Part shown: positions 1-64,000 of the stretch, piece by piece | How positions within the stretch are numbered: the first letter of the stretch is position 1 | Layout: the number at the start of each line of letters is the position of its first letter | From: an uncultured delta proteobacterium | Lineage (GTDB): Bacteria; Desulfobacterota; WTBG01; CAIYCZ01; CAIRTM01 | Reading direction: 5' to 3' | Length of the DNA: 64,000 nt | NCBI GenBank assembly: GCA_963804955.1 | Contig: CAWDSQ010000022.1 | Location: 64,001 to 128,000, forward strand | Translations under genes and position numbers: made by a program | The notes under the pieces: generated by a model | What the model was told of the DNA's origin: nothing | What the model saw: only the letters and a program-made list of their open reading frames with translations | The model's database searches: none

Positions 1-927
1 AGCTTGACGCAAAAGAAGATCTTGTCGGCTACGGTGATGTTGCAGGCTACCCTTTCCCGCAGCCGAAAACCGGTATTGAAATGGCATGGAATTTTGATTC
101 CAATACCCGGGGTGACAGCAGCTACCTGTTTCATGGCGGGACAGTTGTTGACTGCAGAACCGGACATGAGCGTGAAGCAGGGCATTTGCGGTGGGAGCTT
201 TCCTGGCTGGGCCGCTACGACGTGCCGCCGATTCCTAAAATACCGAAACAGCGAAAATACGCGCGACATTGCCCGGTCATTTTTTCAGCGCCATACAGCG
301 CCTGCCGACTTTGTTGATACCACCATGCTTGAGATCAGATATAAGGATAACCGGGAAGAGGATCTCTGGGTGTATACGGCCATGTTCAGGCGCGTACGGC
401 GCTATGCCACCAGCCAGCGGACGGACACGATCGACGGCACGGACATGATCTATGACGATCAGGAAGGATGGTACACGCATCCTACCCGCAACACCTACAC
501 TGCCAAAGGCAGGGCCGATCTGCTGGTGGGCAGGCATCAGGACCCGAAAAACGTGCAGCGCGAGCACGGCCAGGGATTCTGGAACGGCTTTCAGAGAGAG
601 CGGGTCAACCACTGGGTTGTTGAGGTAATCAATAAGGACCCGAGCTACATTTACAGCAAGCAGCTATGGTATCTGGATCCCGAGACATGGCAGATGAATT
701 TCAAGGTGGTCTACAATCGTCAGGGCGAGCTCTGGAAGATGTATGAAATAACCTATAACGAAGCTCCCTCATATGGCGGGGGCAAAACATCAATGCCCAG
801 TTCCGAGCATATTGTCGATTTTATCCGCCGCCATGGCAGCCCCGGCAACCGGGAGATAAAGGGTGTGGGCATCACTATTCCCCTGAAGCAGTTTACGACC
901 AGAGCGCTGCAGGAAAAGTCGTATTAA
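1..927 (+). CDS. DUF1329-family periplasmic/outer-membrane lipoprotein-sorting-like protein, 5'-truncated by the window edge, with an indel near 250
   Basis: ORF 81..317 (MAWNFDSNTRGD...) joins ORF 4..927. The latter has DUF1329-like motifs LWVYTAMFRRVRR, QRTDTIDGTDMIYDD, YSKQLWYLDPETW and YNRQGELWK. It lies upstream of a YCF48-like gene, the usual context. Confidence 0.75.
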   Translation, partial: SLTQKKILSATVMLQATLSRSRKPVLKWHGILIPIPGVTAATCFMAGQLLTAEPDMSVKQGICGGSFPGWAATTCRRFLKYRNSENTRDIARSFFQRHTAPADFVDTTMLEIRYKDNREEDLWVYTAMFRRVRRYATSQRTDTIDGTDMIYDDQEGWYTHPTRNTYTAKGRADLLVGRHQDPKNVQREHGQGFWNGFQRERVNHWVVEVINKDPSYIYSKQLWYLDPETWQMNFKVVYNRQGELWKMYEITYNEAPSYGGGKTSMPSSEHIVDFIRRHGSPGNREIKGVGITIPLKQFTTRALQEKSY

Positions 928-1003
928 GAGAGCGATGTTTGCAATCTAAATGACGCATAGAAAGTACCACTTACGACGTATGATGAGACCATGGTGAGAG
1001 CTA

Positions 1004-2062
1004 ATGGGCAAAAAAATAAAAGTTGAAAGTGTCTTTTTGCTGGCGCTGCTTGTGCTGGTGCCGTGCTGCAGCAAGTTTGACCGCTCGAAGATCAAGATGC
1101 CGAAGTTCAGCTTTGTTACTTCGGAAAATGTGCACAGCATCGCATACCTTGATGCGCAGCATGCCTGGATAAGCGGCAACTACGGGACAATCTGTTTCAG
1201 CTCCGACGGCGGCAAAACCTGGGAAAAGCAGGAAAGCGGCCTTAAGGATGTGCTGCTGGGCAGCATCCGGTTTGTCAATCAGCGGGAAGGATGGGCTGCG
1301 GGAGTAGGCGGGACGATAATTCATACAACTGACGGGGGCAAAACCTGGAAGCCGCAGAAAAGCGGGACAGATAAAGACCTGCTTGACCTTTTCTTCCTTG
1401 ACAGCCGCAACGGATGGGCTGTCGGAGAGTTCGGCACGGTTATTCACACGGACAATGGCGGCAGGACCTGGTCTGTGCAGCATGAGCCGGAGGATAAGAT
1501 TTATAATAATGTTTTTTTTACTGACAACAGCACGGGATGGATTGTGGGAGAGTTCGGTACGATTCTTCGCACCGAGGACGGCGGGGCGACCTGGCAGCCT
1601 CAGGAATGCAGGGATCTGGCGCCGGCTGCAAGCGAAACAGACTGGGAAAAGCCCCTGCCCGCGCTGTACGGGATTTATTTTGAGAACAAGGACCGGGGTT
1701 GGATAGTCGGGATGGACGGTGTGATACTGAAAACGGCCGATGCTGGAAACACCTGGAGCAAGGTTGTGTCAGGCACGGATAAGCCCCTGTATTCGCTTGT
1801 GGTCAGAGGATCACAAGGATGGGCGATTGGCAATAAAGGGGTTTATTTAATGAGCAGCGATGGCGGGACCACCTGGCAGGTTAAAGAAGATGCCATAAAA
1901 ACAAAGTTCTGGCTCAGGAAAGTAGCCTTCTGCGATGAGCTGCATGGCCTTGTTGTCGGAGCGCGGGGCACCATCGTCCTGTCCGATGACGGCGGCGCGC
2001 ACTGGAATATTATCTCGGGCTTTACCTATGATATGCCGGAATTCGGACTGGCGGATTTTTAG
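1004..2062 (+). CDS. YCF48-like BNR/Asp-box beta-propeller exported protein
   Basis: Signal/lipoprotein-like N-terminus; about 7 repeats of GW(A/I)VG..GTI..TxDGGxTW. Confidence 0.85.
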   Translation: MGKKIKVESVFLLALLVLVPCCSKFDRSKIKMPKFSFVTSENVHSIAYLDAQHAWISGNYGTICFSSDGGKTWEKQESGLKDVLLGSIRFVNQREGWAAGVGGTIIHTTDGGKTWKPQKSGTDKDLLDLFFLDSRNGWAVGEFGTVIHTDNGGRTWSVQHEPEDKIYNNVFFTDNSTGWIVGEFGTILRTEDGGATWQPQECRDLAPAASETDWEKPLPALYGIYFENKDRGWIVGMDGVILKTADAGNTWSKVVSGTDKPLYSLVVRGSQGWAIGNKGVYLMSSDGGTTWQVKEDAIKTKFWLRKVAFCDELHGLVVGARGTIVLSDDGGAHWNIISGFTYDMPEFGLADF

Positions 2063-2073
2063 ACGGAGAAAGC

Positions 2074-2733
2074 ATGAAAAAAGCAGCTAAAAGTACGATG
2101 CACATAGCAGTTCATGCATTGGCAGCGAGCATCTTCATTTTTCTTCTGTACATGGTGACAGGCGCGGCCGCAGAGACGGTTATAACCGATGCGTCAATTC
2201 AGGGCCAGAAACCGCTTCTTGTCTATTTTTCACGGGGCGGCAATACCAGAATCGTCGCACGCGAGCTTGCCGCAGACCTTGGCGCCGACAGCGCTGAGAT
2301 AAAGTCAAAGCTGAACCGGCAGGAATTCAGCGGGATCATAACCTGCCTGCTCGACCAGCTGCTTGACCGGGACGACGATCCTGAGGCGATACCTGTTGAC
2401 ATAGCCTCCCATAACCCGGTGATTATTGCGTCGCCCACATGGCTTAAGACGCTTTCCTCTCCTGCCCGGACATTCATACAGCAGCATGATTTCAAGGGCA
2501 AGGATGTCTATATTGTGCTGACCTATAACGGCAAGGCCAGGGATGATATTGACGCGAAGCTCAAGGAAATAATTGCCCCCCGGGGCGGAACCTTTGGCGG
2601 ATTGTTTACGCTGATAGCAAAGGGCAAGGATGAGCAGGGGCTGCGGGATGAAGCAAAAAAGCTTGCTGAAAAAATGCGGCCCCGTCTCGCGGCAAAAAAA
2701 TCCGGCATCGTTTCACATACCCCTGTTAGATAA
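2074..2733 (+). CDS. Exported flavodoxin-like protein
   Basis: Hydrophobic N-terminus ending AAA; FMN loop VYFSRGGNT; IIASPTW motif. Confidence 0.75.
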   Translation: MKKAAKSTMHIAVHALAASIFIFLLYMVTGAAAETVITDASIQGQKPLLVYFSRGGNTRIVARELAADLGADSAEIKSKLNRQEFSGIITCLLDQLLDRDDDPEAIPVDIASHNPVIIASPTWLKTLSSPARTFIQQHDFKGKDVYIVLTYNGKARDDIDAKLKEIIAPRGGTFGGLFTLIAKGKDEQGLRDEAKKLAEKMRPRLAAKKSGIVSHTPVR

Positions 2734-2797
2734 AAAAACCTGACAGTGAACATACACAGGTCAGCTTTTAAAAATCTATAATATACGAAAGTACACT

Positions 2798-4123
2798 ATG
2801 GCCCAAAAATTTGATCTTGTTGTCGTCGGCGGTGGGACTTCCGGTCTTGAGGCTGCAAAAACCGCGGCGGAAAACGGTTTACGTGTGGCGCTTCTTGAGC
2901 GCAAGACTCATCCTGCCAAGATTCAGCGGTCATGCGCCCAGATGTTTCTGCTGAACATGGACTCCTTCTACGAAGAGCACATGTATTTTTCAAAAGAAAA
3001 GAAAAAATGGGTATTCCCGGTCAATAACTTTTCCGTCAACTACAGCGGCAACTACCGCGAGTTTTATGCCTGCCACTTCATTTCCCCCAATGCCACGGAC
3101 CGCATTGAGCTTGGAGATTACGAGCTGAATGCATCAGGCAGCGGTACTCCTGCAGTTGTATTTGATAAAGAAGCGCTTCTTGACGGACTTTTTGAAGAGG
3201 GGCAAAAGGCCGGCGTGCACTATTTTCTTGAAAGAAATGTTACCTATGTAAGCCAGGTATCCGGCGGGGTGCAGATTAAGACCGCAGAAGGCGATGTGCT
3301 TGAAGGCGCTTTTTGTATTGCAGCAGACGGCATCAATTCACGTTTGGCAAAAATAACCGGCCTGAACAAGGAGCGTCTTTTTATTAATACGAGAAAATCC
3401 ATCAGCCATTATGTCACGGGCGTCGAGTTCGAGCGCTCCGAGGCGATTTTTCTTGGCATAAGCTGGGACAAAGAAAAGCTCGGGCCCGTGCCGTTCTGCC
3501 TGCTGCCCAGTGTGTACCGTGATGATGAGTACTGGTTTTTCGTGAGCGGCGACGAGCAGTTTGAGTTTCTGACCAAACGAAGCAATTTTAAAAGGTGGTT
3601 CCCGAGGCTTGAGATCACCCATACCCGCGCAAACGTTGTCAATAACTGGAGCCCGGCGCGGGAGCCGTTTAAGGACAATGTTCTGTTTGTCGGCGACAGC
3701 TGCTGGTTTTCAGAAGCGGAAAACTCGGGCGCTCTGCTTTCAGGCCATAAGGCCGCACATGCCGTATGCGAAGCGCTGCATCGGGGCATGCCCAACAGGG
3801 ATGGCATCATGAACTACATCAGCTGGTGGCAGCAGAACTGGCTTGCAACCCACGATTACCGCGATTTCCTCTGCTATCCGCTTTTTAACCGGATGTTTAC
3901 TGAAGATGAGTATAACTACCTTCACAATATTGTTACTCAAAAGCTCCCCTGGACAATTAATCCGTTCAAGCTGTACAGCAGGCTCATGACAGGCCTGCAG
4001 CCCCACCTTGAGCGTGTAAAACAGGAGCGGCCGCAGCTTGCGCAGAAGATTGCCATGTTCCGGCCGGAGCAGGTCCTGCAACTCATAAAACCGGCAGCAC
4101 GGATGGGGTTTCCGAATGTGTAG
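2798..4123 (+). CDS. FAD-dependent oxidoreductase, geranylgeranyl reductase/FixC-like (paralog 1)
   Basis: DLVVVGGGTSG Rossmann motif, ERK..RSC, IAADGINS, VGDS motif; intact 441 aa. Confidence 0.85.
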   Translation: MAQKFDLVVVGGGTSGLEAAKTAAENGLRVALLERKTHPAKIQRSCAQMFLLNMDSFYEEHMYFSKEKKKWVFPVNNFSVNYSGNYREFYACHFISPNATDRIELGDYELNASGSGTPAVVFDKEALLDGLFEEGQKAGVHYFLERNVTYVSQVSGGVQIKTAEGDVLEGAFCIAADGINSRLAKITGLNKERLFINTRKSISHYVTGVEFERSEAIFLGISWDKEKLGPVPFCLLPSVYRDDEYWFFVSGDEQFEFLTKRSNFKRWFPRLEITHTRANVVNNWSPAREPFKDNVLFVGDSCWFSEAENSGALLSGHKAAHAVCEALHRGMPNRDGIMNYISWWQQNWLATHDYRDFLCYPLFNRMFTEDEYNYLHNIVTQKLPWTINPFKLYSRLMTGLQPHLERVKQERPQLAQKIAMFRPEQVLQLIKPAARMGFPNV

Positions 4124-4212
4124 AACAGGTGCAGGCTTATAGGTGGCGACAGGTCGGTCGTTCGAACAACTGTATAAAACACGTATGCAATTGTTTTAAA
4201 GACTGAGAATCA

Positions 4213-5543
4213 ATGGCAACAAGCTATGATCTCATCGTTGTCGGTGGCGGGACTTCCGGCCTTGAAGCAGCAAAAACTGCGGCGGAAAACGGGCTGCGCG
4301 TTGCTTTGCTTGAGCGCAAAAGCCAATCCTGCAAACGTGCAGCGTGCCTGCGCCCAGATGTTTCTGATGAACATGGACTCTTTTTATAATGAGCGGATGT
4401 ATTTTTCTGAAACCACGAAGAAATGGGTGTTTCCGGTAAATAATTTTTCCGTGAACTATGCAGGAAACTACCGCAAGTTTTACGGCTGCCACTTTATCGC
4501 GCCCAATGCCCGGGACAGAATCGAGATCGGCGACTATGAAGCAAATGAATCAGAACAGGGCGTTGCAGCGGTTGTTTTCGACAAAAACGCTTTGCTTGAA
4601 GGCCTGTTTGAGGAAGGCAAGAAGGCGGGAGTCGACTATTACCTCGAGCGCAATGTGACATCCGCCGGCAGGGTCGCCGGCGGCGTGCAGGTAGAGACCG
4701 CCGAAGGAGACAGGCTTACCGGTACATTCTGCATTGCCGCAGACGGCATCAACTCGCGGCTTGCGCGGCATAAGCGGACTTAACCGGCAGCGGACATTTC
4801 TTTTTACCGCCGGGTCGGTCAGCTATTATGTCACGGGCGTGCAGTTTGACCGGTCTGAAATGATCTGCATGGGAAATGCCTATGACCATAAGGGCGGCCT
4901 GGGCCCGGTGCATTTCTGCATGCTCCCGAGCGTGTACCGTGAGGACGAATACTGGCTGTATGTCAACGGCGATGAGCGGCTTGACTTTTTTACCAACAAA
5001 AGCACCTTCAGCCCATGGTTTAAAAAAACCGAGATTACCCATAAGCGATGCGCGGTGATCAATGGATGGAGCCCTCCTCCTGAACCCTTTCTGGACAATA
5101 TAGTTTTTGTGGGTGACAGCTGCTGGTTTGCCGAAGCGGAAAATACGGGCGCGCTTCTCTCGGGACATAAAGCGGCCAATGCCGTGTGTGAAGCCCTGCA
5201 CCGGGGGGAGCCCAACAGGCAGGGGGTTTTGAGCTACATTTCATGGTGGAAGAAAAACTGGCCTGAAACACATGATTACAAGGATTTTCTCTGCTATGCC
5301 GTTTTTTTCAGGATTTTCACGGAAGATGAGCTGAATTATCTTCACAGGGTTATAACCAAGAAGCTTGTCTGGTCTATGAATCCGTTTAATCTTTACGGCC
5401 ATATTATGCGGGGGATGCAGCCCTATATTGAAAAAGTCAGGCGTGAACGTCCTGAACTTGCCCGTAAGCTGGAAAATTTCACCCCGAATCAGGCTGTTTC
5501 CATGATGAAGCCGGCAACACGTATAGGTTTTCCGGCGTATTGA
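4213..5543 (+). CDS. GGR/FixC-like FAD oxidoreductase (paralog 2), indels near 4320 and 4770
   Basis: ATG 4213 gives MATSYDLIVVGGGTSGLEAAKTAAENG. It continues in ORFs 4226..4783 and 4734..5543 and is highly similar to paralog 1. Confidence 0.85.
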
Positions 5544-5559
5544 AATGACTCAAGAATTT

Positions 5560-5579
5560 TAAAACTCATATGAGTTTTA
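5560..5579. promoter_or_regulatory. Perfect 20-bp palindrome, probable MarR operator
   Basis: TAAAACTCATATGAGTTTTA, 21 bp upstream of the MarR start codon. Confidence 0.55.
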
Positions 5580-5600
5580 TAATCATCAATTCCAGATACT

Positions 5601-6056
5601 ATGGAAGAAAAACTGCTTGAATATATGACCGTGCTGCGTGATTTCGGGCGTATTTACACGCAGCAAATTATCAACGGCAACCCGAAGCTGAAAACCGACC
5701 TTCGGCTGTCTCAGATAAAGACCCTCTCTGTGTTCAGGGACAGAGACCGCCTGTCAATGAAAGAACTTGCTGAAATTATGGGCGTCAAGCTTCCCAATAT
5801 GACCATGATGATAGACTGCCTGGCGAAGGAAGGTGTCGTGGAGAGGGAGCGGGACGCCGAGGACAGAAGAAAAGTGTATGTTCGCCTCACACCGAAAGGG
5901 AAGAAAATAAGAAAAGATTTTTTAATGCATCGGCACAAAATTGCACGGGCAGTTTTCAAACAGGTGAATGCAGCAGACAAGTCAGAGTTGTTGAGCTCTC
6001 TTGGCAGTGTGTGCAGGATTCTTGAAAGGGCATTTGGAGAAAACGGCATTGCGTAG
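5601..6056 (+). CDS. MarR family transcriptional regulator
   Basis: wHTH LSMKELAEIMGVKLPNMT and the wing motif DRRKVYVRLTPKG. Confidence 0.92.
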   Translation: MEEKLLEYMTVLRDFGRIYTQQIINGNPKLKTDLRLSQIKTLSVFRDRDRLSMKELAEIMGVKLPNMTMMIDCLAKEGVVERERDAEDRRKVYVRLTPKGKKIRKDFLMHRHKIARAVFKQVNAADKSELLSSLGSVCRILERAFGENGIA

Positions 6057-6140
6057 GAATTCCATAGGCCGGGTACGGTATCATGAATGCTATAGGGCGG
6101 TTTCATGGCACAGGTAAAAATCGGAGACAGGAGAAACACC

Positions 6141-7495
6141 ATGTCAAGCAAATATGATCTCGTTATAGTCGGCGCCGGACCCGCAGGGCTCATGGCTGCA
6201 AAGGTGGCGGGAGAAAGTGGATTCACCGTTGCCCTTCTTGATCGTAAGGACAGATATTACCGAAATTCAGCGCTGCTGCGCCACGATGTTTGCCATTGAG
6301 GATGAATACTATTTCGGCGAGCGCATGTACTTTAATGAAGACAAGCGCCGTCTTGTTTTTCCGGTAACGGGATTTACCGTTCCGTATGACGGCCCGTACA
6401 AGAATTTTTATGCATGGCATCTCTATACCTCTGATGCGCAGCATGTCATAAAGCTCGGAAGCTACGAAAACAATGTTGCAAAGGGCAGCAAAGGCAGGCT
6501 TTCTGTAACTTACAGCAAGTCCCATCTTCTCAAAACCCTTCTTGACGATGCGAAGAAAGCCGGCGTGCAGGTTTTTACCGGCGCCAATGTAATCGGCTTC
6601 AAGCGCCAGAAGGATGTCAACACGGTTAGAACCGCTGAGGGTCGAGTTTTTGACAGCACCTTCACCATAGCCGCGGACGGAATCAACTCCCGGCTTATGA
6701 AGCTGCTTAATCTTAACAGAGACCGCATATTCTACGGGACCCTCCAGGGCGTGAGCTACTATATGACCGGTTTGGATTTGCCTAGTCCTGATGCGATCAA
6801 CTACCCCATGCTTTTTCATGAAAAAACTCAGTATCCGATCATGATCTGGATTGAGCCAAGCCCGTTTGCGGAAGATGAATTCTGGATATATGCCGGCGGC
6901 CCTTCGCATCCCGACATAGATTATAAAAAGGAGCTTGACAGATTTATTGTCGACAGCCCGTTTTCAAAATGGTTCCCCAAACCGGTGATCAGCAAGAAGC
7001 AGGCACATGTGGCGAATATCTGGTCGCCGGCGCCGACGGTGTTTAAAGATAATGTTCTTGTTACGGGTGACGCGGGCTGGACGGTGGAAGCCGAGTGCAC
7101 CGGCTCCATGATGTGCGGGGTGAAGGCTGCCAATGCAATCGTCGAAGCCCTGCGGGAAGGCAAGCCGAATGGTGAGGGCGTGGCAAATTATACTGCATGG
7201 TGGCGGCAGCACTTTGCAGACTCTCAGGATCATACCGAATTTTTCCAAATATTAAGCTCGGCCCTTGTCGGTGAGGAGCGGGCAAACTATCTTAATAAGC
7301 TTGTCTGTGAGACGCTTCCCTGCTCACTGAATCCGTATAACCTTTTAAAGAACGTCAATGCCCATATTATGGGGAAGGTCGGGACAATCCAGCAGGAACG
7401 GCCTGATATTCTCAGCAAAGCTGCAGGCCATGGCGATGGTGCCTGTAAAAAATCAGATGAAAAGTTTTATTCGATCGGGTTTTCCAAATTATTAG
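6141..7495 (+). CDS. GGR/FixC-like FAD oxidoreductase (paralog 3), indels near 6250 and 7420
   Basis: MSSKYDLVIVGAGPAG after an AGGAG RBS; IAADGINS; TGDAGW. The corrected C-terminus ...IRSGFPNY* matches paralogs 1 and 2. Confidence 0.85.
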
Positions 7496-7576
7496 GATTC
7501 ATTGAACAGGCATAAAATAGCGGCGCGGCGAATCATTCAAGCTCTGCAGGGCAGAATTTAACGATAGGCACGATGC

Positions 7577-8932
7577 ATGTCAAAAAATTATGATATTCTC
7601 ATTGTCGGTGCCGGGCCTTCCGGCCTGCTTGCAGCAAAGGCTGCCGGGCTTGCAGGGTTTCGGGTTGCCCTCATTGAGAGAAAAACAGATGTTTGCCGCC
7701 TTGACCGCATGTGCGGCCAGACCCTGGTATCGGCTAATGACTACTATTTTGATGACCTTGTTAACTATAATCGACAGGGCAAAAGCATAGGCTTTCTCAA
7801 AAACGGTTTTTCATTCAGCTATGACGGGCCGGTAAAAAATCTGAACGGATGGAATGTCTATTCTCCAAACGGTAACTGCATGCCGTTCGGCAACCCGGCT
7901 GAGACAAGAAAAAAGGGTGACTGGGGCTCCGTCGGCTTAGCCTATGATAAAGAGATACTGTTTAAGTGCCTGCTCAGCGAAGTCAGGGATGCGGGTGTCG
8001 AAGTCATTACCGGCATAGATATTACCGCTGTAGAAACCATGCAGGCAGGCGTCAGGGTGAGCGGCAACGGGCAAACCTTTGAAGGATCATATCTCATTGC
8101 CGCTGACGGCACCAATTCACGTATTGCTAAGCTTCTGGGCTTTAATGAAGGAAGAAGGTTCTACAGCTATCTTCTCGCCATGGGATGGCGCATGCGGGGC
8201 TTAAAGCTTCCGGAGCAGGATATTCTTATCTCCGGCATAACCTATAAAACCGCTGCCCCGGGCTCCATGTTCATATTTCCCCGACCCTATGAAAATGAGC
8301 ATATGGTTGTATTTTTGGCCCTTGAGCCGACGGTTGATCTTGCTGATGTGTCTCGGGCGTTTATGCAGGAAAGCGCTTTCTTTGCGCCATGGTTTAAGGG
8401 AGCGGAGCAGATCAAGCAACTGGCCTCAGCCCAGTATATGTACGAGCCGGTTCTGGAGCCATATAGAAACCGTGTGCTTCTTGCCGGTGATACAGGCGCC
8501 TGCCAGGAGCTTGAAAACACCGGGGCCATGATCAGCGGCTGGAAGGCGGGAAATGCCGTAGCCGCCGCCCTGAAAGAGGATAAAATGGGAATTGGGTCCC
8601 GGGCTATTGCCGAGTATGTGCAGTGGTGGAAGGCAACCTATATTGAAAAATGCTCTCATGATGCGTATCTCATGAACTTTGCGCTGCCGTATGTTCTGGA
8701 TACCGAAGATGATCTGAATTACCTGTTCAGCCTGATGGGTGAGCCGCTTGCTCCCTGCTGGAATCCATACGCGGCAATTGCCCATATCGGGCAGCTCATG
8801 CAGACGCTGGCGCCGCGCATACAGAAGGAACGGCCCGACATTATGATGAAGCTTGCGAAAATGTCCCGTCCGATGACGGAAGTGCTTGGTGCGGCAACAA
8901 AGGCATGTCAGCCACTCGTGGAATTAAAATAA
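7577..8932 (+). CDS. GGR/FixC-like FAD oxidoreductase (paralog 4)
   Basis: YDILIVGAGPSG, IAADGTNS, LAGDTG; intact 451 aa. Confidence 0.87.
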   Translation: MSKNYDILIVGAGPSGLLAAKAAGLAGFRVALIERKTDVCRLDRMCGQTLVSANDYYFDDLVNYNRQGKSIGFLKNGFSFSYDGPVKNLNGWNVYSPNGNCMPFGNPAETRKKGDWGSVGLAYDKEILFKCLLSEVRDAGVEVITGIDITAVETMQAGVRVSGNGQTFEGSYLIAADGTNSRIAKLLGFNEGRRFYSYLLAMGWRMRGLKLPEQDILISGITYKTAAPGSMFIFPRPYENEHMVVFLALEPTVDLADVSRAFMQESAFFAPWFKGAEQIKQLASAQYMYEPVLEPYRNRVLLAGDTGACQELENTGAMISGWKAGNAVAAALKEDKMGIGSRAIAEYVQWWKATYIEKCSHDAYLMNFALPYVLDTEDDLNYLFSLMGEPLAPCWNPYAAIAHIGQLMQTLAPRIQKERPDIMMKLAKMSRPMTEVLGAATKACQPLVELK

Positions 8933-9002
8933 AAACACGGAGTGCTGAACAAATTCAGTCTGCATGGATCACTACGCAGAGCTCATGTTAAGGAGATGTA
9001 CT

Positions 9003-10326
9003 ATGAAAGAACGATATGATGTCACTGTTGTCGGCGCCGGGCCCGCCGGGCTGCTTGCTGCCAAGGCTCTTGCTCAGAATGGGTTTGACGTTGCCGTGCT
9101 TGAAAGAAAGACAGATCCGTCTGCTATAACGCGGGCATGCGGGCAGTCTTTGCTGCCGCCGAATGAATATTTTTTTGGCGACATCTTTCATTATAATGCA
9201 AAGGATAAGCGGTTCTGCTTTTCCGCCAGCGGCCTGTCATTTCCCTATACCGGCCAGGTAAAGAATCTGTACAACTGGCACATGTTTTCTCCGGGAATGA
9301 ACAAGATGCAGTTCGGCTATGGTGATGAAAAACAGACAGCTCCTATTGCCGTGTCCTATGACAAGGAAATTTTAATCAAAGATCTCCTGCGGGACCTGGC
9401 GTGCGACCATGTTGATGTGTTTGCCGGGACTGAATATACGGACATGCAGTTCGGGCCGGGCACGATTGTTGTCCAGGCAGGCGAAAAAGCCTTTCAAAGC
9501 TCGTTCGTGATTGCAGCAGACGGGACAAATTCACGGGTTGTGCAAAAGCTCGGCTACAACAGCAACCGGCGGCATATTGCAAACCTGTACGTTCAGTCCT
9601 GCTTTATTAAGGGATTTAAGCCGCCGCATGACAATGCAATTATTACGGCAGTAACCTTTATCGATGACAAGCCCGTGTATCTGTTCCTTTTACCCCGGCC
9701 CGACGGTGATGAGTGGAATTTTATTATTCTTACGCTCGAAGGCTCCGTCGATTTGGCTGCCGCCTATGACCGGATAACCAAAGATTCGCGCTATGCCGCA
9801 TGGTTTAAGGGAACAAAAAAGACGCAAGAGTTTGCCGCCATTGAGGCTATCTATTCTCCGATCCAGAGGCCGTTCAGGAATAATGTGCTTATTTTGGGCG
9901 ATGCGGGAGCATGCCAGGAGCTTGAGTGTCTGGGCGCAATGATTACCGGCTGGAGGGGCGGCCTTGCCATTGCCAGTGCTTTAAAGGAACAGGAGCTTGG
10001 CATTATGCCGCGGGCCATTGCCCAGTATGAGGACTGGTGGCTGAATACCTATATAAAGCAGTATGACTATCAGGATTATTTATCAATTTTCGGCATTGCC
10101 TATATGTTTTCGAAACCCGAGGTGATTGATTATATTTTCGGACTCATGGGTGCTGAGTGCTTTCCCTGCAACATTTAATCCCTACAGGGCCGTGGGATTG
10201 CTTGGCGGAAGGCTGCAATCGCTTATGCCCACAATCATGCAGGAGCGGCCCGATGTTCTTCAGCTGCTTGCAGGAACCATGTGTATGTTTCCATCTGATG
10301 TTATGGGCCAGACTCTTAAAAAATAA
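9003..10326 (+). CDS. GGR/FixC-like FAD oxidoreductase (paralog 5), indel near 10165
   Basis: MKERYDVTVVGAGPAG after an AGGAG RBS; the C-terminus FNPY...QERPD is in ORF 10126..10326. Confidence 0.85.
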
Positions 10327-10360
10327 ATATTTGTTCACGGTTTTGTTTCAGGAGGCATGT

Positions 10361-10828
10361 ATGAAAAAAGAGCGGAGGGGACAAGACTGGGATGCACTGG
10401 GGAATCGCATTTTTCAGGCGTACAACGAAATTTCGAAAACCATAAATCCCAGTCAGCTTATCAAGGTTGATCTGACCAGCTCGCAGATAAAAGTGATCGT
10501 CAGTTTTTTTCATAAAAAAACCTTTACCATGGCTGAACTGAGCAAGACGCACGGAGTTTCCTTCTCAACAATGACGAGCATGGTTGACCGGCTGCTTCAG
10601 AACGGTTTGCTTGAACGGCAGCGGGATGAGGTAGACCGGCGAATAGTGCTCGTGACACTGAGCGCCAAGGGCAAAAAGATGGTCGATTACCTGATGAAGG
10701 CGCGCAGGCAGAATCTTGAAAAGTTTCTATGTGAGTTGACCCAGGATGAAGTTCGGGAGTTTGTGAAATCCATTGAAAATGTAGCCCGGCATCTGTCAAG
10801 GGCAAAGGGAAATATGCTGCAAAAATAA
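10361..10828 (+). CDS. MarR family transcriptional regulator
   Basis: GGAGG RBS; TMAELSKTHGVSFSTMTSMVDRL, DRRIVLVTLSAKG. Confidence 0.92.
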   Translation: MKKERRGQDWDALGNRIFQAYNEISKTINPSQLIKVDLTSSQIKVIVSFFHKKTFTMAELSKTHGVSFSTMTSMVDRLLQNGLLERQRDEVDRRIVLVTLSAKGKKMVDYLMKARRQNLEKFLCELTQDEVREFVKSIENVARHLSRAKGNMLQK

Positions 10829-10836
10829 TTTTATTG

Positions 10837-10859
10837 AAATTTATACTTTTTATAAATTT
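10837..10859. promoter_or_regulatory. AT-rich inverted repeat, candidate operator
   Basis: AAATTTATA-ctttt-TATAAATTT between marR2 and the next gene. Confidence 0.35.
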
Positions 10860-10889
10860 TACCCTGATTCAAGAAAGGAGATCTATGCA

Positions 10890-11765
10890 ATGGCTGCGAA
10901 AAAACCCGTAATTACGCTAAAATCAATTTTTTACACGGCAGTGTCGCTGGTCTGGATTTTCGGGCTTTCGGCCATAGGCCATATCATTATGGTACTGATT
11001 GAAAAGTACAACCCTGGCATCAAATACGATTTTGCCTGGGTCTGCGCCATCGTCGGCATCCTCGCGCTGTACTCGACACGGTGGATGAAAGGGGACGGCT
11101 GGCAGAGTTTTATCGGCTGCATGGCAGGCCTTTGTGTGTGGTTTGCCTGGGAGTACAGCCTTATGTACGGCGGCCATGACATGGGCGTCACCTATACCTG
11201 GAACGGCAGCTACCCCGAGTACCGCATGATGAAATGGACCTACATGATGCTGCTCATGGTGTTTCTGTATCTCCTGTTTCAGGAGAGCGTGCGCTGCAAC
11301 CTAATCTTTTATCTGCGGCGCAAGCTCCGGCTCATGCGGGGCGCTGTCGCAACGGGCAAGATAGACAATTACGGGCCCCGTACATTTTTTGAATATATCA
11401 TGATTACCTGGACCTTCTACGTGCTTCTGATGATCGGCTATGACGAGGTCCTGTTCGGCGCGTATTCCTGGTTTACCTATATGGTCTTTTTTGTATCGTT
11501 TTCCCTGTTCTTCTATCTTACATACAAGCTCCTGGGCTATGACCGGTTCGGCGCAAACCTGCGCTATGCCATACCCACGGTCACCATCCTGTGGAACGAT
11601 GTCGAGATACTGGCCAAGTGGAACATGCTCAAGGAGCCCTGGGTGCATATAAACTGGCCCATTATGTCGGTGATTATCGGCGGGTTTGCCGTATCGACCT
11701 ATCTGATTGTCAAGGACCTGCGCGGCCGCGGCACGGACATGATCGATTCAAAGGACATTCATTGA
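10890..11765 (+). CDS. Polytopic membrane protein of unknown function
   Basis: About 7-8 hydrophobic segments; AAGGAG RBS. Confidence 0.8.
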   Translation: MAAKKPVITLKSIFYTAVSLVWIFGLSAIGHIIMVLIEKYNPGIKYDFAWVCAIVGILALYSTRWMKGDGWQSFIGCMAGLCVWFAWEYSLMYGGHDMGVTYTWNGSYPEYRMMKWTYMMLLMVFLYLLFQESVRCNLIFYLRRKLRLMRGAVATGKIDNYGPRTFFEYIMITWTFYVLLMIGYDEVLFGAYSWFTYMVFFVSFSLFFYLTYKLLGYDRFGANLRYAIPTVTILWNDVEILAKWNMLKEPWVHINWPIMSVIIGGFAVSTYLIVKDLRGRGTDMIDSKDIH

Positions 11766-11836
11766 TCGTTATTGCGGATTGCAGATTTTTGATTACAAGA
11801 AAAGAGACAATTTTAAAATAAAGAGGAGATACAGCC

Positions 11837-12391
11837 ATGAAATATTCGCATCTTGGTCTTGCTTGTATGCTGGCACTGCTGATAGCGGCTCAGCCGGTTT
11901 TTGCTCAGGAACAATCGGGGAAGGAAAAGTACGAGGCAAGGCTTAAAAGCCTGTCAGAGCAATTTTTTGCCGCTCAAAAAGCGGGCAAGACCATCAAGGG
12001 CGTGATGGTTGAGGGCAACTCGCTGTTCAACGGCACAACGGAGCCGCAGAACAAGCCGTATGGCCAGCCCTATACCGATGCCGAGCGGAAAGTAGCCCTG
12101 AGAAGCGCCGAGCGCAACAGCAAGGTGTTCCTGCTGGCGAAGGACGGAACGCTCTATTACCCGACAGTGAAGAAGGGGGAGGCGGAATCGGAAAGCATGG
12201 GGGCATACCGCTTTGACCGGGTAATTACGGAGGAGCAGAAGAAGAAAAAAACACTTCCCTGGTGCACCCTCGTGCCCATGGTGGGAAGGGAGATAGAAGT
12301 GCTCGGCGAGGTCTATCCCGGCTGCGGCGGGGTCAAGGGGCTGTATATCGAGGCCCTTTGGTTTGAAGGGGACTATATTCCCGGTAAATAA
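11837..12391 (+). CDS. Exported hypothetical protein
   Basis: Signal peptide (…PVFA|QE); GAGGAG RBS. Confidence 0.75.
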   Translation: MKYSHLGLACMLALLIAAQPVFAQEQSGKEKYEARLKSLSEQFFAAQKAGKTIKGVMVEGNSLFNGTTEPQNKPYGQPYTDAERKVALRSAERNSKVFLLAKDGTLYYPTVKKGEAESESMGAYRFDRVITEEQKKKKTLPWCTLVPMVGREIEVLGEVYPGCGGVKGLYIEALWFEGDYIPGK

Positions 12392-12430
12392 TTAACGGGC
12401 AAATAACCGTTCACAGGCAAGGGGATCCGC

Positions 12431-12709
12431 GTGAAGAAGGCAACAGGCAGTATTGAAAAAAAGTACGGCATCAGGGCTGCGGTGTGCGCTGCGGCAGGCG
12501 CAGGCCCTGCCTGGCGTGAGCAAAAGCCGGTCTGGAACAGGACGAGTTGCTTTAAATGCGCCGTCTGCTACCTGAGTTGTCCTGACGCGGCCATCATGCA
12601 GGTTGATGACGGGTTCTATGACATGAAGCAGGATTTTTGCAAGGGCTGCGGCATCTGTAGCCGCGAATGCCCGAACGATGCGATAACCATGACCCCGGAC
12701 GTGAAATAA
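12431..12709 (+). CDS. porD: 2-oxoacid:ferredoxin oxidoreductase delta subunit-like 2[4Fe-4S] protein
   Basis: WREQKPVW..CFKCAVCYLSCPD..FCKGCGICSRECP. Confidence 0.75.
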   Translation: MKKATGSIEKKYGIRAAVCAAAGAGPAWREQKPVWNRTSCFKCAVCYLSCPDAAIMQVDDGFYDMKQDFCKGCGICSRECPNDAITMTPDVK

Positions 12710-12720
12710 CGAGTAAGCGC

Positions 12721-13584
12721 ATGGGAAAGGTAATGCAAACAATGGATCGTTTTTCAGTATTTGCGCCCAGGCTGCTGCCTGCGGCCGAGCCCTTTGTTGC
12801 AGCCATACGCTCATGTCCCGGCTGCGGACAGGCCCTGGCTGTGAGAATCATCGGCAAAGCCCTGGCTGATCATGGCCGGTATCCGTATGGCGGCGCCGAG
12901 CCCGCTGTCAAGGCCGGGGCTTTTCCCTATGCCGGCTGGCAAGCCTTCCCGCCGCGAAAAATGCAGCCCGCAGAGACACAAAGCGACCCGGCGCAGATAC
13001 TGGCAGTTGCAGGCGAGACAGGGGCTTTCGAGGACATGTTTTCCCTGCTCCAGGATGCAGCGCGCTCTGGCGGCAGGCTTTTTGTCATATGTTTTTTTAA
13101 CGAGGCGGGCATTGAGCGGCATGCAAGCCTGCCGGCGCCGAAGTACCGTAATGAAAGCATTAAAAGCTTTCATGAGCGGCTTGCCGGCATGTACAGGATT
13201 CTTGACAGGGTCAGCGCGTCGCAGCCCGACTTTATGGCGACAGCCTGCGCTTCCTACCCCTTTGACCTGATCGAAAAGGTGCACGGGGCTCTGGCAAGCA
13301 GGATAAGTTTCCTGGCAGTTCTGGCGACCTGCCCCACGGGCTGCCTCTATGATCCGTCACTCGCGCTGCGCTCGGGAAGGCTGGCTGTGCAGACAGGCTT
13401 TTTTCCGCTGTTTCAGAGAGCAGGCGGCAAGACGGTCATCACCGTAGAACCCCGTCCGCAGGCCGAGGTATCGGCGTACCTGGCCATGCAGCCGGCCTAC
13501 AGCGTCAGTCGCCGAAGAAACAGCCCGGGTGCAAAGCATGGTGAACAAGACTTTGAAAAAATTAAGACAGGCAATGGCTCGTGA
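12721..13584 (+). CDS. Degenerate 2-oxoacid:ferredoxin oxidoreductase beta subunit-like protein (3' end uncertain)
   Basis: SCPGCG, DLIEKV..AL, TCPTG and RLAVQTGFFPLF are conserved; the TPP motif GDG..N is replaced by AGETG...NEAG. Confidence 0.65.
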   Translation: MGKVMQTMDRFSVFAPRLLPAAEPFVAAIRSCPGCGQALAVRIIGKALADHGRYPYGGAEPAVKAGAFPYAGWQAFPPRKMQPAETQSDPAQILAVAGETGAFEDMFSLLQDAARSGGRLFVICFFNEAGIERHASLPAPKYRNESIKSFHERLAGMYRILDRVSASQPDFMATACASYPFDLIEKVHGALASRISFLAVLATCPTGCLYDPSLALRSGRLAVQTGFFPLFQRAGGKTVITVEPRPQAEVSAYLAMQPAYSVSRRRNSPGAKHGEQDFEKIKTGNGS

Positions 13585-14083
13585 GTGTGCGGGCAGGATA
13601 TATCTTCGACGGAGACCGCTGTGGAAGCAGAAGATAAAAAAGTTTTTGACCGGTATATCAAAAAACACGGCTCAGGCCGCACTGCTGTTATCGGTATTTT
13701 GCAGGACATCCAGCGCCGCCAGGGCTATGTGTCGCAGGAAGCAGCCCGGTACGTGAGCAGCAGCCTCGGCATACCCGTCCAGCCAGGTTTTTTCGGTTCT
13801 CACCTTTTACGGCGCGTTCAGCCTGACGCCGCAGGGCCGCAACCAGGTCCATGTGTGCCAGGGCACGGCATGTCACATCCGGGGCGGCGGGAAGGTGTCT
13901 GAACATATTGAGCGCACGCTGAAGATCCAGCCCGGCGACACGACGCGGGACGGTACATTCAGCCTGCACCGGGTTCGCTGCCTTGGCTGCTGCGCCCTGG
14001 CGCCGGTAGTTAAAGTCAACAGCGATATCTATGCCAATGTTTCACAGAATCAGCTTTCATCAATTCTGGAGCTTTATAAATGA
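13585..14083 (+). CDS. NuoE/HydC-like [2Fe-2S] subunit, indel near 13780
   Basis: ILQDIQRRQGY; VCQGTACH...RCLGCCALAPV. Confidence 0.85.
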
Positions 14084-15993
14084 TGGTGCGGACAAAAAGT
14101 GACCTTGTGAAGCTGAGAAAAACCGGCGAGCAATTGCTGTTCCCGCCTGTGCTGAGAATTACCGTGGGCCAGGCAACCTGCGGTATTGCCAGGGGCGCTG
14201 ACAAAGTATTCGCGGCCATCAAGAAGGAGCTTAAGAAGCAGAAGCTCGAGGCCGTGCTTGAGTCCGTGGGGTGCGGGGGCTGGTGCAGCAGGGAGCCCAT
14301 CGTTACCTTCCAGGTGCCGGGTCTTGCGAAGCTCACCCTTGGCGAAGTAACGGCCAGTGGATGTTCCCGACTTGATGCGGCAGATAAAGGCAGACTGATT
14401 CCCGCCGGCAAAGTGCTTTACCGCACCGATGCCGAGGAAAATATCATTGACGGCAGCACCAGAAATTATGGAACCGGCAAAGGCCGGGCATCTGCGGCAC
14501 TGGTCCCCGCGGCTGTCGTCCGTCCCGTTTATGAAGAAGCAGAAGCGCCTTGTGCTGCGCAACTGCGGTATTGTCGATCCCGGCAGTTTCGAGCAGTACT
14601 GCGGCCGGGGCGGGTTAAGCGCAGCCTATGCGGCGCTTGGCTCGCATGAAGCCCGACCAGGTGATCAGTGAGGTGATTCGATCCGGCCTCAGGGGCCGGG
14701 GTGGCGCGGGATTTCCAACGGGCGAGAAATGGCGGATTGCACGGCAGGCTCCGGGTAAAAAGAAGTATATAGTATGCAATGCCGACGAGGGCGACCCCGG
14801 CGCATATATGGACAGAAGCATTCTTGAAGGCGACCCCTTCAGCGTGCTTGAAGGTATGCTGATTGCCGCCTATGCAATCGGCGCATCGGAAGGGTTTGTG
14901 TATGTGCGCGATGAATATCCGCTTGCCGTGGAGCAGATGACCCGGGCTATCAGCACGGCCAGGAAACGGGGCATGCTCGGCAGGAATATTTTCGGCTCGG
15001 GCTTTAGCTTTTACGGTTCATGTGGAGCGCGGCGCAGGAGCATTTGTGTGCGGCGAAGAGACGGCTTTGATCGCTTCTCTTGAAGGACGCGCAGGCGAGC
15101 CGGAGCCCGGCCGCCTTATCCGGCGCAGCAGGGGCTGTGGGGCATGCCCACCTGCATTAATAATGTTGAAACCCTTGCAAATATTCCGGTCATTATCTGC
15201 CGCGGCGGCACGTGGTTTGCCCGCATGGGGACGGGGAAAAGCAGAGGCACAAAGATTTTCTCCCTTGTCGGTGCGGTTGAAAACGTGGGGCTTATTGAAG
15301 TGCCCATGGGCACGCGGCTTCGGGATATCATCTACGGGCTTAGGCGGGGGCGTCGGCCGGGGCAGGAAATTCAAGGCTGTCCAGACCGGAGGGCCGTCGG
15401 GCGGCTGTATCCCGGCACGGCTTCTTGACCTTCCCGTTGATTATGAAAGCCTGGCGGCGCCGGCTCTATCATGGGATCAGGGGGCATGATCGTCATGGAT
15501 GACAGGACCTGCATGGTCGACGTGGCAAAGTACTTCATGGCCTTTCTCAAAGACGAATCCTGCGGAAAATGCCTGCCCTGCAGGGAGGGAACGCGGGCCG
15601 TACATGAAATTCTTGAAAAAATAACAAGCGGCGCGGGGAAAATGGCAGGATATCGACCGGCTGAAGGATGTGTGTGAGGCAATGTCGGCGGCATCCCTGT
15701 GCGCTCTGGGAAGGACTGCGGCGCATCCGGTGCTGAGCACCCTGAAACATTTCAGACATGAGTATGAAGCCCACATAAAGAAACGCCGCTGTCCGGCAGG
15801 GGTTTGTACGAGCCTTATCAGGTTTGCCATAAGCACGAAAAAATGCATAGGGTGCGGCGCGTGCAAAAAAGCCTGTCCGGCGGGAGCTGTTTCGGGAAAA
15901 CCGAAGAAAGCCCATAGCATTCTACTATCAAAATGTATTGCCTGCAGGGCCTGCTTTGAAGCCTGCCCTGTTGAAGCAATTGAAATAAGGTGA
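14080..15993 (+). CDS. NuoF/HydB-like FMN/NAD-binding subunit with C-terminal 2[4Fe-4S] domain, several indels
   Basis: [65 protein letters not shown]...[12 protein letters not shown]. Confidence 0.88.
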
Positions 15994-15999
15994 ACCAGC

Positions 16000-16749
16000 A
16001 TGACGCACACTGAGATTATTCTTAACGGTAAAAAGGCAAAGATCAAACCCGGTGAAACCATCCTGAGTGTTGCGCGGCGGGAGGGCATACGCATTCCGAC
16101 CCTGTGCTCGCATGAAGCCCTTGCCCCCTACGGAGCATGCAGGCTGTGTATTGTCGAGGTTGAAACTGCCGGTAAAAAACAGATTCTCACCTCATGCACC
16201 ACGCTCGCACAGGCCGGCATGAAGGTGAAAACCCATACGGCACGAATTCAAAAGATCAGAGCGACCCTTGCAGGCCTGCTTCTTTCCCGCTCTCCTGAAG
16301 CGCCCGTTGTGCAGCAGCTTGCCCGCGATCTCGGTGTGAAGAAAGCGCCGTTTGTCCGGGAAAATGATCTGTGCATCATGTGCGGGCTGTGTGTGCGGAC
16401 ATGCCGTGAAGTTGTCGGCGCTGCGGCGCTGGGATTTACCCATAAGGGCTCAGAGCGCCAGGTCAGCGTGCCCTTTTACCGGGATTCACAGGAGTGCATC
16501 GGCTGCGGAACATGCGTTTTTGTCTGCCCCACCGGCGCTGTCAGGATGCTCGACGCAGAGAGCGACGATCACAAACCGGTGCGCATTATGGAAAACTGGG
16601 AAACGAAGCTACCGTTGCAGCAGTGCGCAGCCGATGGCCTGCCGTTTGCGCCAAAGCGCATGCTCGAGCATTTTGCCGAGCACTACCCGGTGCCAGAAGG
16701 GTTTCAAGACCAGTGCCCCGAGTGCCGGCGGGAAAATAAAAAAACGTAA
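16000..16749 (+). CDS. NuoG-N/HydA-N-like Fe-S subunit without a catalytic domain
   Basis: IPTLC...GACRLCIVE..TSC [2Fe-2S]; CIMCGLCVRTC and CIGCGTCVFVCP; only 249 aa. Confidence 0.85.
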   Translation: MTHTEIILNGKKAKIKPGETILSVARREGIRIPTLCSHEALAPYGACRLCIVEVETAGKKQILTSCTTLAQAGMKVKTHTARIQKIRATLAGLLLSRSPEAPVVQQLARDLGVKKAPFVRENDLCIMCGLCVRTCREVVGAAALGFTHKGSERQVSVPFYRDSQECIGCGTCVFVCPTGAVRMLDAESDDHKPVRIMENWETKLPLQQCAADGLPFAPKRMLEHFAEHYPVPEGFQDQCPECRRENKKT

Positions 16750-16893
16750 GTCGCCCGGCGGCAAAGCGCACCGGGCACGTGATGTTAAGGTGTGATGCAG
16801 CTGTGAGATTTTATTTTTTTGAATAGAGCAGGATTCTTGCGCGCAGCATGAAACAGCGCACAAAACTGAAATTTAGATGACAGGGAGGCATGT

Positions 16894-18382
16894 ATGGCAG
16901 GAGCAGTAGGTACGGTGAAAGATCTTGCAGGAAAAGTTGCGGACATTGTCGGAAGCGCCAGGGTTTTCACGGACGGGAATATGCTGTCCAGATTTGGACA
17001 GGACACAAGCCACGGCCCTGTAAAAAAGCCTGATCTGGTTGTTCAGGTTCTCACAACTGCCGAAGTTCAGGCAATCGTGAAACTTGCAAATGAATATAAA
17101 ATACCCGTAACCCCGCGGAGCTCAGGGGTTGGGATTTTATGGTGCCGGTATTCCTGAACAGGGCGGTATCGTTATTGATATGAGCCCCATGAATAAAGTT
17201 ACCCGCATAGATAAACAAAACAGGTGGGCTCTGTTTGAGGCAGGTGTTACCTACGGTGAATTGCAGGCAGAGCTTGCAAAGCAGGGCCTGACGGCAATGC
17301 TGCCCTTTGTGCCGCACAAGGACAAATCAGTCATAACAAGCCTGCTTGAGCGTGAGCCGAGAGTTACGCCGAAACACCATCTTGATGAAACCATCATGAC
17401 CATGGAAATGGTCATGCCCACAGGTGAACTTTTTCATACGGGTTCAATGGCGGTTTCCCCTGCCTCACCCGAGACCATTCCCGACGCGGTCCCCACGGAT
17501 TTGTGCAACTCCATGGGCCCGGGCCTTGACTGGTTCAGACTCATCCCCGGAAGCCTCGGCACCTTCGCGATTGTCACGGTGATGAATGTCAAGATAGGAT
17601 TGCTCCCCCATAAGCAGAAGATGCTTTTTTTCGGTTTTAAAAATATTCAGGAATGCGTTGAGCCCTTTTATCATATGCTGAGAAAGCTGATCGGCGATGA
17701 ATGCTTTCTGCTTAACAGCAGGTATATGGCAGCGCTCCTGGCGGAAACGCCCGAGGATATCGACCGGTTACAGGCCGTGCTGCCGGCCTATACGATCATG
17801 CTGAATCTGACCGCAGGCGAATGGTACACCGAGGAGAAGATGTCCTATCAGGAGAAGGCAGTTCACGATATGGCGCGGACATATCTGCTGAAACCGATGG
17901 AAACCCTGCCTAATGTTCCTGATGCGGAAAAAATTCTGGCAGGCTACCTGCGCAAGCCGTGGGAAAAAGAGGGGCACTGGAAATGGCAGGGAAAAGGCGC
18001 GTCAAAAGAGGTTTTCTTTTTAACAACCCTGCAGCGGGCGCCCGAGTTTTTGCAGATCATTCAGAATGCTGCCGTGGCAAACGGCTACCCGCTTTCCGCC
18101 ATGGGGCTGTATCTCCAGCCGAAACAGAATGGCCGGGCATTTCATATGGAGGTAAGCTTCCCGTATAATCCTGATGACCCTGCCGAGGTCACATGTGCTG
18201 AGGCCGTGTATCAGCAGGTGAGCGAAGCCCTGGTCGCTGCAGGCGCATTTTTTTACCGCGTCTACGGGCCGTGGGCAGAGCTTGTCTATTCGCGCACGGG
18301 CAACCTGCACCAGACCCTGAAGCGGATCAAAGGCGTTCTTGACCCCAACAATGTTCTGAATCCGGGGAAATTAGGATTTTAA
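16894..18382 (+). CDS. FAD-binding oxidoreductase (GlcD/PCMH-type), indel near 17130
   Basis: PVTPRSSG, EAGVTY, GSLGTFAIVT, C-terminal LDPNNVLNPGK. Confidence 0.85.
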
Positions 18383-18436
18383 TAGAATTGTAAGCATTCG
18401 TTTGCTGTGAACTTTAAGCAGAGTGAAAGGGAAAAT

Positions 18437-19736
18437 ATGGCACTTGAAAAAATAGAATATGATGCAGCGCATTGTCAAAGATGTTCAACCTGCAAATGGT
18501 CGCACCTGTGGGAGGTAAAGAGCCACAGGTTTGCAAGAAACTGCCCGTCGCTTGTGTACGGGAAGTTCGACTCCTATGCAGCGCAGGGCAAAAACGACAT
18601 TGTTACCGGACTATTGAAAGGTGAGCTCACCTGGGAAGCCAATAAAGACAAACTGCTTGAAATCATATATCGCTGCCCTGTTTGCGCGGCCTGTGATGTG
18701 AGCTGCAAGCGGGTCATGGACCTTGATATCATCGGCGTACTTGATGCCCTGCGGGAAGAGGCCTGTGAAAAGGGCTACGGGCCGCTGCCTGCCCACAAGG
18801 AGTTCATCCAGAGCATTATGAACTATGACAATGTGTGGAAGCAGCCGCGAACGCGGCGGGCCAACTGGGCAAAGAAGCTTGATATTAAAGATTTGTCCAA
18901 GGCGGGCGAAACGGCAGAGGTGCTCTACTATGTGGGCTGCACCTATGCCTATAAGCCGGGCATGGAGTCGGTTCCCATAAACACCGCAAAAATTCTCAAA
19001 AAAGCAGGGGTTGATTTCGGCATACTGGGCGCCAAGGAGGTCTGCTGCGGCGGTATTGCCGATAATGTGGGAGACAAGAAGAGCTTTGAGGAAATTGCAC
19101 AGAAAAACCTGGATATGTTCAAGGCAACAGGAGCTAAGACCATTGTTACCAACTGCCCCGGCTGCTTTATGGCATTTTCCGAGAAGTATGCAAAGCTGCA
19201 GAAGATAGACACAAAGGACCTGCCTTACAGGGTTATGCATTCAACGCAGTATATTGATGAGCTGATTCAGCAAGGCAAAATCAAGTTCAAAAAGCCCCTT
19301 GATATGCAGGTCACCTGGCATGATCCCTGCCATCTCGGAAGGCGCGGCGAGCCCTATACGCACTGGGAAGGCAAGCGCATTGCAGTACGGCCTGACCGAT
19401 CCGCCCCGGGTGATGAACAGGGGGGTGGATGGCGTCTATGAAGCTCCTCGCAATATACTCAAGGCGATTCCGGGCCTGAAGCTTGTCGAGATGGAGCGGA
19501 TCAGGGAATATTCATGGTGCTGCGGCAGCGGCGGCGGAGCAAAATCAGCCTATCCGGATTTTGCTCTGGCAACGGCAAAAGAGCGGATCGAAGAAGCTGA
19601 AGCCACCGGTGCAGGCACCATTGTGACCTCCTGCCCCTGGTGCGAGTCGAACCTGTCCGACGGCATTGACGCTGCGGGATCAAAGCTGAAGATTGACGAT
19701 GTTCTCAACCTTGTGATGAAGGCTTTGGAGGCATAG
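18437..19736 (+). CDS. Fe-S/CCG-domain protein (GlcF/HdrD-like), indel near 19385
   Basis: CQRCSTC, CPVCAACDVSC, YYVGC, EVCCGG, TWHDPCHLGR, WCCGSGGG, TSCPWC. Confidence 0.85.
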
Positions 19737-19819
19737 AGCAGCAGCCCGACTGCAGGCCAGCTGAAAGAATGTGCTCAATGAAAAAAGAAAAAATTACGCA
19801 GTTAACATAACAGGAGGAC

Positions 19820-21477
19820 ATGATGGCATTTACAGAAATTGCATATAAGGCTTTACAGCATATTGTCGGTGAAGAAAATGTAACAAACGATCCGGTGATA
19901 TGTCAGGCATATTCACGGGTGCAGTGGCTTCCCTCAGGCGTGATGCAGCGGGAGCGCTGCGGTTTGAACATGCGGCCCGCATGCGTTGTTATGCCGGGCT
20001 CTACGGAAGAGGTGCAGAATATCATACGGACCGCCAACCGCTATGCCTTCCCTTTTGTGCCGCGGGGCTCGGGCTTTACCTTCAGCGCTTTTCCCACGCA
20101 GGCAGGGAACCATCGTCATCGATCCCAAGCGGATGGACAAAATCATCGAGCTCAATGAAAAGGATATGTATGCAGTTATTGAGCCGTATGTTGCTTTTGT
20201 GCAGCTGCAGGCAGAGGCTATGAAGTACGGTCTGTACACGCCCACGCCGCTTGCGGGCAGCCAGGTATCATGCCTTGCAAACTACTCATGGCACGGCGCC
20301 TACGGCAACAGCTGGATTACGGGCATCGGCGCCCAGAACCTTTTGGGCTTTGAGCTTATTCTGCCCAGACGGCGAACTTGTGCGAAGCGGATCAATGGCC
20401 TGCCCGGGCGCCGGAGATTTCTGGAATGACGGGCCCGGACCGGATCTGCGCGGTTTTCTGCGGGGCGGCATGTTCGGCCATGCCGGCGGCATGGGCATGG
20501 TCACCAAAATATCCTGCAAATTATGGCAGTGGGCAGGGCCTGAAGTATTTCCTGCGACAGGCAATGCCAATATGAAATTCTCAAGCACCCTTGGTGAATT
20601 ATGGCGATGGTTCATGATAAAGTTTCCCCACAAATATCCTGAAGAAGAGGAATACGGCCTTAAAAAAGCAGCCGAGCTGTTCTATGAGATGGGCAGGGCT
20701 GAAATCGGCGAGGTGGCAACCCACCTGGCAAAGCAGTTTCTTTTAACCTATGCCTCGATTACCAAGCAGGATATCTGGGACAATATGAAAAACAATGTTT
20801 TTCCCCACGGCTACTGCGTTGTCGGGCTTCACGGAAAGACATCGATGGCCCAGCTTGATTATGAAGAAAGGGTTTTACGGGGCATTGTTGAAAAGGTCGG
20901 CGGTGTTTTCGTCAAAGACGATGAGCCGGCATATCAGGTCTGGATCAAGCGTGCTGCAAATGAATGGATACGCTTTGGCAATGCCCAGCGCTTGTCCCGG
21001 ACCTCGGACTGTTTCAGCATCGGCTCGTCAAATGTCGACTCAATCGATAAGATCGTCTATGAGATCATGGAATCAAATGCCGTTGAGCGGGATGTTCTGG
21101 AAAAAGAAGGGCTGGGGAAGGATTTTGTCCAGCCCCTGAGCATGCACGGCGGATGGATCAGCCCCCAGGAATACGGCTACTGGTGTCTGCACACAACCGA
21201 TGTTTTTCCGGACCAGGATCCGGCACAGTGCAATCAGGCCATTGAGATTATCGGACGGGTGTGCAAGAGCCAGTTTCAGCGGAACTCAGGCGCTGAGGCC
21301 ATTCATGTTCTGGGCCCTGCCTATGACATGTTCGGCCCTGCTCTTGGCAATATCCATCTTATTATGAAGGGCTTTAAACGGGAGTTTGATCCGGGCAATC
21401 TTTCAAATCCCGGCTATGCAACGCGGCCCGATGTCGTTTCTCCCGAAGAGCTTAAAAAGATGATGGGCGGCCACTGA
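19820..21477 (+). CDS. FAD-binding oxidoreductase (GlcD/PCMH-type), indels near 20105 and 20365
   Basis: VVMPGSTEEVQ, PRGSG, GPGPDLRG, GMGMVTK, FDPGNLSNPG. Confidence 0.82.
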
Positions 21478-21539
21478 TGTTTAGAGTCTTGGGTTTAGAA
21501 TAGGACGATACATCCAAAATATAAAGCAAATCTCTCAAA

Positions 21540-21671
21540 GGCTGTTCAAAAATGCTCAGATGCAAGGCGCGTGAAATCAGGCGGCATGAGGCGTACTTTT
21601 TTGTACGCCGCAGTGAAGCATGATGAGCGCAATCCCGCTCCAGCGGGACAGATGGGCGTTTTTCACCAGCC
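21540..21671. mobile_element. MITE-like non-autonomous element (~132 bp)
   Basis: Imperfect terminal inverted repeats GGCTGTTCAAAAATGCTCA ... TGGGCGTTTTTCACCAGCC; internal hairpin GGCGTAC-tttttt-GTACGCC; intergenic. Confidence 0.65.
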
Positions 21672-21707
21672 GGCTTGAGAACAACCGATCAGAGCGGAAA
21701 TAAGCGT

Positions 21708-21888
21708 ATGCAGATTGATGTTGATAAATGCGTAGGATGCGGCGGATGCGTGAATCTCTGCCCGCAGGCGGCAATCTATTTTTCCGATAACAAGGCGGTC
21801 ATTGACCAGTTCAACTGCACGGAGTGCCGCACCTGCGTTTTTGTATGCGGCATGGGAGCTCCGGGGGTCAGCTGCCGGTTTCCGCTGA
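21708..21888 (+). CDS. 2[4Fe-4S] ferredoxin (3' end uncertain)
   Basis: MQIDVDKCVGCGGCVNLCP...CTECRTCVFVC. Confidence 0.8.
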
Positions 21889-21958
21889 TGATCATGTTTA
21901 CCGGGGCGGCAGGCTGCGCCGGCGGAACAAAAACTCCTCAAATGCGCCGGAGATGTGC

Positions 21959-23303
21959 ATGAAAAAGTATGATGTCGTCGTTGCCGGGGCCGGCCCCGCA
22001 GGCCTGACGGTTGCCGAAATTGCAGCGAGCCACGGGCTGTCAGGTTCTGCTTGTTGATGTGAAAAAGGACTTCGACAGGGTCTTCCGGTCCTGCTGCTGC
22101 AACCTGATCATCGAGCCAGGCACCCATGCTGAAACGGTCAGCTACTCAGGGGGAGCGATTCATTTTGAAAAAAATAAATTTTCCATGCCCTATGCCGGCT
22201 CGTTATTCCCCTGAAAAACAGCTTCAAAATTTCACCGTGCGGCAATACCCTGCAAATACATGGGAAAAGCCCTGAGGGCAATGTGGCCGTTTCCTATGAA
22301 AAGGAAGTGCTGCTGCAGGACATGCTTCGCGGGCGCTGCAGACTCGAAAAATATCAAAATTATGAGCGGCGTGCAGGCCCTGGCCGTCGAGAACCAGAAA
22401 GGCGGGGTTCGCGTCACCCTGCGCAGCCCTGACCGCAGTTTTACCGTTCAGGGGCGGGTGGCAGTTGCTGCCGACGGCGTGAATTCAAAAATTGTGCGAG
22501 AGCCTCGGGCTGAATGAAACGCGAAGAAAATTTTTCGCCCGCTTCAGCGTCGCCTCCTTTCACATGGCGGGTGTCGAGTGCCCGTATCCTGAGTCATGGG
22601 TAACGTTTGTCGGCAAGGGCCATACCCTGGGCGGCACGGGGGCAGCTCTATATTTGCCCGAAGCCCCATGCAAGCCAGACCGATCCGCCGATCTATGAGC
22701 TGACTATCGGCATGCCGTTTATCGGGAAAGTGCCGTCGGTAATGCCCGATTGATGAACTTGATAATTTTACGACAAAAAGGCGTTTTGCGTCATGGTTAG
22801 AAAACATGAAAATTGTTGACGTCCGCGCTGCGACGCTCAATTTTTACACGCCTTTGGTGAACCCTGTTGAGGGCAATGTCGTGGCGGTCGGCGATTCAGC
22901 GTCATTTATCGAAACCTATGTGCAGGGCGCGGTCATGTACGGCTTTCAGGCGGGCAAATGCTATTGTCAAGCACCTTGAGACCGGCAGCGGACTTGGGGA
23001 TTATGCAGCCTCCTGGGGGTCGAGCTTTGAGTACAATGAATCCCGAGGAAATTAAAAAGGCGACGCAGGGATTCGGGCTGCATGTGCTCAAGAATGAAGA
23101 CCTTGATTATCTGTTCAGGCCTGACGCAGGGCGATTTCGTCTCGGGATTTGTCAATGAGTTTTCAGACCCCGATACGGTGCAGAAATGCCCTGTATGCCC
23201 ATATTGAGCAGGTCAGAAGCGACCGGCCCGAACTTGCGGACGCTGCTGCAGAAAATGCGCGAGGTGTCGGTCCATGATGCTTTGCAGGTGAAAAAACGAT
23301 TGA
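21959..23303 (+). CDS. GGR/FixC-like FAD oxidoreductase (paralog 6), many indels (sequencing error or pseudogene)
   Basis: MKKYDVVVAGAGPAG, RSCCC, AADGVNS, VGDSASFIE and SDRPEL found across several frames. Confidence 0.7.
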
Positions 23304-23365
23304 GGCTTCCAGCCTACAAGGCAGGAAATCTGCGATGCTAAAATCCGGAAATGTGACAGGACAGC

Positions 23366-24271
23366 ATGATTTTAATAGCCGGCTGCAACGGCCATGTCGG
23401 CAGAGAGATTGTCAAAAAGTGCGCGGCCCGAAAAATTCAGGCACGGTGCTTTGATATTGCTCCTCTGTGCGACGGAAGGGGTTGACGCTTCATGCCTTGA
23501 GGTGGTTACAGGAGATATTACAGATCCCGGATCAGTTCTGAAGGCTGTGCAGGGTGTTGATACGGTCATGTTTGTCATTGGCCGCAAGCGGGGGACAAAA
23601 AATCTGACCCATGAAATGGTGGAGCACGGCGGCATTAAGAATGTTATTGAAGCATGCGGGGGGGCGGGTGTTAAACATATCATGTACATCAGCGCGCTTG
23701 GTGTTGGCAAAGATGTGCCTGCCACCTCGCTTGTGGCAAAGTGGAATGCCGAGCAGAGCTTAATAAAGTCGGGTATTCGCTATACCATATTCAGGCCATC
23801 GGGGTACTTCGCTGATTTTGCTGAAGAGTTTGCGCCGCGGATTAAAACGACCGGCAGCTTTACCATTATAGGCCAGGGCTCATTCCTGGTGCAGCCCCTT
23901 GACCCGGCGGATCTTGCCGAAGCATTTGTGCAGGCCACGGACAATCCGCGGGCCATGCAAGCAAATATTTAAAATTGCAGGGCCTGAAAAGTTTACCCTC
24001 ACTGATATAATTCAGCTTGTCGGGAATATACTGAGCGTTCCGGTGAAAATTAAAAAGATGCCCGTATGGCTGGGAAACGTGCATGTTTTCACTCATCGCC
24101 CTTTTTACCGGCAACCCCGGCGCAAAGGATTTTCTTTACCGCATGTCCCGTGACAGCACCTGCACTGAAGAAGAGATGCGTGAGGTTCGGGAAGCCTTTT
24201 CAATAGACTTTGCGCGCCTTGAGCCATGGCTGCGCAAGCAGCCTTTAGCCTGCAGAAGCTTTCAGCCTTGA
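23366..24271 (+). CDS. Atypical SDR/NmrA-like NAD(P)H-binding protein, indels
   Basis: MILIAGCNGHVGREI, YISALG, AKWNAEQSL, YTIFRPSGY, IAGPE. Confidence 0.8.
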
Positions 24272-24310
24272 CAGCTTCTGCAGCAACAAAAAATATTTTA
24301 TCAAAGGAGA

Positions 24311-24815
24311 TTGTCATGCGATTGCAAAAACCGGATACACCGATGCAGCGCCGAGCAGCGGCTGGAGAAAATACTGCCCATGATGGTGAGCGACAGGATA
24401 AACCTCTATCTTGATCTGAAAAAAGTGCTGGGTGAGGAGAAGGGAACAGAAGTTTTTAAGAAACTTTATGACGAGGGCATGAAGCGCATCCGGAAAAATT
24501 TTCCCGGCGGCAAGCTTCCCATCGGCCAGCTTATGAAGCGGGAACTCATAAGCTTTCCCATGATCGGTTTTGAACTGCACATCGATCAAGGAGATCGAGA
24601 ACGGCGAGGAGGTGTATTACGAGCATCTCACGAAATGTCCGTTTCTGGACATGGCGAAAAAAATGGGTATTGCCGAGCTCCCCTGCGACTTTATCTGCGG
24701 CTATGATGTTGAAGTGGCCCTTCGCGACAAGCGCGGGCGGTGGGAGATCAAGTCAAGGATGGGTGATGGCGCTTCCGAGTGCCAGTTCCGCATCAGGGAC
24801 TGGAAGGACGAGTAG
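24311..24815 (+). CDS. ATC-hydrolase/V4R-like protein, indel near 24590
   Basis: TKCPF...CDFICGYD...RMGDGASECQFRI pattern. Confidence 0.6.
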
Positions 24816-24869
24816 GAGCTCTGGGTAACCGAACGGCATAACCTGCAACCGTGCAGAGGAGGACAAGCA

Positions 24870-25049
24870 TTGATAAAGATAGATAAAGAGAAATGCTCCG
24901 GGTGCTGCGGGTGCGTTGATCACTGCCCGGTGGCAGCAATTAATGTAATCGATGATGTGGTGGTAGTGGATAATGATCTGTGCATGGAATGCCTGATCTG
25001 CACGAAGGTCTGTCCGTTGCGGGCGCCGCAGGAGACGGTGGAGGCATAA
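24870..25049 (+). CDS. 2[4Fe-4S] ferredoxin, 59 aa (not in the ORF track)
   Basis: TTG start after GGAGGA; MIKIDKEKCSGCCGCVDHCP...CMECLICTKVCP. Confidence 0.85.
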   Translation: MIKIDKEKCSGCCGCVDHCPVAAINVIDDVVVVDNDLCMECLICTKVCPLRAPQETVEA

Positions 25050-25086
25050 ACAGCAAACAGGAACACATATACCATAAGGGAGTACA

Positions 25087-26418
25087 ATGGCAGAATTATA
25101 TGATGTGATAATTGTAGGAGCCGGTCCAGCGGGAGCCATGGCTGCAAAGATCGCCGGGGAGAACGGTCTGAAGGCCGCCATAATCGAGCGCAAGACCGAT
25201 ATCAGCGCGATCCGCAGGATCTGTACCATGATCGTGAATGTAGATGAGGAGAACGTGGGAGATATTCTCACGTACAGCCACAAGACAAAACGGTTTATAT
25301 TTCCGCACAATGGCTTTTCCTTTAAATATGACGGGCCCACGCGCAACGTGTACGGGTTTCATATAATAACCCCCGGGGGCATGCAGGTTGAGATGGGCAA
25401 TATTGCCCGTGGGAAGGCTGAGGGAAATGTTGTGGGTCTGATGATCCACAAGGGGCATATGTGCCAGGGGCTGGTGAATGAAGCACAGCAGTACGGCGTT
25501 GAAGTGTTTACCAACAGCAATATCAACAGCGTGAGGAAAGAGGCCGGGTATGTGGCGTTGCTGGACAACCGGGGCAATGAGTACCGGGGTAAATTCGTAA
25601 TAGCGGCGGACGGGGTAAATTCACGGATAGCGCGGCTGCTGGGGCTGGACAAGGAGCGGGTGTTCATCGGGACGTACCTGGATATGGCGCGGACCTATGA
25701 GGGCTATGAGATTCCCGATGAAGAAAGACTGATGTTCGGGCTGGGGTGGCCAACGGGCATATCGCTGGCGCCGGAAATGACGCCCGGGTCATCTGCATGT
25801 GGCGGCGACGAGCTATAATTACGAAAACGATCTTGACGCGCAGATAGAGCAGTTTGTAACCACGGGCACGTATGCCAAGTGGTTTAAGAAGGCGCGGGAG
25901 GTTGGGCACCGGACAAGCTGCGTGTCAAATATTGCAACCCCCATTATTATGCCGTTTAAGGATAATGTGCTGGTGGTCGGGGGACTCGTCGTGGATGCAG
26001 GAGACGGGGATCAACGGAGCGCTTATGCCGGGATGGAGCGCAGCCAATGCGGTAACCGAGGCGATCTTGAAGAATGAAATCAATAAAAACGGAATAGCGA
26101 GCTATCTGGCCTGGTATGACAAGTTCTGGTACCAGCCCTTCGGGAAACGGATGGCAAGCAGCGGTGGCGCGGACATGAAGGATTATCTGTCAGGGGAGGA
26201 TATTGACTATCTGGCGGGTCTGGTTGAGGAGTCGATGCCGGCCACCATGAACTTTTTTACAATTATGAAGCAAATCGGGACGACGTTTGCAGCACTTGCT
26301 GCCGCGGATACAGGATGAGCGGCCCGACATCATGCAGAAGCTGCTGGGGTACCGGTCGCATCCGCGGGCGCTGGCCCTGGCTAAACGCCGCAACGAAGGC
26401 TGCGCTATCGTGACTTAA
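25087..26418 (+). CDS. GGR/FixC-like FAD oxidoreductase (paralog 7), 3 indels
   Basis: YDVIIVGAGPAG, IAADGVNS, GDSSW; corrected end ...ERPDIMQKL...CAIVT*. Confidence 0.85.
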
Positions 26419-26518
26419 GCAGGCGGCGCTACGGGAGGTTTAGGCAGATTAATGTAAAGGTTTGATGTGCAAACCAGCAATAAAATTTTATCATAAACGT
26501 CATATGATGGAGCAAGCT

Positions 26519-26968
26519 ATGGATGCAAAAAAGGTGGATGCAATAATTGAAAGGCACAAGGCGGAGAGAGGCGCGCTCATTTCCATGCTGCATGCCATTC
26601 AGGATGAGGAAGGGTATGTGCCAGCGGACGCAATGAGCTACCTGAGCGATAAACTGGCTACGCCGCTTGGGGAAATTTCCCGTGTGGCAACGTATTTTGA
26701 CAAAGCGTTCAAACTGGCGCCGAAAGAGGAGCATACGGTCCGGGTCTGCCGGGGCACAACCTGTCATGTGAAGAAGTCGGATGAATTGTACAAAGAGATT
26801 TCTGACGAGCTGAGCAAGGACGGGAAAAGCTTTCGGTTTTCTTTGGGGCAGGCTCGATGTCTGGGATGCTGTACGTCATCGGGTCCGGTGGTGGAAATCG
26901 ATGGCGAGGTATACGAACAGGATTCCGCAAAAAGCACCATCATCAAACTGAAAGGCGAGATGAAATGA
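26519..26968 (+). CDS. NuoE/HydC-like [2Fe-2S] subunit (module 2)
   Basis: LHAIQDEEGY, VCRGTTCH, RCLGCC. Confidence 0.85.
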   Translation: MDAKKVDAIIERHKAERGALISMLHAIQDEEGYVPADAMSYLSDKLATPLGEISRVATYFDKAFKLAPKEEHTVRVCRGTTCHVKKSDELYKEISDELSKDGKSFRFSLGQARCLGCCTSSGPVVEIDGEVYEQDSAKSTIIKLKGEMK

Positions 26969-28693
26969 AAATAGAGACTATAAAAGATTTAAACAAACTC
27001 AAGGGTGCGGGAGAGAAGATGCTGCGGCCTGAAACCATCCGGGTACAGGTGGGGGCCTCGTCATCTGCTCTTTCAAAGGAAGCCGCTCAAGTCGGCGAGC
27101 AATTAAAAAAAGAGCTTGGGAAGCGCGGCATTGAGGCTGTGGTTGTTTCCGTGGGATGCCTGGGCCTGAGCACGCAGGAACCCATAGTGGAGGTGATTGC
27201 GCCGGGCAAACCCAAGGTCACCTACGGCCGGATCACCGCCGGAATGGCGCCGCTGCTGGCAGGGGCCATCGCAGAAGGCAAAGTGCTGAAAAAGCACGCC
27301 CTGTATCGAACCGATGAGGAGGAACTGCTCTGCAGCACAACCGGGTTCAGCTATGGCAAGGCATCGGCTGAGTTCAAAGGGCTTCCCACGGCAGGCGAGT
27401 TCAAGTTTTTGAAGCCGCAGGTGCGCATTGCGATGAGAAATTCAGGCCAGATCAATCCGGAGAGCATCGAAGAGTATGCAGCCAGGGGAGGGTATGCAGC
27501 GCTGCATAAGGCTTTGACGAAGATGGATCCTGATGCAGGTTATCGATACGGTTATCAAGTCCGAGCTCAGAGGCAAGGGCGGCGGCGGATTTCCGGCGGG
27601 GCAGAAGTGGAAGAGCTGCCGCGATGCCAGGGGCAAGGATAAATACGTTATCTGCAACTGCAGCGAAGGCGATCCCGGCATTGGCATGCACAAGAGCCTT
27701 ATTGAGTCCGACCCCTACAGCATTATTGAGGGATTGACCATTGGCGGGTATGCTATCGGCGCCCGGGAAGGCTATATCTACCTGCATCACGGGTACGCCG
27801 CGGGCAGGCAAAAGCTGAAAAAGGCAATTGACCGGGCAACGGAGTGCGGGCTGCTGGGCGAGAATATTTTTGGAAGCGGGTTTAGCTTCACCGTCACTTT
27901 AAAAGAGGGCGCCGGTGCGTATGTGTGCGGCGAGTCGACGGCCCTGATGGCATGCATTGAAGGCCGGGCCGGAGAGCCCCGTCCGAAATATATACACACG
28001 GCGGAAAAAGGGGTGTGGGAAAAGCCCACGAATCTCAACAATGTGGAGACGTGGTGTAATGTCGCGCCGATTATTTTTCGGGGCCCTGAGTGGTTTACAA
28101 AAATCGGCACGAAAGCAAGCAGAGGGACAAAGGTTATTTCCCTCACCGGCAATATCAACACACCCTGCCTTGCAGAAGTCCCCATGGGCACAACGCTGAA
28201 AACCGTTATCACGAAGCTGGGCGGCGGCATGCCCAAGGGCAGTACGCTCAAGGCGATCGGGATCGGCGGACCGCCGGCCGGCATGCTGCCGGCGTCGCTT
28301 GCCGATACGCCGATTGAATTTGACGCGCTCTGGAAGGCCGGGTCCATGCTGGGCTCCGGCGGCATGATTGTTATGGATGACAAGAACTGCATGGTCGACA
28401 TGACGCGCTTTTTTCTGAAGTTCCTCGAAGAGGAATCCTGCGGCAGGTGCTTTCCCTGCCGGGAGGGGATCAAACGGATGCGCGAAATTGTTGAAGGCAT
28501 CAGCATCGGGATCGGAAAACCGGAACATTTTGCGCTGCTTGAGGAGCTTATGGAGTGCCTGTCGCAGACGGCACTGTGCGATCTGGGCAAATCCGCACCC
28601 AATGCGGTGCGCTGCGCGCTGCGCCATTTCAAGGAGGAATTTGATACCCATATTGAGCGGGAAGTATGCCCGGCTAAACGATGTGCTATATAA
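26965..28693 (+). CDS. Divergent NuoF/HydB-like subunit (module 2), indel near 27535
   Basis: ELRGKGGGGFPAG, CNCSEGDPG, CGESTALM, ESCGRCFPCREG; no C-terminal ferredoxin domain. Confidence 0.85.
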
Positions 28694-28721
28694 AACCCGA
28701 GAACTTTTAAGGTGAGATGCG

Positions 28722-29475
28722 ATGCTTAAACTAACTATAGATGGAAAAAATATTCAGACGGAAAAAGGGACCACCATTCTTACAGGCGGCAAAAGCTAAC
28801 GGGATTGCTATCCCGACCCTGTGCCATCATGAAGGGCTGAGCCCCCTGGCCAACTGCAGGCTGTGCGTGGTTGAGGTAACCCAGAACAACAGGACGCGGG
28901 TGGTCACCTCCTGCAATTACCAGGTGCAGGAAGGGATGCAGGTGGCGACCCAAACCGGGCGGATTGTCTCCATGCGAAAGACAATCATAAAGCTGATCAT
29001 GGGCAGATCGCCGAATGTGAAGATTGTCAGGGACCTGGCCGCTGCCATGGGGATTGAAAAGACACCGTTCACGCTGGAAAACGATAAGTGCATCCTGTGC
29101 GGTTTATGCGAGCATGTGTGCAGCGAGTATATCGGCGCCCATGCAATAACGTTCACGGGTCACGGGACCGGAAAATTTGTTTCAGCGCCCTTCAGCGTAT
29201 CCTCCAGGGACTGCATCGCCTGCGGAGCCTGTGTTGAGGTGTGCCCCGCCAGGTGCATTGCCATGAAGGATGTTGAAGATGCCAAGACCTATTATTGGGC
29301 TGAGTCTGAGACGGTAGGGCCGGCACGGGTTGTGTACAACTGGAATGCGCGGGTTGCGTGGAAGAAGTGCTCGAAGTGCGGAAACGCTTTTCCTCCGCCG
29401 TCGGTACTGCCGTACCTGGACAAGGGCGAAGCCCTGCCGAAGAAATTTTTTGATATCTGCCAGAAGTGTAAGTAA
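28722..29475 (+). CDS. NuoG-N/HydA-N-like Fe-S subunit (module 2), indel near 28770
   Basis: MLKLTIDGK..., IPTLC..NCRLCVVE..TSC, CILCGLCEHVC, CIACGACVEVCP, terminal CxxC pairs. Confidence 0.85.
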
Positions 29476-29516
29476 AAAACATCCATAACCTGCAACCGTG
29501 CAGAGGAGGACAAGCA

Positions 29517-29696
29517 TTGATAAAGATAGATAAAGAGAAATGCTCCGGGTGCTGCGGGTGCGTTGATCACTGCCCGGTGGCAGCAATTAATGTAATCGAT
29601 GATGTGGTGGTTGTGGATAATGATCTGTGCATGGAATGCCTTATCTGCACGAAGGTCTGTCCGTTGCGGGCGCCGCAGGAGACGGTGGAGGCATAA
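29517..29696 (+). CDS. 2[4Fe-4S] ferredoxin (duplicate)
   Basis: Same protein as 24870..25049, with only synonymous changes. Confidence 0.85.
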   Translation: MIKIDKEKCSGCCGCVDHCPVAAINVIDDVVVVDNDLCMECLICTKVCPLRAPQETVEA

Positions 29697-29733
29697 ACAG
29701 CAAACAGGAACACATATACCATAAGGGAGTACA

Positions 29734-31063
29734 ATGGCAGAATTATATGATGTGATAATTGTAGGAGCCGGTCCAGCGGGAGCCATGGCTGCAAAGATCG
29801 CCGGGGAGAACGGTCTGAAGGCCGCCATAATCGAGCGCAAGACCGATATCAGCGCGATCCGCAGGATCTGTACCATGATCGTGAATGTAGATGAGGAGAA
29901 CGTGGGAGATATCCTCACGTACAGCCACAAGACAAAACGGTTTATATTTCCGCACAATGGCTTTTCCTTTAAATATGACGGGCCCACGCGCAACGTGTAC
30001 GGGTTTCATATAATAACCCCCGGGGGCCTGCAGGTTGAGATGGGCAATATTGCCCGTGGGAAGGCTGAGGGAAATGTTGTGGGTCTGATGATCCACAAGG
30101 GGCATATGTGCCAGGGGCTGGTGAATGAAGCACAGCAGTACGGCGTTGAAGTGTTTACCAACAGCAATATCAACAGCGTGAGGAAAGAGGCCGGGTATGT
30201 GGCGCTGCTGGACAACCGGGGCAATGAGTACCGGGGTAAATTCGTTATAGCGGCGGACGGGGTAAATTCACGGATTGCGCGGCTGCTGGGGCTGGACAAG
30301 GAGCGGGTGTTCATCGGGACGTACCTGGATATGGCGCGGACCTATGAAGGCTATGAGATTCCCGATGAAGAAAGACTGATGTTTGGCCTGGGGTGGCCAA
30401 CGGGCATATCGCTGGCGCCGGAAATGACCCCGGGTCATCTGCATGTGGCGGCGACGAGCTATAATTACGAAAACGATCTTGACGCGCAGATAGAGAAATT
30501 TGTAACCACGGGCACGTATGCCAAGTGGTTTAAGAAGGCGCGGGAGGTTGGGCACCGGACAAGCTGCGTGTCAAATATTGCAACCCCCATTATTATGCCG
30601 TTTAAGGATAATGTGCTGGTGGCGGGGGACTCGTCGTGGATGCAGGAGACGGGGATCAACGGAGCGCTTATGCCGGGATGGAGCGCAGCCAATGCGGTAA
30701 CCGAGGCGATTTTGAAGAATGAAATCAATAAAAACGGAATAGCGAGCTATCTGGCCTGGTATGACAAGTTCTGGTACCAGCCCTTCGGGAAACGGATGGC
30801 AAGCAGCGGTGGCGCGGACATGAAGGATTATCTGTCAGGGGAGGATATTGACTATCTGGCGGGTCTTGTTGAGGAGCCGATGCCGGCCACCATGAACTTT
30901 TTTACAATTATGAAGCAGATCGGGACGACGTTTGCAGCACTTGCTGCCGCGGATACAGGATGAGCGGCCCGACATCATGCAGAAGCTGCTGGGGTACCGG
31001 TCGCATCCGCGGGCGCTGGCCCTGGCAAAACGCCGCAACGAAGGCTGCGCTATCGTGGCTTAA
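29734..31063 (+). CDS. GGR/FixC-like FAD oxidoreductase (paralog 8, duplicate of 7), indel near 30940
   Basis: ORF 29734..30963 plus a shifted C-terminus ending CAIVA*. Confidence 0.85.
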
Positions 31064-31134
31064 GCTCGCTAAAATTCAATAGTAACAGAGCAGTGCAGGC
31101 ACAACACAGTATGTTACGCAGGGAGAGTTTTGAA

Positions 31135-32104
31135 ATGGCAAATCAGCTGTATGCAGACATAGCAAAACATACGCAGGGAAAGCATATTATGCTGGTAGGT
31201 TCTTCCGGTAATATCGGCGGGAAAGCCCTTTCAATACTTTTGCAATACGGGAAAGCCGCATCAATCACCGCCTTTGATAAAAGAGCGCCGAAAATAAAGG
31301 AACTTCCCGAATCGGTTAAAGTATGCAGCGGAGATCAGGGTGATATTACCAGTGCTGATGCGGTTGAAGCGGCGATGCAGGGCAATACGGTGGTCGTCTG
31401 CGCCATAGGCGTCCCCCGTTATTTAGCGCCGGGTGAGAAAAAGCTGACCCCTGATGAAATAGAGCGGCAGGGCATGCTGCATATTGTTGATGCGGCAAAA
31501 AAGACAGGGGTGCATCAGATTGTCTATATAAGCGCCCTGGGGGTTGCCCGGGGCGATAAGATTCCTGCATTTCATCTGGCGCACACAGCTAAAAGGCAGG
31601 CTGAGGATATGCTGAAAAAGTCTGGAATCGCCTATACGATTCTTCGGCCGTCAGGATATTATTTTGACTTTCGCGAGCTGCTGGCAGCGGCGGTTGCCGG
31701 AAGATATCATGTGGTTGATGAAGGTCTGGCGCGCGTTCAGCCGATTCATCATGAGGATATGGCCGATATTCTTATCGCATCAATCAACAACAAAAAAGTG
31801 GAGAAACAAGGTCATTGCCGTGGGCGGCCCTGAAATATTCTCCTATGCTGAGCTGGGTAAGGTGTTCGGTAGCGTGCTGCAGACCGAGGTTAATGTAATT
31901 CATTTAGCGCCTGAAAAGTACAAAAAAGAATATTTTAACAGTGATCTTATCCTGTTCAGAGCCACTTCGGATAGTATTCTGACCAAAGAAGAACTGAGCG
32001 CCCTGCTTGGCATATATCCGGGCCTTGAGCTTAAAAGACTGGAGGATTATCTCAATAATCCGAATGATCCTATGCTGAAGTCGTTTTTAAAAAAAACCAC
32101 CTGA
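31135..32104 (+). CDS. Atypical SDR/NmrA-like NAD(P)H-binding protein, indel near 31800
   Basis: LVGSSGNIG, YISALG, AKRQAE, YTILRPSGY, VGGPE; paralog of 23366. Confidence 0.82.
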
Positions 32105-32157
32105 ATAAGATGATGCTCAGTCACGCGCGAGTGACCCTGAGAAAGGAGTCTTCATTC

Positions 32158-32607
32158 ATGACAGTTTCAACTCTTACCGTTATGATTCTAGCGGCCTTTG
32201 TATGGTACTCCGGAGGGATTGCGCTGGTGCTCAAGGGCCTCTCGCTGGCCAGAAGCGCCTACGCGATCGATCCTGCCTCCCTCTGGTCGTACGGGGCTCC
32301 GCTGCTCGGCATAGCAATCGGGCTTGTCAAGGCCAGGTTTATTTTCAATCATGCCTGCAAAAAAAACATACTCCGGATAGGAAAGCTTGAAGCTCCTAAG
32401 CTCTGGCAGTGCTTCAGGCCCGGCATGCTCATATTTCTTGCAATCATTATTCCGACAGGGGCCTGGATGTCGCGTGCCGCTGCAGGCAAGTTTTTCTATC
32501 TTTGCCTTGTTTGCGGCCTGGATTTTTCAATAGCCACGGCCCTGCTTGTTTCAAGCATGATGTTCTGGAGGCTGAAGGCTTTTTCCGGAGTGACCGTAGC
32601 TGAATAA
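32158..32607 (+). CDS. Small membrane protein
   Basis: 4 hydrophobic segments; AAGGAG RBS. Confidence 0.7.
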   Translation: MTVSTLTVMILAAFVWYSGGIALVLKGLSLARSAYAIDPASLWSYGAPLLGIAIGLVKARFIFNHACKKNILRIGKLEAPKLWQCFRPGMLIFLAIIIPTGAWMSRAAAGKFFYLCLVCGLDFSIATALLVSSMMFWRLKAFSGVTVAE

Positions 32608-32621
32608 TTCTTTTCGCCCGG

Positions 32622-35600
32622 CTATGCGGCCTTCTTAAGCAGCACCCTGCGGATTGTTTCCGCAATGGAAAGCCTGTTTATGGGCTTGATCACAAAGGCT
32701 TGTATGCCCCCTGCAATAGCCGACTCTGCCGTCACAAGATCGCTGTAGCCTGTGCACAGGATGACCGGGATGTCCGTGCGTATCTCCATCAGCCGCTGCG
32801 CCAGCTCATAGCCCGTAAGCTGCGGCATGGTCTGGTCCGTGATAACAAAATCAAAAGCAGCAGGATTCTTTTTGAACAACTCAAGGGCCTCCACCGCGCT
32901 TCCTATCGCCGTCACGCGGTAGCCAAGGGAGCCCAGTAGCTTTTCTCCTACATCCAGAAGCACCGCCTCGTCATCCACCAGCAGCACTGATTCGCTGCCC
33001 TGCGGCGCTTCCCGCTCAACAGCGTGCCCCACAACGTTCTCGGCCTCAGCCCGCGGCAGCACGATATGGAAAACAGCCCCCTTGCCCGGCTCGCTGTATA
33101 CCTTAATATCCCCCTTGCAGCTTTTTACAATGCCATGCACCACGGCAAGCCCCATGCCCGTGCCTTTGCCGACCTCCTTGGTTGTGAAGAACGGTTCGAA
33201 GATGCGGCCGATGATATCCCGGGGAATGCCCATGCCGGTATCCTTGACGCTCAGCTGCACATACGGCCCCGGCTTTATGCCGGTATAGAAACCGGCAGCG
33301 CCCGCATCCAGATCAACGGGCTTTAATGTCAACTCGATGATGCCCCCGGTTGATTTCATGGCATAGGCGGCATTGGTGCACAGGTTCATGACGATCTGGT
33401 AAATTTCGGTGGCATCGGCCACAACGACATCATCCTTTTGATCTATGTCAGAGCGCATGGAGATGGTTGAAGGCAGCGAGGCCCGCAGCAGCTTAAGCGC
33501 TTCAGCGATGATACTGTTCATGTGCAGCGGTTTGACTTCGCCCTTGGTTTTGCGGCTGAAGGCAAGGATCTGGCGCACAAGGGCCTTGGCACGCTCGACG
33601 GACTTTAATACCTGCGTGAGGTTTTTCTCCAGAACCATGTTGCCCTTCGCCAGATCTCGTGAAAGCTCCGTATACCCCATGATAACAGCCAGAATATTGT
33701 TAAAATCATGGGCTATGCCGCCGGCAAGCGTACCGATGGCCTCCATCTTCTGCGACTGCCGCAGCTGCTCCTCGGATCTCTTCCGGTCGGTTATATCCCT
33801 GGTGGATGAAACACTTCCGAAAACGGTGCCATCCGGATTTTTCAGCGCCACATGACTGACTTCGGTCTGTATCATCCGACCGTCTTTGTGCAGCCTCTCA
33901 CACACAAAATTCCGTACGATACCCGCTTCAAACAGCTCCTCGATCATCCGCATTGTCTTTTGGAGTTCCTGCTCATCATCCGGGTGGAAAATAGATGCGT
34001 GCTGCCCGATAATTTCTTCGGGACGATAGCCATACACATCGTCTATTGAATCGTTTGCCATGACAATATAACCGGCATCATCGGCAACAGTAATGGCGTC
34101 GGGCGAGGCTTTGAAAATATTTTCAAGATAATCGCGCGACTGCTGGAGCCGCTCCTCCAGTAACTTCCGGTCGGTTATATCCCGGCTGGATGAAATGCTA
34201 CCGGCAGGAGAACCATCATGGTTTTTCAGCAGTACATGACTGGCTTCGGTCTGGATACTCCTCCCGTCTTTGCGCTTCTGTTCAACAACATAATTCCTTA
34301 TGATGCCTGTTTCAAACAGCTCCTCAAGCATCCGCATTGATCGCTGTACAGCATTTTCATCCTCTGTGGCCAAAAGCGACACATGTTGCCCGATGATTTC
34401 TTCGGGAGCATAGCCATACACATCGGAAAAAGAATCGTTTGCCATGACAATATACCCGGCGTCATCGGTAACAAAAATAGCCTCGGGAGAGGCTCTGAAA
34501 ATATTTTCAAGGTAATCGCGCGACTGCCGTAGCCGCTCCTCAAGTTGTATCCGGTCGGTAACATCCCTGCTGGATGAAATGCTGCCGGCCGTGGAGCCGT
34601 CCGGGTTTTTCAGCAGCACGACACTGGATTCGGTTTGTATAATCCTCCCGTCTTTGCGCTTGCGCATATTCACAAAGTTCCGGACGATGCCTGTTTTAAA
34701 CAGCTCCTCAACCATCTGTATTGCCCCCTGCATCGCCCGCTCATCATCTGCCGGAAAAAGAGATGCATGCTGCCCGATGATTTCTTCGGGAGTATAGCCG
34801 TACACATCAAAAACCGATTCGTTGGCCATAACAACATAGCCGTCGGCATTGGTAACAAGAAACGCGTCGGGGGAGACCCTGAAAATATTCTCCAGGTAAT
34901 CTCGCGACTGATGCAGCTCCTGCTCAAATCTCTGTCTGTCGGTTATGTCCCGTGTGGCTGAAACACTGCCGGCAAATGAGCCGTCGGGATTTTTCAGCAG
35001 AACCTGGCTGGCTTCGACCTGTATAATCCGCCCGTCTTTGTGCTTCCGCTCAATCACATAATTCCGTATGATGCCCTTTTCAAAAAGCTCATTAAGCATG
35101 GCGTATGACTTTTGCCGTGTTTGCTCATCATCAGGGGCCAGGATAGATCCATGCTTCCCGACGAGCTCTTCGGGCCGATAGCCATAGACATCGTAGACCG
35201 ACTGGTTTGCCATGACAAAACTTCCGGCCGCGTCGCCGACAAGAATGGCGTCGGGGGAAACCCGGAAAAGAGTCTCCAGATAATCGCGAGACTGCCGGAT
35301 GTCGCTCTCGGCCTGCTTACGCTGGCTGATATCGCGTATTATGGCGGTATAAAACAGCTCGTCGTCTATTTTCCAAGAAAAAAACGGGAACTCGATGGGA
35401 AATTCCGTGCCGTTTTTTCGTACCCCAATGGATTCGAAAGTCGCGCAGAGAACGCCACCCTTCGCCCGCCCGCATATAGGCAGCTCTGTTTGTCGCCTCG
35501 CTTTCGCGCACGTGCGGAGCCAGAAGAATGCTGCTGTGCTGCCCCACCACGTCCTGCTGCCCGCAGGCGAACATGCTTTCGGTGGCTCTGTTGCAGTAGG

Positions 35601-36109
35601 TTATTATCCCGCTGCTGTCGGTTATGATAATCGCATCCGGCGAGTTTTCCGCTATCGCCTGAAAGCGCCCTTCGCTTGCCCGCAGCGTGTGATCCGCATG
35701 CGTAAGCTCCAGGGTCCGGAGCTGCTGCAGTTCGGTTTCAAGCACCTTGCGTACTTCAAGCTCATCCTGTATGCGCTGGTAGTAATCGTGCAGCTTGCCC
35801 ACAACAGCGCCGACAAAAATTTCTATCAGTGTTCCCGCAACGCCAACGCCGCTCGACATAAAACTTGTCAACCCAGTCAAGCCCCATGAGCAGGCACAAA
35901 CCGATTGTGACGGGCACACTCAGCAATCCTGCCCATATGCCCGCCCAGAATCCGTACACCCATGCTATGACAACAATGGGAATGATAGAGGCAATAGCCA
36001 TGCCTTTGCCCAGGCTGTAGGTGATAACCACAAAAAGCGCCAGATATATGACAACTGACAATAAAGCCAGGCCCAGGCGGCGGTCAAAAATTATCTTCGG
36101 TACTGCCAT
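32622..36109 (-). CDS. Membrane-anchored multi-PAS hybrid histidine kinase (HisKA-HATPase-REC), indels in the 5' third
   Basis: AGGIAHDFNNIL, FEPFFTTK..GTGMGL, REC with VDDE/TDQTMP; PAS repeats; TM region in ORFs 35762..36109 and 35317..35919. Confidence 0.88.
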
Positions 36110-36300
36110 GCGCTCTCCCTGACAAGCAGCTTTGCTGAAAAAATTTGTATTTTACTATATATATATTCAAAAATTATAAATTTCAACCTTCGAACTTTGA
36201 CGAAAGCATCTCCTTTATTGATTCTCAAGACCCCGAGGCCACTTTTTCCATGGCCGGTTTTGTATTTTTTTGCTTTGAGCGGCAACAGGGCAGCACAAAC

Positions 36301-36338
36301 AAAAAAGGCACCTAAGCCGCTTCAGCCTAAGTGCCTTT
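36301..36338 (-). terminator. Hairpin/terminator downstream of the tRNA 3' fragment
   Basis: AAAGGCACCTAAG-loop-CCTAAGTGCCTTT imperfect stem followed by a T-run on the minus strand. Confidence 0.55.
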
Positions 36339-36345
36339 ATTATCT

Positions 36346-36385
36346 TATGGATCGCCGGGGACTCGAACCCCAAACCTACTGATTA
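36346..36385 (-). repeat. att site: duplicated 3' half of tRNA-Lys (distal island boundary)
   Basis: 40 bp identical to 50450..50489 (TATGGATCGCCGGGGACTCGAACCCCAAACCTACTGATTA). Confidence 0.93.
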
Positions 36386-36903
36386 CGTATCACCGTTTTG
36401 CCCTCAATACGAGACTCAATTTATAGCATGTGAGGTTTGGTAATCTGGAAATTTTGGGATTTTTATTTGTCCAACCTAAAAGCCGTAATGTGGAGTTTTT
36501 GGTTGGCGGTAAATATAACAAGATATTATTATAAATAGCATTCAGAGACAGGAGTCACAGACTTTTTTTACTGTAAAACCTGTATTATCTGCGATTGCTG
36601 CTGTAGGGTCTGATTCAATCCTTTTGTATAAGTGAGGGATGTCCAGAGAGGAGAAGGGGGGGGCAAAACCCCTCTGGACGCGGTGACCCTCACGTACCTT
36701 ATTTTTAAATATCATTTTTCTAGAATGACCACTACTGCCTTCCGTTATCGGTTGGTACCGCCACTCCTCTATGCACGTGTTGCCTATGGCAGTCAATTTG
36801 TTTCTGCTGGATGTTTTTGAAAATACTCTCTATTTTTTGATTTTCATTCAAACGGGACTGGCATCCTTTCTTCGATGCCGGTTCTGCCTCGCTGCTGCGG
36901 CAT

Positions 36904-38724
36904 TTACAGCGACTTCAGTTTTGTCATCACCGTTTCCACGATGCTGTCTTTGAAAAGGGTATACGCCTCCTGTATCAGTGGGGATTGCCCCTCTTTTTCA
37001 TACCTGCCCAGCAGCGAGCCTGTTATGATGATCCGGGCACCCCGAAAGTCAAAATCGCTTCTGTAGTTGTGCGCTATCTCATGGCCTCCATGGAACTCGT
37101 GCTCGTCAATGCCGTCGACCTCAAATGCCCAGTGCCGCAGATGCTCAAAAAGATCTATCGTTTCATTGGTAAAATAGTAGGGCTGAAAGATGATGACGTC
37201 AAAGCCGCGGTGCAGGTAGTCGACCATGCACTCCATCGAGGACACATGCCAGGAATCGGGATGATTGTTGAACTCGTTCATCCCGAAGCAGAACTCGGTA
37301 ACCCCGGCCCTGAGCTTCGGAAGGTCCCGCTCATACACGAGGCGCATATTCTGCCGTACTCGCGCCATGTTCAGGTCGATAACATCGTCCTCCTCGTTGC
37401 CCGGCGGGAAGCCGTGCTCGCCCAGGATGATGCCCACCTTTGCCGTGTCAGGAATGCCGCAGGACTGGATCTCGTGTTGAGTAATCCTGAAGGCCGCTTC
37501 GGCAAAGGCGGGATTGGTTCCCATTAGGTCCCCCTGCGTCGTGTAGAGGATTGACAGCGGCAGCCGCTTGCCGGTTTCCTGCTCTGCCAGATCAATGGCC
37601 TCCTGCGCGTCTTCCCACATGCCCTTGGTATCTTCAAAATCGTTAAGGTCTGATATGAAATCGCAGAGGATCACTCCCGTAATGTTGTTTTCTGCAATTT
37701 GCTTCTTGATGATTTCCTTAAGGTGCGAGGGCTTTTCCCCCACGAGCAGGGAATGTACCTCCCAGGGAAGCTGCGCGCCATGCTGCTTCAGGCCGTCCAT
37801 GATATCGTTGAAAATAATCCGGGTCTGGTCCCATGCCCGCATGCCGCCCAGAGGCTCAAAATGCCAGTAGTTGCTGATTATATGGGTGGCAAAAACTTCA
37901 TAAATATCGGGTATGTCATTGGGCAGCCCCATCTCCGGGATATGATATCCGCGCAGCACCGTACCGAGCTTGGTCTTGGTTTTTTCCATCCACAGGGTGG
38001 CATCGATCATCTCGGAATAGGTTTTGCCGTCGCAGCCCGGGCCGGTTTCGTGGCCCTGGACGTCGACAAGCTTGTTGGGTGTATATTCTTCAAGACCCTT
38101 GTGAAGCTGCGTCGGGTCGATGAGGGCGGTCAGCATGTCCACTTCTTTTAAAAAATCGGGGATATACCCGTAGTGCATCAAATGGTTCATAATGTTTTTT
38201 GAAAACGTAAACGCGGCATCGAACATGGCCGGCGTCCACTCGCCCCGGGTATTTTCAATCTTGGGCTCAAAAACACCGGCAAAGAGGAGAAGGGGCTTTG
38301 AGGTGTCAAATGTCCCGTTTTCAGCGATCACATTGGTATAGAAGGACGCCAGCACCGCGTCGTCCTGGCCCTCACTGGTGCCGATGGCCTTTGCGGCTAT
38401 TTTTATGAGCCGTTGGCTGGCATGGGATGTGTCAAACTGCACAACGCACGGGGGGGTGTCAAATTCAAACTGTCTGCCGTCAATGGTCAAGACGATCTTC
38501 TTCAGGTTCTTTTCCAGGTCTTCATTACCCTCCCGTATGCGCAGCTCAACTTCCATCATCCCGCTTACCCGTGAAGCGCTTACCGGCTTTACCAGTTGCA
38601 GAGGGTTGGGCTTCCAAATGATCAGGGGCGCTATGACGCCGGGGTGTTTTCCAATGATTTCGGGGATCCGCGAAGTCTGGGTATTGTAGCTTTCGCTGGC
38701 GACATTGACTTTTCTTTCGTACAT
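36904..38724 (-). CDS. Hypothetical protein: Ig-like N-terminal domain plus possible class II chelatase (ferrochelatase)-like domain
   Basis: 606-aa intact ORF; IILGEHGFP and IIFQPYYFTNETIDLFE resemble the ferrochelatase FSAHxxP and PxxFxxDxxETLxE motifs. Confidence 0.5.
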   Translation of the reverse strand: MYERKVNVASESYNTQTSRIPEIIGKHPGVIAPLIIWKPNPLQLVKPVSASRVSGMMEVELRIREGNEDLEKNLKKIVLTIDGRQFEFDTPPCVVQFDTSHASQRLIKIAAKAIGTSEGQDDAVLASFYTNVIAENGTFDTSKPLLLFAGVFEPKIENTRGEWTPAMFDAAFTFSKNIMNHLMHYGYIPDFLKEVDMLTALIDPTQLHKGLEEYTPNKLVDVQGHETGPGCDGKTYSEMIDATLWMEKTKTKLGTVLRGYHIPEMGLPNDIPDIYEVFATHIISNYWHFEPLGGMRAWDQTRIIFNDIMDGLKQHGAQLPWEVHSLLVGEKPSHLKEIIKKQIAENNITGVILCDFISDLNDFEDTKGMWEDAQEAIDLAEQETGKRLPLSILYTTQGDLMGTNPAFAEAAFRITQHEIQSCGIPDTAKVGIILGEHGFPPGNEEDDVIDLNMARVRQNMRLVYERDLPKLRAGVTEFCFGMNEFNNHPDSWHVSSMECMVDYLHRGFDVIIFQPYYFTNETIDLFEHLRHWAFEVDGIDEHEFHGGHEIAHNYRSDFDFRGARIIITGSLLGRYEKEGQSPLIQEAYTLFKDSIVETVMTKLKSL

Positions 38725-38812
38725 AAGCAGCTCCTCAAACTTGGGTTAATGGTTTAAAAACAGCCCCCTGCATTCAAAAAAGCACAGCCCGTGACGACCT
38801 GCATGCAACGGC

Positions 38813-39037
38813 CTATGCCGCCGTCGGCTCCTTGACAAGCGTCACATCGAACTTGCCCAGAGATTGCACCTTGCGCAGCTTATAGCCGTTGACAAGCATG
38901 GCATAAAAAGCGAACCGGTTCTTCTTCGGCCGCGTAATCATCCCCAGGGCGAGCTTGTCATCGCATACATGGATTTCATCGGCTTTCTGCACTATCGCCC
39001 GTATAAGGTCCTGTTTTGTTTTTACTTGCGTTATCAT
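38813..39037 (-). CDS. Small hypothetical protein
   Basis: 74 aa, AAGGAG RBS, operon position. Confidence 0.65.
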   Translation of the reverse strand: MITQVKTKQDLIRAIVQKADEIHVCDDKLALGMITRPKKNRFAFYAMLVNGYKLRKVQSLGKFDVTLVKEPTAA

Positions 39038-39049
39038 AGGCTTTCTCCT

Positions 39050-39784
39050 TTATTTCATAAAGGTGCTGTCTGAAGAGTCTGACAGGGGATTGTGCGGCAG
39101 CCCTCGCAGCGCGAGCTGTCCGGCCAGCACATCTGCAAACCCGTTTGCGGCAGTCGCAATGTCCTCAGGGGTTTTTTCCTGTGTCGCTACATGGTGATGC
39201 GCTATGACACGGGCGCCTGCGTTGACAACAATCTGCTGCATCCCTGTTTTTTTGCCCCGAATGTAGTCCCTGAAGAAACGCTTCAAATACGGGGCATCTT
39301 CACCATACTGTGAATACTTGTTAACCTCGGTATTGCCGGTTGTGACAACCGCGACGCTTTTTCCGTTAAACCCTCCCTGGCGTATCAGCGTGCGGATGGG
39401 AACGCTCAGCTTCCAGTTCCAAATGGGGGAGACGAGAATGATAGCGTCATGGCCGGCGAGATCGGGGCGGGCAGGTTCAATAACGGTGCCCCTGTCGAAA
39501 AAGGAATCAAATCCGGCACTCATATACCCGAGAGTGCCTGACCGGTCCCTGGCATCTTTGATTTCAAGGACGTCGGCATCGATATGTTTTCTGATCGTAT
39601 CGACAATAAGCCGGCAGTGGCCCGTGCGGGAATAATAGATAATCAGGGGTTTGTCCGGGCCGGCCGGTTCCGCTGCCAGGCCGGCAGGACAGAATATGCT
39701 GCAAATCAGAAGCAAAGCGCCGCATAAGCCGACAGCCTTTGCCGCAGCGCAAAAAACAGTTGTGTATGGTACCGTATGCTTCAT
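39050..39784 (-). CDS. Exported flavodoxin-like protein
   Basis: Signal peptide; IYYSRTGHC, LVSPIWNW; paralog of 2074..2733. Confidence 0.78.
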   Translation of the reverse strand: MKHTVPYTTVFCAAAKAVGLCGALLLICSIFCPAGLAAEPAGPDKPLIIYYSRTGHCRLIVDTIRKHIDADVLEIKDARDRSGTLGYMSAGFDSFFDRGTVIEPARPDLAGHDAIILVSPIWNWKLSVPIRTLIRQGGFNGKSVAVVTTGNTEVNKYSQYGEDAPYLKRFFRDYIRGKKTGMQQIVVNAGARVIAHHHVATQEKTPEDIATAANGFADVLAGQLALRGLPHNPLSDSSDSTFMK

Positions 39785-39954
39785 TGCTGTGCCCTCCTTG
39801 TATATGTCTGCGGAGTGCGGGAGTCATCATGCTGATGGCTTTGTCCGCGAGTTTTATCCCTGCATGCAGGGCCCGCAGTGCGCACCGTTCATGCTGTGCG
39901 CAGCAGATGTCTCAAATAATATGTAGGGAAACAACAGCTTTCAGGAGGGCGCTA

Positions 39955-40278
39955 TCATAGCTGAAGTTTGATGTTTGCAAGCGGGGGGGCTTTAATTATT
40001 TTGGGCTCTTCGTAGACACGGCACAGCAGGTGTGCTGATTCCGCGGCGACAGTATTTCCGCTGATAGCAAGCTCTGCCATGGTATGGGGCATTTTGTCAT
40101 GTGCATCCCTGTGGTTTTTCTGGTCCAGGCTTATTATTCTGCTGCTGATCGCGCTGTACTCAAAGACTCCTGCAGTCACCTCATAAGAATGAGGGCACAT
40201 GGTGAGATACACCAAACCTATTACCAGAAGCCATCCGTGGTGTTTTGAATGCAGTTGCATGCGATGTATGACCATCAC
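39955..40278 (-). CDS. Hypothetical protein
   Basis: 107-aa ORF just downstream of a consensus promoter; no recognisable motif. Confidence 0.4.
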   Translation of the reverse strand: MMVIHRMQLHSKHHGWLLVIGLVYLTMCPHSYEVTAGVFEYSAISSRIISLDQKNHRDAHDKMPHTMAELAISGNTVAAESAHLLCRVYEEPKIIKAPPLANIKLQL

Positions 40279-40301
40279 GTATTATTTGATATTCTAACTA
40301 A

Positions 40302-40329
40302 ATTATAAACGTTCCTTTTTTCTTGTCAA
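40302..40329 (-). promoter_or_regulatory. Consensus sigma70 promoter
   Basis: Minus strand TTGACA-N16-TATAAT; the spacer contains a homopolymer. Confidence 0.7.
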
Positions 40330-40833
40330 GAGACTTTTAAAAAAGTGGGCCGAATTTTGAAATATATCGACTGCAACATACCATACATACTTAAATCATG
40401 TTGTTTCTCACCAACCAGGTCGGCTAGCTGCAGTAACGCAAGAAACTTTCACTTTTGCGTGCCAGTTTTTGAATTATGCTCATTAAAAGTTTAACATTAC
40501 CACCAATTACGCAAGTTAAGGCCTGCTTTATCTTTACGGCATTAACTTGTATTTTATCGAATTTTGCAAGAAGCACACAATCAATATTGTCCAAAATACG
40601 AGATCGCCGCGCTTCGCTCGCGGGCAACTGACCCCGTGCTGCGCTTCGGGTTTGGTCCTGCAAAGAACTTGTTGCCTCAAAAGCCCTGCATCCGTCAATG
40701 ACACTCTATCAGGCTTTTTACCCAATGAAAGTTCCTTAGGAGGAGCCTTGGCGACGAAGCAATCTCAGCTGAAAAACAAAAGTAAAAACAGCTTCAAAAA
40801 CCCTAATTTGAATAGAAATGGCACACATTCGTA

Positions 40834-42285
40834 CTATGTCTGAGAAGTTGATGCGGTATGCGGAAACAAAAGGGTGACAGTGGTGCCTTGCAGGGGTTCG
40901 CTTTTTATATCTATCGTACCTCCGTGCAGATCCATGATGGACTTGACGATGGCCAGGCCCAGACCCGATCCTGTCGCGTCCAGCGTGCGTGCGGATTCGG
41001 CCCGGAAAAAGCGGTTGAAGATATTGGGGATGTCGTCGGGGTGTATGCCGATGCCCGTGTCGGAAACGGTAATGACGGCATTGTTATGGGGGCCCTGTAC
41101 GATGCTGATATCAACCGAGCCACCGTCGGTAGTGTAGCGCAGGGCGTTTGACAGAACATTGCTGAGCGCCCGGCGAAACAGCAGCGGATCGGCATGGAGA
41201 GCGGCCTTTCCGCTGATAGTGAGGCTGATATTGTTTTCCTGGAACAGTTCGACAAAATAGTCGGCAACGGTGCGCACTTCTACGTCACCGTCGAGCAGCG
41301 AGGGTTCGACCTTTATATCCGTGCTTTCGGCTTTTGCCAAAAACAGCAGGCTGTCTATAATATGCCCCAAACGCGTAAATTCCTCGAGGCTCGACTCAAT
41401 ATTCTGCTGATACTGAAGCTGTGTTCTTGGCTTGGCAAGCATCACTTCAGCCTCCCCGATGAGATTGTTTATGGGCGTGCGCAGCTCATGGGCAAGATCA
41501 GCTGAGTAGTGCGACAGCCGGGAAAAGGCATCCTGCAGCCGGTCAAGCATGTCGTCAAATGACGTTGCCAGCACGGTCAGTTCCCGCGGCCACTGATCGG
41601 GATTCACCCGCGCGGTCATCTGTGTTGCTCTGATCCGCTGGATTACCGAAGTGATGCGCGCCAGGGGGCGCATGGCTCTTCGAGCCAGCACCATGCCTGC
41701 AGCCGCTGATATGAAAATGCTTATCAGCAGGATGCCCTCGGCCATGAAGCGGTATCTGCGCACAATGCCGGCTTCGCGGGAGACGTCAAGGGCCGCCTGA
41801 ATGAGATACCGGTTATCACGCCCCGCCCGTGTCGACAGAAGCAGGTATGCCCGGTCGTTGGAGAGCCTTTTATTAATGATGACCGGCTTGGTTTCCGTAT
41901 CGGCGGCAATGCCTTCAAAAACAGCATGAGGAGGGCTTTCTCCGGTACTGCTAGTCTGGGCATATAGCCTGCCCGAGCTGTCAAGCACATGAATATGATA
42001 TTTCACAAACTGCAGATCCGAGCCTTTTTGAATTTCGTTTTCCACCCTTTCCCGCTCGACCGTATCGCTGTTAAGAATCGCCTGCAGCTGTTCGACTTTT
42101 TCCGTAAGGAAAAGCGTATCTTCTTCCTCAAGGCTTTTAAGCAGGGCATAGTAAAGTGCGCTGATGGTAACGGCAAGAAGAGCAAACGTAATAAGCGTAT
42201 AGGTTACTGTCAGGCGGTGGGTTATTGATATGGAGGACCGGGAGGCCCAGCGGGAGGGCTTAGTCGTTGCGCTGTTCCAGGACAT
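40834..42285 (-). CDS. Heavy-metal sensor histidine kinase (CusS/CzcS-like)
   Basis: 2 TM segments, HAMP ([16 protein letters not shown]), [23 protein letters not shown]. Confidence 0.88.
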
Positions 42286-42938
42286 AGCCGACTCCGCGAA
42301 TGGTGTGAATGAGCTTAACCGGGAAGGGATCATCAATTTTTGCCCTGATGCGGCGTATGACAACGTCAACGACATGCGTGTTGCTGTCGAAGTTTATATC
42401 CCAGATATGCTCGGCGATCATGGTCCGCGAAAGCACCTGGCCCGCACGCTCGGGCAAGCAGGCTCAGCAGCGAAAATTCCTTCTGCGTGAGTTCAACGGA
42501 CTGGCCGGCGCGCGTGACCCTGTGCGACAGCAGGTCGATTTCAAGGTCTGCAATGACGATCCGGTCCTGCTGCTGCACGGGGCCGCGCCGCCTGATGACA
42601 TGAATGCGGGCCAGCAGCTCGGAGAAAGCAAAGGGCTTTATCAAATAGTCATCGGCGCCGAGATGGAGCCCCTTAACCCGGTCCTCAACCCTGTCGCGCG
42701 CCGTAAGAAATATGACGGGAGTCTGCTTTTTCTTTTTTCTGAACTCGGTGATAAGCGTCAACCCGTCCATGCCCGGCAGCATGATATCAAGAATCACCAG
42801 ATCGTAATCTATGCCCAAAGCCATGCTGAGCCCGTCGCGGCCGTTGTGAACGGTGTCCACGACAAAGCCGTTTTCGGTCAGGCCACGCTTCAGGTACTGG
42901 GCTGTTTTTATTTCATCTTCAACAACAAGAATGCGCAT
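42260..42938 (-). CDS. Heavy-metal response regulator (CusR/CzcR-like), indel near 42450
   Basis: [52 protein letters not shown]. Confidence 0.88.
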
Positions 42939-43330
42939 GATAGAAAGCTCGGCAATGCATTGAAACTTCCCCGGCAGACCGGTGCTTCGGCCCGGCCAAC
43001 CGGCGCGTTTAATCGCAGCGAAAAAGCAGGGCATCAAACGGTTTATCTCGCATTAGACATACCAGCCGCATATATCAGTTTCATCACAAAACCATTAAAA
43101 ACTAAAAATTTCGGCCTTCCGCACAACGCTGCCGCTATCCTGCAGCGCCGGGGGGCGCATGTCCGTCCGGAATTTTTTAACTTTTTAATGTTCATGAAAC
43201 ACAACTGTGATTTTCAGGCCGTACTATATTCATATAGTCCTATTTTTTTCGGCCATTTCAAGGCAATCTCCTGCCGTGACGGCTGCGCAAGAATACACGG
43301 CCAACCGAACACCCACAACAGGAGGTTTCC

Positions 43331-44076
43331 ATGAAACGAACCTTTCTCATCGGCCTGTCCGGCCTGGGCTATTTTATCGTTTCGCTGTTTCTGTTCATGC
43401 CGTTTCGCATGAAGCCCATAGAAAATTACAACCTCTTTGCGCTTCCCTTTTTCGCCGCAGTCTTTCTTTTTCTGCTGTACAAGGCCTGCACCGTCGAAAA
43501 AGACAGCAGGGGATACCTGTTCGGCTATTTTGCCGGCATTGTCATGTGGCAGCTTTTCGGCGAAACAGCCTCCCTGACCGTGCCGTCGGGGCTGATCCTG
43601 CAGTTCAGCGACATGAACATCAAGGTGCTGGGCGGCTATTTCTATGTGCTGGCGGGATGGGGCGCTGCTGTACATGCTCTGGAAGCTCAAAATGCTCAAC
43701 AGCCGCGCAGCCTATGTGTTCGTGATTTTTCTGGGTATCTGGTCCTTTGAAGTCTACATGGACAATTACTCCTCCCGGGTGCCCCTGTTCATGATGGGCA
43801 TTGTGGCCAATATCATCATGGTGGTGTTTCCTGATCGCAAGCATCGTGGTGCTGGTCATGGCAAAGCGCTCGGCCTCCATCGAGCGCAAAACCATACTGG
43901 GCGGCGTTTTCTATTTAACGCTCAATATCGTACTCATGTCGTCGGGCCAGTGGAAAAAGCCCCAGGACTTCTACCTAAAGTATGAAGTGCCCGCGCTTCA
44001 GCAGGAATTGACGGAAGCGCAGGAGAAGCTTGACTATATCCAGCGCCTGAAGCTGCAAATGATTTATATGCCCTAA
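43331..44076 (+). CDS. Polytopic membrane protein, indels near 43665 and 43830
   Basis: GGAGG RBS; hydrophobic segments across ORFs 43331, 43644 and 43801. Confidence 0.7.
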
Positions 44077-44112
44077 ACCAGTGTTTCAACACGCATTGTG
44101 AAAGGAGCCGTT

Positions 44113-45249
44113 TATGAAACAGTCAGTTTAAAAATCATGCTTGCATTACTGGCGCTGGCCTCAGTGTGCCTGCAGCCCGCGCTCTGCCGGGCCGAGGCGA
44201 AAAAGGGCCTGCTGGTCTATGACTCTATCTACAGCTCGACCGCTGAGGTCGCCTACTGGCTCAAGGCCATTATCGGCAATGAGCAGCAGCTGGATGTTAA
44301 AAAAATAGATCAGGTGCTAACGGTTAAGCCCTATGACTATGTCATCATCGGCAGCTACTCGAAATGGGAAAAGCCTTCGCCGCGGATTTACAAATTTATC
44401 GAATTCTGGAAAGATGAGCTGGCGAAAAAACAGGTGTGTTACTTTCTGACCGGCGGCGACTGGGATGAGACAATGCTGCTGAAAGCGCCGGGCGCCCCGA
44501 TCAAGCTCATTGCGGGAAGAAATTACCTGTTTGATCTGAAAGAAAAGTACCCGAACATCAAGCCGGTTCTCATGGGCGGCTTCGGCGGCCGGCAGGTACA
44601 GCCCACGTTGCAGGGTACCGACGGTTTCATGATCTGGGTGCTCGAAAAGCTGTCGCGCGAAGGCGCGCACTGGGTCGGCATCGATATCTGGGAGTCGCTG
44701 GTGCCCGAGCGCGTCGAAGTGTTCGGCAATGAGGTGCGCACAAAAATTCTGGGGCTTGAGCCCCTTGCCGACGTGCAGAAATACCGCGGGTTCTGGAACT
44801 CGCTGCAGCCCGCATCGCTTAAGGATCCCTCTAAAGTAAAAACTACGAATCTTATTTCAAAAGACAACGGCGAGACCTGGGTGCCGGTATCGGAGCGGCC
44901 CTATACCGTGAAGCTCAGCTCCAAAAAATCCTACTATTCGCGCTCGAGGATCAAGGCCGATCTACCCGCAACCGCCAGGCTTCTTGCCGAGTGGGCAGGC
45001 AAGAACGGCTTTGAGCTGAAGAAGGAACGTGAGGCCGACTACATGACCTGGTTTACTGCCATGAAAAAAGGCGGGGACAAAGAAGAGACCCTCTCTATCG
45101 TTATGGCCACCATGCCTGATGACCCGGGCAATGTTCATGTTTCATTCCGCTCCTGGCTCAAGCCCGAAAAGCGCGCGGCGCTTGAAGACTCGGCAGCCAA
45201 GGCAGAGCAGCTGCTCTGGGCCGATGGCCGGAAGGTTGCGGGCAGATAA
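44113..45249 (+). CDS. Exported protein with HemG-type flavodoxin domain and C-terminal extension
   Basis: Signal peptide; LLVYDSIYSSTAEVA, YDYVIIGS, MGGFGG; exact start uncertain. Confidence 0.65.
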   Translation, partial: YETVSLKIMLALLALASVCLQPALCRAEAKKGLLVYDSIYSSTAEVAYWLKAIIGNEQQLDVKKIDQVLTVKPYDYVIIGSYSKWEKPSPRIYKFIEFWKDELAKKQVCYFLTGGDWDETMLLKAPGAPIKLIAGRNYLFDLKEKYPNIKPVLMGGFGGRQVQPTLQGTDGFMIWVLEKLSREGAHWVGIDIWESLVPERVEVFGNEVRTKILGLEPLADVQKYRGFWNSLQPASLKDPSKVKTTNLISKDNGETWVPVSERPYTVKLSSKKSYYSRSRIKADLPATARLLAEWAGKNGFELKKEREADYMTWFTAMKKGGDKEETLSIVMATMPDDPGNVHVSFRSWLKPEKRAALEDSAAKAEQLLWADGRKVAGR

Positions 45250-45311
45250 CACGGCTGCAAATCGTTTTGAAACGGCATGTGCCAATAACGCAGTTACAGG
45301 GAGTACACACC

Positions 45312-45585
45312 ATGAAATGTCCGATATGTGACATAGATCTTCAGATTGCAGAACGGCAGGGCGTTGAAATCGACTACTGCTCCAAGTGCCGCGGCGTGTG
45401 GCTGGACAGGGGCGAGCTTGACAAGATCATCGAGCGCTCGGCAGCTGAATTGCAGCCGAACGCAGCCTGCCCCGGGGCAGGGGTATCCGAACACCGGCTA
45501 CTATGACAAACATCATGACAGCCATCACGGCGATCCGCATCATTACAAGCGGCGAAAAAGTTTTCTTGAGCAGCTGTTCGACTAA
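45312..45585 (+). CDS. zf-TFIIB-like zinc-ribbon protein, indel near 45460
   Basis: MKCPIC..ERQGVEIDYCSKCRGVWLDRGELDKII...KRRKSFLEQLFD. Confidence 0.85.
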
Positions 45586-45653
45586 ACATCAGCGGCTGCG
45601 GCAGCATGCAAACTGCCTAAATAAAATCATCGCAGATGTTTCAAGCGGGGCAG

Positions 45654-45675
45654 GCCCGGCATTGTGCCGGGTCTT
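45654..45675 (+). terminator. GC-rich hairpin, possible terminator
   Basis: GGCCCGGCA-ttg-TGCCGGGTC. Confidence 0.4.
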
Positions 45676-45745
45676 CGCGTTCGCGGCATACTGTTTTTAG
45701 CACATGCCCGATCGAATGGGCGCAACGGTTGTTTCGGTAATCGGC

Positions 45746-46436
45746 ATGAAAATTTTTTTTTAAAATCCTGCTTGATGCTGCTCTTATTGCATCGGGCTGC
45801 TTTCTAGTTTTTTATTATGATTTGCCGAGCCTCTTCAGCAGTGAAGAAAAAGTGCTTCAAGCGATCGAGGCGTTGGGCCCGTTATCTATTCTTGCGTTCA
45901 TGCTCCTGCAGATTCTGCAGGTCATCATCACTCCCATTCCCGGCGAGGTGACCGGGCTTATCGGCGGGTATCTGTATGGCCCGATGCTCGGCACTGTTTA
46001 CTCAACCATCGGTCTTACCTTCGGTTCATTGATTGCTTTCAGCCTTGCGCGGGCGTACGGACTTCCGTGTGTCGAAAAAATTATTTCCCCGTCTGCACTC
46101 AGAAGGTATGATGGTTTTATTGAAACAAAGGGCATGCTTCTCTGCTTTTTATTTTTTATCATTCCTGGAGCCCCCAAGGATATTATGTGCTACGTGATAG
46201 GTCTAAGCCGCATGCCGATAACAATTTTTCTGGTGCTCTCCACATCAGGCAGGCTGCTGGGCACCATTCTGCTCTCGGCAGCCGGGAGCAGCCTTCGTAA
46301 TCATCGGCATGACACGCTGATTATTATTGCAGGAGCTGCCGGCGTGTTTGCGCTGACGGCATATGTCTATAACTATTATAAAAATTCAGTCGTCCTCAAC
46401 AACAAGAAATGCAGTTTTTTGAAAGGAGAGCAATAA
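45746..46436 (+). CDS. TVP38/TMEM64 (DedA/VTT) family membrane protein
   Basis: LQVIITPIPGEV, GGYLYG, FIIPGAPKD; start shifted in a T-homopolymer. Confidence 0.85.
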
Positions 46437-46439
46437 CCC

Positions 46440-47336
46440 ATGAAGAAAGCATTTAAAATCGCCGGCGCAGTCATTGGTGCTTTTATTGTCATTGCCGTCA
46501 TATTTATTGCGGCCTACAAACCGGCGCAATATTCAGACTTCAATATCTATGCAAAACTGCGCAGCTTTACGATAGACCTGCTTCAGGAGTATAAGGCAAC
46601 CGAGCGCCCAATCACGCAGGAATTTAAAAATTTTTCTCTGGACCTGTCGTTTCCCTACAATAAACTTTTTGGCGACAGCGCTCTGGGCGTCCCCCTGGTC
46701 TCCTATGAGAGCAGCCGGATAACAGCCGCCAGCATCAGCCAGTTTGAAGTGCCCCCCCAATCCGGCTACTACCGGGACTTCACTTTTAACCTGCGACCGA
46801 ACTTTGCCTGCAGGGCGCCGGTGTTTCACATTGATTTCATGAAGCCGTCTCCGGGACTGCCCGGCCTGTGCAGCATGGATTTTTTCAACGTCGATCCCGA
46901 GCAAATCAGTCTAGAGGCATTCCTGGGCACGGAGCTGGAGACGGTGAAAAAGGCCATGGCACTGGTTGAAAAATATCAGCGCACGGCGGCCGAGGGCAGA
47001 GGCAAGATAACGGCATATCTTGATCCCTGGAAATCAAAATATCGCATGGAGCTGCAGGAGCCGCAAACAACAGATGAAAAGGTTCGCCAGCAATATTATG
47101 AGACCGTGGCGGAAGCCTATAAGCTGGCATTGTCGGCTTATATGAAGCGCCTGTACAGCCTTCAACCTGATCCGGGCTATGCAAAACAGCATGAAGAAAA
47201 GACTCGGGTATTTGTCCAGGCGCTCTATGACAAGGATTTTGCCGTAAACATGGGCAGAAAAATATTCAAAGACAGCTTTAAAAAATACTGGCTGGACGGG
47301 TTCTGGACAGTGTCTATATCCATGCAGGAAAAATGA
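46440..47336 (+). CDS. Membrane-anchored protein resembling ferredoxin-dependent bilin reductases (PcyA/PebA/RCCR fold)
   Basis: N-terminal TM segment; FNLRPNFACRAPVFHIDFM...CSMDFF and DKDFAVNMGRKIF..YWLDGFW align by eye with FDBR motifs. Confidence 0.5.
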   Translation: MKKAFKIAGAVIGAFIVIAVIFIAAYKPAQYSDFNIYAKLRSFTIDLLQEYKATERPITQEFKNFSLDLSFPYNKLFGDSALGVPLVSYESSRITAASISQFEVPPQSGYYRDFTFNLRPNFACRAPVFHIDFMKPSPGLPGLCSMDFFNVDPEQISLEAFLGTELETVKKAMALVEKYQRTAAEGRGKITAYLDPWKSKYRMELQEPQTTDEKVRQQYYETVAEAYKLALSAYMKRLYSLQPDPGYAKQHEEKTRVFVQALYDKDFAVNMGRKIFKDSFKKYWLDGFWTVSISMQEK

Positions 47337-47488
47337 AATTGAAATATAATGACGAGCTGGCGTTTTTCATTGCCGGCCCTTCGGCCTGGAGGGTCGGCAT
47401 ACGTACTGACTGTTTCGGTGCTTCTGCCGGGAGCAGCAGGAATCAGTTAGTTGTTGCCCTTTGCTCAGCATGAAGGTATTAGGTCCTC

Positions 47489-48397
47489 ATGAACCGTTCC
47501 GCTCTCACCCGCTATGCATGGCTGTCAATTGCGGCAGCAGTTGCGACCATGGCGCTCAAAGCAGCTGCCTACTGGCTGACCGGATCTGTCGGCCTGCTCT
47601 CGGATGCCGTAGAATCAATAGTCAACCTGCTTGGCGCTGTGATAGCCCTTGTCGTGTTGACGATTGCAGCGCGCCCGCCGGATGACGACCATGCTTACGG
47701 ACATGGCAAGGCTGAATATTTCGCCAGCGGTGCTGAAGGAACTCTGATTCTGATTGCTGCCATAAGCATCGCCATGGCAGCGGCCAACCGCCTCATCCAT
47801 CCCCAGCCCATCGAACAGGCCGGCGCCGGCCTTGCGGTATCAACTTTTGCTTCACTGATAAACTTCGTTGTCGCGCGCATCCTGCTGCGTGCCGGAAAGC
47901 AGCACCGATCCATCACCCTTGAGGCTGACGCGCGGCATCTTATGACCGATGTCTGGACCTCTGCAGGCGTGATCGGTGGCATCATTGCCGTGACGCTTAC
48001 GGGCTGGCAGATACTTGATCCGCTTATCGCCCTGGGCGTTGCCGTCAATATCGTCTGGTCGGGCTATTATCTTATCAAACGCTCCACTATGGGGCTTATG
48101 GATTCGGCTTTGCCGCCGGAAGAGCTCGCTGAAGTTGCGCGAATTCTTGAAAAATACGCGCAGCAGGGCCTGCAGTACCATGCCCTGCGCACCCGGCAGG
48201 CCGCCTCCCGCCGCTTCGTATCGGTGCATGTGCTGGTGCCCGGCTTCTGGACGGTCGATGCGGGCCACGATCTGCTGGAGCATTTGGAGGCCGATATTCG
48301 AGCAGCCCTGCCGGAGGTAACGATAACTACCCACCTTGAGCCGCTTGAAGATCCCACGTCACAGCAGGACAAGGAACTCGACCGCCCGTCAGTCTGA
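47489..48397 (+). CDS. Cation diffusion facilitator (FieF-like)
   Basis: [41 protein letters not shown]. Confidence 0.92.
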
Positions 48398-48716
48398 ATC
48401 GGCAGCAAATGATAATCCTCCGTTAAAAGAACGGGGGGCAGCCATCACGGCAGCATTGCTAAATGAAATTTTACAAATGCAGAAGGTTGGATATCTCATC
48501 GTTTCATGGCATAATTAGATATATTGCCACCATGTTCAGCTTTAATAATAATTCATAGCTGTCCAGTAGTGGCTTTATTAAACAAAGGTATGACCTGTTC
48601 CACCAACTTAACCGGAAAGACGAAAGTACGATCATTCTTGTAGCACTCGGACCCGGGGTGTCACAGCATGCCACGGGAATAATCCATATCAGCAATGACA
48701 TGCCTCTGGGAGGCGC

Positions 48717-50105
48717 ATGATGAAATTGCACAGGATACTGCGCACTGTCCGCACGGCCCTGCGGGCGCTGAGGCACAACCCGATGCGGGCCGCTTTAACG
48801 GCCCTCGGGATTATTATCGGCGTGGCAGCAGTGATCGTCATGATGGAAATCGGCAAGGGTTCATCGGCAGCCATCCAGCGGACCATCGCCAGCATGGGCG
48901 CCAACAACCTGCTGGTTCATCCGGGCGCGGCGGCAAGCGGCGGGGTGAGCTTCGGCGGCGGCAGCGGCATGAACCTCACCCCTGAGGACTGCGACGCCAT
49001 TATTCGTGAATGCCCGGCAGTTGGCAGCGTTACTTTCGAGGTGCAGGCCCGCGCGCAGATTACCTATGGCAACCGCAACTGGGTTCCCCTGGCAATCAAC
49101 GGCACTACTCCTTCCTATCTTGATGTCCGCAACTGGAACAATCTGGCAGAGGGCGAAATGTTCACGGACCGCGATGTTCGCAACGGCAGCAAGGTGTGCG
49201 TGCTCGGGCAGACGATCGTGCGGGAGCTTTTTCAAGGTGCGTCGCCCATCGGCAGGGAAGTGCGGGTGAAGAATGTCTCTTTCAAGGTGATCGGCGTACT
49301 CAGTGCCAAGGGGGCAAATATGATGGGAAGGGATCAGGATGATATACTGCTTGCGCCCTGGACAACAATCAAGCACCGGGTGACCGGCTCATCTGCGGCC
49401 ACAGTAAACCAGAGCAACTCCTCGTCGGACTCGTCCTCCTCGGGAGTGAACTCGCTTTCCAAACTGTATCCCAATGCCCGGCTTAACCTCTATCCGGTGC
49501 CGTCGGCGACTCAGCAGGCCAACACGCCTTTGCCTGTACGCTTTGCCAATGTCGATCATATTCTGATCTCCGTCCGGGAAGCTCAGGATATCCCCCTGGC
49601 AATGCGGCAAATAAACGAACTGCTCCGGGAGCGCCACCGCCTTCAGCCGCATGAGCCCGATGATTTCAATATTCGCGATATGACCGAAATGAGCAAAACC
49701 CTCTCGTCAACATCAGTCCTGATGACCAATCTGCTGCTGAGCGTTGCCCTGATTTCACTGGTTGTGGGCGGGGTGGGAATCATGAACATTATGCTGGTAT
49801 CCGTGACGGAGCGCACCCGTGAGATCGGGCTGCGGATGGCGGTCGGGGCACGGGCCCGTGACATCATGCGCCAATTTCTGGTGGAGGCCGTTGCCCTGTG
49901 CCTGGCCGGCGGCGCTATCGGAATCTTGCTCGGCTGCGGCAGCTCCTGCCTGGTGACTCTTCTGTTGAGCTGGCCCACAAAGACTTCGCTGCCTGCTATA
50001 GTGACCTCAGTTATAGTTTCCGTGGGCGTGGGCATAGTTTTCGGGTTCTATCCGGCATGGAAGGCTTCACGTCTTGATCCGATCGAGGCACTGCGCTACG
50101 AATGA
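48717..50105 (+). CDS. MacB/FtsX-like ABC transporter permease (no ATPase domain)
   Basis: LTALGIIIGVAAV, VGGVGIMNIMLVSVTERTREIGLRMAVGA, PAWKASRLDPIEALRYE. Confidence 0.92.
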   Translation: MMKLHRILRTVRTALRALRHNPMRAALTALGIIIGVAAVIVMMEIGKGSSAAIQRTIASMGANNLLVHPGAAASGGVSFGGGSGMNLTPEDCDAIIRECPAVGSVTFEVQARAQITYGNRNWVPLAINGTTPSYLDVRNWNNLAEGEMFTDRDVRNGSKVCVLGQTIVRELFQGASPIGREVRVKNVSFKVIGVLSAKGANMMGRDQDDILLAPWTTIKHRVTGSSAATVNQSNSSSDSSSSGVNSLSKLYPNARLNLYPVPSATQQANTPLPVRFANVDHILISVREAQDIPLAMRQINELLRERHRLQPHEPDDFNIRDMTEMSKTLSSTSVLMTNLLLSVALISLVVGGVGIMNIMLVSVTERTREIGLRMAVGARARDIMRQFLVEAVALCLAGGAIGILLGCGSSCLVTLLLSWPTKTSLPAIVTSVIVSVGVGIVFGFYPAWKASRLDPIEALRYE

Positions 50106-50208
50106 ACATACCGGCAAGCCGGGCCTGATCTAGCCCCCTCCTCCTGCATGCACATCTTGTTGATGAGCCCGGCCTCAGTCCTGTATTAGGGAAATAGGTT
50201 GAAATTGT

Positions 50209-50427
50209 TTCCATGCGCTGCGGCATTTTGGTGCTTCGGTGCTGGATAATGCTCATGTGAATATCGGCTCAATCCAGCGAATACTCAGGCATTAAAACAG
50301 AACGACAACTGAAATTTACCTGCATTCGATCGGCGAGTCGGAGCGTTAAGCGATGCGGGTATATGAGCGGGAATTGGAAAAGTCACACACTAATTCACAC
50401 ACAGAAACAAAAGAGGCTAGCGCCTGA
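50209..50427 (+). pseudogene. Tyrosine integrase C-terminal remnant
   Basis: Manual translation FHALRHFGASVLDNAHVNIGSIQRILRH*NRTTTEIYLHSIGESER*AMRVYERELEK... shows HxxR, LGH-like and catalytic Y motifs with two in-frame TAA. Confidence 0.85.
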
Positions 50428-50442
50428 AACGCTAACCTCTTG
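50409..50442 (-). terminator. Hairpin/terminator downstream of tRNA-Lys
   Basis: AAGAGGCTAGCG-cctgaaa-CGCTAACCTCTT with a T-run on the minus strand. Confidence 0.6.
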
Positions 50443-50451
50443 AATTTACTA

Positions 50452-50524
<73 letters not shown>

Positions 50525-50552
50525 GGTAAAAGCCTTAAAAAATAATTTTGTA

Positions 50553-50581
50553 CTTTTAACATAAACGCAAAGGTAAATCAA
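50553..50581 (-). promoter_or_regulatory. Putative tRNA promoter
   Basis: Minus strand TTGATT-N17-TAAAAG with TG extension. Confidence 0.35.
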
Positions 50582-50730
50582 TCTGTTTTTTGTGTTCAAG
50601 CAAGAAGCTTTGGCAGCGTACCCATTGGGTTCATCTCTTGCCCCCCAGACGGTAGACGCAGACGCAAATATCTGTTAAGGTTTTTCGTGTAAAGAAAAAC
50701 CGGGTCCATTTTTTTAAAAAAGAGGGCTGC

Positions 50731-51349
50731 ATGAAAAAGGAAATAGTGCCTGAATTTCTTTGGCATCTGGACAAAGTGGTTTTTACGTTTCAGACCACCA
50801 TCATCACCACGGTTGACGCCCGGGGCAGGGTTAACGCCGCACCCTTCGGGCTTGTCTACCCTTTCAGCACAGGCACCGGCTCACCGCAGATGCTTGCCGG
50901 CATCAACAGCCGCTGGCATACGGCTCAGAACATTCTTGAGACAAAGGAATTTGTCATCAATTATCCGCCGCGCAGGCTGCTGGAGCAGGCTACGGCAACA
51001 GGCCTCTTTTATCCCCGAAGGAGTCAACGAACTTGAAAAGACGGGCCTTGAGGCATTGCCGTCGCTGCAGGTACAGCCGCCGCGAATAAAGGACTGCTAC
51101 CAGCATATCGAGTGCCGCCTGGCAACCGTGCTGCAGCCCAATGAGGCGCAGATAAATTTTATCGGCGATATTGTCGCCATATCCATGGATGAAGCGCTTG
51201 TGGACATGCAGCGGCAGGAGCGGGTGCGCGCTGCTGATCCGCTCATGTTTCTCGGACTTGACATCATGACGTTTGCAGGCACCTATGGCCGCCTTGACGG
51301 GCTCTGCGAATATACACCGCCCACAGTGGACCTTGAGCGGAACGACTAG
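50731..51349 (+). CDS. Flavin reductase family protein (DIM6/NTAB), indel near 51015
   Basis: ITTVDARGRVNAAPF, HTAQNILETKEFVIN, PPRIKDCYQHIECRL. Confidence 0.85.
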
Positions 51350-51487
51350 TTGTCAGAACTTCATCGGCAGGGGCTCTGATTATATGGTAATGATTCAGCT
51401 CAAGACCGAGCATCGCTCCAAGTCATGCATACCTGCTGTTGAAGCATCGCTGCAAACAAAGAGATCGGGCAGCTGCATGCCGGAGTT

Positions 51488-52207
51488 TTAGCGTGCGGCG
51501 CCATTTGTGACTGAAAACCACGCCATGCAGTCAAACGGAAGCCGCTCAGAGGCTTTAACGCCATGCTGTTTGAGCTGCTCATAAAACGGCAGTTTCCCCG
51601 CCTCCATCACCAGAACCTTTTCTGCGCAGGAAAACCTGAGGGTTTTATGAAAATGCTCAAAAAGCTCCTTGAGCTCAGGATAGATGAGCGCGCTGTTGGC
51701 AAGAGCTTTCACGAATCCGTTAAAATCGCCGCTGCTTGGCCTTCCCCGCCGCGCGTCCCAATCCGGTGACTGATGTGCGGCCAGCGCGAGCCGCAGCGAC
51801 AGCTCACGGGACCCGTTTGGCGTGTCCGGTTCGAGCCTGCCCCAGAATAGGGTGCGGAAAGCCTCTGCTTTCTCCCTGCTTTGAAAAAACTCCCGGCAGA
51901 TATGTTCCAGCAGCGTAACCTGCAGCGCCAGGGGCGCCGCACACTGGCTGCGGTGCAGGACAACGCCTTTTTCGGAGGCACGGGCAACCCAGGTAATCGT
52001 ACAGCCGTCCTTTGACATGCTGTACTGCGTGGCATTATCCCGCTGGCTGTGCTCAACAGTGACAGTGCTTTCTCCTGCCGGCCTCACCGGATCATCGGCG
52101 ATTCGGTCGTTTTCTCCCGAAGCATATGAAAAGGCAAACAGAACAAGGCCTGCCGCAGGAGCTGCCGCAGGGCGGAGATGATGCCTGACTGCTTGTAAAA
52201 TTTTCAT
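51488..52207 (-). CDS. Exported hypothetical protein
   Basis: Probable start MKILQAV with a signal-like segment; 3' part of ORF 51488..52525. Confidence 0.6.
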   Translation of the reverse strand: MKILQAVRHHLRPAAAPAAGLVLFAFSYASGENDRIADDPVRPAGESTVTVEHSQRDNATQYSMSKDGCTITWVARASEKGVVLHRSQCAAPLALQVTLLEHICREFFQSREKAEAFRTLFWGRLEPDTPNGSRELSLRLALAAHQSPDWDARRGRPSSGDFNGFVKALANSALIYPELKELFEHFHKTLRFSCAEKVLVMEAGKLPFYEQLKQHGVKASERLPFDCMAWFSVTNGAAR

Positions 52208-52439
52208 GGCAAGTCCCCCGTAGCTTATTTTAAAAACCGTATCTTTAGGATTGCAAAATTTCATGGTTATGCTATTGCGCTTTTTAGTGCATGCGGTCTG
52301 GTTATTGTAATAGGGCATTGATCCGCCCCTGTCAACAGCCAGCCGTACTGAGGCGGGCCTTGATATCCCCAAAATGGAATGCAGGGCAGGGTTGCCTTCT
52401 GTCTCCACCGCAAAACAGATGGAAGCATACAATACTATC

Positions 52440-52743
52440 ATGCTGTGCAAGCAGTGCAACAGGCCATTTGAGAATGACGAAAGGGTCGCCTCCATATCCG
52501 GAAGCATCATGGGGGATGAGGTCACCGACTCCTATTTTCTCTGCCCCGTTTGCAGGGTCTATACCGTGGCGCAGTGGTGGGATGACTTTACCGGCGTGGA
52601 GACCATGAGCCTGCCGGGACCGCTGCCAAAGCAGGAAGGGGATCAGGCGGATTGAGCCCTCATCGGGAAGTGCTCGCGAGCCCTGGGACAAAAAGTGCCG
52701 CTGCGATGCCCACCGCGCTTATTTCAACAACACGCTTGACTGA
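52440..52743 (+). CDS. Cys-rich zinc-ribbon hypothetical protein, indel near 52650
   Basis: MLCKQC...CPVC...C..PWDKKCRCDAH. Confidence 0.6.
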
Positions 52744-52788
52744 TAGAGGCGGCAGGCAGCAAACAATTCATGAAGGGGGTGCGCGCGT

Positions 52789-53334
52789 ATGGCCATACTG
52801 ACTTTTTTTTATAAGAACGGTCTTTGGCTGTCATGGCCGGTATTCGGCCTCGGGGTGTTTCTGCTCTGGTTTTTTATCATGACCGTGATACGGCTGGGAG
52901 ACAAAAACCGCCTGTGCAGCCTTCCTCTGGAGGCCGAGCAAAGCGTAGAGTTTAGCGAGGCGGGCCAGGTAATCCTCTGGCTGGAGGGGCCGCTGCTCAC
53001 CACCCGCTTCGGGGGCCTCAGCTTTGAGCTGACCGGTATCGACGGCTCGTCACTGCAAGGGCGTATGGCCCTGTTCCGGCAGGGTTCGTCAGGTTTTTCG
53101 AAAGTACGAATAGCGGATCGGGTCTTCGCCATCCCCTATCCCGGCACCTATGTTCTGCACACAAAAGGGCTCGGCGCTGCGAAGGCCGGCGACGAGAAGC
53201 ACAGGATCATATTCATGCGGCCCTATCTTCAACAGACCATAGGCTGCATACTGGGCATCTTGCTGGGGGCCTTTCTTGCCATCGGAAGCATCGTGAATTT
53301 TTTTATCCGCCTTTCGGAGGGGGGCGGCTCATGA
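52789..53334 (+). CDS. Membrane protein
   Basis: TM segments at both termini. Confidence 0.7.
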   Translation: MAILTFFYKNGLWLSWPVFGLGVFLLWFFIMTVIRLGDKNRLCSLPLEAEQSVEFSEAGQVILWLEGPLLTTRFGGLSFELTGIDGSSLQGRMALFRQGSSGFSKVRIADRVFAIPYPGTYVLHTKGLGAAKAGDEKHRIIFMRPYLQQTIGCILGILLGAFLAIGSIVNFFIRLSEGGGS

Positions 53335-54133
53335 ACGATTCAGGCTACTGGACAGGGCTTATCATTACAGTTCTGGTGATAGGTGTGGCCTTTTTCTGCC
53401 TGTTTCTCGGTGTTGCGATTTTTATTTTTGTGTATGACCGCATAAGCGTCTTTGAAATATGGAACTCCCCGGTCTGGATCAAGCTAAAAGTGCCGTTCAT
53501 CATCATCGCGGTCATCGCCTTCCTGGCGGGAGTGATCGCCTTAGCCCGCTATCAAGGGCAAAAGGAACTGCAGGCAGCGCAGGAATACGCCCGGGCGCAA
53601 GGGCTGGGGCTTTGCACGCCACGACACGCAGGGGCTAACGGCCCGGGCTGGGGAAATTCTTTGGGATCTTAAAAATATCGTATGTCTATTACATCAGAAC
53701 CGTGGAGACCGGGCAGCGCAGCCTGTATCTTTTTGACTGCTCATATAATCATAAGGAAGATGCTGCCCGCAGGTCCTCCTCCTCTGGAGTGGCATGCCTG
53801 ATCCAATCCGAGCGGTTCAGCCCGGCAACTGTACCCGTGGATATTGTCGGCCGGGACTGGACAGAGGTGATGATCCCGGACAAAGTCGATATGGGCCAGT
53901 CCCCGTTTGCCGAGAAGTTTCTCGTTCTGTCAAAACATTCTGCCGGGGCACAACAAGCCGTCAGCCCCGCCATTCAGGCGATTATGCTTGAGCATCTGCA
54001 AAAGCCGCTTCACAACCCCGTCAGCGTGAGCCTCGGGCCCGGCGGGGCAGTGGTGATGACAGACCGCACGAGCGAACCCGAGCGCCTGCAGGAACTCCTT
54101 GACCTTGCGCGCCGGATTGAATCGGCAGAATAA
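53331..54133 (+). CDS. Membrane-anchored hypothetical protein, indels at 53600-53700
   Basis: ORFs 53331..53672 and 53702..54133 appear to be one gene; ATGA overlap with the upstream gene. Confidence 0.55.
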
Positions 54134-54408
54134 AATACAAGGGGGCGCCCATTTCTCCTCTTCTCTGTATCCATCCCTGACTCATGGTCAGCATCAGCTG
54201 CGGGTGCCACGTTACACGAGAACCGCCTGAAGCACCAATGAAGATCTTGTGGAATAGCCATAGCCGGCCCCTATGCGTGCTTGATGACAGTATTTTTTTG
54301 CGATGAAAGCGAGCTGCTTTTCTGTTACTATGGCAAAAATGTGTTTCTTTAAAGAAACAGCGAGTGAGCAATCCCCTGGTGTTCGAGCGTCGAAAAACGA
54401 GCAAGGAT

Positions 54409-55969
54409 ATGAATATGCAGACCACAGCGACGCCTCTTCCGGGCAGAAAAATTAAAGACCTGCTGCGGACCATTACCATCAGGCAGAAGCTTTTGATCGG
54501 CTCAAGCCTGATCATCATGTCGGTTCTCATCAGCAGTCTCTACGCCAGTATCCAACTGCGGCAGCTTGATACCCTCATCACCACGGCCGTCACAATTGAC
54601 GCAAAAATTCTGCGCGGTTCAGATAATCTAAAAAGTTCTCTTCTCGTGCAAATGAGCAATGCGCGCAAGTTTAACATAACCGGAGACACGGACTTCCAGC
54701 AGCTTTTTGATGATAACGTCCGTGATTTCCGCAGCACCCTGACCGCCATGGAGGCCATTGCTGAAAACGAGGAGGTGCGCGCCCGCCTTGCCCGCGTTAG
54801 GAACGCTTACGAAGCCTATACCGGCCTTGTCGTGGGGAGCTTTTCCAGCGATACGCAGGAGGCGGAGCCGGACCGCCGGCAGCAGAAGGCCGAGGCCGAT
54901 ATAAACGACAGCCTTGAGTCTCTCTATGAAACAGCCCAGCAGGTGCTCAGCCGCAAAATGCTCAGCTCGCAGCAGATCAGCTCCCGGGGCACATGGCTGA
55001 CGGTGCTCATCGGGCTGGTGACGGCGCTGTGCGGCATGCTGTTCGCCCTGCTCATCGTCCGCTCCATTTACGCACCGCTTCGCAGCCTGAAAGAGGCTAC
55101 CCATTATATTTCCCGGGGCGACTTCAGCAAAAAAATCGACATTGCCCGGCAGGATGAAATCGGCGAACTGTCAGACTCCTTCAACATGATGTGCGACCGG
55201 CTGCAGGAGCTTGATCAGTCTCAAGTCGGATTTTATTTCCAATATCACGCATGATCTCAAAACGCCCCTTGCCTCCATTACCGAGGCAAACCAGCTCATG
55301 CTGGACGGCGCGGCCGGAGAGACAACGGCCCAGCAGCAGCGGCTTCTTGGCATTATCCGTGAAGATTCGGCCCGGCTTACGCGCCTTATCTCGTCGATCA
55401 TCGATCTTGCCAGGATGGAGTCGGGCATTCTCAACTACGACCTGCTTCCCGCCGACATCGGCCTGCTGGCTCTCGAGGCTGTGGAGTCCGTGCGGTTTCT
55501 TGCTTCCAGCAAGGACATTGCCCTTGCGTTTCAGCCCGACAAAAGCCTGCCGCAGCTGTTGATTGACGACGACAAAATGAGACAGGCATTGATAAACCTT
55601 CTGAGCAATGCTATAAAGTTCACTCCCGCCGGGGGTACGGTCAAGGTCAGCATCGCGCGCACGGACACGTATCCCGCGGAATGCGCATCCCGTGAGGCCG
55701 TCATGATTTCCATCACCGATACGGGCGTGGGCATTGTCGATGCGGATTTGCCGCGCATTTTTGAAAAATTCTTTCGCGGCAGCGCGGGCTCCGCGGGCAA
55801 GGGATCGGGCCTGGGGCTCACCATAGCCCACCACATTGTTCAAGCCCATGGCGGGCTTATCCGGGCTGAAAGCAGCGCCGGCAAAGGCAGCACGTTTTAT
55901 GTGCTCCTGCCAATTGATCAGAAGGATGTGCCGGCACCTGATCGCAACGCCTGCACGCAGCGATCGTGA
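54409..55969 (+). CDS. HAMP sensor histidine kinase (GlrK-like), indel near 55215
   Basis: 2 TM segments, DEIGELSDSFN, NITHDLKTPL, NLLSNAIKFT, GSGLGL. Confidence 0.88.
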
Positions 55970-55993
55970 GCAGTCGTCCACAAGGAGAAAGTA

Positions 55994-56582
55994 GTGAAGG
56001 AAGCAGTACGAAGGCTCGCCAGGTATCTGTATATCGGCATTCTTGTTTCAGGGGTCACCGGGTGCGCCGGCATCTCAAAGCCCGTAGGGGACATGGCCTC
56101 GGATTTGTACACCATAAAACAGCAATTTGCCGGCGGCACGTACAGGGAGTCCCTGCAGGGCTGCCTGGCGATCATGGCAATCCGCCCCGCCTGCACAGCC
56201 CTTGATCAGGCTTTGTATTATGCGGCTCTGAACAGCCTGAGCATTGATCCGGGTCGCGGCGGCAGAATCGAGGCGGCAACACTATTTCCAGCGCCTGATA
56301 AGCGATTGCGCAGGCAGCCCGTATCGGCCGGAAGCCGAGATATGGCTGGCGATACTGACATCTCCTGAAACCAGCAGCCTGCAGCGCGGCGACGTATTTA
56401 CCGGCAAAAACAGCAGCAACGACAGCCTTACGCAAAAAGATCAGGAGATCAAGCGGCTGCGCAGCGAAATCGTGCGCCTGAACCGGGAAATCGATATGCT
56501 CAAAAATGTCGACGTGCAGCTGCACCGGCAAAAAAAGGACCTTGATGATGGCCCAGACGAAGGAAAAAATACTCGTCCTTGA
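55994..56582 (+). CDS. Lipoprotein (QseG/YfhG-like position), indel near 56275
   Basis: Lipobox VTGC; C-terminal coiled coil ending IDMLKNVD; lies between the kinase and the regulator. Confidence 0.6.
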
Positions 56583-57945
56583 CGACGAGCCCCATATTCT
56601 CGACCTCATCCAGATGCGCCTTGAGTCGCAGGGCTATGAGGTGATGACTGCCGCAACCGGCGATGCGGCTCTGGCACAGGCCCGCAGCACGGTTGTGGAC
56701 ATGGCCATTATCGACCTGATGCTCGGCCCCGGCCCCGACGGCATTCAGGTGATGGAGCAGCTGCTGCTCATCAATCCCCATGTGCCGGTCATCATTCTCA
56801 CCGCCCACGGCACCATCAACAATGCCGTTGAGGCCATGAGCCGCGGCGCCTACTGCTATCTGACCAAGCCCTATAAGCCGGAAGAGCTGACCCTGCATGT
56901 CAAAAACGCCCTTGAGAAGCGCCGTCTCACCAGCGAAATCGCAACGCTCAAGCACATGCTTGAAGAGCGCTCGCAGGAGAAAAATATTATTGCCCACAGC
57001 CCCCGCATGAGGGAAATCATCAGGCAGGTGCAGCAGGCCGCTCAGACCGATGCCACTATCGCCGTCTATGGCGAGAGCGGCACAGGCAAGGAGCTTATTG
57101 CCGAAATCATCCACCTGCGCAGCAAGCGGTCCAAGGGCCCGTTCGTGCCCGTCAACTGCGGGGCCCTTCCCGAGGGGCTTCTGGAAAACGAGCTGTTTGG
57201 CCATATGCGGGGCGCCTATACCGATGCGCGCGAATCGCGCATGGGCCTGTTTACCCAGGCTGAAAAGGGCACCATTTTTCTGGATGAGATCGGCAATACC
57301 AGCCCTGCGCTGCAGGTAAAGCTGCTGCGGGTTCTGCAGGAGCGGGAGCTGCGGCCCCTGGGCGGCGACCGTGCGATTAAAGTAGATGTGCGCGTCATTG
57401 TAGCTTCAAACAAGGATTTGCAGAAGGCTGTTGAGCGGGGCGAGTTCCGCGACGATTTGTTTTACCGCGTTCATGTCATTCCCATCTACCTGCCGCCCCT
57501 TCGGGAGCGCCGGGAGGATATCCCTCTGATTGCCGACCATTTTCTCAAGCAGTTCAACAAAAGCGTGGGCAAAGAGATCAAGGGCTTCACCCCGTCTGCC
57601 ATCCAGCGCATGATGCTCTATCACTGGCCCGGCAATATCCGCGAGCTTAAAAATACCATCGAGCGCGCTGTCGTCCTGAGCATGCACGATGTCATCGATG
57701 TGCCCGACCTCATCCCCCTTGCCTCCATGCAGGAGCCTGCAGCCGCAGCAGCCACCACCGCAGCGCCCGGTCTCTCGGTAACCTATGAAGATGCCAAGCA
57801 GGATTTCGAGAAGAGCTTTCTTGAGCACCTGTTGCGGCAGACCCAGGGCAATGTCACCAATGCCGCAAAGATTGCCGACCGCTATCGCGGCGATCTCTAC
57901 CGCCTGATGAAAAAGTACGGTTTGAAGTCTGAAGATTTCAAGTAG
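56545..57945 (+). CDS. Sigma54-dependent response regulator (NtrC family, GlrR-like)
   Basis: REC; GESGTGKE; ELFGHMRGAYTDA; FRDDLFYR; WPGNIREL; Fis HTH. Confidence 0.92.
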   Translation: MMAQTKEKILVLDDEPHILDLIQMRLESQGYEVMTAATGDAALAQARSTVVDMAIIDLMLGPGPDGIQVMEQLLLINPHVPVIILTAHGTINNAVEAMSRGAYCYLTKPYKPEELTLHVKNALEKRRLTSEIATLKHMLEERSQEKNIIAHSPRMREIIRQVQQAAQTDATIAVYGESGTGKELIAEIIHLRSKRSKGPFVPVNCGALPEGLLENELFGHMRGAYTDARESRMGLFTQAEKGTIFLDEIGNTSPALQVKLLRVLQERELRPLGGDRAIKVDVRVIVASNKDLQKAVERGEFRDDLFYRVHVIPIYLPPLRERREDIPLIADHFLKQFNKSVGKEIKGFTPSAIQRMMLYHWPGNIRELKNTIERAVVLSMHDVIDVPDLIPLASMQEPAAAAATTAAPGLSVTYEDAKQDFEKSFLEHLLRQTQGNVTNAAKIADRYRGDLYRLMKKYGLKSEDFK

Positions 57946-58062
57946 GGGCATTTGCAGTGATTTGTTGATCCGCCGCGGCAGGGGCGGATCAGACCGGCCT
58001 GTAAAACCTGTCATAAAAAAACACCGGCAGATAGAAGAAGGTATCGGGGAGCGGGTCAACGC

Positions 58063-59112
58063 TTACAAAATCAGCATGGCATCGCCATAGCTGAAGAAGC
58101 GGTACCGCTGCTCAATGGCCTCTGCGTAGGCGCGCAGGATAAAGTCGCGGCCTGCGAAGGCCGACACGAGCAGCAGCAGGCTTGATTTGGGAACATGAAA
58201 ATTGGTGATAAGGCCGTCCAGCGCCTTGAAGCGGTAGCCGGGATAGATAAAAATACCGGTTTCGCCTTCACCGCTTCTGAGCACGCCCTTTTCATCGGTC
58301 ATGCTTTCAAGCACGCGCGTACTTGTGGTACCGACAGCAATAACCCGCCGTTTTTCAGCTTTGGCCCGGTTGACAGCAGCGGCTGTTTCCGGCGATACCG
58401 CAAGGGCCTCGGTATGCATGGTGTGGCGCTCGACTATGTTTTCCCGTATGGGCTGAAATGTGCCGTAGCCCACATGCAGGGTAACAAATACGGTCTCGAT
58501 GCCCGCCTGCCGCAACTCTTCGATCAGCCCCGGCGTGAAATGAAAACCTGCGGTGGGGGCGGCAACAGCGCCGTCGCGGGCGGCATACACGGTCTGGTAG
58601 CGGTTCCGGTCGCAGCTAGCCTCCGTGCCGCGCTGCCGCCGTATATAGGGCGGCAGAGGCGTTATGCCGATTCTCTGCAGCACCTCGTACAGGTCACCGC
58701 TGCAGGCGAGGCTCACGCGCCAGGCCTCATCGCCGGCGCGGTCAAGCACCCGGGCGCTCAGGGTTTCATCGAACAGTATGCGCATGCCGGACTCGATACG
58801 GCGCTTGCTTTTTATGAGGCATTCCCATACATGCCTGCAGTCCGGGTCCGGCGGAAGGGCCTTCAGCAGAAACAGCTCCACCCAGCCGCCCGTTTCCTTC
58901 CGGCCGTACAGGCGCGCAGGGATCACGCGCGTGTCATTTGCCACCAGCACATCGCCCGGCCGCAGGTATGCTGGCAGGTCTGAGAAAGACCTGTGCTCGA
59001 CCGTCTGCCTGTCTCGCCTGAGCACCATCAAACGCGAGGTGTCGCGCCGGTCCAGGGGCTGCTGGGCTATCAGTTCTTTGGGCAGGTTGTAATCGAAGTC
59101 ACCTAGTTCCAT
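58063..59112 (-). CDS. queA: S-adenosylmethionine:tRNA ribosyltransferase-isomerase
   Basis: FDYNLPKELIAQ, PLPPYIRR, AVAAPTAGFHF, LHVGYGTF, YRFFSYGDAM. Confidence 0.97.
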   Translation of the reverse strand: MELGDFDYNLPKELIAQQPLDRRDTSRLMVLRRDRQTVEHRSFSDLPAYLRPGDVLVANDTRVIPARLYGRKETGGWVELFLLKALPPDPDCRHVWECLIKSKRRIESGMRILFDETLSARVLDRAGDEAWRVSLACSGDLYEVLQRIGITPLPPYIRRQRGTEASCDRNRYQTVYAARDGAVAAPTAGFHFTPGLIEELRQAGIETVFVTLHVGYGTFQPIRENIVERHTMHTEALAVSPETAAAVNRAKAEKRRVIAVGTTSTRVLESMTDEKGVLRSGEGETGIFIYPGYRFKALDGLITNFHVPKSSLLLLVSAFAGRDFILRAYAEAIEQRYRFFSYGDAMLIL

Positions 59113-59131
59113 GGCAGCCCTTTTTGTAACT

Positions 59132-59274
59132 GTTCAAAGCTCAAGGTTCACAGTTCGGATTCTAAATTCTGCCCGCCGCAGCCGACTGGCTTCTGTCTTG
59201 CGCTTTTGCACCTGCTACAGCCTATAGCCTAAATGCCTACAGGCTGTTCCCCTGACTCCTGAACCCTCGTCCCG
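59132..59274. repeat. Degenerate heptamer tandem repeats
   Basis: GTTCAAA-GCTCAAG-GTTCACA-GTTCGGA; CTACAGC-CTATAGC-CTAAATG; CCTGACT-CCTGAAC. Confidence 0.55.
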
Positions 59275-59348
59275 AGTAATCTTTTTGCTGTACAGTCGAT
59301 TCATTATACTGTACTTTTTTTGATTACGGCAACCGGAGTTTCGCGCTA

Positions 59349-59376
59349 TTGACACACAGCCAAAATAGATTATGTT
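59349..59376 (+). promoter_or_regulatory. Putative sigma70 promoter of clpS-clpA
   Basis: TTGACA-N16-TATGTT. Confidence 0.45.
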
Positions 59377-59423
59377 ATAAGTAGTATGATAAGTATATGG
59401 AAACCAAAACTGAAGACTGAGAC

Positions 59424-59735
59424 ATGGGCACCGGAAAGACCCCGGAATTTCAAGATCGCGTCGAGGACACAACCGAGCTTAACGAGCCGCCGCAGTTTCG
59501 CGTGCTGCTGCACAATGATGATTACACGACCATGGATTTTGTCGTGCAGATTCTCGAGGTTGTTTTCAGCAAGTCCCCAGCCGAAGCCATGCAGATAATG
59601 CTCAATGTGCATCGCAAAGGCATCGGGGTGTGCGGTGTGTATACCGCAGAAGTTGCGGAAACCAAAGTGGCAATGGTGCACCATCTGGCTCATGAACACA
59701 ATTACCCGCTGAAATGCAGCATGGAAGAAGTCTGA
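59424..59735 (+). CDS. clpS: ATP-dependent Clp protease adaptor
   Basis: VLLHNDDYTTMDFVV, MLNVHRKG, AETKV, YPLKC. Confidence 0.97.
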   Translation: MGTGKTPEFQDRVEDTTELNEPPQFRVLLHNDDYTTMDFVVQILEVVFSKSPAEAMQIMLNVHRKGIGVCGVYTAEVAETKVAMVHHLAHEHNYPLKCSMEEV

Positions 59736-59736
59736 T

Positions 59737-62037
59737 ATGATTAAAAAAGAACTGGAAATGGCCTTTGCAGCAGCTGTGCGTGAAGCGCAGAAGCGCCGGC
59801 ATGAAATGCTCACCGTCGAGCACCTGCTGTATGCCCTGCTCTATGACGACATGGGGAGCCGCATACTTCGCAGCTGCGGAGCAGATATCGACGAGCTGAA
59901 AACCCAGCTCGAGGAATTTTTTTCCGACAAGATCGAAAAATTCGCCGAAGGCGCAGCCAAGGAGATCATTCAGTCCATCGGCGTGCAGCGGGTGCTGCAG
60001 CGCGCCATGATGCATGTGCAGGCCGCGGAAAAAACCGAGATGGACGCAGGGGATGTGCTCGCCTCTATTTTCGAGGAGGAGGGCTCCTATGCCGTGTATT
60101 TTTTAAAATCCCATGGCCTGTCGCGGCTTGATATTCTCAACTATATTTCCCATGGCGTGTCTCAGTCCGGCGAGGCGGAGGATGAGCCGCAGTGCTCGCT
60201 GGAGCGGCGCGAAGCACAGGACGATACCGCCGATGACAAGAAAAAGGCCAAGCCGGGCCAGAGCGCCCTTGAGCGCTATACCGTGAACCTTATTGAAAAG
60301 GCCCGGTCCGGGCACATTGACCCGCTCATCGGCCGGGCGCCCGAGCTTGAGCGCACGCTGCAGGTGCTGCACCGCCGCGTAAAAAACAACCCGCTCTATG
60401 TCGGGGATGCGGGTGTCGGGAAAACAGCCCTTGCCGAGGGCCTGGCGCTCAAGGTCGTGCAGGGCGATGTGCCCAAACCCTTTCTCGGCGCTGAAATCTA
60501 CTCCCTGGATATGGGCACCCTGCTTGCGGGAACCAAGTTTCGGGGCGATTTCGAGGCGCGCCTCAAGGCGGTGATCAAGGAGCTTGAAGCCAAAAAGGGC
60601 GTCATACTGTTTATCGATGAAATTCACACGGTTGTGGGCGCCGGCGCCACCAGCGGCGGCTCCATGGACGCGTCAAATATTTTAAAGCCCGTCATCGCTT
60701 CGGGCGATCTGCGCTGCATCGGCTCGACGACCTATGAGGAATACAAAAATCATTTCGAAAAGGACCGGGCGCTGGCGCGCCGCTTCCAGAAGATAGAGGT
60801 TATGGAGCCGTCCGTCGACGAGACCGTTGAGATTCTGAAAGGGCTTAAGCCCTATTATGAAAAGCATCACGGCGTGAGCTACAGCCCCGGCGCTTTGAAG
60901 GCCGCGGCCGAGCTGTCGGCCAAGCATATCAATGACTGCTTTCTGCCCGACAAGGCCATTGACGTGATCGACGAGACCGGCGCTATTTTCAACCTGCGCC
61001 ATGAGGGCAGGGTCCACAAGGTGATCGGGGCCAAAGATATTGAAAAGGTCGTGGCGCGCATGGCAAAAATTCCGCCCCGCAGCGTCACCTCGTCTGACAA
61101 AATCGCGATACAGAATATCGAGCAGGAGCTCTGCTCCCGGGTTTTCGGGCAGGAGCCTGCCATCAAAAGCCTTGCCAAGGCAATCAAGCGCTCGCGTGCG
61201 GGTTTGGGACTTCCTGACAAGCCCATCGGGTCATTTTTGCTTATGGGCCCCACGGGCGTCGGGAAAACCGAGGCGGCAAAGCAGCTGGCGCAGGTGCTCG
61301 GGATTCACTTTGTGCGATTCGACATGAGCGAGTATATGGAGAAGCATACCGTGGCGCGGCTGATCGGCGCGCCTCCGGGCTATGTGGGATTCGAGCAGGC
61401 GGGCATGCTCACCGACGATATACGCAAGCACCCGCACAGCGTGCTGCTGCTGGACGAGATCGAGAAGGCGCATCCCGATATTTTCAATATTCTTCTCCAG
61501 ATCATGGACTATGCCACGCTGACCGACAATAACGGCAAAAAGGCCGATTTCCGGCATGTGGTCCTGCTGATGACGACCAATGCCGGCGCCAGGGAAATGG
61601 CAACGGCTAATATCGGTTTTGGCGGCAGCATGCGCGATGTGAGCGCCGACAAGGGCAAAAAAGCCATTGAAAAGCTGTTCAGCCCCGAGTTTAGAAACCG
61701 CCTCGATGAGATAATAACATTCAATCCTCTCTCCATCGAGATCATGGAGCAGATAGTGGATAAGTTTTTCAGGGAAGTGCAGGCTCAGGTGACGACAAAA
61801 AAAGTGAGCGCGCAGCTCAGCCCTGCGGCCCGCAACTGGCTTGCCCGCAACGGCTTCAGCCCGGAATACGGCGCCAGGCCCCTGGCGCGGCTCATGCAGG
61901 TTGAGATAAAGGACACGCTGTCCAATGAGATACTGTTCGGCGCATTGGCCACCGGCGGCACGGTGACCATAGACCTTGCGCCCGATGCTGATGAGCCTGG
62001 CACCTGCAGGAGCCGAAAAGCGGCATCTGGTGTTTGA
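59737..62037 (+). CDS. clpA: ATP-dependent Clp protease ATP-binding subunit (true stop may be 62047)
   Basis: Two AAA+ domains (GDAGVGKT, GPTGVGKT), RLIGAPPGYVG; follows clpS. Confidence 0.96.
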   Translation: MIKKELEMAFAAAVREAQKRRHEMLTVEHLLYALLYDDMGSRILRSCGADIDELKTQLEEFFSDKIEKFAEGAAKEIIQSIGVQRVLQRAMMHVQAAEKTEMDAGDVLASIFEEEGSYAVYFLKSHGLSRLDILNYISHGVSQSGEAEDEPQCSLERREAQDDTADDKKKAKPGQSALERYTVNLIEKARSGHIDPLIGRAPELERTLQVLHRRVKNNPLYVGDAGVGKTALAEGLALKVVQGDVPKPFLGAEIYSLDMGTLLAGTKFRGDFEARLKAVIKELEAKKGVILFIDEIHTVVGAGATSGGSMDASNILKPVIASGDLRCIGSTTYEEYKNHFEKDRALARRFQKIEVMEPSVDETVEILKGLKPYYEKHHGVSYSPGALKAAAELSAKHINDCFLPDKAIDVIDETGAIFNLRHEGRVHKVIGAKDIEKVVARMAKIPPRSVTSSDKIAIQNIEQELCSRVFGQEPAIKSLAKAIKRSRAGLGLPDKPIGSFLLMGPTGVGKTEAAKQLAQVLGIHFVRFDMSEYMEKHTVARLIGAPPGYVGFEQAGMLTDDIRKHPHSVLLLDEIEKAHPDIFNILLQIMDYATLTDNNGKKADFRHVVLLMTTNAGAREMATANIGFGGSMRDVSADKGKKAIEKLFSPEFRNRLDEIITFNPLSIEIMEQIVDKFFREVQAQVTTKKVSAQLSPAARNWLARNGFSPEYGARPLARLMQVEIKDTLSNEILFGALATGGTVTIDLAPDADEPGTCRSRKAASGV

Positions 62038-62056
62038 ATATGCATAAAAGATACTT

Positions 62057-62193
62057 TTGATGGTTTCGTAAAAAATTCGAAACTGTCACCCTGAACGAAG
62101 TGAGGGGTCTCGTAACCTGCTGAAAAAATGAGATTCTTCGCTCCGCTCAGAATGACAAAATAGTATTTTTTTGACTTTTTTCGAAAGCATCAA
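62057..62193. mobile_element. MITE-like element enclosing a REP-like palindrome pair
   Basis: TIRs TTGATGGTTTCGTAAAAA / TTTTTTCGAAAGCATCAA; inner TGTCACCCTGAACGAAGTGA…GAGATTCTTCGCTCCGCTCAGAATGACA. Confidence 0.7.
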
Positions 62194-62279
62194 TTTTAGA
62201 TTTTGGATCTTAGATTTTGGATTTTTTCAGGCAGGACAATCTGTAATCCAAAATCCACAATCACAAATCCAAAATTCCA
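62194..62279. repeat. Inverted arrays of heptamer repeats
   Basis: (TTTTGGA/TTTTAGA)x4 followed by (AATCCAA-like)x5. Confidence 0.7.
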
Positions 62280-62281
62280 AC

Positions 62282-62983
62282 ATGCCCGTCTATCAACTTC
62301 CCAAAGAACTTGTATTTCCGTCGCCCGATGAAGCCGAGCCCAGCGGCCTTCTGGCCGTGGGGGGCGATTTGAGCTTGCGGCGGCTGCTGCTTGCCTACTG
62401 CATGGGCATTTTCCCCTGGTACTGCCAGGGGGAGCCGATACTGTGGTGGTCGCCCGATCCGCGCCTGATTCTTGAGCCTGCCCATATTAAGATTTCCCGC
62501 AGCCTTCGCCGCGTGCTCAAAAAAGGCGTATTTCAGATAACCATGGACAGGGATTTTGCCGCGGTCATACAGGGCTGCGCCGCTGCCAGCCGCAGGGGTG
62601 AGCCGGGAACGTGGATAGTCGATGACATGATTACCGCCTACACGCGGCTGCATGCCGCGGGCTTTGCGCACTCGGTTGAGGCGTGGCATGAAGGAAAGCT
62701 CGCGGGCGGGCTCTACGGCGTCAGCATCGGCAGCGCTTTTTTCGGGGAGTCCATGTTCAGCCTGTCAAGCAACGCCTCGAAGGCGGCGCTTGCCTGTCTT
62801 GCTGCTGCTTTGCAGGAGTGGGGCATGGGTCTTATCGACTGCCAGGTAACCACTGAACATCTGCTCAGCATGGGCGCCCGCGAGATGCCCCGGGCGGAAT
62901 TTCTCGAGCGTCTGGTGCAGGCCCTGCGGGCTGAGACGCGCACCGGCCGCTGGTCGCTGCCTGAGGGGCTGCAGGTGTTTTGA
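62282..62983 (+). CDS. aat: Leucyl/phenylalanyl-tRNA--protein transferase
   Basis: [45 protein letters not shown]. Confidence 0.96.
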
Positions 62984-63011
62984 CGGCGCAGGGGCGCAAT
63001 ATTTTGAGCCC

Positions 63012-63630
63012 CTACTGAGCACCTTGAAAAACATCCGGAAAAATTTTCTGCATCTCCCGCATTAAGCTTTGCTCATTCTCATAGAGTATGACCGCAAAGC
63101 CCCGCTGCCGGGCCTTGTCGATATTGGCCGCATTGTCGTCAACAAGCAGTATGCTTTCAGGGGGGATGCCCAGCTGTGCTGCCACAACATCAAACAGATC
63201 GCCGCGGTATTTGCTGGCGTGCATGTGAAAGCTGTTGAAGACGGGATCGAAACAGCGCAAAAAATCCGTCGCGCCGGTCAAGCTCGTCGAGCCAGTTGGT
63301 CTGATCGCTGATGATGCCCACCTGCATGCCGCCCCGGCGCAGGCGTGCTGCTGCATCAATCATTGCAGGCCGCAGAATGAACCGGTTTAGTATCTCGCTG
63401 CGCAGCTCACCGTCGGTCTGGGCAAGGCCGTACTCCCGGCGAAGGTGAGCCCAGAAGGCAGCCTCATCGCTGCCTCCGGTCAGGTAGCCTGAATCGGCTA
63501 TGATGCGGCACACGTCCTGATAAAAGGCCTCGGGGTCAAGCCCGTTATTCCGGGCAATGGCAAGGAGCCCTTCGCGGAAGCCCTCTTCGGCAATTACGCC
63601 GCCGTAGTCGAACAGAACAGTATCAATCAT
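63012..63630 (-). CDS. HAD family hydrolase, indel near 63260
   Basis: MIDTVLFDYGGV, IISDQ, LLVDDNAANI. Confidence 0.85.
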
Positions 63631-63721
63631 ACATTCCGTATTTCTTTGCAGGCGCCCAGCCATAGAAAGGCTGATATATAGCTGTGCCTTTTATTTTATT
63701 ACCTACATGACAAGGGCCAGG

Positions 63722-63919
63722 ACATCGTAGACACGGTTGAATATTCTGCAGGGAAAAAGTTTAAAACAGTCTGGATACCGGCTTTCGCCGGTATGACGAA
63801 ACAATAGTTGCGTGCCTATAAATGAGGTCATTCCAGCGAAAGCTGGAATCCAGTTTTCTTATTTTGCTTTGTCGTGAAACGTGTCGGACTGTTTTTTTAA
63901 CCCTGTTTGTCCACGATGT
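63722..63919. mobile_element. MITE-like element enclosing a REP-like palindrome pair
   Basis: Ends ACATCGTAGACA / TGTCCACGATGT; inner CTGGATACCGGCTTTCGCCGGTATGAC and GTCATTCCAGCGAAAGCTGGAATCCAG. Confidence 0.55.
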
Positions 63920-63933
63920 TGTGGCATTTGTCA

Positions 63934-63967
63934 CCTACAGCCTAACAGTCTATAGCCTACAGCCTAA
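63934..63967. repeat. Heptamer repeats (CCTACAG type)
   Basis: CCTACAG-CCTAACAG-TCTATAG-CCTACAG-CCTAA, similar to 59215..59242. Confidence 0.55.
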
Positions 63968-64000
63968 ATTTTAAACTTCCCCTTTTCGTAAATGACGGTC

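Follow-up and report, generated by a model that had tools for sequence, protein, structure and literature searches.

A conserved array of eight GGR-like flavoproteins with ferredoxins and NADH/Fe-S modules in an uncultured anaerobe: a candidate island for reduction of hydrophobic polyunsaturated compounds

The window, a stretch of 64,000 nucleotides from an uncultured delta proteobacterium, raises the question of what a block of eight paralogous flavoproteins set among ferredoxins and NADH/Fe-S modules might do. Exploring positions 1-32607, + strand throughout, by ORF calls and Pfam, we found every item that an earlier note had listed, i.e. eight flavoproteins, two NADH/Fe-S modules, two SDRs, a GlcD-GlcF-GlcD-like triplet, two MarR regulators and DUF1329/YCF48 genes. 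The frame breaks, the duplication of copies 7 and 8, the PorB/PorD-like orphans and the start of the cluster at an upstream MMPL gene had escaped it. The block is genuine and conserved; that it serves an uncultured sediment anaerobe, probably one of the Thermodesulfobacteriota, as a redox island for processing a single class of hydrophobic, polyunsaturated compounds has, in our view, about even chances. The flavoproteins are:

2798-4123, +: GGR-like flavoprotein 1, 441 aa, unbroken (TIGR02032 68.6 bits; 67% identity to L001_5427)
4213-5543, +: GGR-like flavoprotein 2, tandem duplicate of copy 1, broken near 4310-4320 and near 4768 (tblastn against L001_5427 in three collinear pieces, 68-76% identity)
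6141-7515, +: GGR-like flavoprotein 3, frame break near 6247 (64% identity to L001_8621, two frames)
7577-8932, +: GGR-like flavoprotein 4, 451 aa, unbroken, the structure-model copy (fold match 3oz2)
9003-10326, +: GGR-like flavoprotein 5, frame break near 10166 (67% and 63% identity to L001_12324, two frames)
21959-23341, +: GGR-like flavoprotein 6, many ORF pieces, at least 4 frame breaks (52% identity to L001_20948; weak TIGR02032 pieces at C22:85968 and C22:86752)
25087-26418, +: GGR-like flavoprotein 7, near-identical duplicate of copy 8 (98.7% identity), 3 frame breaks
29734-31063, +: GGR-like flavoprotein 8 (3oz2 1.1e-15), C-terminal tail out of frame after ~30923-30941

HMM placement put the paralogs in no characterised family: with TIGR02032 they score 68.6-80 bits against a cut-off of 158.8, which none of the 36 matches in the genome passed. 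Profile A2 matched Thermoplasma Ta0516 (3oz2) at 2.4e-28 over chain residues 68-394 and FixC at 1.4e-15, and the structure model of copy 4 (pLDDT 92.9) had 3oz2 as its best fold match (TM 0.67/0.75). Residues G11, G13, G16, R44 and C46 and the motifs AADG.NS and GD are invariant in 36 sequences. As judged from sequence, the GGR-like flavoproteins are a sister family of the archaeal geranylgeranyl reductases. Archaeal GGRs carry an aromatic lipid-binding motif, which we take to be 'YIWVFP' in Ta0516; in the copy 8 subfamily this segment aligns to 'sislap' and the motif is not kept, and therefore a polyprenyl substrate is not implied. The paralogs are old, diverged and maintained. In the tree, copies 1/2, 3, 4, 5 and 8 each group with a separate ortholog from L001 (copy 3 as sister of L001_8621) with SH-aLRT of 96-100, except for the copy 2 pair (82), which lies inside a copy 1/2 group supported at 100. 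A database search with copy 4 returned 238 homologues, the best at 92% identity, and matches occur in 33 of 41 genomes (40 relatives and the present one). The closest solved structures being lipid-saturating GGRs, and HAE3 pumps including hopanoid exporters (PMC6394551), the paralogs could be biosynthetic, saturating isoprenoid lipids, quinone side chains or pigments that the cell itself makes, in the manner of archaeal GGR, MenJ and ChlP. We consider this quite improbable: relatives of families f1, f2, f4 and f5 carry 8-32 matches per genome, the scores are far under the GGR family cut-off, the array has MarRs, NADH modules and catabolic-type envelope genes, and no gene for a prenyltransferase or for making lipids or quinones came up in the Pfam scans of the cluster.

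Most genes of the cluster are split by frame breaks, and only copies 1 and 4 of the GGR-like genes are unbroken. Homology-guided mapping revealed 21 frame junctions, and adding the Pfam pieces and the indels relative to short-read contigs brought the total to about 30 breaks. If these breaks were real, the island would be a decaying relic that its host is losing, and it is consistent with this reading that the density of ~1 break per kb is higher than seen elsewhere in the genome, that 6 of 8 GGR-like genes are broken here vs 2 of ~12 elsewhere, and that the break sites are not long homopolymers. However, in contigs of independent short-read runs, which are mostly 92-99% identical, the sequence differs by single-base indels where the genes break or close by, including one base fewer at 30941 in copy 8 (runs X1 and X3) and indels at 15007, 15108, 15339/15342 and 15461 in the NuoF-like gene of module 1; contigs at 97-99% identity are among those that differ in this way. 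Moreover, all junctions found are frame changes with no large deletions seen, and split genes occur across the genome, among them ~8 of ~20 AOR genes and a histidine kinase. The units of ferredoxin plus copy 7 and ferredoxin plus copy 8 are 98.7% identical (1564/1584 positions, 2 gaps), the two flavoprotein copies differing by 13 synonymous vs 3 non-synonymous changes. The L001 orthologs are unbroken; the copy 8 ORF, cut to 409 aa by the break near 30923-30941, has relatives of 440-443 aa, the closest being P0121 (96% identity, 442 aa). Consensus errors of the assembly are the most likely source of the breaks, and a relic is improbable. The candidate electron carriers of the island are:

12431-12709, +: PorD-like 2x[4Fe-4S] ferredoxin (Fer4_21 5.1e-11)
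12667-13584, +: PorB-like protein, orphan (NCBIfam PorB 76.8 bits vs cut-off 405)
13585-16749, +: NuoE/F/G-like module 1 (Pfam)
13585-14083, +: NuoE/HydC-like [2Fe-2S] subunit, module 1 (2Fe-2S_thioredx, two pieces; frame break near 13787)
14080-15993, +: NuoF/HydB-like subunit, module 1 (Complex1_51K, SLBB, NADH_4Fe-4S and Fer4 on successive pieces)
16000-16749, +: NuoG N-terminal/HoxU-like Fe-S subunit, module 1, 249 aa (Fer2_4 2.8e-18 and 4Fe-4S domains)
21675-21866, +: small 2x[4Fe-4S] ferredoxin before copy 6 (Fer4_7 6e-13)
24870-25049, +: small 2x[4Fe-4S] ferredoxin before copy 7 (same amino-acid sequence as that at 29517)
26462-29475, +: NuoE/F/G-like module 2 (Pfam)
26462-26968, +: NuoE-like subunit, module 2 (2Fe-2S_thioredx 1.8e-32)
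26965-28693, +: NuoF-like subunit, module 2, frame break near 27533 (Complex1_51K, SLBB, NADH_4Fe-4S)
28741-29475, +: HoxU/NuoG N-terminal-like Fe-S subunit, module 2 (Fer2_4 4.6e-14 and 4Fe-4S domains)
29517-29696, +: small 2x[4Fe-4S] ferredoxin before copy 8 (Fer4 4.2e-12)

The three small ferredoxins stand directly 5' of GGR-like genes, as the earlier note had reported, and their eight cysteines are invariant in alignment A3. At C20, a ferredoxin is fused to an FDBR-like reductase in the same operon position (SDR-ATCh-Fd::reductase), which supports the small ferredoxin as a dedicated donor. The description of the modules as NuoEFG/HydCBA without catalytic parts was right. The 249-aa NuoG-like subunit of module 1 has no catalytic domain. 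In PMC9304861, BfuB is defined by NuoF FMN, SLBB, NuoF 4Fe-4S and Fer4 domains. Module 1 has this full set by Pfam, its NuoF-like subunit being extended at the N terminus, equipped with a 2x[4Fe-4S] domain at the C terminus and interrupted by at least 5 frame breaks, whereas in module 2 Pfam finds the defining C-terminal ferredoxin domain absent. The NuoF-like and HoxU/NuoG-like subunits of module 2 score below their cut-offs (TIGR01959, 396.6 bits vs 558.65; HoxU model, 106.8 bits vs 333). The PorB-like protein has no recognisable thiamine-diphosphate domain, Pfam giving no match at E up to 1; a PorD-like gene lies 5' of a PorB-like gene also in the C7 and C25 modules of this genome and in L041. 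The remaining partners of the array are:

1-927, +: DUF1329/LolA-like periplasmic protein (AmeB-like), running off the window start, frame break near 251-256 (DUF1329 3.9e-22 and 1.5e-06, two pieces; 68% identity to L001 ortholog)
1004-2062, +: YCF48/BNR-repeat protein (AmeC-like) (PSII_BNR 2.6e-48; 62% identity to L001 ortholog)
5601-6056, +: MarR regulator 1 (Pfam MarR 1.6e-12)
10361-10828, +: MarR regulator 2, start uncertain (Pfam MarR 2.7e-12)
16894-21477, +: triplet of GlcD-like, CCG/GlcF-like and GlcD-like genes (Pfam)
16894-18382, +: GlcD-like FAD protein 1, frame break near 17117-17130 (FAD_binding_4, two pieces; 62% identity to L001)
18407-19736, +: GlcF/Hdr-like CCG-domain Fe-S protein, frame break near 19380 (CCG 2.7e-19 and 1.5e-15; 87% and 78% identity to L001)
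19820-21477, +: GlcD-like FAD protein 2, frame breaks near 20091 and 20360 (FAD_binding_4, two pieces; 77-84% identity to L001)
23394-24271, +: atypical SDR 1 (NAD_binding_10/NmrA type), 2 frame breaks (NAD_binding_10 7.1e-19)
31093-32104, +: atypical SDR 2 (NAD_binding_10/NmrA type), 1 frame break (NAD_binding_10 9.9e-26)

In a synteny search, other MAGs and metagenome contigs showed the array with its partners in matching order (L001; contigs L034, L041, L045, L044/L050 and L060), and the present genome holds paralogous modules of like make-up. The order FdPorD-PorB-like-NuoE-NuoF-NuoG-Fd-GGR-like is unbroken at C7:379705-385736 and recurs at C25. Of 33 metagenome loci analysed, 8 have a ferredoxin adjoining a GGR-like gene, 9 have tandem GGR-like genes, 7 have GlcD/GlcF genes and 2 have NuoEFG (L034 and L041, ordered as in the window); L034 repeats NuoE-NuoF-NuoG-Fd-GGR-like, and L060 has Fd-GGR-like-SDR. 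Of the 31 relatives in families f1, f2, f4 and f5, 30 have an ortholog of the GlcF/Hdr-like protein (at least 75% identity). L001 and L045 share the order DUF1329-YCF48-GGR-like array-MarR-membrane pair-GlcD-GlcF and have no NuoEFG at the corresponding place, and therefore the NADH module is accessory. Contigs from an RNA library (X20) match only bits of the region and are no proof of transcription. Given that the paralogs belong to no characterised family and the genes are co-conserved, the proposed pathway withstood both points on which the earlier note had said that it could fail.

The role of the island is probably hydrogenation of double bonds, a direction that we infer, and the likeliest route would lead from NADH through an Fe-S chain to ferredoxin, FAD and the C=C bond of the substrate. 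Cytoplasmic NADH would be oxidised at the FMN of the NuoF-like subunit, and electrons would run along Fe-S clusters in the NuoE- and NuoG-like subunits and in the PorD/PorB-like orphans, then to the dedicated small ferredoxin and on to the FAD of a GGR-like flavoprotein, which would saturate the bond. The eight old, diverged paralogs may each be specialised for a bond or congener of its own; further redox steps could fall to the GlcD-FeS-GlcD complex and the pair of SDRs, and the two MarRs would turn the island on with its substrate. Module 1, with its Bfu domain set, may act by bifurcation, coupling exergonic C=C reduction to ferredoxin reduction. The first genes of the cluster, upstream of the window, encode an MMPL pump and a 541-aa protein (L012:15536-19647), which together with the DUF1329 and YCF48 proteins would form an AmeABCD-like envelope system moving substrate or product across the envelope. 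The earlier note had proposed import; AmeABCD, described in PMC6394551 as the only tested system of this type, behaves as an exporter.

The same parts could run the opposite way. The flavoproteins and GlcD-FeS-GlcD would then dehydrogenate or activate a hydrophobic substrate, either saturated or aromatic, and ferredoxin and the NuoEFG-like modules would carry the electrons off to NAD+ or protons. Such a role has been proposed for benzene in the anaerobic benzene degrader ORM2a, whose 'Magic' proteins 24-26, the three most detected on benzene, have the architecture of the trimer seen here, and whose 'Nanopod' cluster is the counterpart of the DUF1329/YCF48/MMPL genes (PMC13101534). The word 'undescribed' in the earlier note thus holds for the flavoprotein array but fails for these envelope genes and, by architecture, for the trimer. 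The genome also has ~20 AOR/BamB-type genes, and Bfu modules run in both directions (PMC9304861). Nevertheless, we regard oxidative catabolism as unlikely: the nearest proteins of solved structure to the flavoproteins are reductases, a step from C-C to C=C needs an energy input if it is to reduce NAD+ or ferredoxin, and Pfam shows the cluster, unlike the 'Magic' cluster, to lack genes for a CoA ligase, CoA transferase, MaoC hydratase or beta-oxidation. Judged by eye, ORM2a proteins 25 and 26 look collinear with the GlcF-like protein and GlcD-like 1, respectively.

For the reductive reading, family-level links point to tetrapyrrole pigments or isoprenoids. Tetrapyrrole-type pigments, a lead that draws on paralogous islands or analogy, are a tentative candidate, and isoprenoid lipids, pigments or quinones an equally tentative one; aromatics, suggested on the same kind of basis as the tetrapyrroles, seem rather improbable. 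No FDBR-like, ferrochelatase-like or CoA-activating gene was found in the cluster.

Further genes complete the strand block, of which the earlier note did not mention the ATC_hydrolase-like gene, the flavodoxin-like protein or the membrane and secreted pair (10890-12391):

2074-2733, +: flavodoxin-like protein with N-terminal hydrophobic segment (weak Flavodoxin_5/_4, 8.9e-06 and 1.4e-05, near cut-off)
10890-11765, +: conserved membrane protein, 291 aa, no family (Pfam without match at E up to 1; 75% identity to L001 ortholog)
11837-12391, +: conserved protein, 184 aa, signal-peptide-like start, no family (Pfam scan without match; 51% identity to L001 ortholog)
24311-24815, +: ATC_hydrolase-like small protein, 1 frame break (PF14196 1.3e-06)
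32110-32607, +: small membrane protein, 165 aa, no family (Pfam: no match), last gene of the block

An intact paralog of the ATC_hydrolase-like gene (L108:6051-6530, 1.9e-12) lies within an SDR-ATCh-ferredoxin::FDBR unit, the membrane and secreted pair is found together again in L045 and L047, and relatives of the flavodoxin-like gene adjoin other GGR-like genes at C7, C16 and L037.

ORF calls placed the first 32.6 kb of the window in a single block on the + strand, and annotation with Pfam and NCBIfam confirmed the gene list that the earlier note had drawn up for 1-32607. In order, the block carries (all on the + strand):

Block start: DUF1329 gene, YCF48/BNR gene, then a flavodoxin-like protein with a hydrophobic N-terminus (Pfam, NCBIfam)
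Next: GGR-like flavoprotein copies 1 and 2, a MarR, GGR-like copies 3, 4 and 5, a further MarR (Pfam, NCBIfam)
Next: a 291-aa membrane protein, then a 184-aa protein with a signal-peptide-like start
Next: a PorD-like ferredoxin, a PorB-like protein, then NuoE-, NuoF- and NuoG-N-terminal-like genes (module 1)
16894-21477: a GlcD-like, a CCG/GlcF-like and a GlcD-like gene (the trimer; two FAD_binding_4 and one CCG domain by Pfam)
Next: a ferredoxin, GGR-like copy 6, an NmrA-type SDR, an ATC_hydrolase-like gene, a ferredoxin, GGR-like copy 7
Block end: NuoE-, NuoF- and HoxU-like genes (module 2), a ferredoxin, GGR-like copy 8, an NmrA-type SDR, a 165-aa membrane protein

The cluster starts before the window, since a 780-aa MMPL pump and a 541-aa gene precede DUF1329 in the upstream neighbourhood (L012:15536-19647). 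At the other end, a hybrid sensor kinase of 863 aa (32622-35213, - strand), which combines a receiver domain with four PAS domains, converges on the cluster and is possibly a second regulator of it. A scan of 1-33000 matched no Rfam family. At E up to 1, Pfam recognised no domain in the product of the 541-aa gene, in either member of the membrane and secreted pair, in the 165-aa protein or in the PorB-like one. Among solved structures, the atypical SDR retrieved generic atypical SDRs only, its match to 'Flavin reductase (NADPH)' at E 0.005 being too weak for a bilin link, and the ATC_hydrolase-like protein retrieved none below E 0.1.

The flavoproteins score under the cut-off of the GGR model TIGR02032 (68.6 bits for copy 1, 77.2 for copy 4 and 80 for copy 8; cut-off 158.8). 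None of the 36 matches in the whole genome passes it, the best reaching 89.1, and 6 of 14 control genomes hold a passing match. Among solved structures their nearest relative is Ta0516 (3oz2), a lipid reductase of Thermoplasma, found at 1.1e-15 from a single sequence and at 2.4e-28 with the family profile (A2), whose alignment runs to residue 394 of 397; FixC followed at 1.4e-15. The predicted model of copy 4 (pLDDT 92.9, pTM 0.92) has 3oz2 as its best fold match (TM 0.67/0.75, 17% identity), further matches being flavin halogenases, Sulfolobus GGR (TM about 0.65) and FixC (7koe, TM 0.61). G11, G13 and G16 are invariant, and the FAD motifs and R-x-C are invariant in 36 sequences; R44-x-C46 is invariant in alignment A1 and cysteine is the majority residue at that position in A2. 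The GGR family has a conserved cysteine near the flavin, of which C46 is a candidate counterpart. Archaeal GGRs also carry an aromatic YxWxFP cavity motif; in the copy 8 subfamily the residues opposite the 'YIWVFP' of Ta0516 read 'sislap', with the proline alone kept, so that the aromatic motif is absent there. We take the flavoproteins to form a family sister to GGR rather than to be GGRs themselves. The paralogs fall below both the GGR and the FixC cut-offs and no characterised family claims them, in keeping with their presentation in the earlier note as part of a candidate undescribed pathway.

With the archaeal GGRs (Ta0516 3oz2; Sulfolobus 3atq/4opc) the flavoproteins have in common the FAD fold over its full length, C-terminal helical domain included, and the GxGxxG, AADG and GD motifs. 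Small ferredoxin genes adjoin reductases in the cluster, as with the ferredoxin-dependent GGR of Methanosarcina acetivorans. They differ from archaeal GGRs in the 17% identity, the sub-cut-off scores and the lost cavity motif, and also in the bacterial host, the 8-32 matches per relative and the surrounding NADH/Fe-S module and envelope genes. FixC/FixX of FixABCX (7koe) likewise joins a PHBH-fold flavoprotein to a small ferredoxin-like partner, but here the FixC score is under the cut-off, EtfAB is absent from the cluster and the profile match is weaker than that to GGR. Assignment to FixC or ETF-quinone oxidoreductase was rejected (NF007542 35.8 bits, cut-off 610; no ETF genes in 1-32607). 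An oxygen-dependent monooxygenase or halogenase, suggested by database names and fold neighbours, was set aside as improbable, since the host seems to be an anaerobe and low-potential Fe-S proteins accompany the flavoproteins.

Database relatives (238 for copy 4 and 488 for copy 8) bear generic names only: FAD-dependent monooxygenase, flavin-dependent dehydrogenase, DGGGPL reductase. Searched with a family profile, 1.84 billion cluster representatives yielded 146 matches at E up to 1e-30 and 2371 matches at the looser limit of 1e-10, and an atlas search returned FAD oxidoreductase clusters with generic names only. The literature covered, with PMC9304861 represented by its main text and PMC13101534 by its text and supplement 2, contained nothing on this family of flavoproteins or on a unit joining NuoEFG, ferredoxin and GGR.

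A tree of 20 paralogs paired copies 1/2, 3, 4, 5 and 8 each with its own ortholog in L001, a syntenic locus of a Thermodesulfobacteriota MAG (SH-aLRT 96-100 for the ortholog pairs; 82 for the copy 2 pair, inside a copy 1/2 group supported at 100), indicating that the paralogs are old and individually maintained. The L001 order begins with MMPL, a 542-aa gene, DUF1329, YCF48, GGR-like, MarR and three GGR-like genes, continues with a NIR_SIR/4Fe-4S gene, GGR-like, MarR, a membrane protein, a 207-aa gene and a ferredoxin, and ends with GlcD, GlcF, GlcD and GGR-like, at identities to the window of 49-87%. The NIR_SIR/4Fe-4S protein (L001:11401-12270, 289 aa), which lies inside the GGR-like array, is absent from the window. 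Of the 74 loci that a metagenome scan gave, 33 matched the family over almost its full length, and these were analysed. Contig L034 carries NuoE-NuoF-NuoG-Fd-GGR-like in the order of the window, L041 carries Fd-FdPorD-PorB-like-NuoE-NuoF-NuoG-Fd-GGR-like-GGR-like, L045 has the order of L001, L044/L050 hold six GGR-like genes in tandem together with a GlcD-GlcF-GlcD trimer, and L060 holds Fd-GGR-like-SDR. Thus the array and its partners recur in order in other MAGs and contigs, and the co-location on which the earlier note had built is a conserved one. Across the 33 loci, many of them shorter than 3 kb so that neighbours cannot show, a ferredoxin adjoins a GGR-like gene in 8, GGR-like genes stand in tandem in 9 and GlcD/GlcF occurs in 7, with NuoEFG in 2, DUF1329/YCF48 in 3 and MarR in 2.

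In the window's own genome, FdPorD-PorB-like-NuoE-NuoF-NuoG-Fd-GGR-like is found unbroken on contig C7 and is present on C25, and three further places have a GlcD/GlcF triplet close to GGR-like genes. GGR-like matches were found in 33 of 41 genomes (40 relatives, which are non-independent samples, and its own). By family of relatives the counts are 16/16 in f1, 4/4 in f2, 10/10 in f4, 1/1 in f5, 1/8 in f3 and 0/1 in f6, with 8-32 matches per genome in f1, f2, f4 and f5. An ortholog of the window GlcF-like protein at least 75% identical occurs in 30 of the 31 relatives of f1, f2, f4 and f5 (the exception being G020) and in none of the 9 of f3 and f6. Orthologs of copy 4 and GlcF lie within 8 kb on one contig in four relatives only (G007, G009, G012, G014) and on different contigs in G030, the other relatives' assemblies being too fragmented to judge this synteny.

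The electron-supply modules resemble the cores of Bfu enzymes. BfuB is defined by NuoF FMN, SLBB, NuoF 4Fe-4S and 4Fe-4S ferredoxin domains in the main text of Schut et al. 2022 (PMC9304861), and Pfam found this whole set, the Fer4 being C-terminal, on successive pieces of the module 1 NuoF-like gene. The unbroken NuoF paralog on C7 (620 aa; Complex1_51K, NADH_4Fe-4S and two Fer4) ends as in module 1. Domains of BfuC (NuoE-like; 2Fe-2S_thioredx) and of a minimal BfuA (Fer2_4 and Fer4) are present in both modules. The module 2 NuoF-like protein has no Fer4 domain and so lies outside the Bfu definition; by eye, the cysteines of its N-terminal domain are missing too. The NuoG-like subunits (244-249 aa) carry no catalytic domain, so the description of the modules as catalytic-less held. 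At the position of module 1, L001 and L045 have a 62-aa ferredoxin only, indicating that the NADH module is accessory. The PorB-like protein scores 76.8 bits against a PorB cut-off of 405 and has no recognisable TPP domain, which places it outside PorB; Pfam found neither PorA nor PorC near its gene, and its sequence reads as that of a putative Fe-S scaffold and not of an oxoacid enzyme.

The Bfu family in that main text comprises HydABC, NfnABC, Wor-Bfu and the predicted Por-Bfu and Bam-Bfu (PMC9304861), built as in the cluster on NuoE- and NuoF-like subunits plus a short NuoG-like one, none of them with its own catalytic domain. The predicted Por-Bfu, like the cluster, has POR-type proteins beside the core, but the cluster has PorB- and PorD-like proteins only. 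It also differs from the Bfu enzymes in its candidate third module, a GGR-like flavoprotein reached via a free ferredoxin; the terms 'geranylgeranyl' and 'FAD-dependent' have 0 occurrences each in the main text of PMC9304861. If this reading is true, free ferredoxin plus GGR-like flavoprotein would be a new kind of third module on NuoEFG/Bfu-type cores.

Most genes of the cluster are split across reading frames. Projection of unbroken homologues (L001, several metagenome loci and own-genome paralogous modules) onto the window supported 21 frame junctions, every one mapped being a frame change; with the Pfam pieces of the first NuoF-like gene, copy 6 and the SDRs, we estimate a total of ~30 breaks. 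Assembly error is the likelier cause, given four lines of evidence. Three DNA runs, independent of one another, gave contigs that mostly match the window at 92-99% identity and differ from it by single-base indels, among them those at 15007, 15108, 15339/15342, 15461, 21597, 21641, 24081, 24817, 24834, 29512 and 30941 and at least 24 further entries, contig-free stretches being uninformative; long contig pieces across other break sites have 1-3 gaps each. The L001 orthologs are all unbroken. The ferredoxin-copy 7 and ferredoxin-copy 8 pairs are 98.7% identical, with 13 synonymous and 3 non-synonymous differences, indicating that selection acted on each of the two until a very recent time. Split genes also occur elsewhere: ~8 of ~20 AOR-family genes in the genome are in pieces, and a HAMP/CHASE3 histidine kinase at 54364-55969 of the window is split by a frame break into two overlapping ORFs, so breaks occur outside the cluster too. 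These same observations make it improbable that the breaks are real and the locus is decaying. Real decay is favoured by the higher break density in the cluster (6 of 8 GGR-like genes broken, against 2 of ~12 elsewhere in the genome) and by break sites that contain no long homopolymers.

The envelope genes and the trimer have published counterparts. ORM2a, which degrades benzene, has a 'Magic' cluster encoding an FAD-binding/Fe-S/FAD-binding trimer whose members are the three most detected proteins, and a 'Nanopod' cluster with DUF1329, YCF48-related and MMPL genes (Toth et al. 2026, PMC13101534, text and supplement 2). Both hosts are uncultured Desulfobacterota, and both systems have two FAD-binding proteins with an Hdr-like/CCG Fe-S protein as a trimer, and DUF1329, YCF48 and MMPL genes. 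Unlike in ORM2a, trimer and envelope module here share one island with eight GGR-like genes. Pfam found none of the CoA ligase, CoA transferase and MaoC hydratase of the 'Magic' cluster in 1-32607, and 'geranylgeranyl' has 0 occurrences in the text and supplement 2 of PMC13101534. By eye, two of the ORM2a trimer proteins (from WAC08368-70, first 400 residues) look collinear with the window GlcD1 and GlcF. If that kinship holds, the 'Magic'-type trimer would be part of a multi-copy family rather than a peculiarity of benzene degraders; relatives have 2-11 GlcF-like matches each. The experimentally tested counterpart of the envelope genes is AmeABCD of Castellaniella defragrans (PMC6394551), a tetrapartite HAE3-RND exporter of monoterpenes that gives tolerance and sits in a monoterpene island; like the cluster, it joins an HAE3/MMPL pump to a DUF1329 protein and a PSII-assembly-factor-like protein. 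The core components of this type are present here (MMPL at 5.6e-33, L012:15536-17878; DUF1329 and PSII_BNR inside the window), but the gene order differs, and the 541-aa gene at the place of AmeA (L012:18022-19647) has no DUF1302 match at E up to 1.

Eight matches to ferredoxin-dependent bilin reductase (FDBR, PF05996) exceed the cut-off in the window's genome, and among 14 control genomes the cyanobacterium alone has one. The FDBR-like genes include:

C22:17173-17844, FDBR-like gene
C32:76205-76849, FDBR-like gene
C20:77084-77554, FDBR-like gene
C7:388079-388555, FDBR-like gene
Four more in the same genome, these eight all lying outside the window
L108:6598-7587, FDBR-like gene at a paralogous-unit locus

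Relatives have 6-22 such matches each (f1 15/16, f2 4/4, f4 10/10, f5 1/1, f3 0/8, f6 0/1), the family pattern of the GGR-like genes. By eye from coordinates, FDBR-like genes lie 0.3-2 kb from a same-strand GGR-like gene at 16 places in 14 relatives, and on C32 here. On C7 the NuoEFG-Fd-GGR-like unit is followed by PNPOx-like and FDBR-like genes, and its flanks hold Flavodoxin_5-like genes and ferrochelatase-like ones (26.6 bits for the ferrochelatase match, slightly short of the cut-off of 27); on C20, after MarR, SDR and ATC_hydrolase-like genes, comes a fusion of a 2x[4Fe-4S] ferredoxin with an FDBR-like domain. The window cluster contains no FDBR-like gene, which makes tetrapyrroles a family-level lead and not a finding at this locus. 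Isoprenoids are suggested just as much by GGR kinship and the HAE3 pump, and aromatics by the analogy with ORM2a and the abundance of AOR genes.

The FDBR-like expansion is found in a non-phototroph; papers exist on pre-PcyA proteins in heterotrophs (PMC10151467, PMC13446030). Two further Flavodoxin_5-type proteins in the window (39050-39784, - strand, 2.1e-06; 44098-45249, + strand, 1.4e-09) belong to the type found next to GGR-like and FDBR-like genes on C32 and C7. The AOR/BamB-type tungsten oxidoreductase C-terminal domain has 33 matches in the genome, amounting to ~20 genes, and the one at C7:419921-421078 adjoins a GGR-like gene. DsrA was not found with TIGR02064 in the MAG, which is 87% complete. 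Close strains of the host are present in the freshwater and sediment metagenomes compared with the window.

We put at roughly even odds that the cluster encodes a set of C=C reductases for a hydrophobic substrate, driven by NADH and ferredoxin. The kinds involved, GGR-type reductases and Bfu-type cores, are already known, and the cluster is a variant of these. Of the undescribed reduction pathway proposed in the earlier note, the uncharacterised flavoprotein family and its conserved order stand, whereas novelty does not extend to the envelope genes or, by architecture, to the trimer. If the C=C reductase reading holds, the enzyme family is large, with about 146 clusters (50% identity, E up to 1e-30) and, in some lineages, dozens of GGR-like copies per genome. 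Hydrogenation of biomarkers during early diagenesis in anoxic sediments is part of the geochemical background. It is conceivable, if improbable, that a group of uncultured Desulfobacterota, of class rank, makes part of its living from the hydrogenation of double bonds in algal pigments and lipids that sink (chlorins and bilins, phytol, carotenoids, sterols or quinones) with a modular ferredoxin-dependent reductase toolkit (8-32 GGR-like matches per genome alongside 6-22 FDBR-like ones), which would be powered by Bfu-type NADH modules with energy conserved by electron bifurcation. Were this true, it would supply the missing biology behind that hydrogenation. The unbroken orthologs in L001, L034, L041 and L045 offer targets for asking which microbes and enzymes saturate sediment pigments and lipids.

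RNA-library contigs (set X20) cover bits of 14005-22023 at 92-98% identity, which is not proof of transcription. Between the second GlcD-like gene and the ferredoxin lies an intergenic element of ~130 nt (21536-21670), which matched no Rfam family and is a dispersed repeat with ~20 copies in the genome at 73-91% identity. Its depth in three DNA runs is 83-593 against ~5 nearby, and many contigs end at 21539-21571.

Follow-up and report, generated by a model that had tools for sequence, protein, structure and literature searches.

Bilirubin reductase BilR works together with the flavodoxin BilS, and neither BilR/BilS nor ChuW/ChuY nor HmuS is known to use the bilin-reductase fold. The radical SAM system ChuW/ChuY represents anaerobic haem handling (cited in PMC10151467) and HmuS is a dechelatase (PMC12583661). 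For the bilin-reductase fold, the account in PMC10151467 names only FDBRs, RCCR and CPOX; every characterised enzyme with the fold belongs to an oxygen-dependent pathway, and on this basis the fold is proposed there to postdate oxygenic photosynthesis. FDBR variants are able to bind porphyrins (PMC13446030). IhtB has been described as a putative reverse ferrochelatase (PMC12094164) and the class II chelatase-like protein FetB inserts metals (PMC13065792).

Here, we analysed a window of 64,000 nucleotides (the whole stretch of DNA presented) from an uncultured delta proteobacterium. The window holds a genomic island, which is a patchwork of three modules whose protein families are multiplied in one uncultured class of this phylum of sulfate reducers.

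Folds of the three proteins

The preliminary description had noted by eye a resemblance to a class II chelatase, a HemG-type flavodoxin and a bilin reductase on the island, and structure searches (chelatase and bilin reductase) and a Pfam match (flavodoxin) confirmed the folds. P0001 (36904..38724, minus strand, 606 aa) was modelled with a pLDDT of 87.7 and carries an N-terminal Ig/FnIII-like domain at about residues 40-138. Its two-domain chelatase fold is supported by a Foldseek match to ferrochelatases (E 3e-7) and by an alignment with ferrochelatase (VIA Z 20.6, rmsd 3.1, 315 aligned residues). The fold is that of HemH/CpfC (1L8X, 9KTA), SirB, CbiK and FetB/IhtB (9B86), the latter being the exported haem-binding protein of Porphyromonas gingivalis, and the Z scores against class II chelatase structures were 20.6, 19.1, 15.1 and 13.7-13.8. 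In an alignment with six HemH sequences, His437 falls on their invariant His, and it is invariant in 40 orthologues. Glu521 is also invariant in 40 sequences, and its alignment with the HemH Glu needs a gap of three columns, as otherwise Asp524 falls at this position. P0001 shares with class II chelatases the His and probably the Glu, but differs from them in its double length, the Ig-like domain, long insertions and an identity of 13-14%. The profile alignment with HemH is weak (probability 74%, E 2.7e-5), and Pfam gave no match to P0001, the gathering score of PF00762 not being reached; with the same model (cut-off 27) one of two scanned chelatase paralogues passes at 32.5 and the other stays just under at 26.3. 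No signal peptide was found in P0001 and none of the 40 aligned orthologues has a hydrophobic N-terminus. Unlike its own exported paralogues it is without a lipoprotein signal, and P0001 is predicted to be cytoplasmic. In G000, the genome of the window, reading by eye placed other chelatase paralogues next to an operon resembling heavy-metal efflux genes and next to ORFs similar to feoB/dtxR.

P0002 (44098..45249, plus strand, 383 aa) is a long exported flavodoxin with a Pfam Flavodoxin_5 match over the cut-off (E 1.4e-9, residues 38-185) and an FMN phosphate loop that is conserved across the family. The likely start is the ATG at 44114, which follows an RBS-like GGAG and is out of frame with the ORF; a signal peptide precedes the flavodoxin domain, and a C-terminal region without assigned fold follows it. 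An identity as HemG was rejected, as NCBIfam NF008316 scored 17.8 bits against a cut-off of 142, so that of the proposed HemG-type flavodoxin only the flavodoxin stands. P0002 has the Flavodoxin_5 domain in common with E. coli HemG (NP_418292.1), and its family profile matches HemG residues 2-85 with an E of 1.2e-7 (one target), but the pairwise E is 0.11, the length is 383 versus 181 aa, and the signal peptide, about 190 more C-terminal residues and the pairing of the family with a reductase gene set it apart. The BilS model reached only 14 bits against a cut-off of 155. A second, short exported flavodoxin (39050..39784, minus strand, Flavodoxin_5 E 2.1e-6) was missing from the preliminary description; the N-terminus is hydrophobic in all 16 scored members of this family, which is the usual neighbour of chelatase orthologues (within 4 kb at 8 of 15 other loci).

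P0003 (46440..47336, plus strand, 298 aa) is a membrane-anchored protein encoded between dedA and a CDF gene. The bilin-reductase-like fold claimed for it holds, since the model (pLDDT 93.8) matches PebB, HY2, PcyA, PebA and RCCR (Foldseek E 6.6e-8) with a Z of up to 22.1 (rmsd 2.9, 235 aligned residues), compared with at most 5.1 for unrelated folds, and shows the alpha/beta/alpha sandwich common to FDBR, RCCR and HemF. Z scores of 17-22 were obtained with HY2 (6KME), PcyA (2G18), PebB (6QWQ), PebA (2X9O), PebS (2VCK) and RCCR (2ZXK). No Pfam family was found for P0003 at E <= 0.5 and the gathering score of PF05996 was not reached; the link to PF05996 comes from a profile-profile probability of 96.6 and an ESM Atlas score of 0.90. 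As in FDBRs, acidic residues occupy two positions: according to a two-step alignment, Asp132 corresponds to PcyA Asp105 and Asp266 to the KDP aspartate of PebB/PebA/HY2, and both are invariant in 105 sequences. In bilin reductases, the acidic residues at these positions serve as proton donors, and the C-terminal KDP aspartate has a catalytic role. Thr is found at the position of PcyA His88 and Asp at that of Ile86, and many soluble reductase paralogues are without the Asp105-type residue. In contrast to FDBRs and RCCR, P0003 shows an identity of 10-12% to these proteins, an N-terminal membrane anchor, many paralogues per genome and no haem oxygenase upstream. The anchor was present in all 30 evaluable family members (helix 2-25 in the model), which argues against a soluble enzyme sharing the ferredoxin compartment. 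Export or anchor signals had been stated for two of the three proteins, and these are indeed found in the P0002 family (39 of 43 evaluable members with a hydrophobic N-terminus) and in that of P0003. The identity of P0001 and P0003 to solved structures is 9-15%, and the related structures returned for the island folds all act on tetrapyrroles.

Boundaries and modules of the island

The 3' end of tRNA-Lys is duplicated exactly over 40 bp (40/40, blastn) at 36346-36385 and 50450-50489. The first copy (36346..36385, minus strand) is an att-like left boundary, and the tRNA-Lys(CTT) itself (50452..50524, minus strand, ARAGORN) forms the right one, so that the two copies enclose a tRNA-anchored island of about 14.1 kb (36346-50489). 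No integrase was detected among the Pfam-scanned ORFs or, by visual reading, among the small ORFs in the gaps, and with a GC content of 0.523 versus 0.524 for the genome the base composition is not unlike that of the host. Block A comprises P0001, the short flavodoxin and a 107-aa protein without Pfam match (39955..40278, minus strand), whose gene accompanies the short flavodoxin in an order kept in G006, G007, G014, G019 and G020. The P0001 gene thus lies in a separate block and on the strand opposite to P0002 and P0003.

Block B contains, besides P0002, a CusS/SilS-type heavy-metal sensor kinase (40834..42375, minus strand, TIGR01386 376.9 against a cut-off of 292.55) and a CusR-type response regulator (42366..43037, minus strand), whose score stays under the TIGR01387 cut-off (226.3 against 279.2) because it is truncated by a frame shift near 42454, a gap relative to G006. 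On the plus strand follow a membrane protein without Pfam family (43331..44076), split over three frames, a small CxxC...CxxC zinc-ribbon protein (45312..45585), frame-shifted near 45461 at a gap relative to G006, a DedA/VTT membrane protein (45746..46436, Pfam VTT E 4.3e-20) with a frame-shifted 5' end and a CDF cation-efflux transporter (47489..48397, Pfam Cation_efflux E 5.9e-44). The shifts of one or two bases in the cusR-like, membrane-protein, zinc-finger and dedA genes, whose copies in G006 are intact, are probably assembly errors. In relatives, the membrane-protein gene is located directly 5' of the long flavodoxin or of the chelatase. A lone MacB-like ABC permease (48717..50105, plus strand, Pfam MacB_PCD and FtsX) is a passenger of the island with no partner genes adjoining in the ORF list.

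The metal-related genes and DedA had been described as companions of the trio. The identities of CusS, CDF and DedA are confirmed by TIGR01386 and Pfam, but the company does not extend beyond the flavodoxin block: the three neighbour this block only, at six other loci of two genera, and are found beside none of the 15 other chelatase-orthologue loci. CusRS/CDF/DedA is a genus-level accessory cassette outside the core. Likewise, the trio is not conserved as a unit. About 95 kb separate the chelatase and flavodoxin blocks in G006, which belongs to the same genus, the dedA-CDF slot is without P0003 in G005, G006 and G007, and in a contig from run X4 position 40388 is joined directly to 46853, so that block B and half of P0003 are missing from it. 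No other examined locus carries all three genes; in G003, block B and the CDF gene share about 10 kb with a P0003 orthologue, and in G035 the distance between the chelatase and the long flavodoxin is 3 kb. The island itself is a minor point, which shows that modules are shuffled among loci.

Distribution in the class and the flavodoxin-reductase pair

PF05996 is present in 32 of the 42 class genomes with 6-22 matches each, the P0002 family in 30, the P0003 family in 29 and the P0001 profile in 23, and none of the four in the nine genomes of families f3 and f5. PF05996, A5 and A2 were not found in the 117 other genomes of the phylum. An orthologue of P0001 was seen in 18 class genomes (15 near full-length, three partial), all among the 33 of the expanded families, and 15 of the 18 also have both other families, as expected from the suggested co-occurrence. 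In G012 (95% complete), the chelatase orthologue occurs without any match to PF05996, P0002 or P0003, and the chelatase operon includes a HemD-family gene. The haem pathway differs as well: one canonical ferrochelatase occurs in eight of the nine f3 and f5 genomes (E 2e-61 or better) versus only divergent ones in the other 33 (best E 1.2e-19), and AhbD-like matches occur in 8/9 versus 9/33 genomes, while hemB is kept in 35/42. In G000 (87% complete) HemF-family matches were obtained at three loci, and searches returned no HemE, no canonical HemH, no CobN/HmuS family and no known oxygen-free ring-opening enzyme, the HutW model scoring 152.8 against a cut-off of 400. Haem oxygenase (PF01126) was found in none of the 42 class genomes, 21 of which are at least 90% complete, by a search that gave matches in 3 of 14 controls. 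P0003 therefore does not appear to act downstream of a biliverdin-supplying haem oxygenase, and an identity as pre-PcyA gene cluster, which would have a haem oxygenase in the cluster or genome, is not supported. One genome holds about 19 GGR-like and 20 aldehyde-oxidoreductase loci, and DUF1302/DUF1329/YCF48/MMPL sets adjoin many paralogues.

Of 57 long-flavodoxin genes, 54 were evaluable; a gene of the bilin-reductase fold follows immediately after 26 of these and lies immediately upstream of three more, and the pairing is spread over 24/30 genomes, 16/18 genera and four families. A membrane anchor was present in all 25 scored downstream partners, compared with 4 of 25 other PF05996-type genes, of which nine have an N-terminus that is too short for scoring or for an anchor. 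As the anchored partners form one clade, the pairing counts as one inherited event and not as 26. This clade is without the second aspartate, and P0003 belongs to another one. Because the flavodoxin directly precedes an anchored reductase gene in 26/54 cases, the pair suggests a periplasmic, flavodoxin-fed reductase, with the placement in the periplasm predicted from hydrophobicity alone. This two-protein system is open to direct expression and assay. P0003 would be a plausible recipient of flavodoxin electrons, but not the usual one: a long flavodoxin immediately precedes a member of its family in a single case (G008), and none lies nearby in the 25 loci built around this family (many of them short), the commoner neighbours being aldehyde oxidoreductases (5) and SDRs (4). 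In G000, a reductase gene is located within 10 kb of six of the 12 flavodoxin genes (0.75 expected) and of three of the six chelatase genes (0.38 expected), the window's own locus included.

Proposed pigment processing and comparison with known systems

The folds, the kept residues, the export and anchor segments, the joint expansion, the flavodoxin/reductase pair and the failure to detect a haem oxygenase lead us to assume that these families carry out an oxygen-free processing of scavenged pigments of the haem, chlorophyll or bilin type, which we consider likely in the sense of an about even chance. Pigment might enter the envelope via the DUF1302/DUF1329/YCF48/MMPL sets, where a periplasmic FMN flavodoxin of the P0002 type would replace ferredoxin and give electrons to anchored bilin-reductase-fold enzymes, which in turn could reduce a methine bridge or side chain via two acidic residues. 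Ferrochelatase-fold proteins may bind the macrocycle and remove or exchange the metal, P0001 doing so in the cytoplasm and its exported paralogues outside it; inside, the processing would be completed by soluble reductase paralogues together with GGR-like flavoproteins and tungsten aldehyde oxidoreductases.

It is rather unlikely that the proteins serve cofactor salvage instead, in which imported porphyrins are rebuilt into haem or another cofactor, P0001 acting as forward chelatase in place of the missing terminal enzymes and HemF-fold and HemG-like proteins adjusting side chains and redox state. The folds do correspond to the three terminal steps of the classical haem pathway (HemF fold, HemG, HemH), and the reduced AhbD, the missing HemH, the kept hemB, the three HemF loci and a cytoplasmic-looking, single-copy P0001 are in line with this, as is metal insertion by FetB (PMC13065792); but the numbers of reductase paralogues, GGR-like and aldehyde-oxidoreductase loci exceed the need for a cofactor, a HemE match was not found in G000 and no more than 18 of the 33 genomes showed an orthologue of P0001. 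The very low identity to known enzymes, the loss of the Asp105-type residue in many soluble paralogues and neighbours that are general genes for hydrophobic substrates (GGR-like flavoproteins, aldehyde oxidoreductases, SDRs, MMPL) would fit folds repurposed for a non-tetrapyrrole substrate, for example an isoprenoid, steroid or heteroaromatic compound imported by MMPL/DUF1329. We regard this as unlikely, since two unrelated tetrapyrrole-specific folds co-expand with HemF-like proteins in the same families and keep their active-site residues, which a single repurposing does not explain, and the HemD-family gene in the G012 operon also speaks against it.

The preliminary description's tetrapyrrole theme withstands the two tests named there, on folds and on co-occurrence, whereas its single, self-contained extracytoplasmic system, with a chelatase freeing metal for CusRS and CDF, is very improbable. 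The genes do lie within 11 kb between att-like repeats, G003 and G035 show partial linkage and the efflux-like and feoB/dtxR-like genes beside chelatase paralogues would suit it; however, P0001 is without export signal, the blocks are separate and the P0003 slot is empty in relatives, the X4 contig is without block B, no other examined locus has all three genes and the metal genes follow only the flavodoxin block. Synthesis of a phytobilin-like pigment or chromophore for sensing or protection, as in pre-PcyA clusters, is most improbable of all: working FDBRs are described in non-photosynthetic bacteria (PMC10151467, PMC13446030), but such clusters carry the haem oxygenase that is not detected here, and the paralogue number and transporter link would fit catabolism better.

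Returning to oxygen-free pigment processing, a bolder and doubtful extension is that dead haem, chlorophyll and bilins sustain this class of anaerobes, which would reverse the chemistry of haem and bilin synthesis, ferrochelatase folds stripping the metal and flavodoxin driving anchored bilin-reductase folds in the periplasm, so that pigment serves as electron acceptor and the ring is weakened without oxygen or radical SAM. If true, the fold would gain its first periplasmic member fed by a flavodoxin, anoxic sediments would have a biological pigment sink, and the published view that only oxygen-dependent pathways gave rise to the fold would be challenged; with 6-22 copies per genome and haem oxygenase undetected, the class already fits poorly with a post-oxygenic origin. 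In our literature searches, we did not find any description of enzymes that turn over pigments in anoxic sediments; should remains of chlorophyll or haem be the substrates, the present genes would be candidates for this role.

The proposed system resembles ChuW/ChuY, HmuS and BilR/BilS in oxygen-free tetrapyrrole processing by anaerobes, but differs from ChuW/ChuY and HmuS in that the HutW model stays below its cut-off in G000 and no CobN-family gene was found there. The main text of PMC10151467 mentions neither "Desulfo" nor "Deltaproteobacteria", and the outgroup of its supplementary tree may hold members of the lineage. With the pre-PcyA clusters and the RCCR-related outgroup described there, including Ca. 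Schekmanbacteria, the lineage shares FDBR-like genes in non-photosynthetic bacteria, whereas the pre-PcyA clusters carry haem oxygenase and globins and are oxygen-dependent (PMC10151467).

Folds and export signals of the island proteins

All three open reading frames of the preliminary description were found at their places (36904, 44098 and 46440) in the 14.1 kb segment that is bounded by 40 bp at 36346-36385 which exactly duplicate the tRNA-Lys 3' end. The genome holding it on contig C22 (G000, 4.26 Mb, 87% complete) has a GC content of 0.524 and the island one of 0.523, and no integrase was seen among the island ORFs, which were scanned against Pfam with the small gap ORFs read by eye. An element of 60-150 bp adjoins the left boundary (36384-36555) and has seven further genome copies with 73-82% identity; as none of the seven lies within 3 kb of a tRNA, it was not taken for an integrase remnant. 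Several island genes show shifts of 1-2 bases and are intact in the relative G006; since hemB is split in like manner, we read these shifts as probable assembly errors.

The protein at 46440-47336 (+ strand, P0003) has no Pfam match and no PDB sequence match, but its predicted structure (pLDDT 93.8) matches PebB, HY2, PcyA, PebA and the red chlorophyll catabolite reductase RCCR (structure search, E 6.6e-8). Alignment Z scores were 22.1-19.8 for ferredoxin-dependent bilin reductases (FDBR) and RCCR, 17.5 for HemF/CPOX and at most 5.1 for unrelated folds, and a profile comparison with nine paralogues of the bilin-reductase Pfam type (PF05996) reached a probability of 96.6. Asp132 corresponds to PcyA Asp105, and Asp266 to the KDP aspartate in PebB, PebA and HY2, a register obtained in two steps (profile comparison with the paralogues, then PDB alignments of one paralogue), and both residues are invariant in 105 homologues. 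The relatives of P0003 that have a name come from MAGs of uncultured Deltaproteobacteria/Thermodesulfobacteriota. The model of P0001 (36904-38724, - strand; pLDDT 87.7) combines an Ig/FnIII-like domain (about residues 40-138) with a ferrochelatase fold (structure search E 3e-7, alignment Z 20.6); His437 is aligned with the HemH histidine (profile alignment, probability 74%), Glu521 is probably the counterpart of the HemH glutamate, and the ESM Atlas yielded no usable match for P0001. PDB sequence searches with P0001, P0003 and their alignments gave nothing significant; both folds emerged from predicted structures only.

The long flavodoxin P0002 (44098-45249, + strand), placed at 44113 and called HemG-type in the preliminary description, does carry a Flavodoxin_5 domain, but its HemG model score of 17.8 against a cut-off of 142 rejects that identity. 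Its profile found no more than weak flavodoxin matches in the PDB (best E 0.07), and a profile search of the PDB gave no fold for the C-terminal half. A second exported flavodoxin, unlisted before, lies at 39050-39784. In the P0002 family (52 members) 39/43 evaluable proteins have a hydrophobic N-terminus, as do 30/30 evaluable ones in the P0003 family (31 members) and all 16 short flavodoxins scored, a count that omits four entries without the anchor motif. The P0001 family shows it in 0/40, and an exported chelatase is rejected here, while several P0001 paralogues in the same genome do have one. The preliminary description was right about the ORFs, the class II chelatase-like and bilin-reductase-like folds, the flavodoxin domain and the presence of two export or anchor signals, and wrong about HemG.

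One exported ferrochelatase-fold paralogue stands at the end of an operon (L076:1449-9310; G000:C5:181448-189309) which, read by eye, resembles a CusR regulator, a heavy-metal RND efflux set and a P-II-like protein. Another chelatase paralogue (L002) is followed by ORFs that look feoB- and dtxR-like by eye.

Gene order in the relatives

The three proteins had been read, speculatively, as one extracytoplasmic system. Synteny in relatives rejects a conserved operon of all three. In G006, at 89-92% DNA identity, about 95 kb separates block A (chelatase, short flavodoxin, 107-aa protein) from block B (CusSR, membrane protein, long flavodoxin, zinc ribbon, DedA, CDF), and G005, G006 and G007 all lack P0003 at the corresponding position. 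That the island is one system is thus very improbable; of the earlier interpretation the tetrapyrrole-type folds stand and the unit does not. In 15 other loci with chelatase orthologues, a short flavodoxin lies within 4 kb in eight, a GGR-like gene in four, a long flavodoxin in one and a reductase gene in none; in G020 a reductase is found about 9 kb away. No long flavodoxin or P0001 orthologue occurred in 25 loci centred on P0003 orthologues, many of them short contigs. High-scoring CusS, CDF or DedA genes were detected at six other loci, every one a long-flavodoxin locus of two genera (g1, g2), and the metal genes were rejected as part of the core.

The gene order seen in the window is genuine: a contig from sequencing run X2 bridges dedA and P0003 (21 differing letters over about 1350). 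In run X4, likewise one of the four runs examined, a contig joins 40388 to 46853 and drops block B and half of P0003. Partial recombinations of the modules exist elsewhere: a stretch of about 10 kb in G003 contains block B together with the CDF gene and a P0003 orthologue, the chelatase is 3 kb from a long flavodoxin in G035, and a long flavodoxin directly precedes a P0003 orthologue in G008. The island represents a reshuffled selection from a lineage-wide toolkit.

Genes of the atypical SDR type NAD_binding_10, a family to which ChuY and biliverdin reductase B belong, are located at 23394-23972 and 31093-32104 of the window; a gene of this type comes immediately after the P0003 orthologue at 4/25 loci and after the chelatase orthologue at 2/15. 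Near-identical copies of a GGR-like gene start with its upstream region lie about 4.6 kb apart (24753-25818 and 29292-30963), and G020:C40 (L047-L050) carries an inverted duplication of ~12 kb with reductase, nitroreductase, short flavodoxin, MarR, membrane protein and chelatase genes. An operon-like run on the window's contig (L078; window 4-11765 and upstream G000:C22:59500-64000) contains this toolkit too, but no reductase gene: MMPL, DUF1302, DUF1329, YCF48, five GGR-like flavoproteins, two MarR regulators, a membrane protein and an exported short flavodoxin (2074-2733).

The flavodoxin-reductase pair and its distribution

Among 57 long-flavodoxin genes in 30 genomes, the window's own copy excluded, 54 had enough flank, and a reductase-fold gene lies directly downstream in 26 and directly upstream in three of these. 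The adjacency extends over 24 genomes, 16 of 18 genera and four families, usually in the order GGR-like flavoprotein, long flavodoxin, anchored reductase, beside YCF48/MMPL genes. All 25 downstream partners scored have a membrane anchor. They form one clade apart from that of P0003 in a quick tree of a chosen subset (38 rows) and retain the Asp105-type residue, not the second aspartate. Ferredoxin is a cytoplasmic electron carrier, and a soluble bilin-reductase-fold paralogue, whose gene precedes a second reductase gene, has an N-terminal ferredoxin-like domain fused (L072:8599-9585; G000:C20:76598-77584). We therefore regard the exported flavodoxin as the putative electron donor of the anchored reductases.

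The genome contains 15 bilin-reductase-fold loci, 6 to 10 chelatase-fold loci (four on weak evidence), 12 loci matching two flavodoxin profiles and three HemF-family (PF01218) loci over the cut-off (C5:239680, C5:13264, C15:20595-21357); HemE and dsrA were not found in this 87% complete assembly. Of the 42 genomes of the class, 32 have PF05996 (6-22 matches apiece), 30 a P0002-family member, 29 a P0003-family member and 23 a match to the P0001 profile, which is an orthologue in 18. All four are absent from the nine genomes of families f3 and f5, of which eight have one canonical ferrochelatase and eight an AhbD-like gene, the latter found in 9/33 genomes of the expanded families. PF05996, long flavodoxin and P0001 profile gave no match in 117 phylum-sample genomes outside these families. 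As related genomes are not independent, we count this as one lineage-level pattern. Haem oxygenase was found in 0/42 class genomes, and the search for an SGR-type Mg-dechelatase was uninformative, since even control genomes gave no match.

G012 is the one genome of family f1 without a bilin-reductase match. It has a chelatase-orthologue operon (L053, G012:C138:1-18000) with MMPL, YCF48, three GGR-like genes, PNPOx-like proteins and HemD- and FrhB-family genes; FrhB relatives include chlorophyll-modifying reductases. In G000, ORFs at L005 (G000:C32:11000-21000) resemble by eye an acetyl-CoA synthase/corrinoid protein cluster, which is consistent with an anaerobe.

Possible function and comparison with known systems

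The likeliest reading, to which we give an even chance and in which we infer substrate, direction, electron path and compartment, is the use of pigment remnants. What was observed are the folds, active-site residues, signals, gene pairing and distribution. Pigment remains would be taken up, flavodoxin-fed anchored reductases would reduce them in the periplasm, chelatase-fold proteins would remove or exchange the metal, and further reduction and aldehyde oxidation might follow inside the cell. HutW stayed under its cut-off in the 87% complete genome, and a search there for CobN/HmuS genes was negative. A closed ring could be dealt with in two ways: either the substrates (phycobilins, phyllobilins, bile pigments) come pre-opened, or the ring is weakened by the reduction as such; variants of FDBRs are able to bind porphyrins (PMC13446030). 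Cofactor salvage by the same proteins is unlikely, and a repurposing of the folds for non-tetrapyrrole substrates slightly less likely still. Chromophore synthesis is the least probable of all these readings.

According to PMC10151467, known enzymes of the bilin-reductase fold depend on oxygen, and Ca. Schekmanbacteria sequences were placed in an RCCR outgroup; 'Desulfo' and 'Deltaproteobacteria' are absent from its main text, and its supplement may include members of the present lineage. PMC13446030 contains no mention of 'flavodoxin' or 'periplasm'. Exported class II chelatases have precedents in both directions (PMC12094164, PMC13065792). No description of this toolkit was found in the open-access literature, and it is apparently unpublished as a lineage-wide set. 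The predicted workings of the island proteins resemble those of FDBR/RCCR, class II chelatases and flavodoxins, yet the proteins fail the family cut-offs or the defining context, and for this reason we have filed none of them as a family member. The toolkit is striking, and its two-protein core is open to direct testing.
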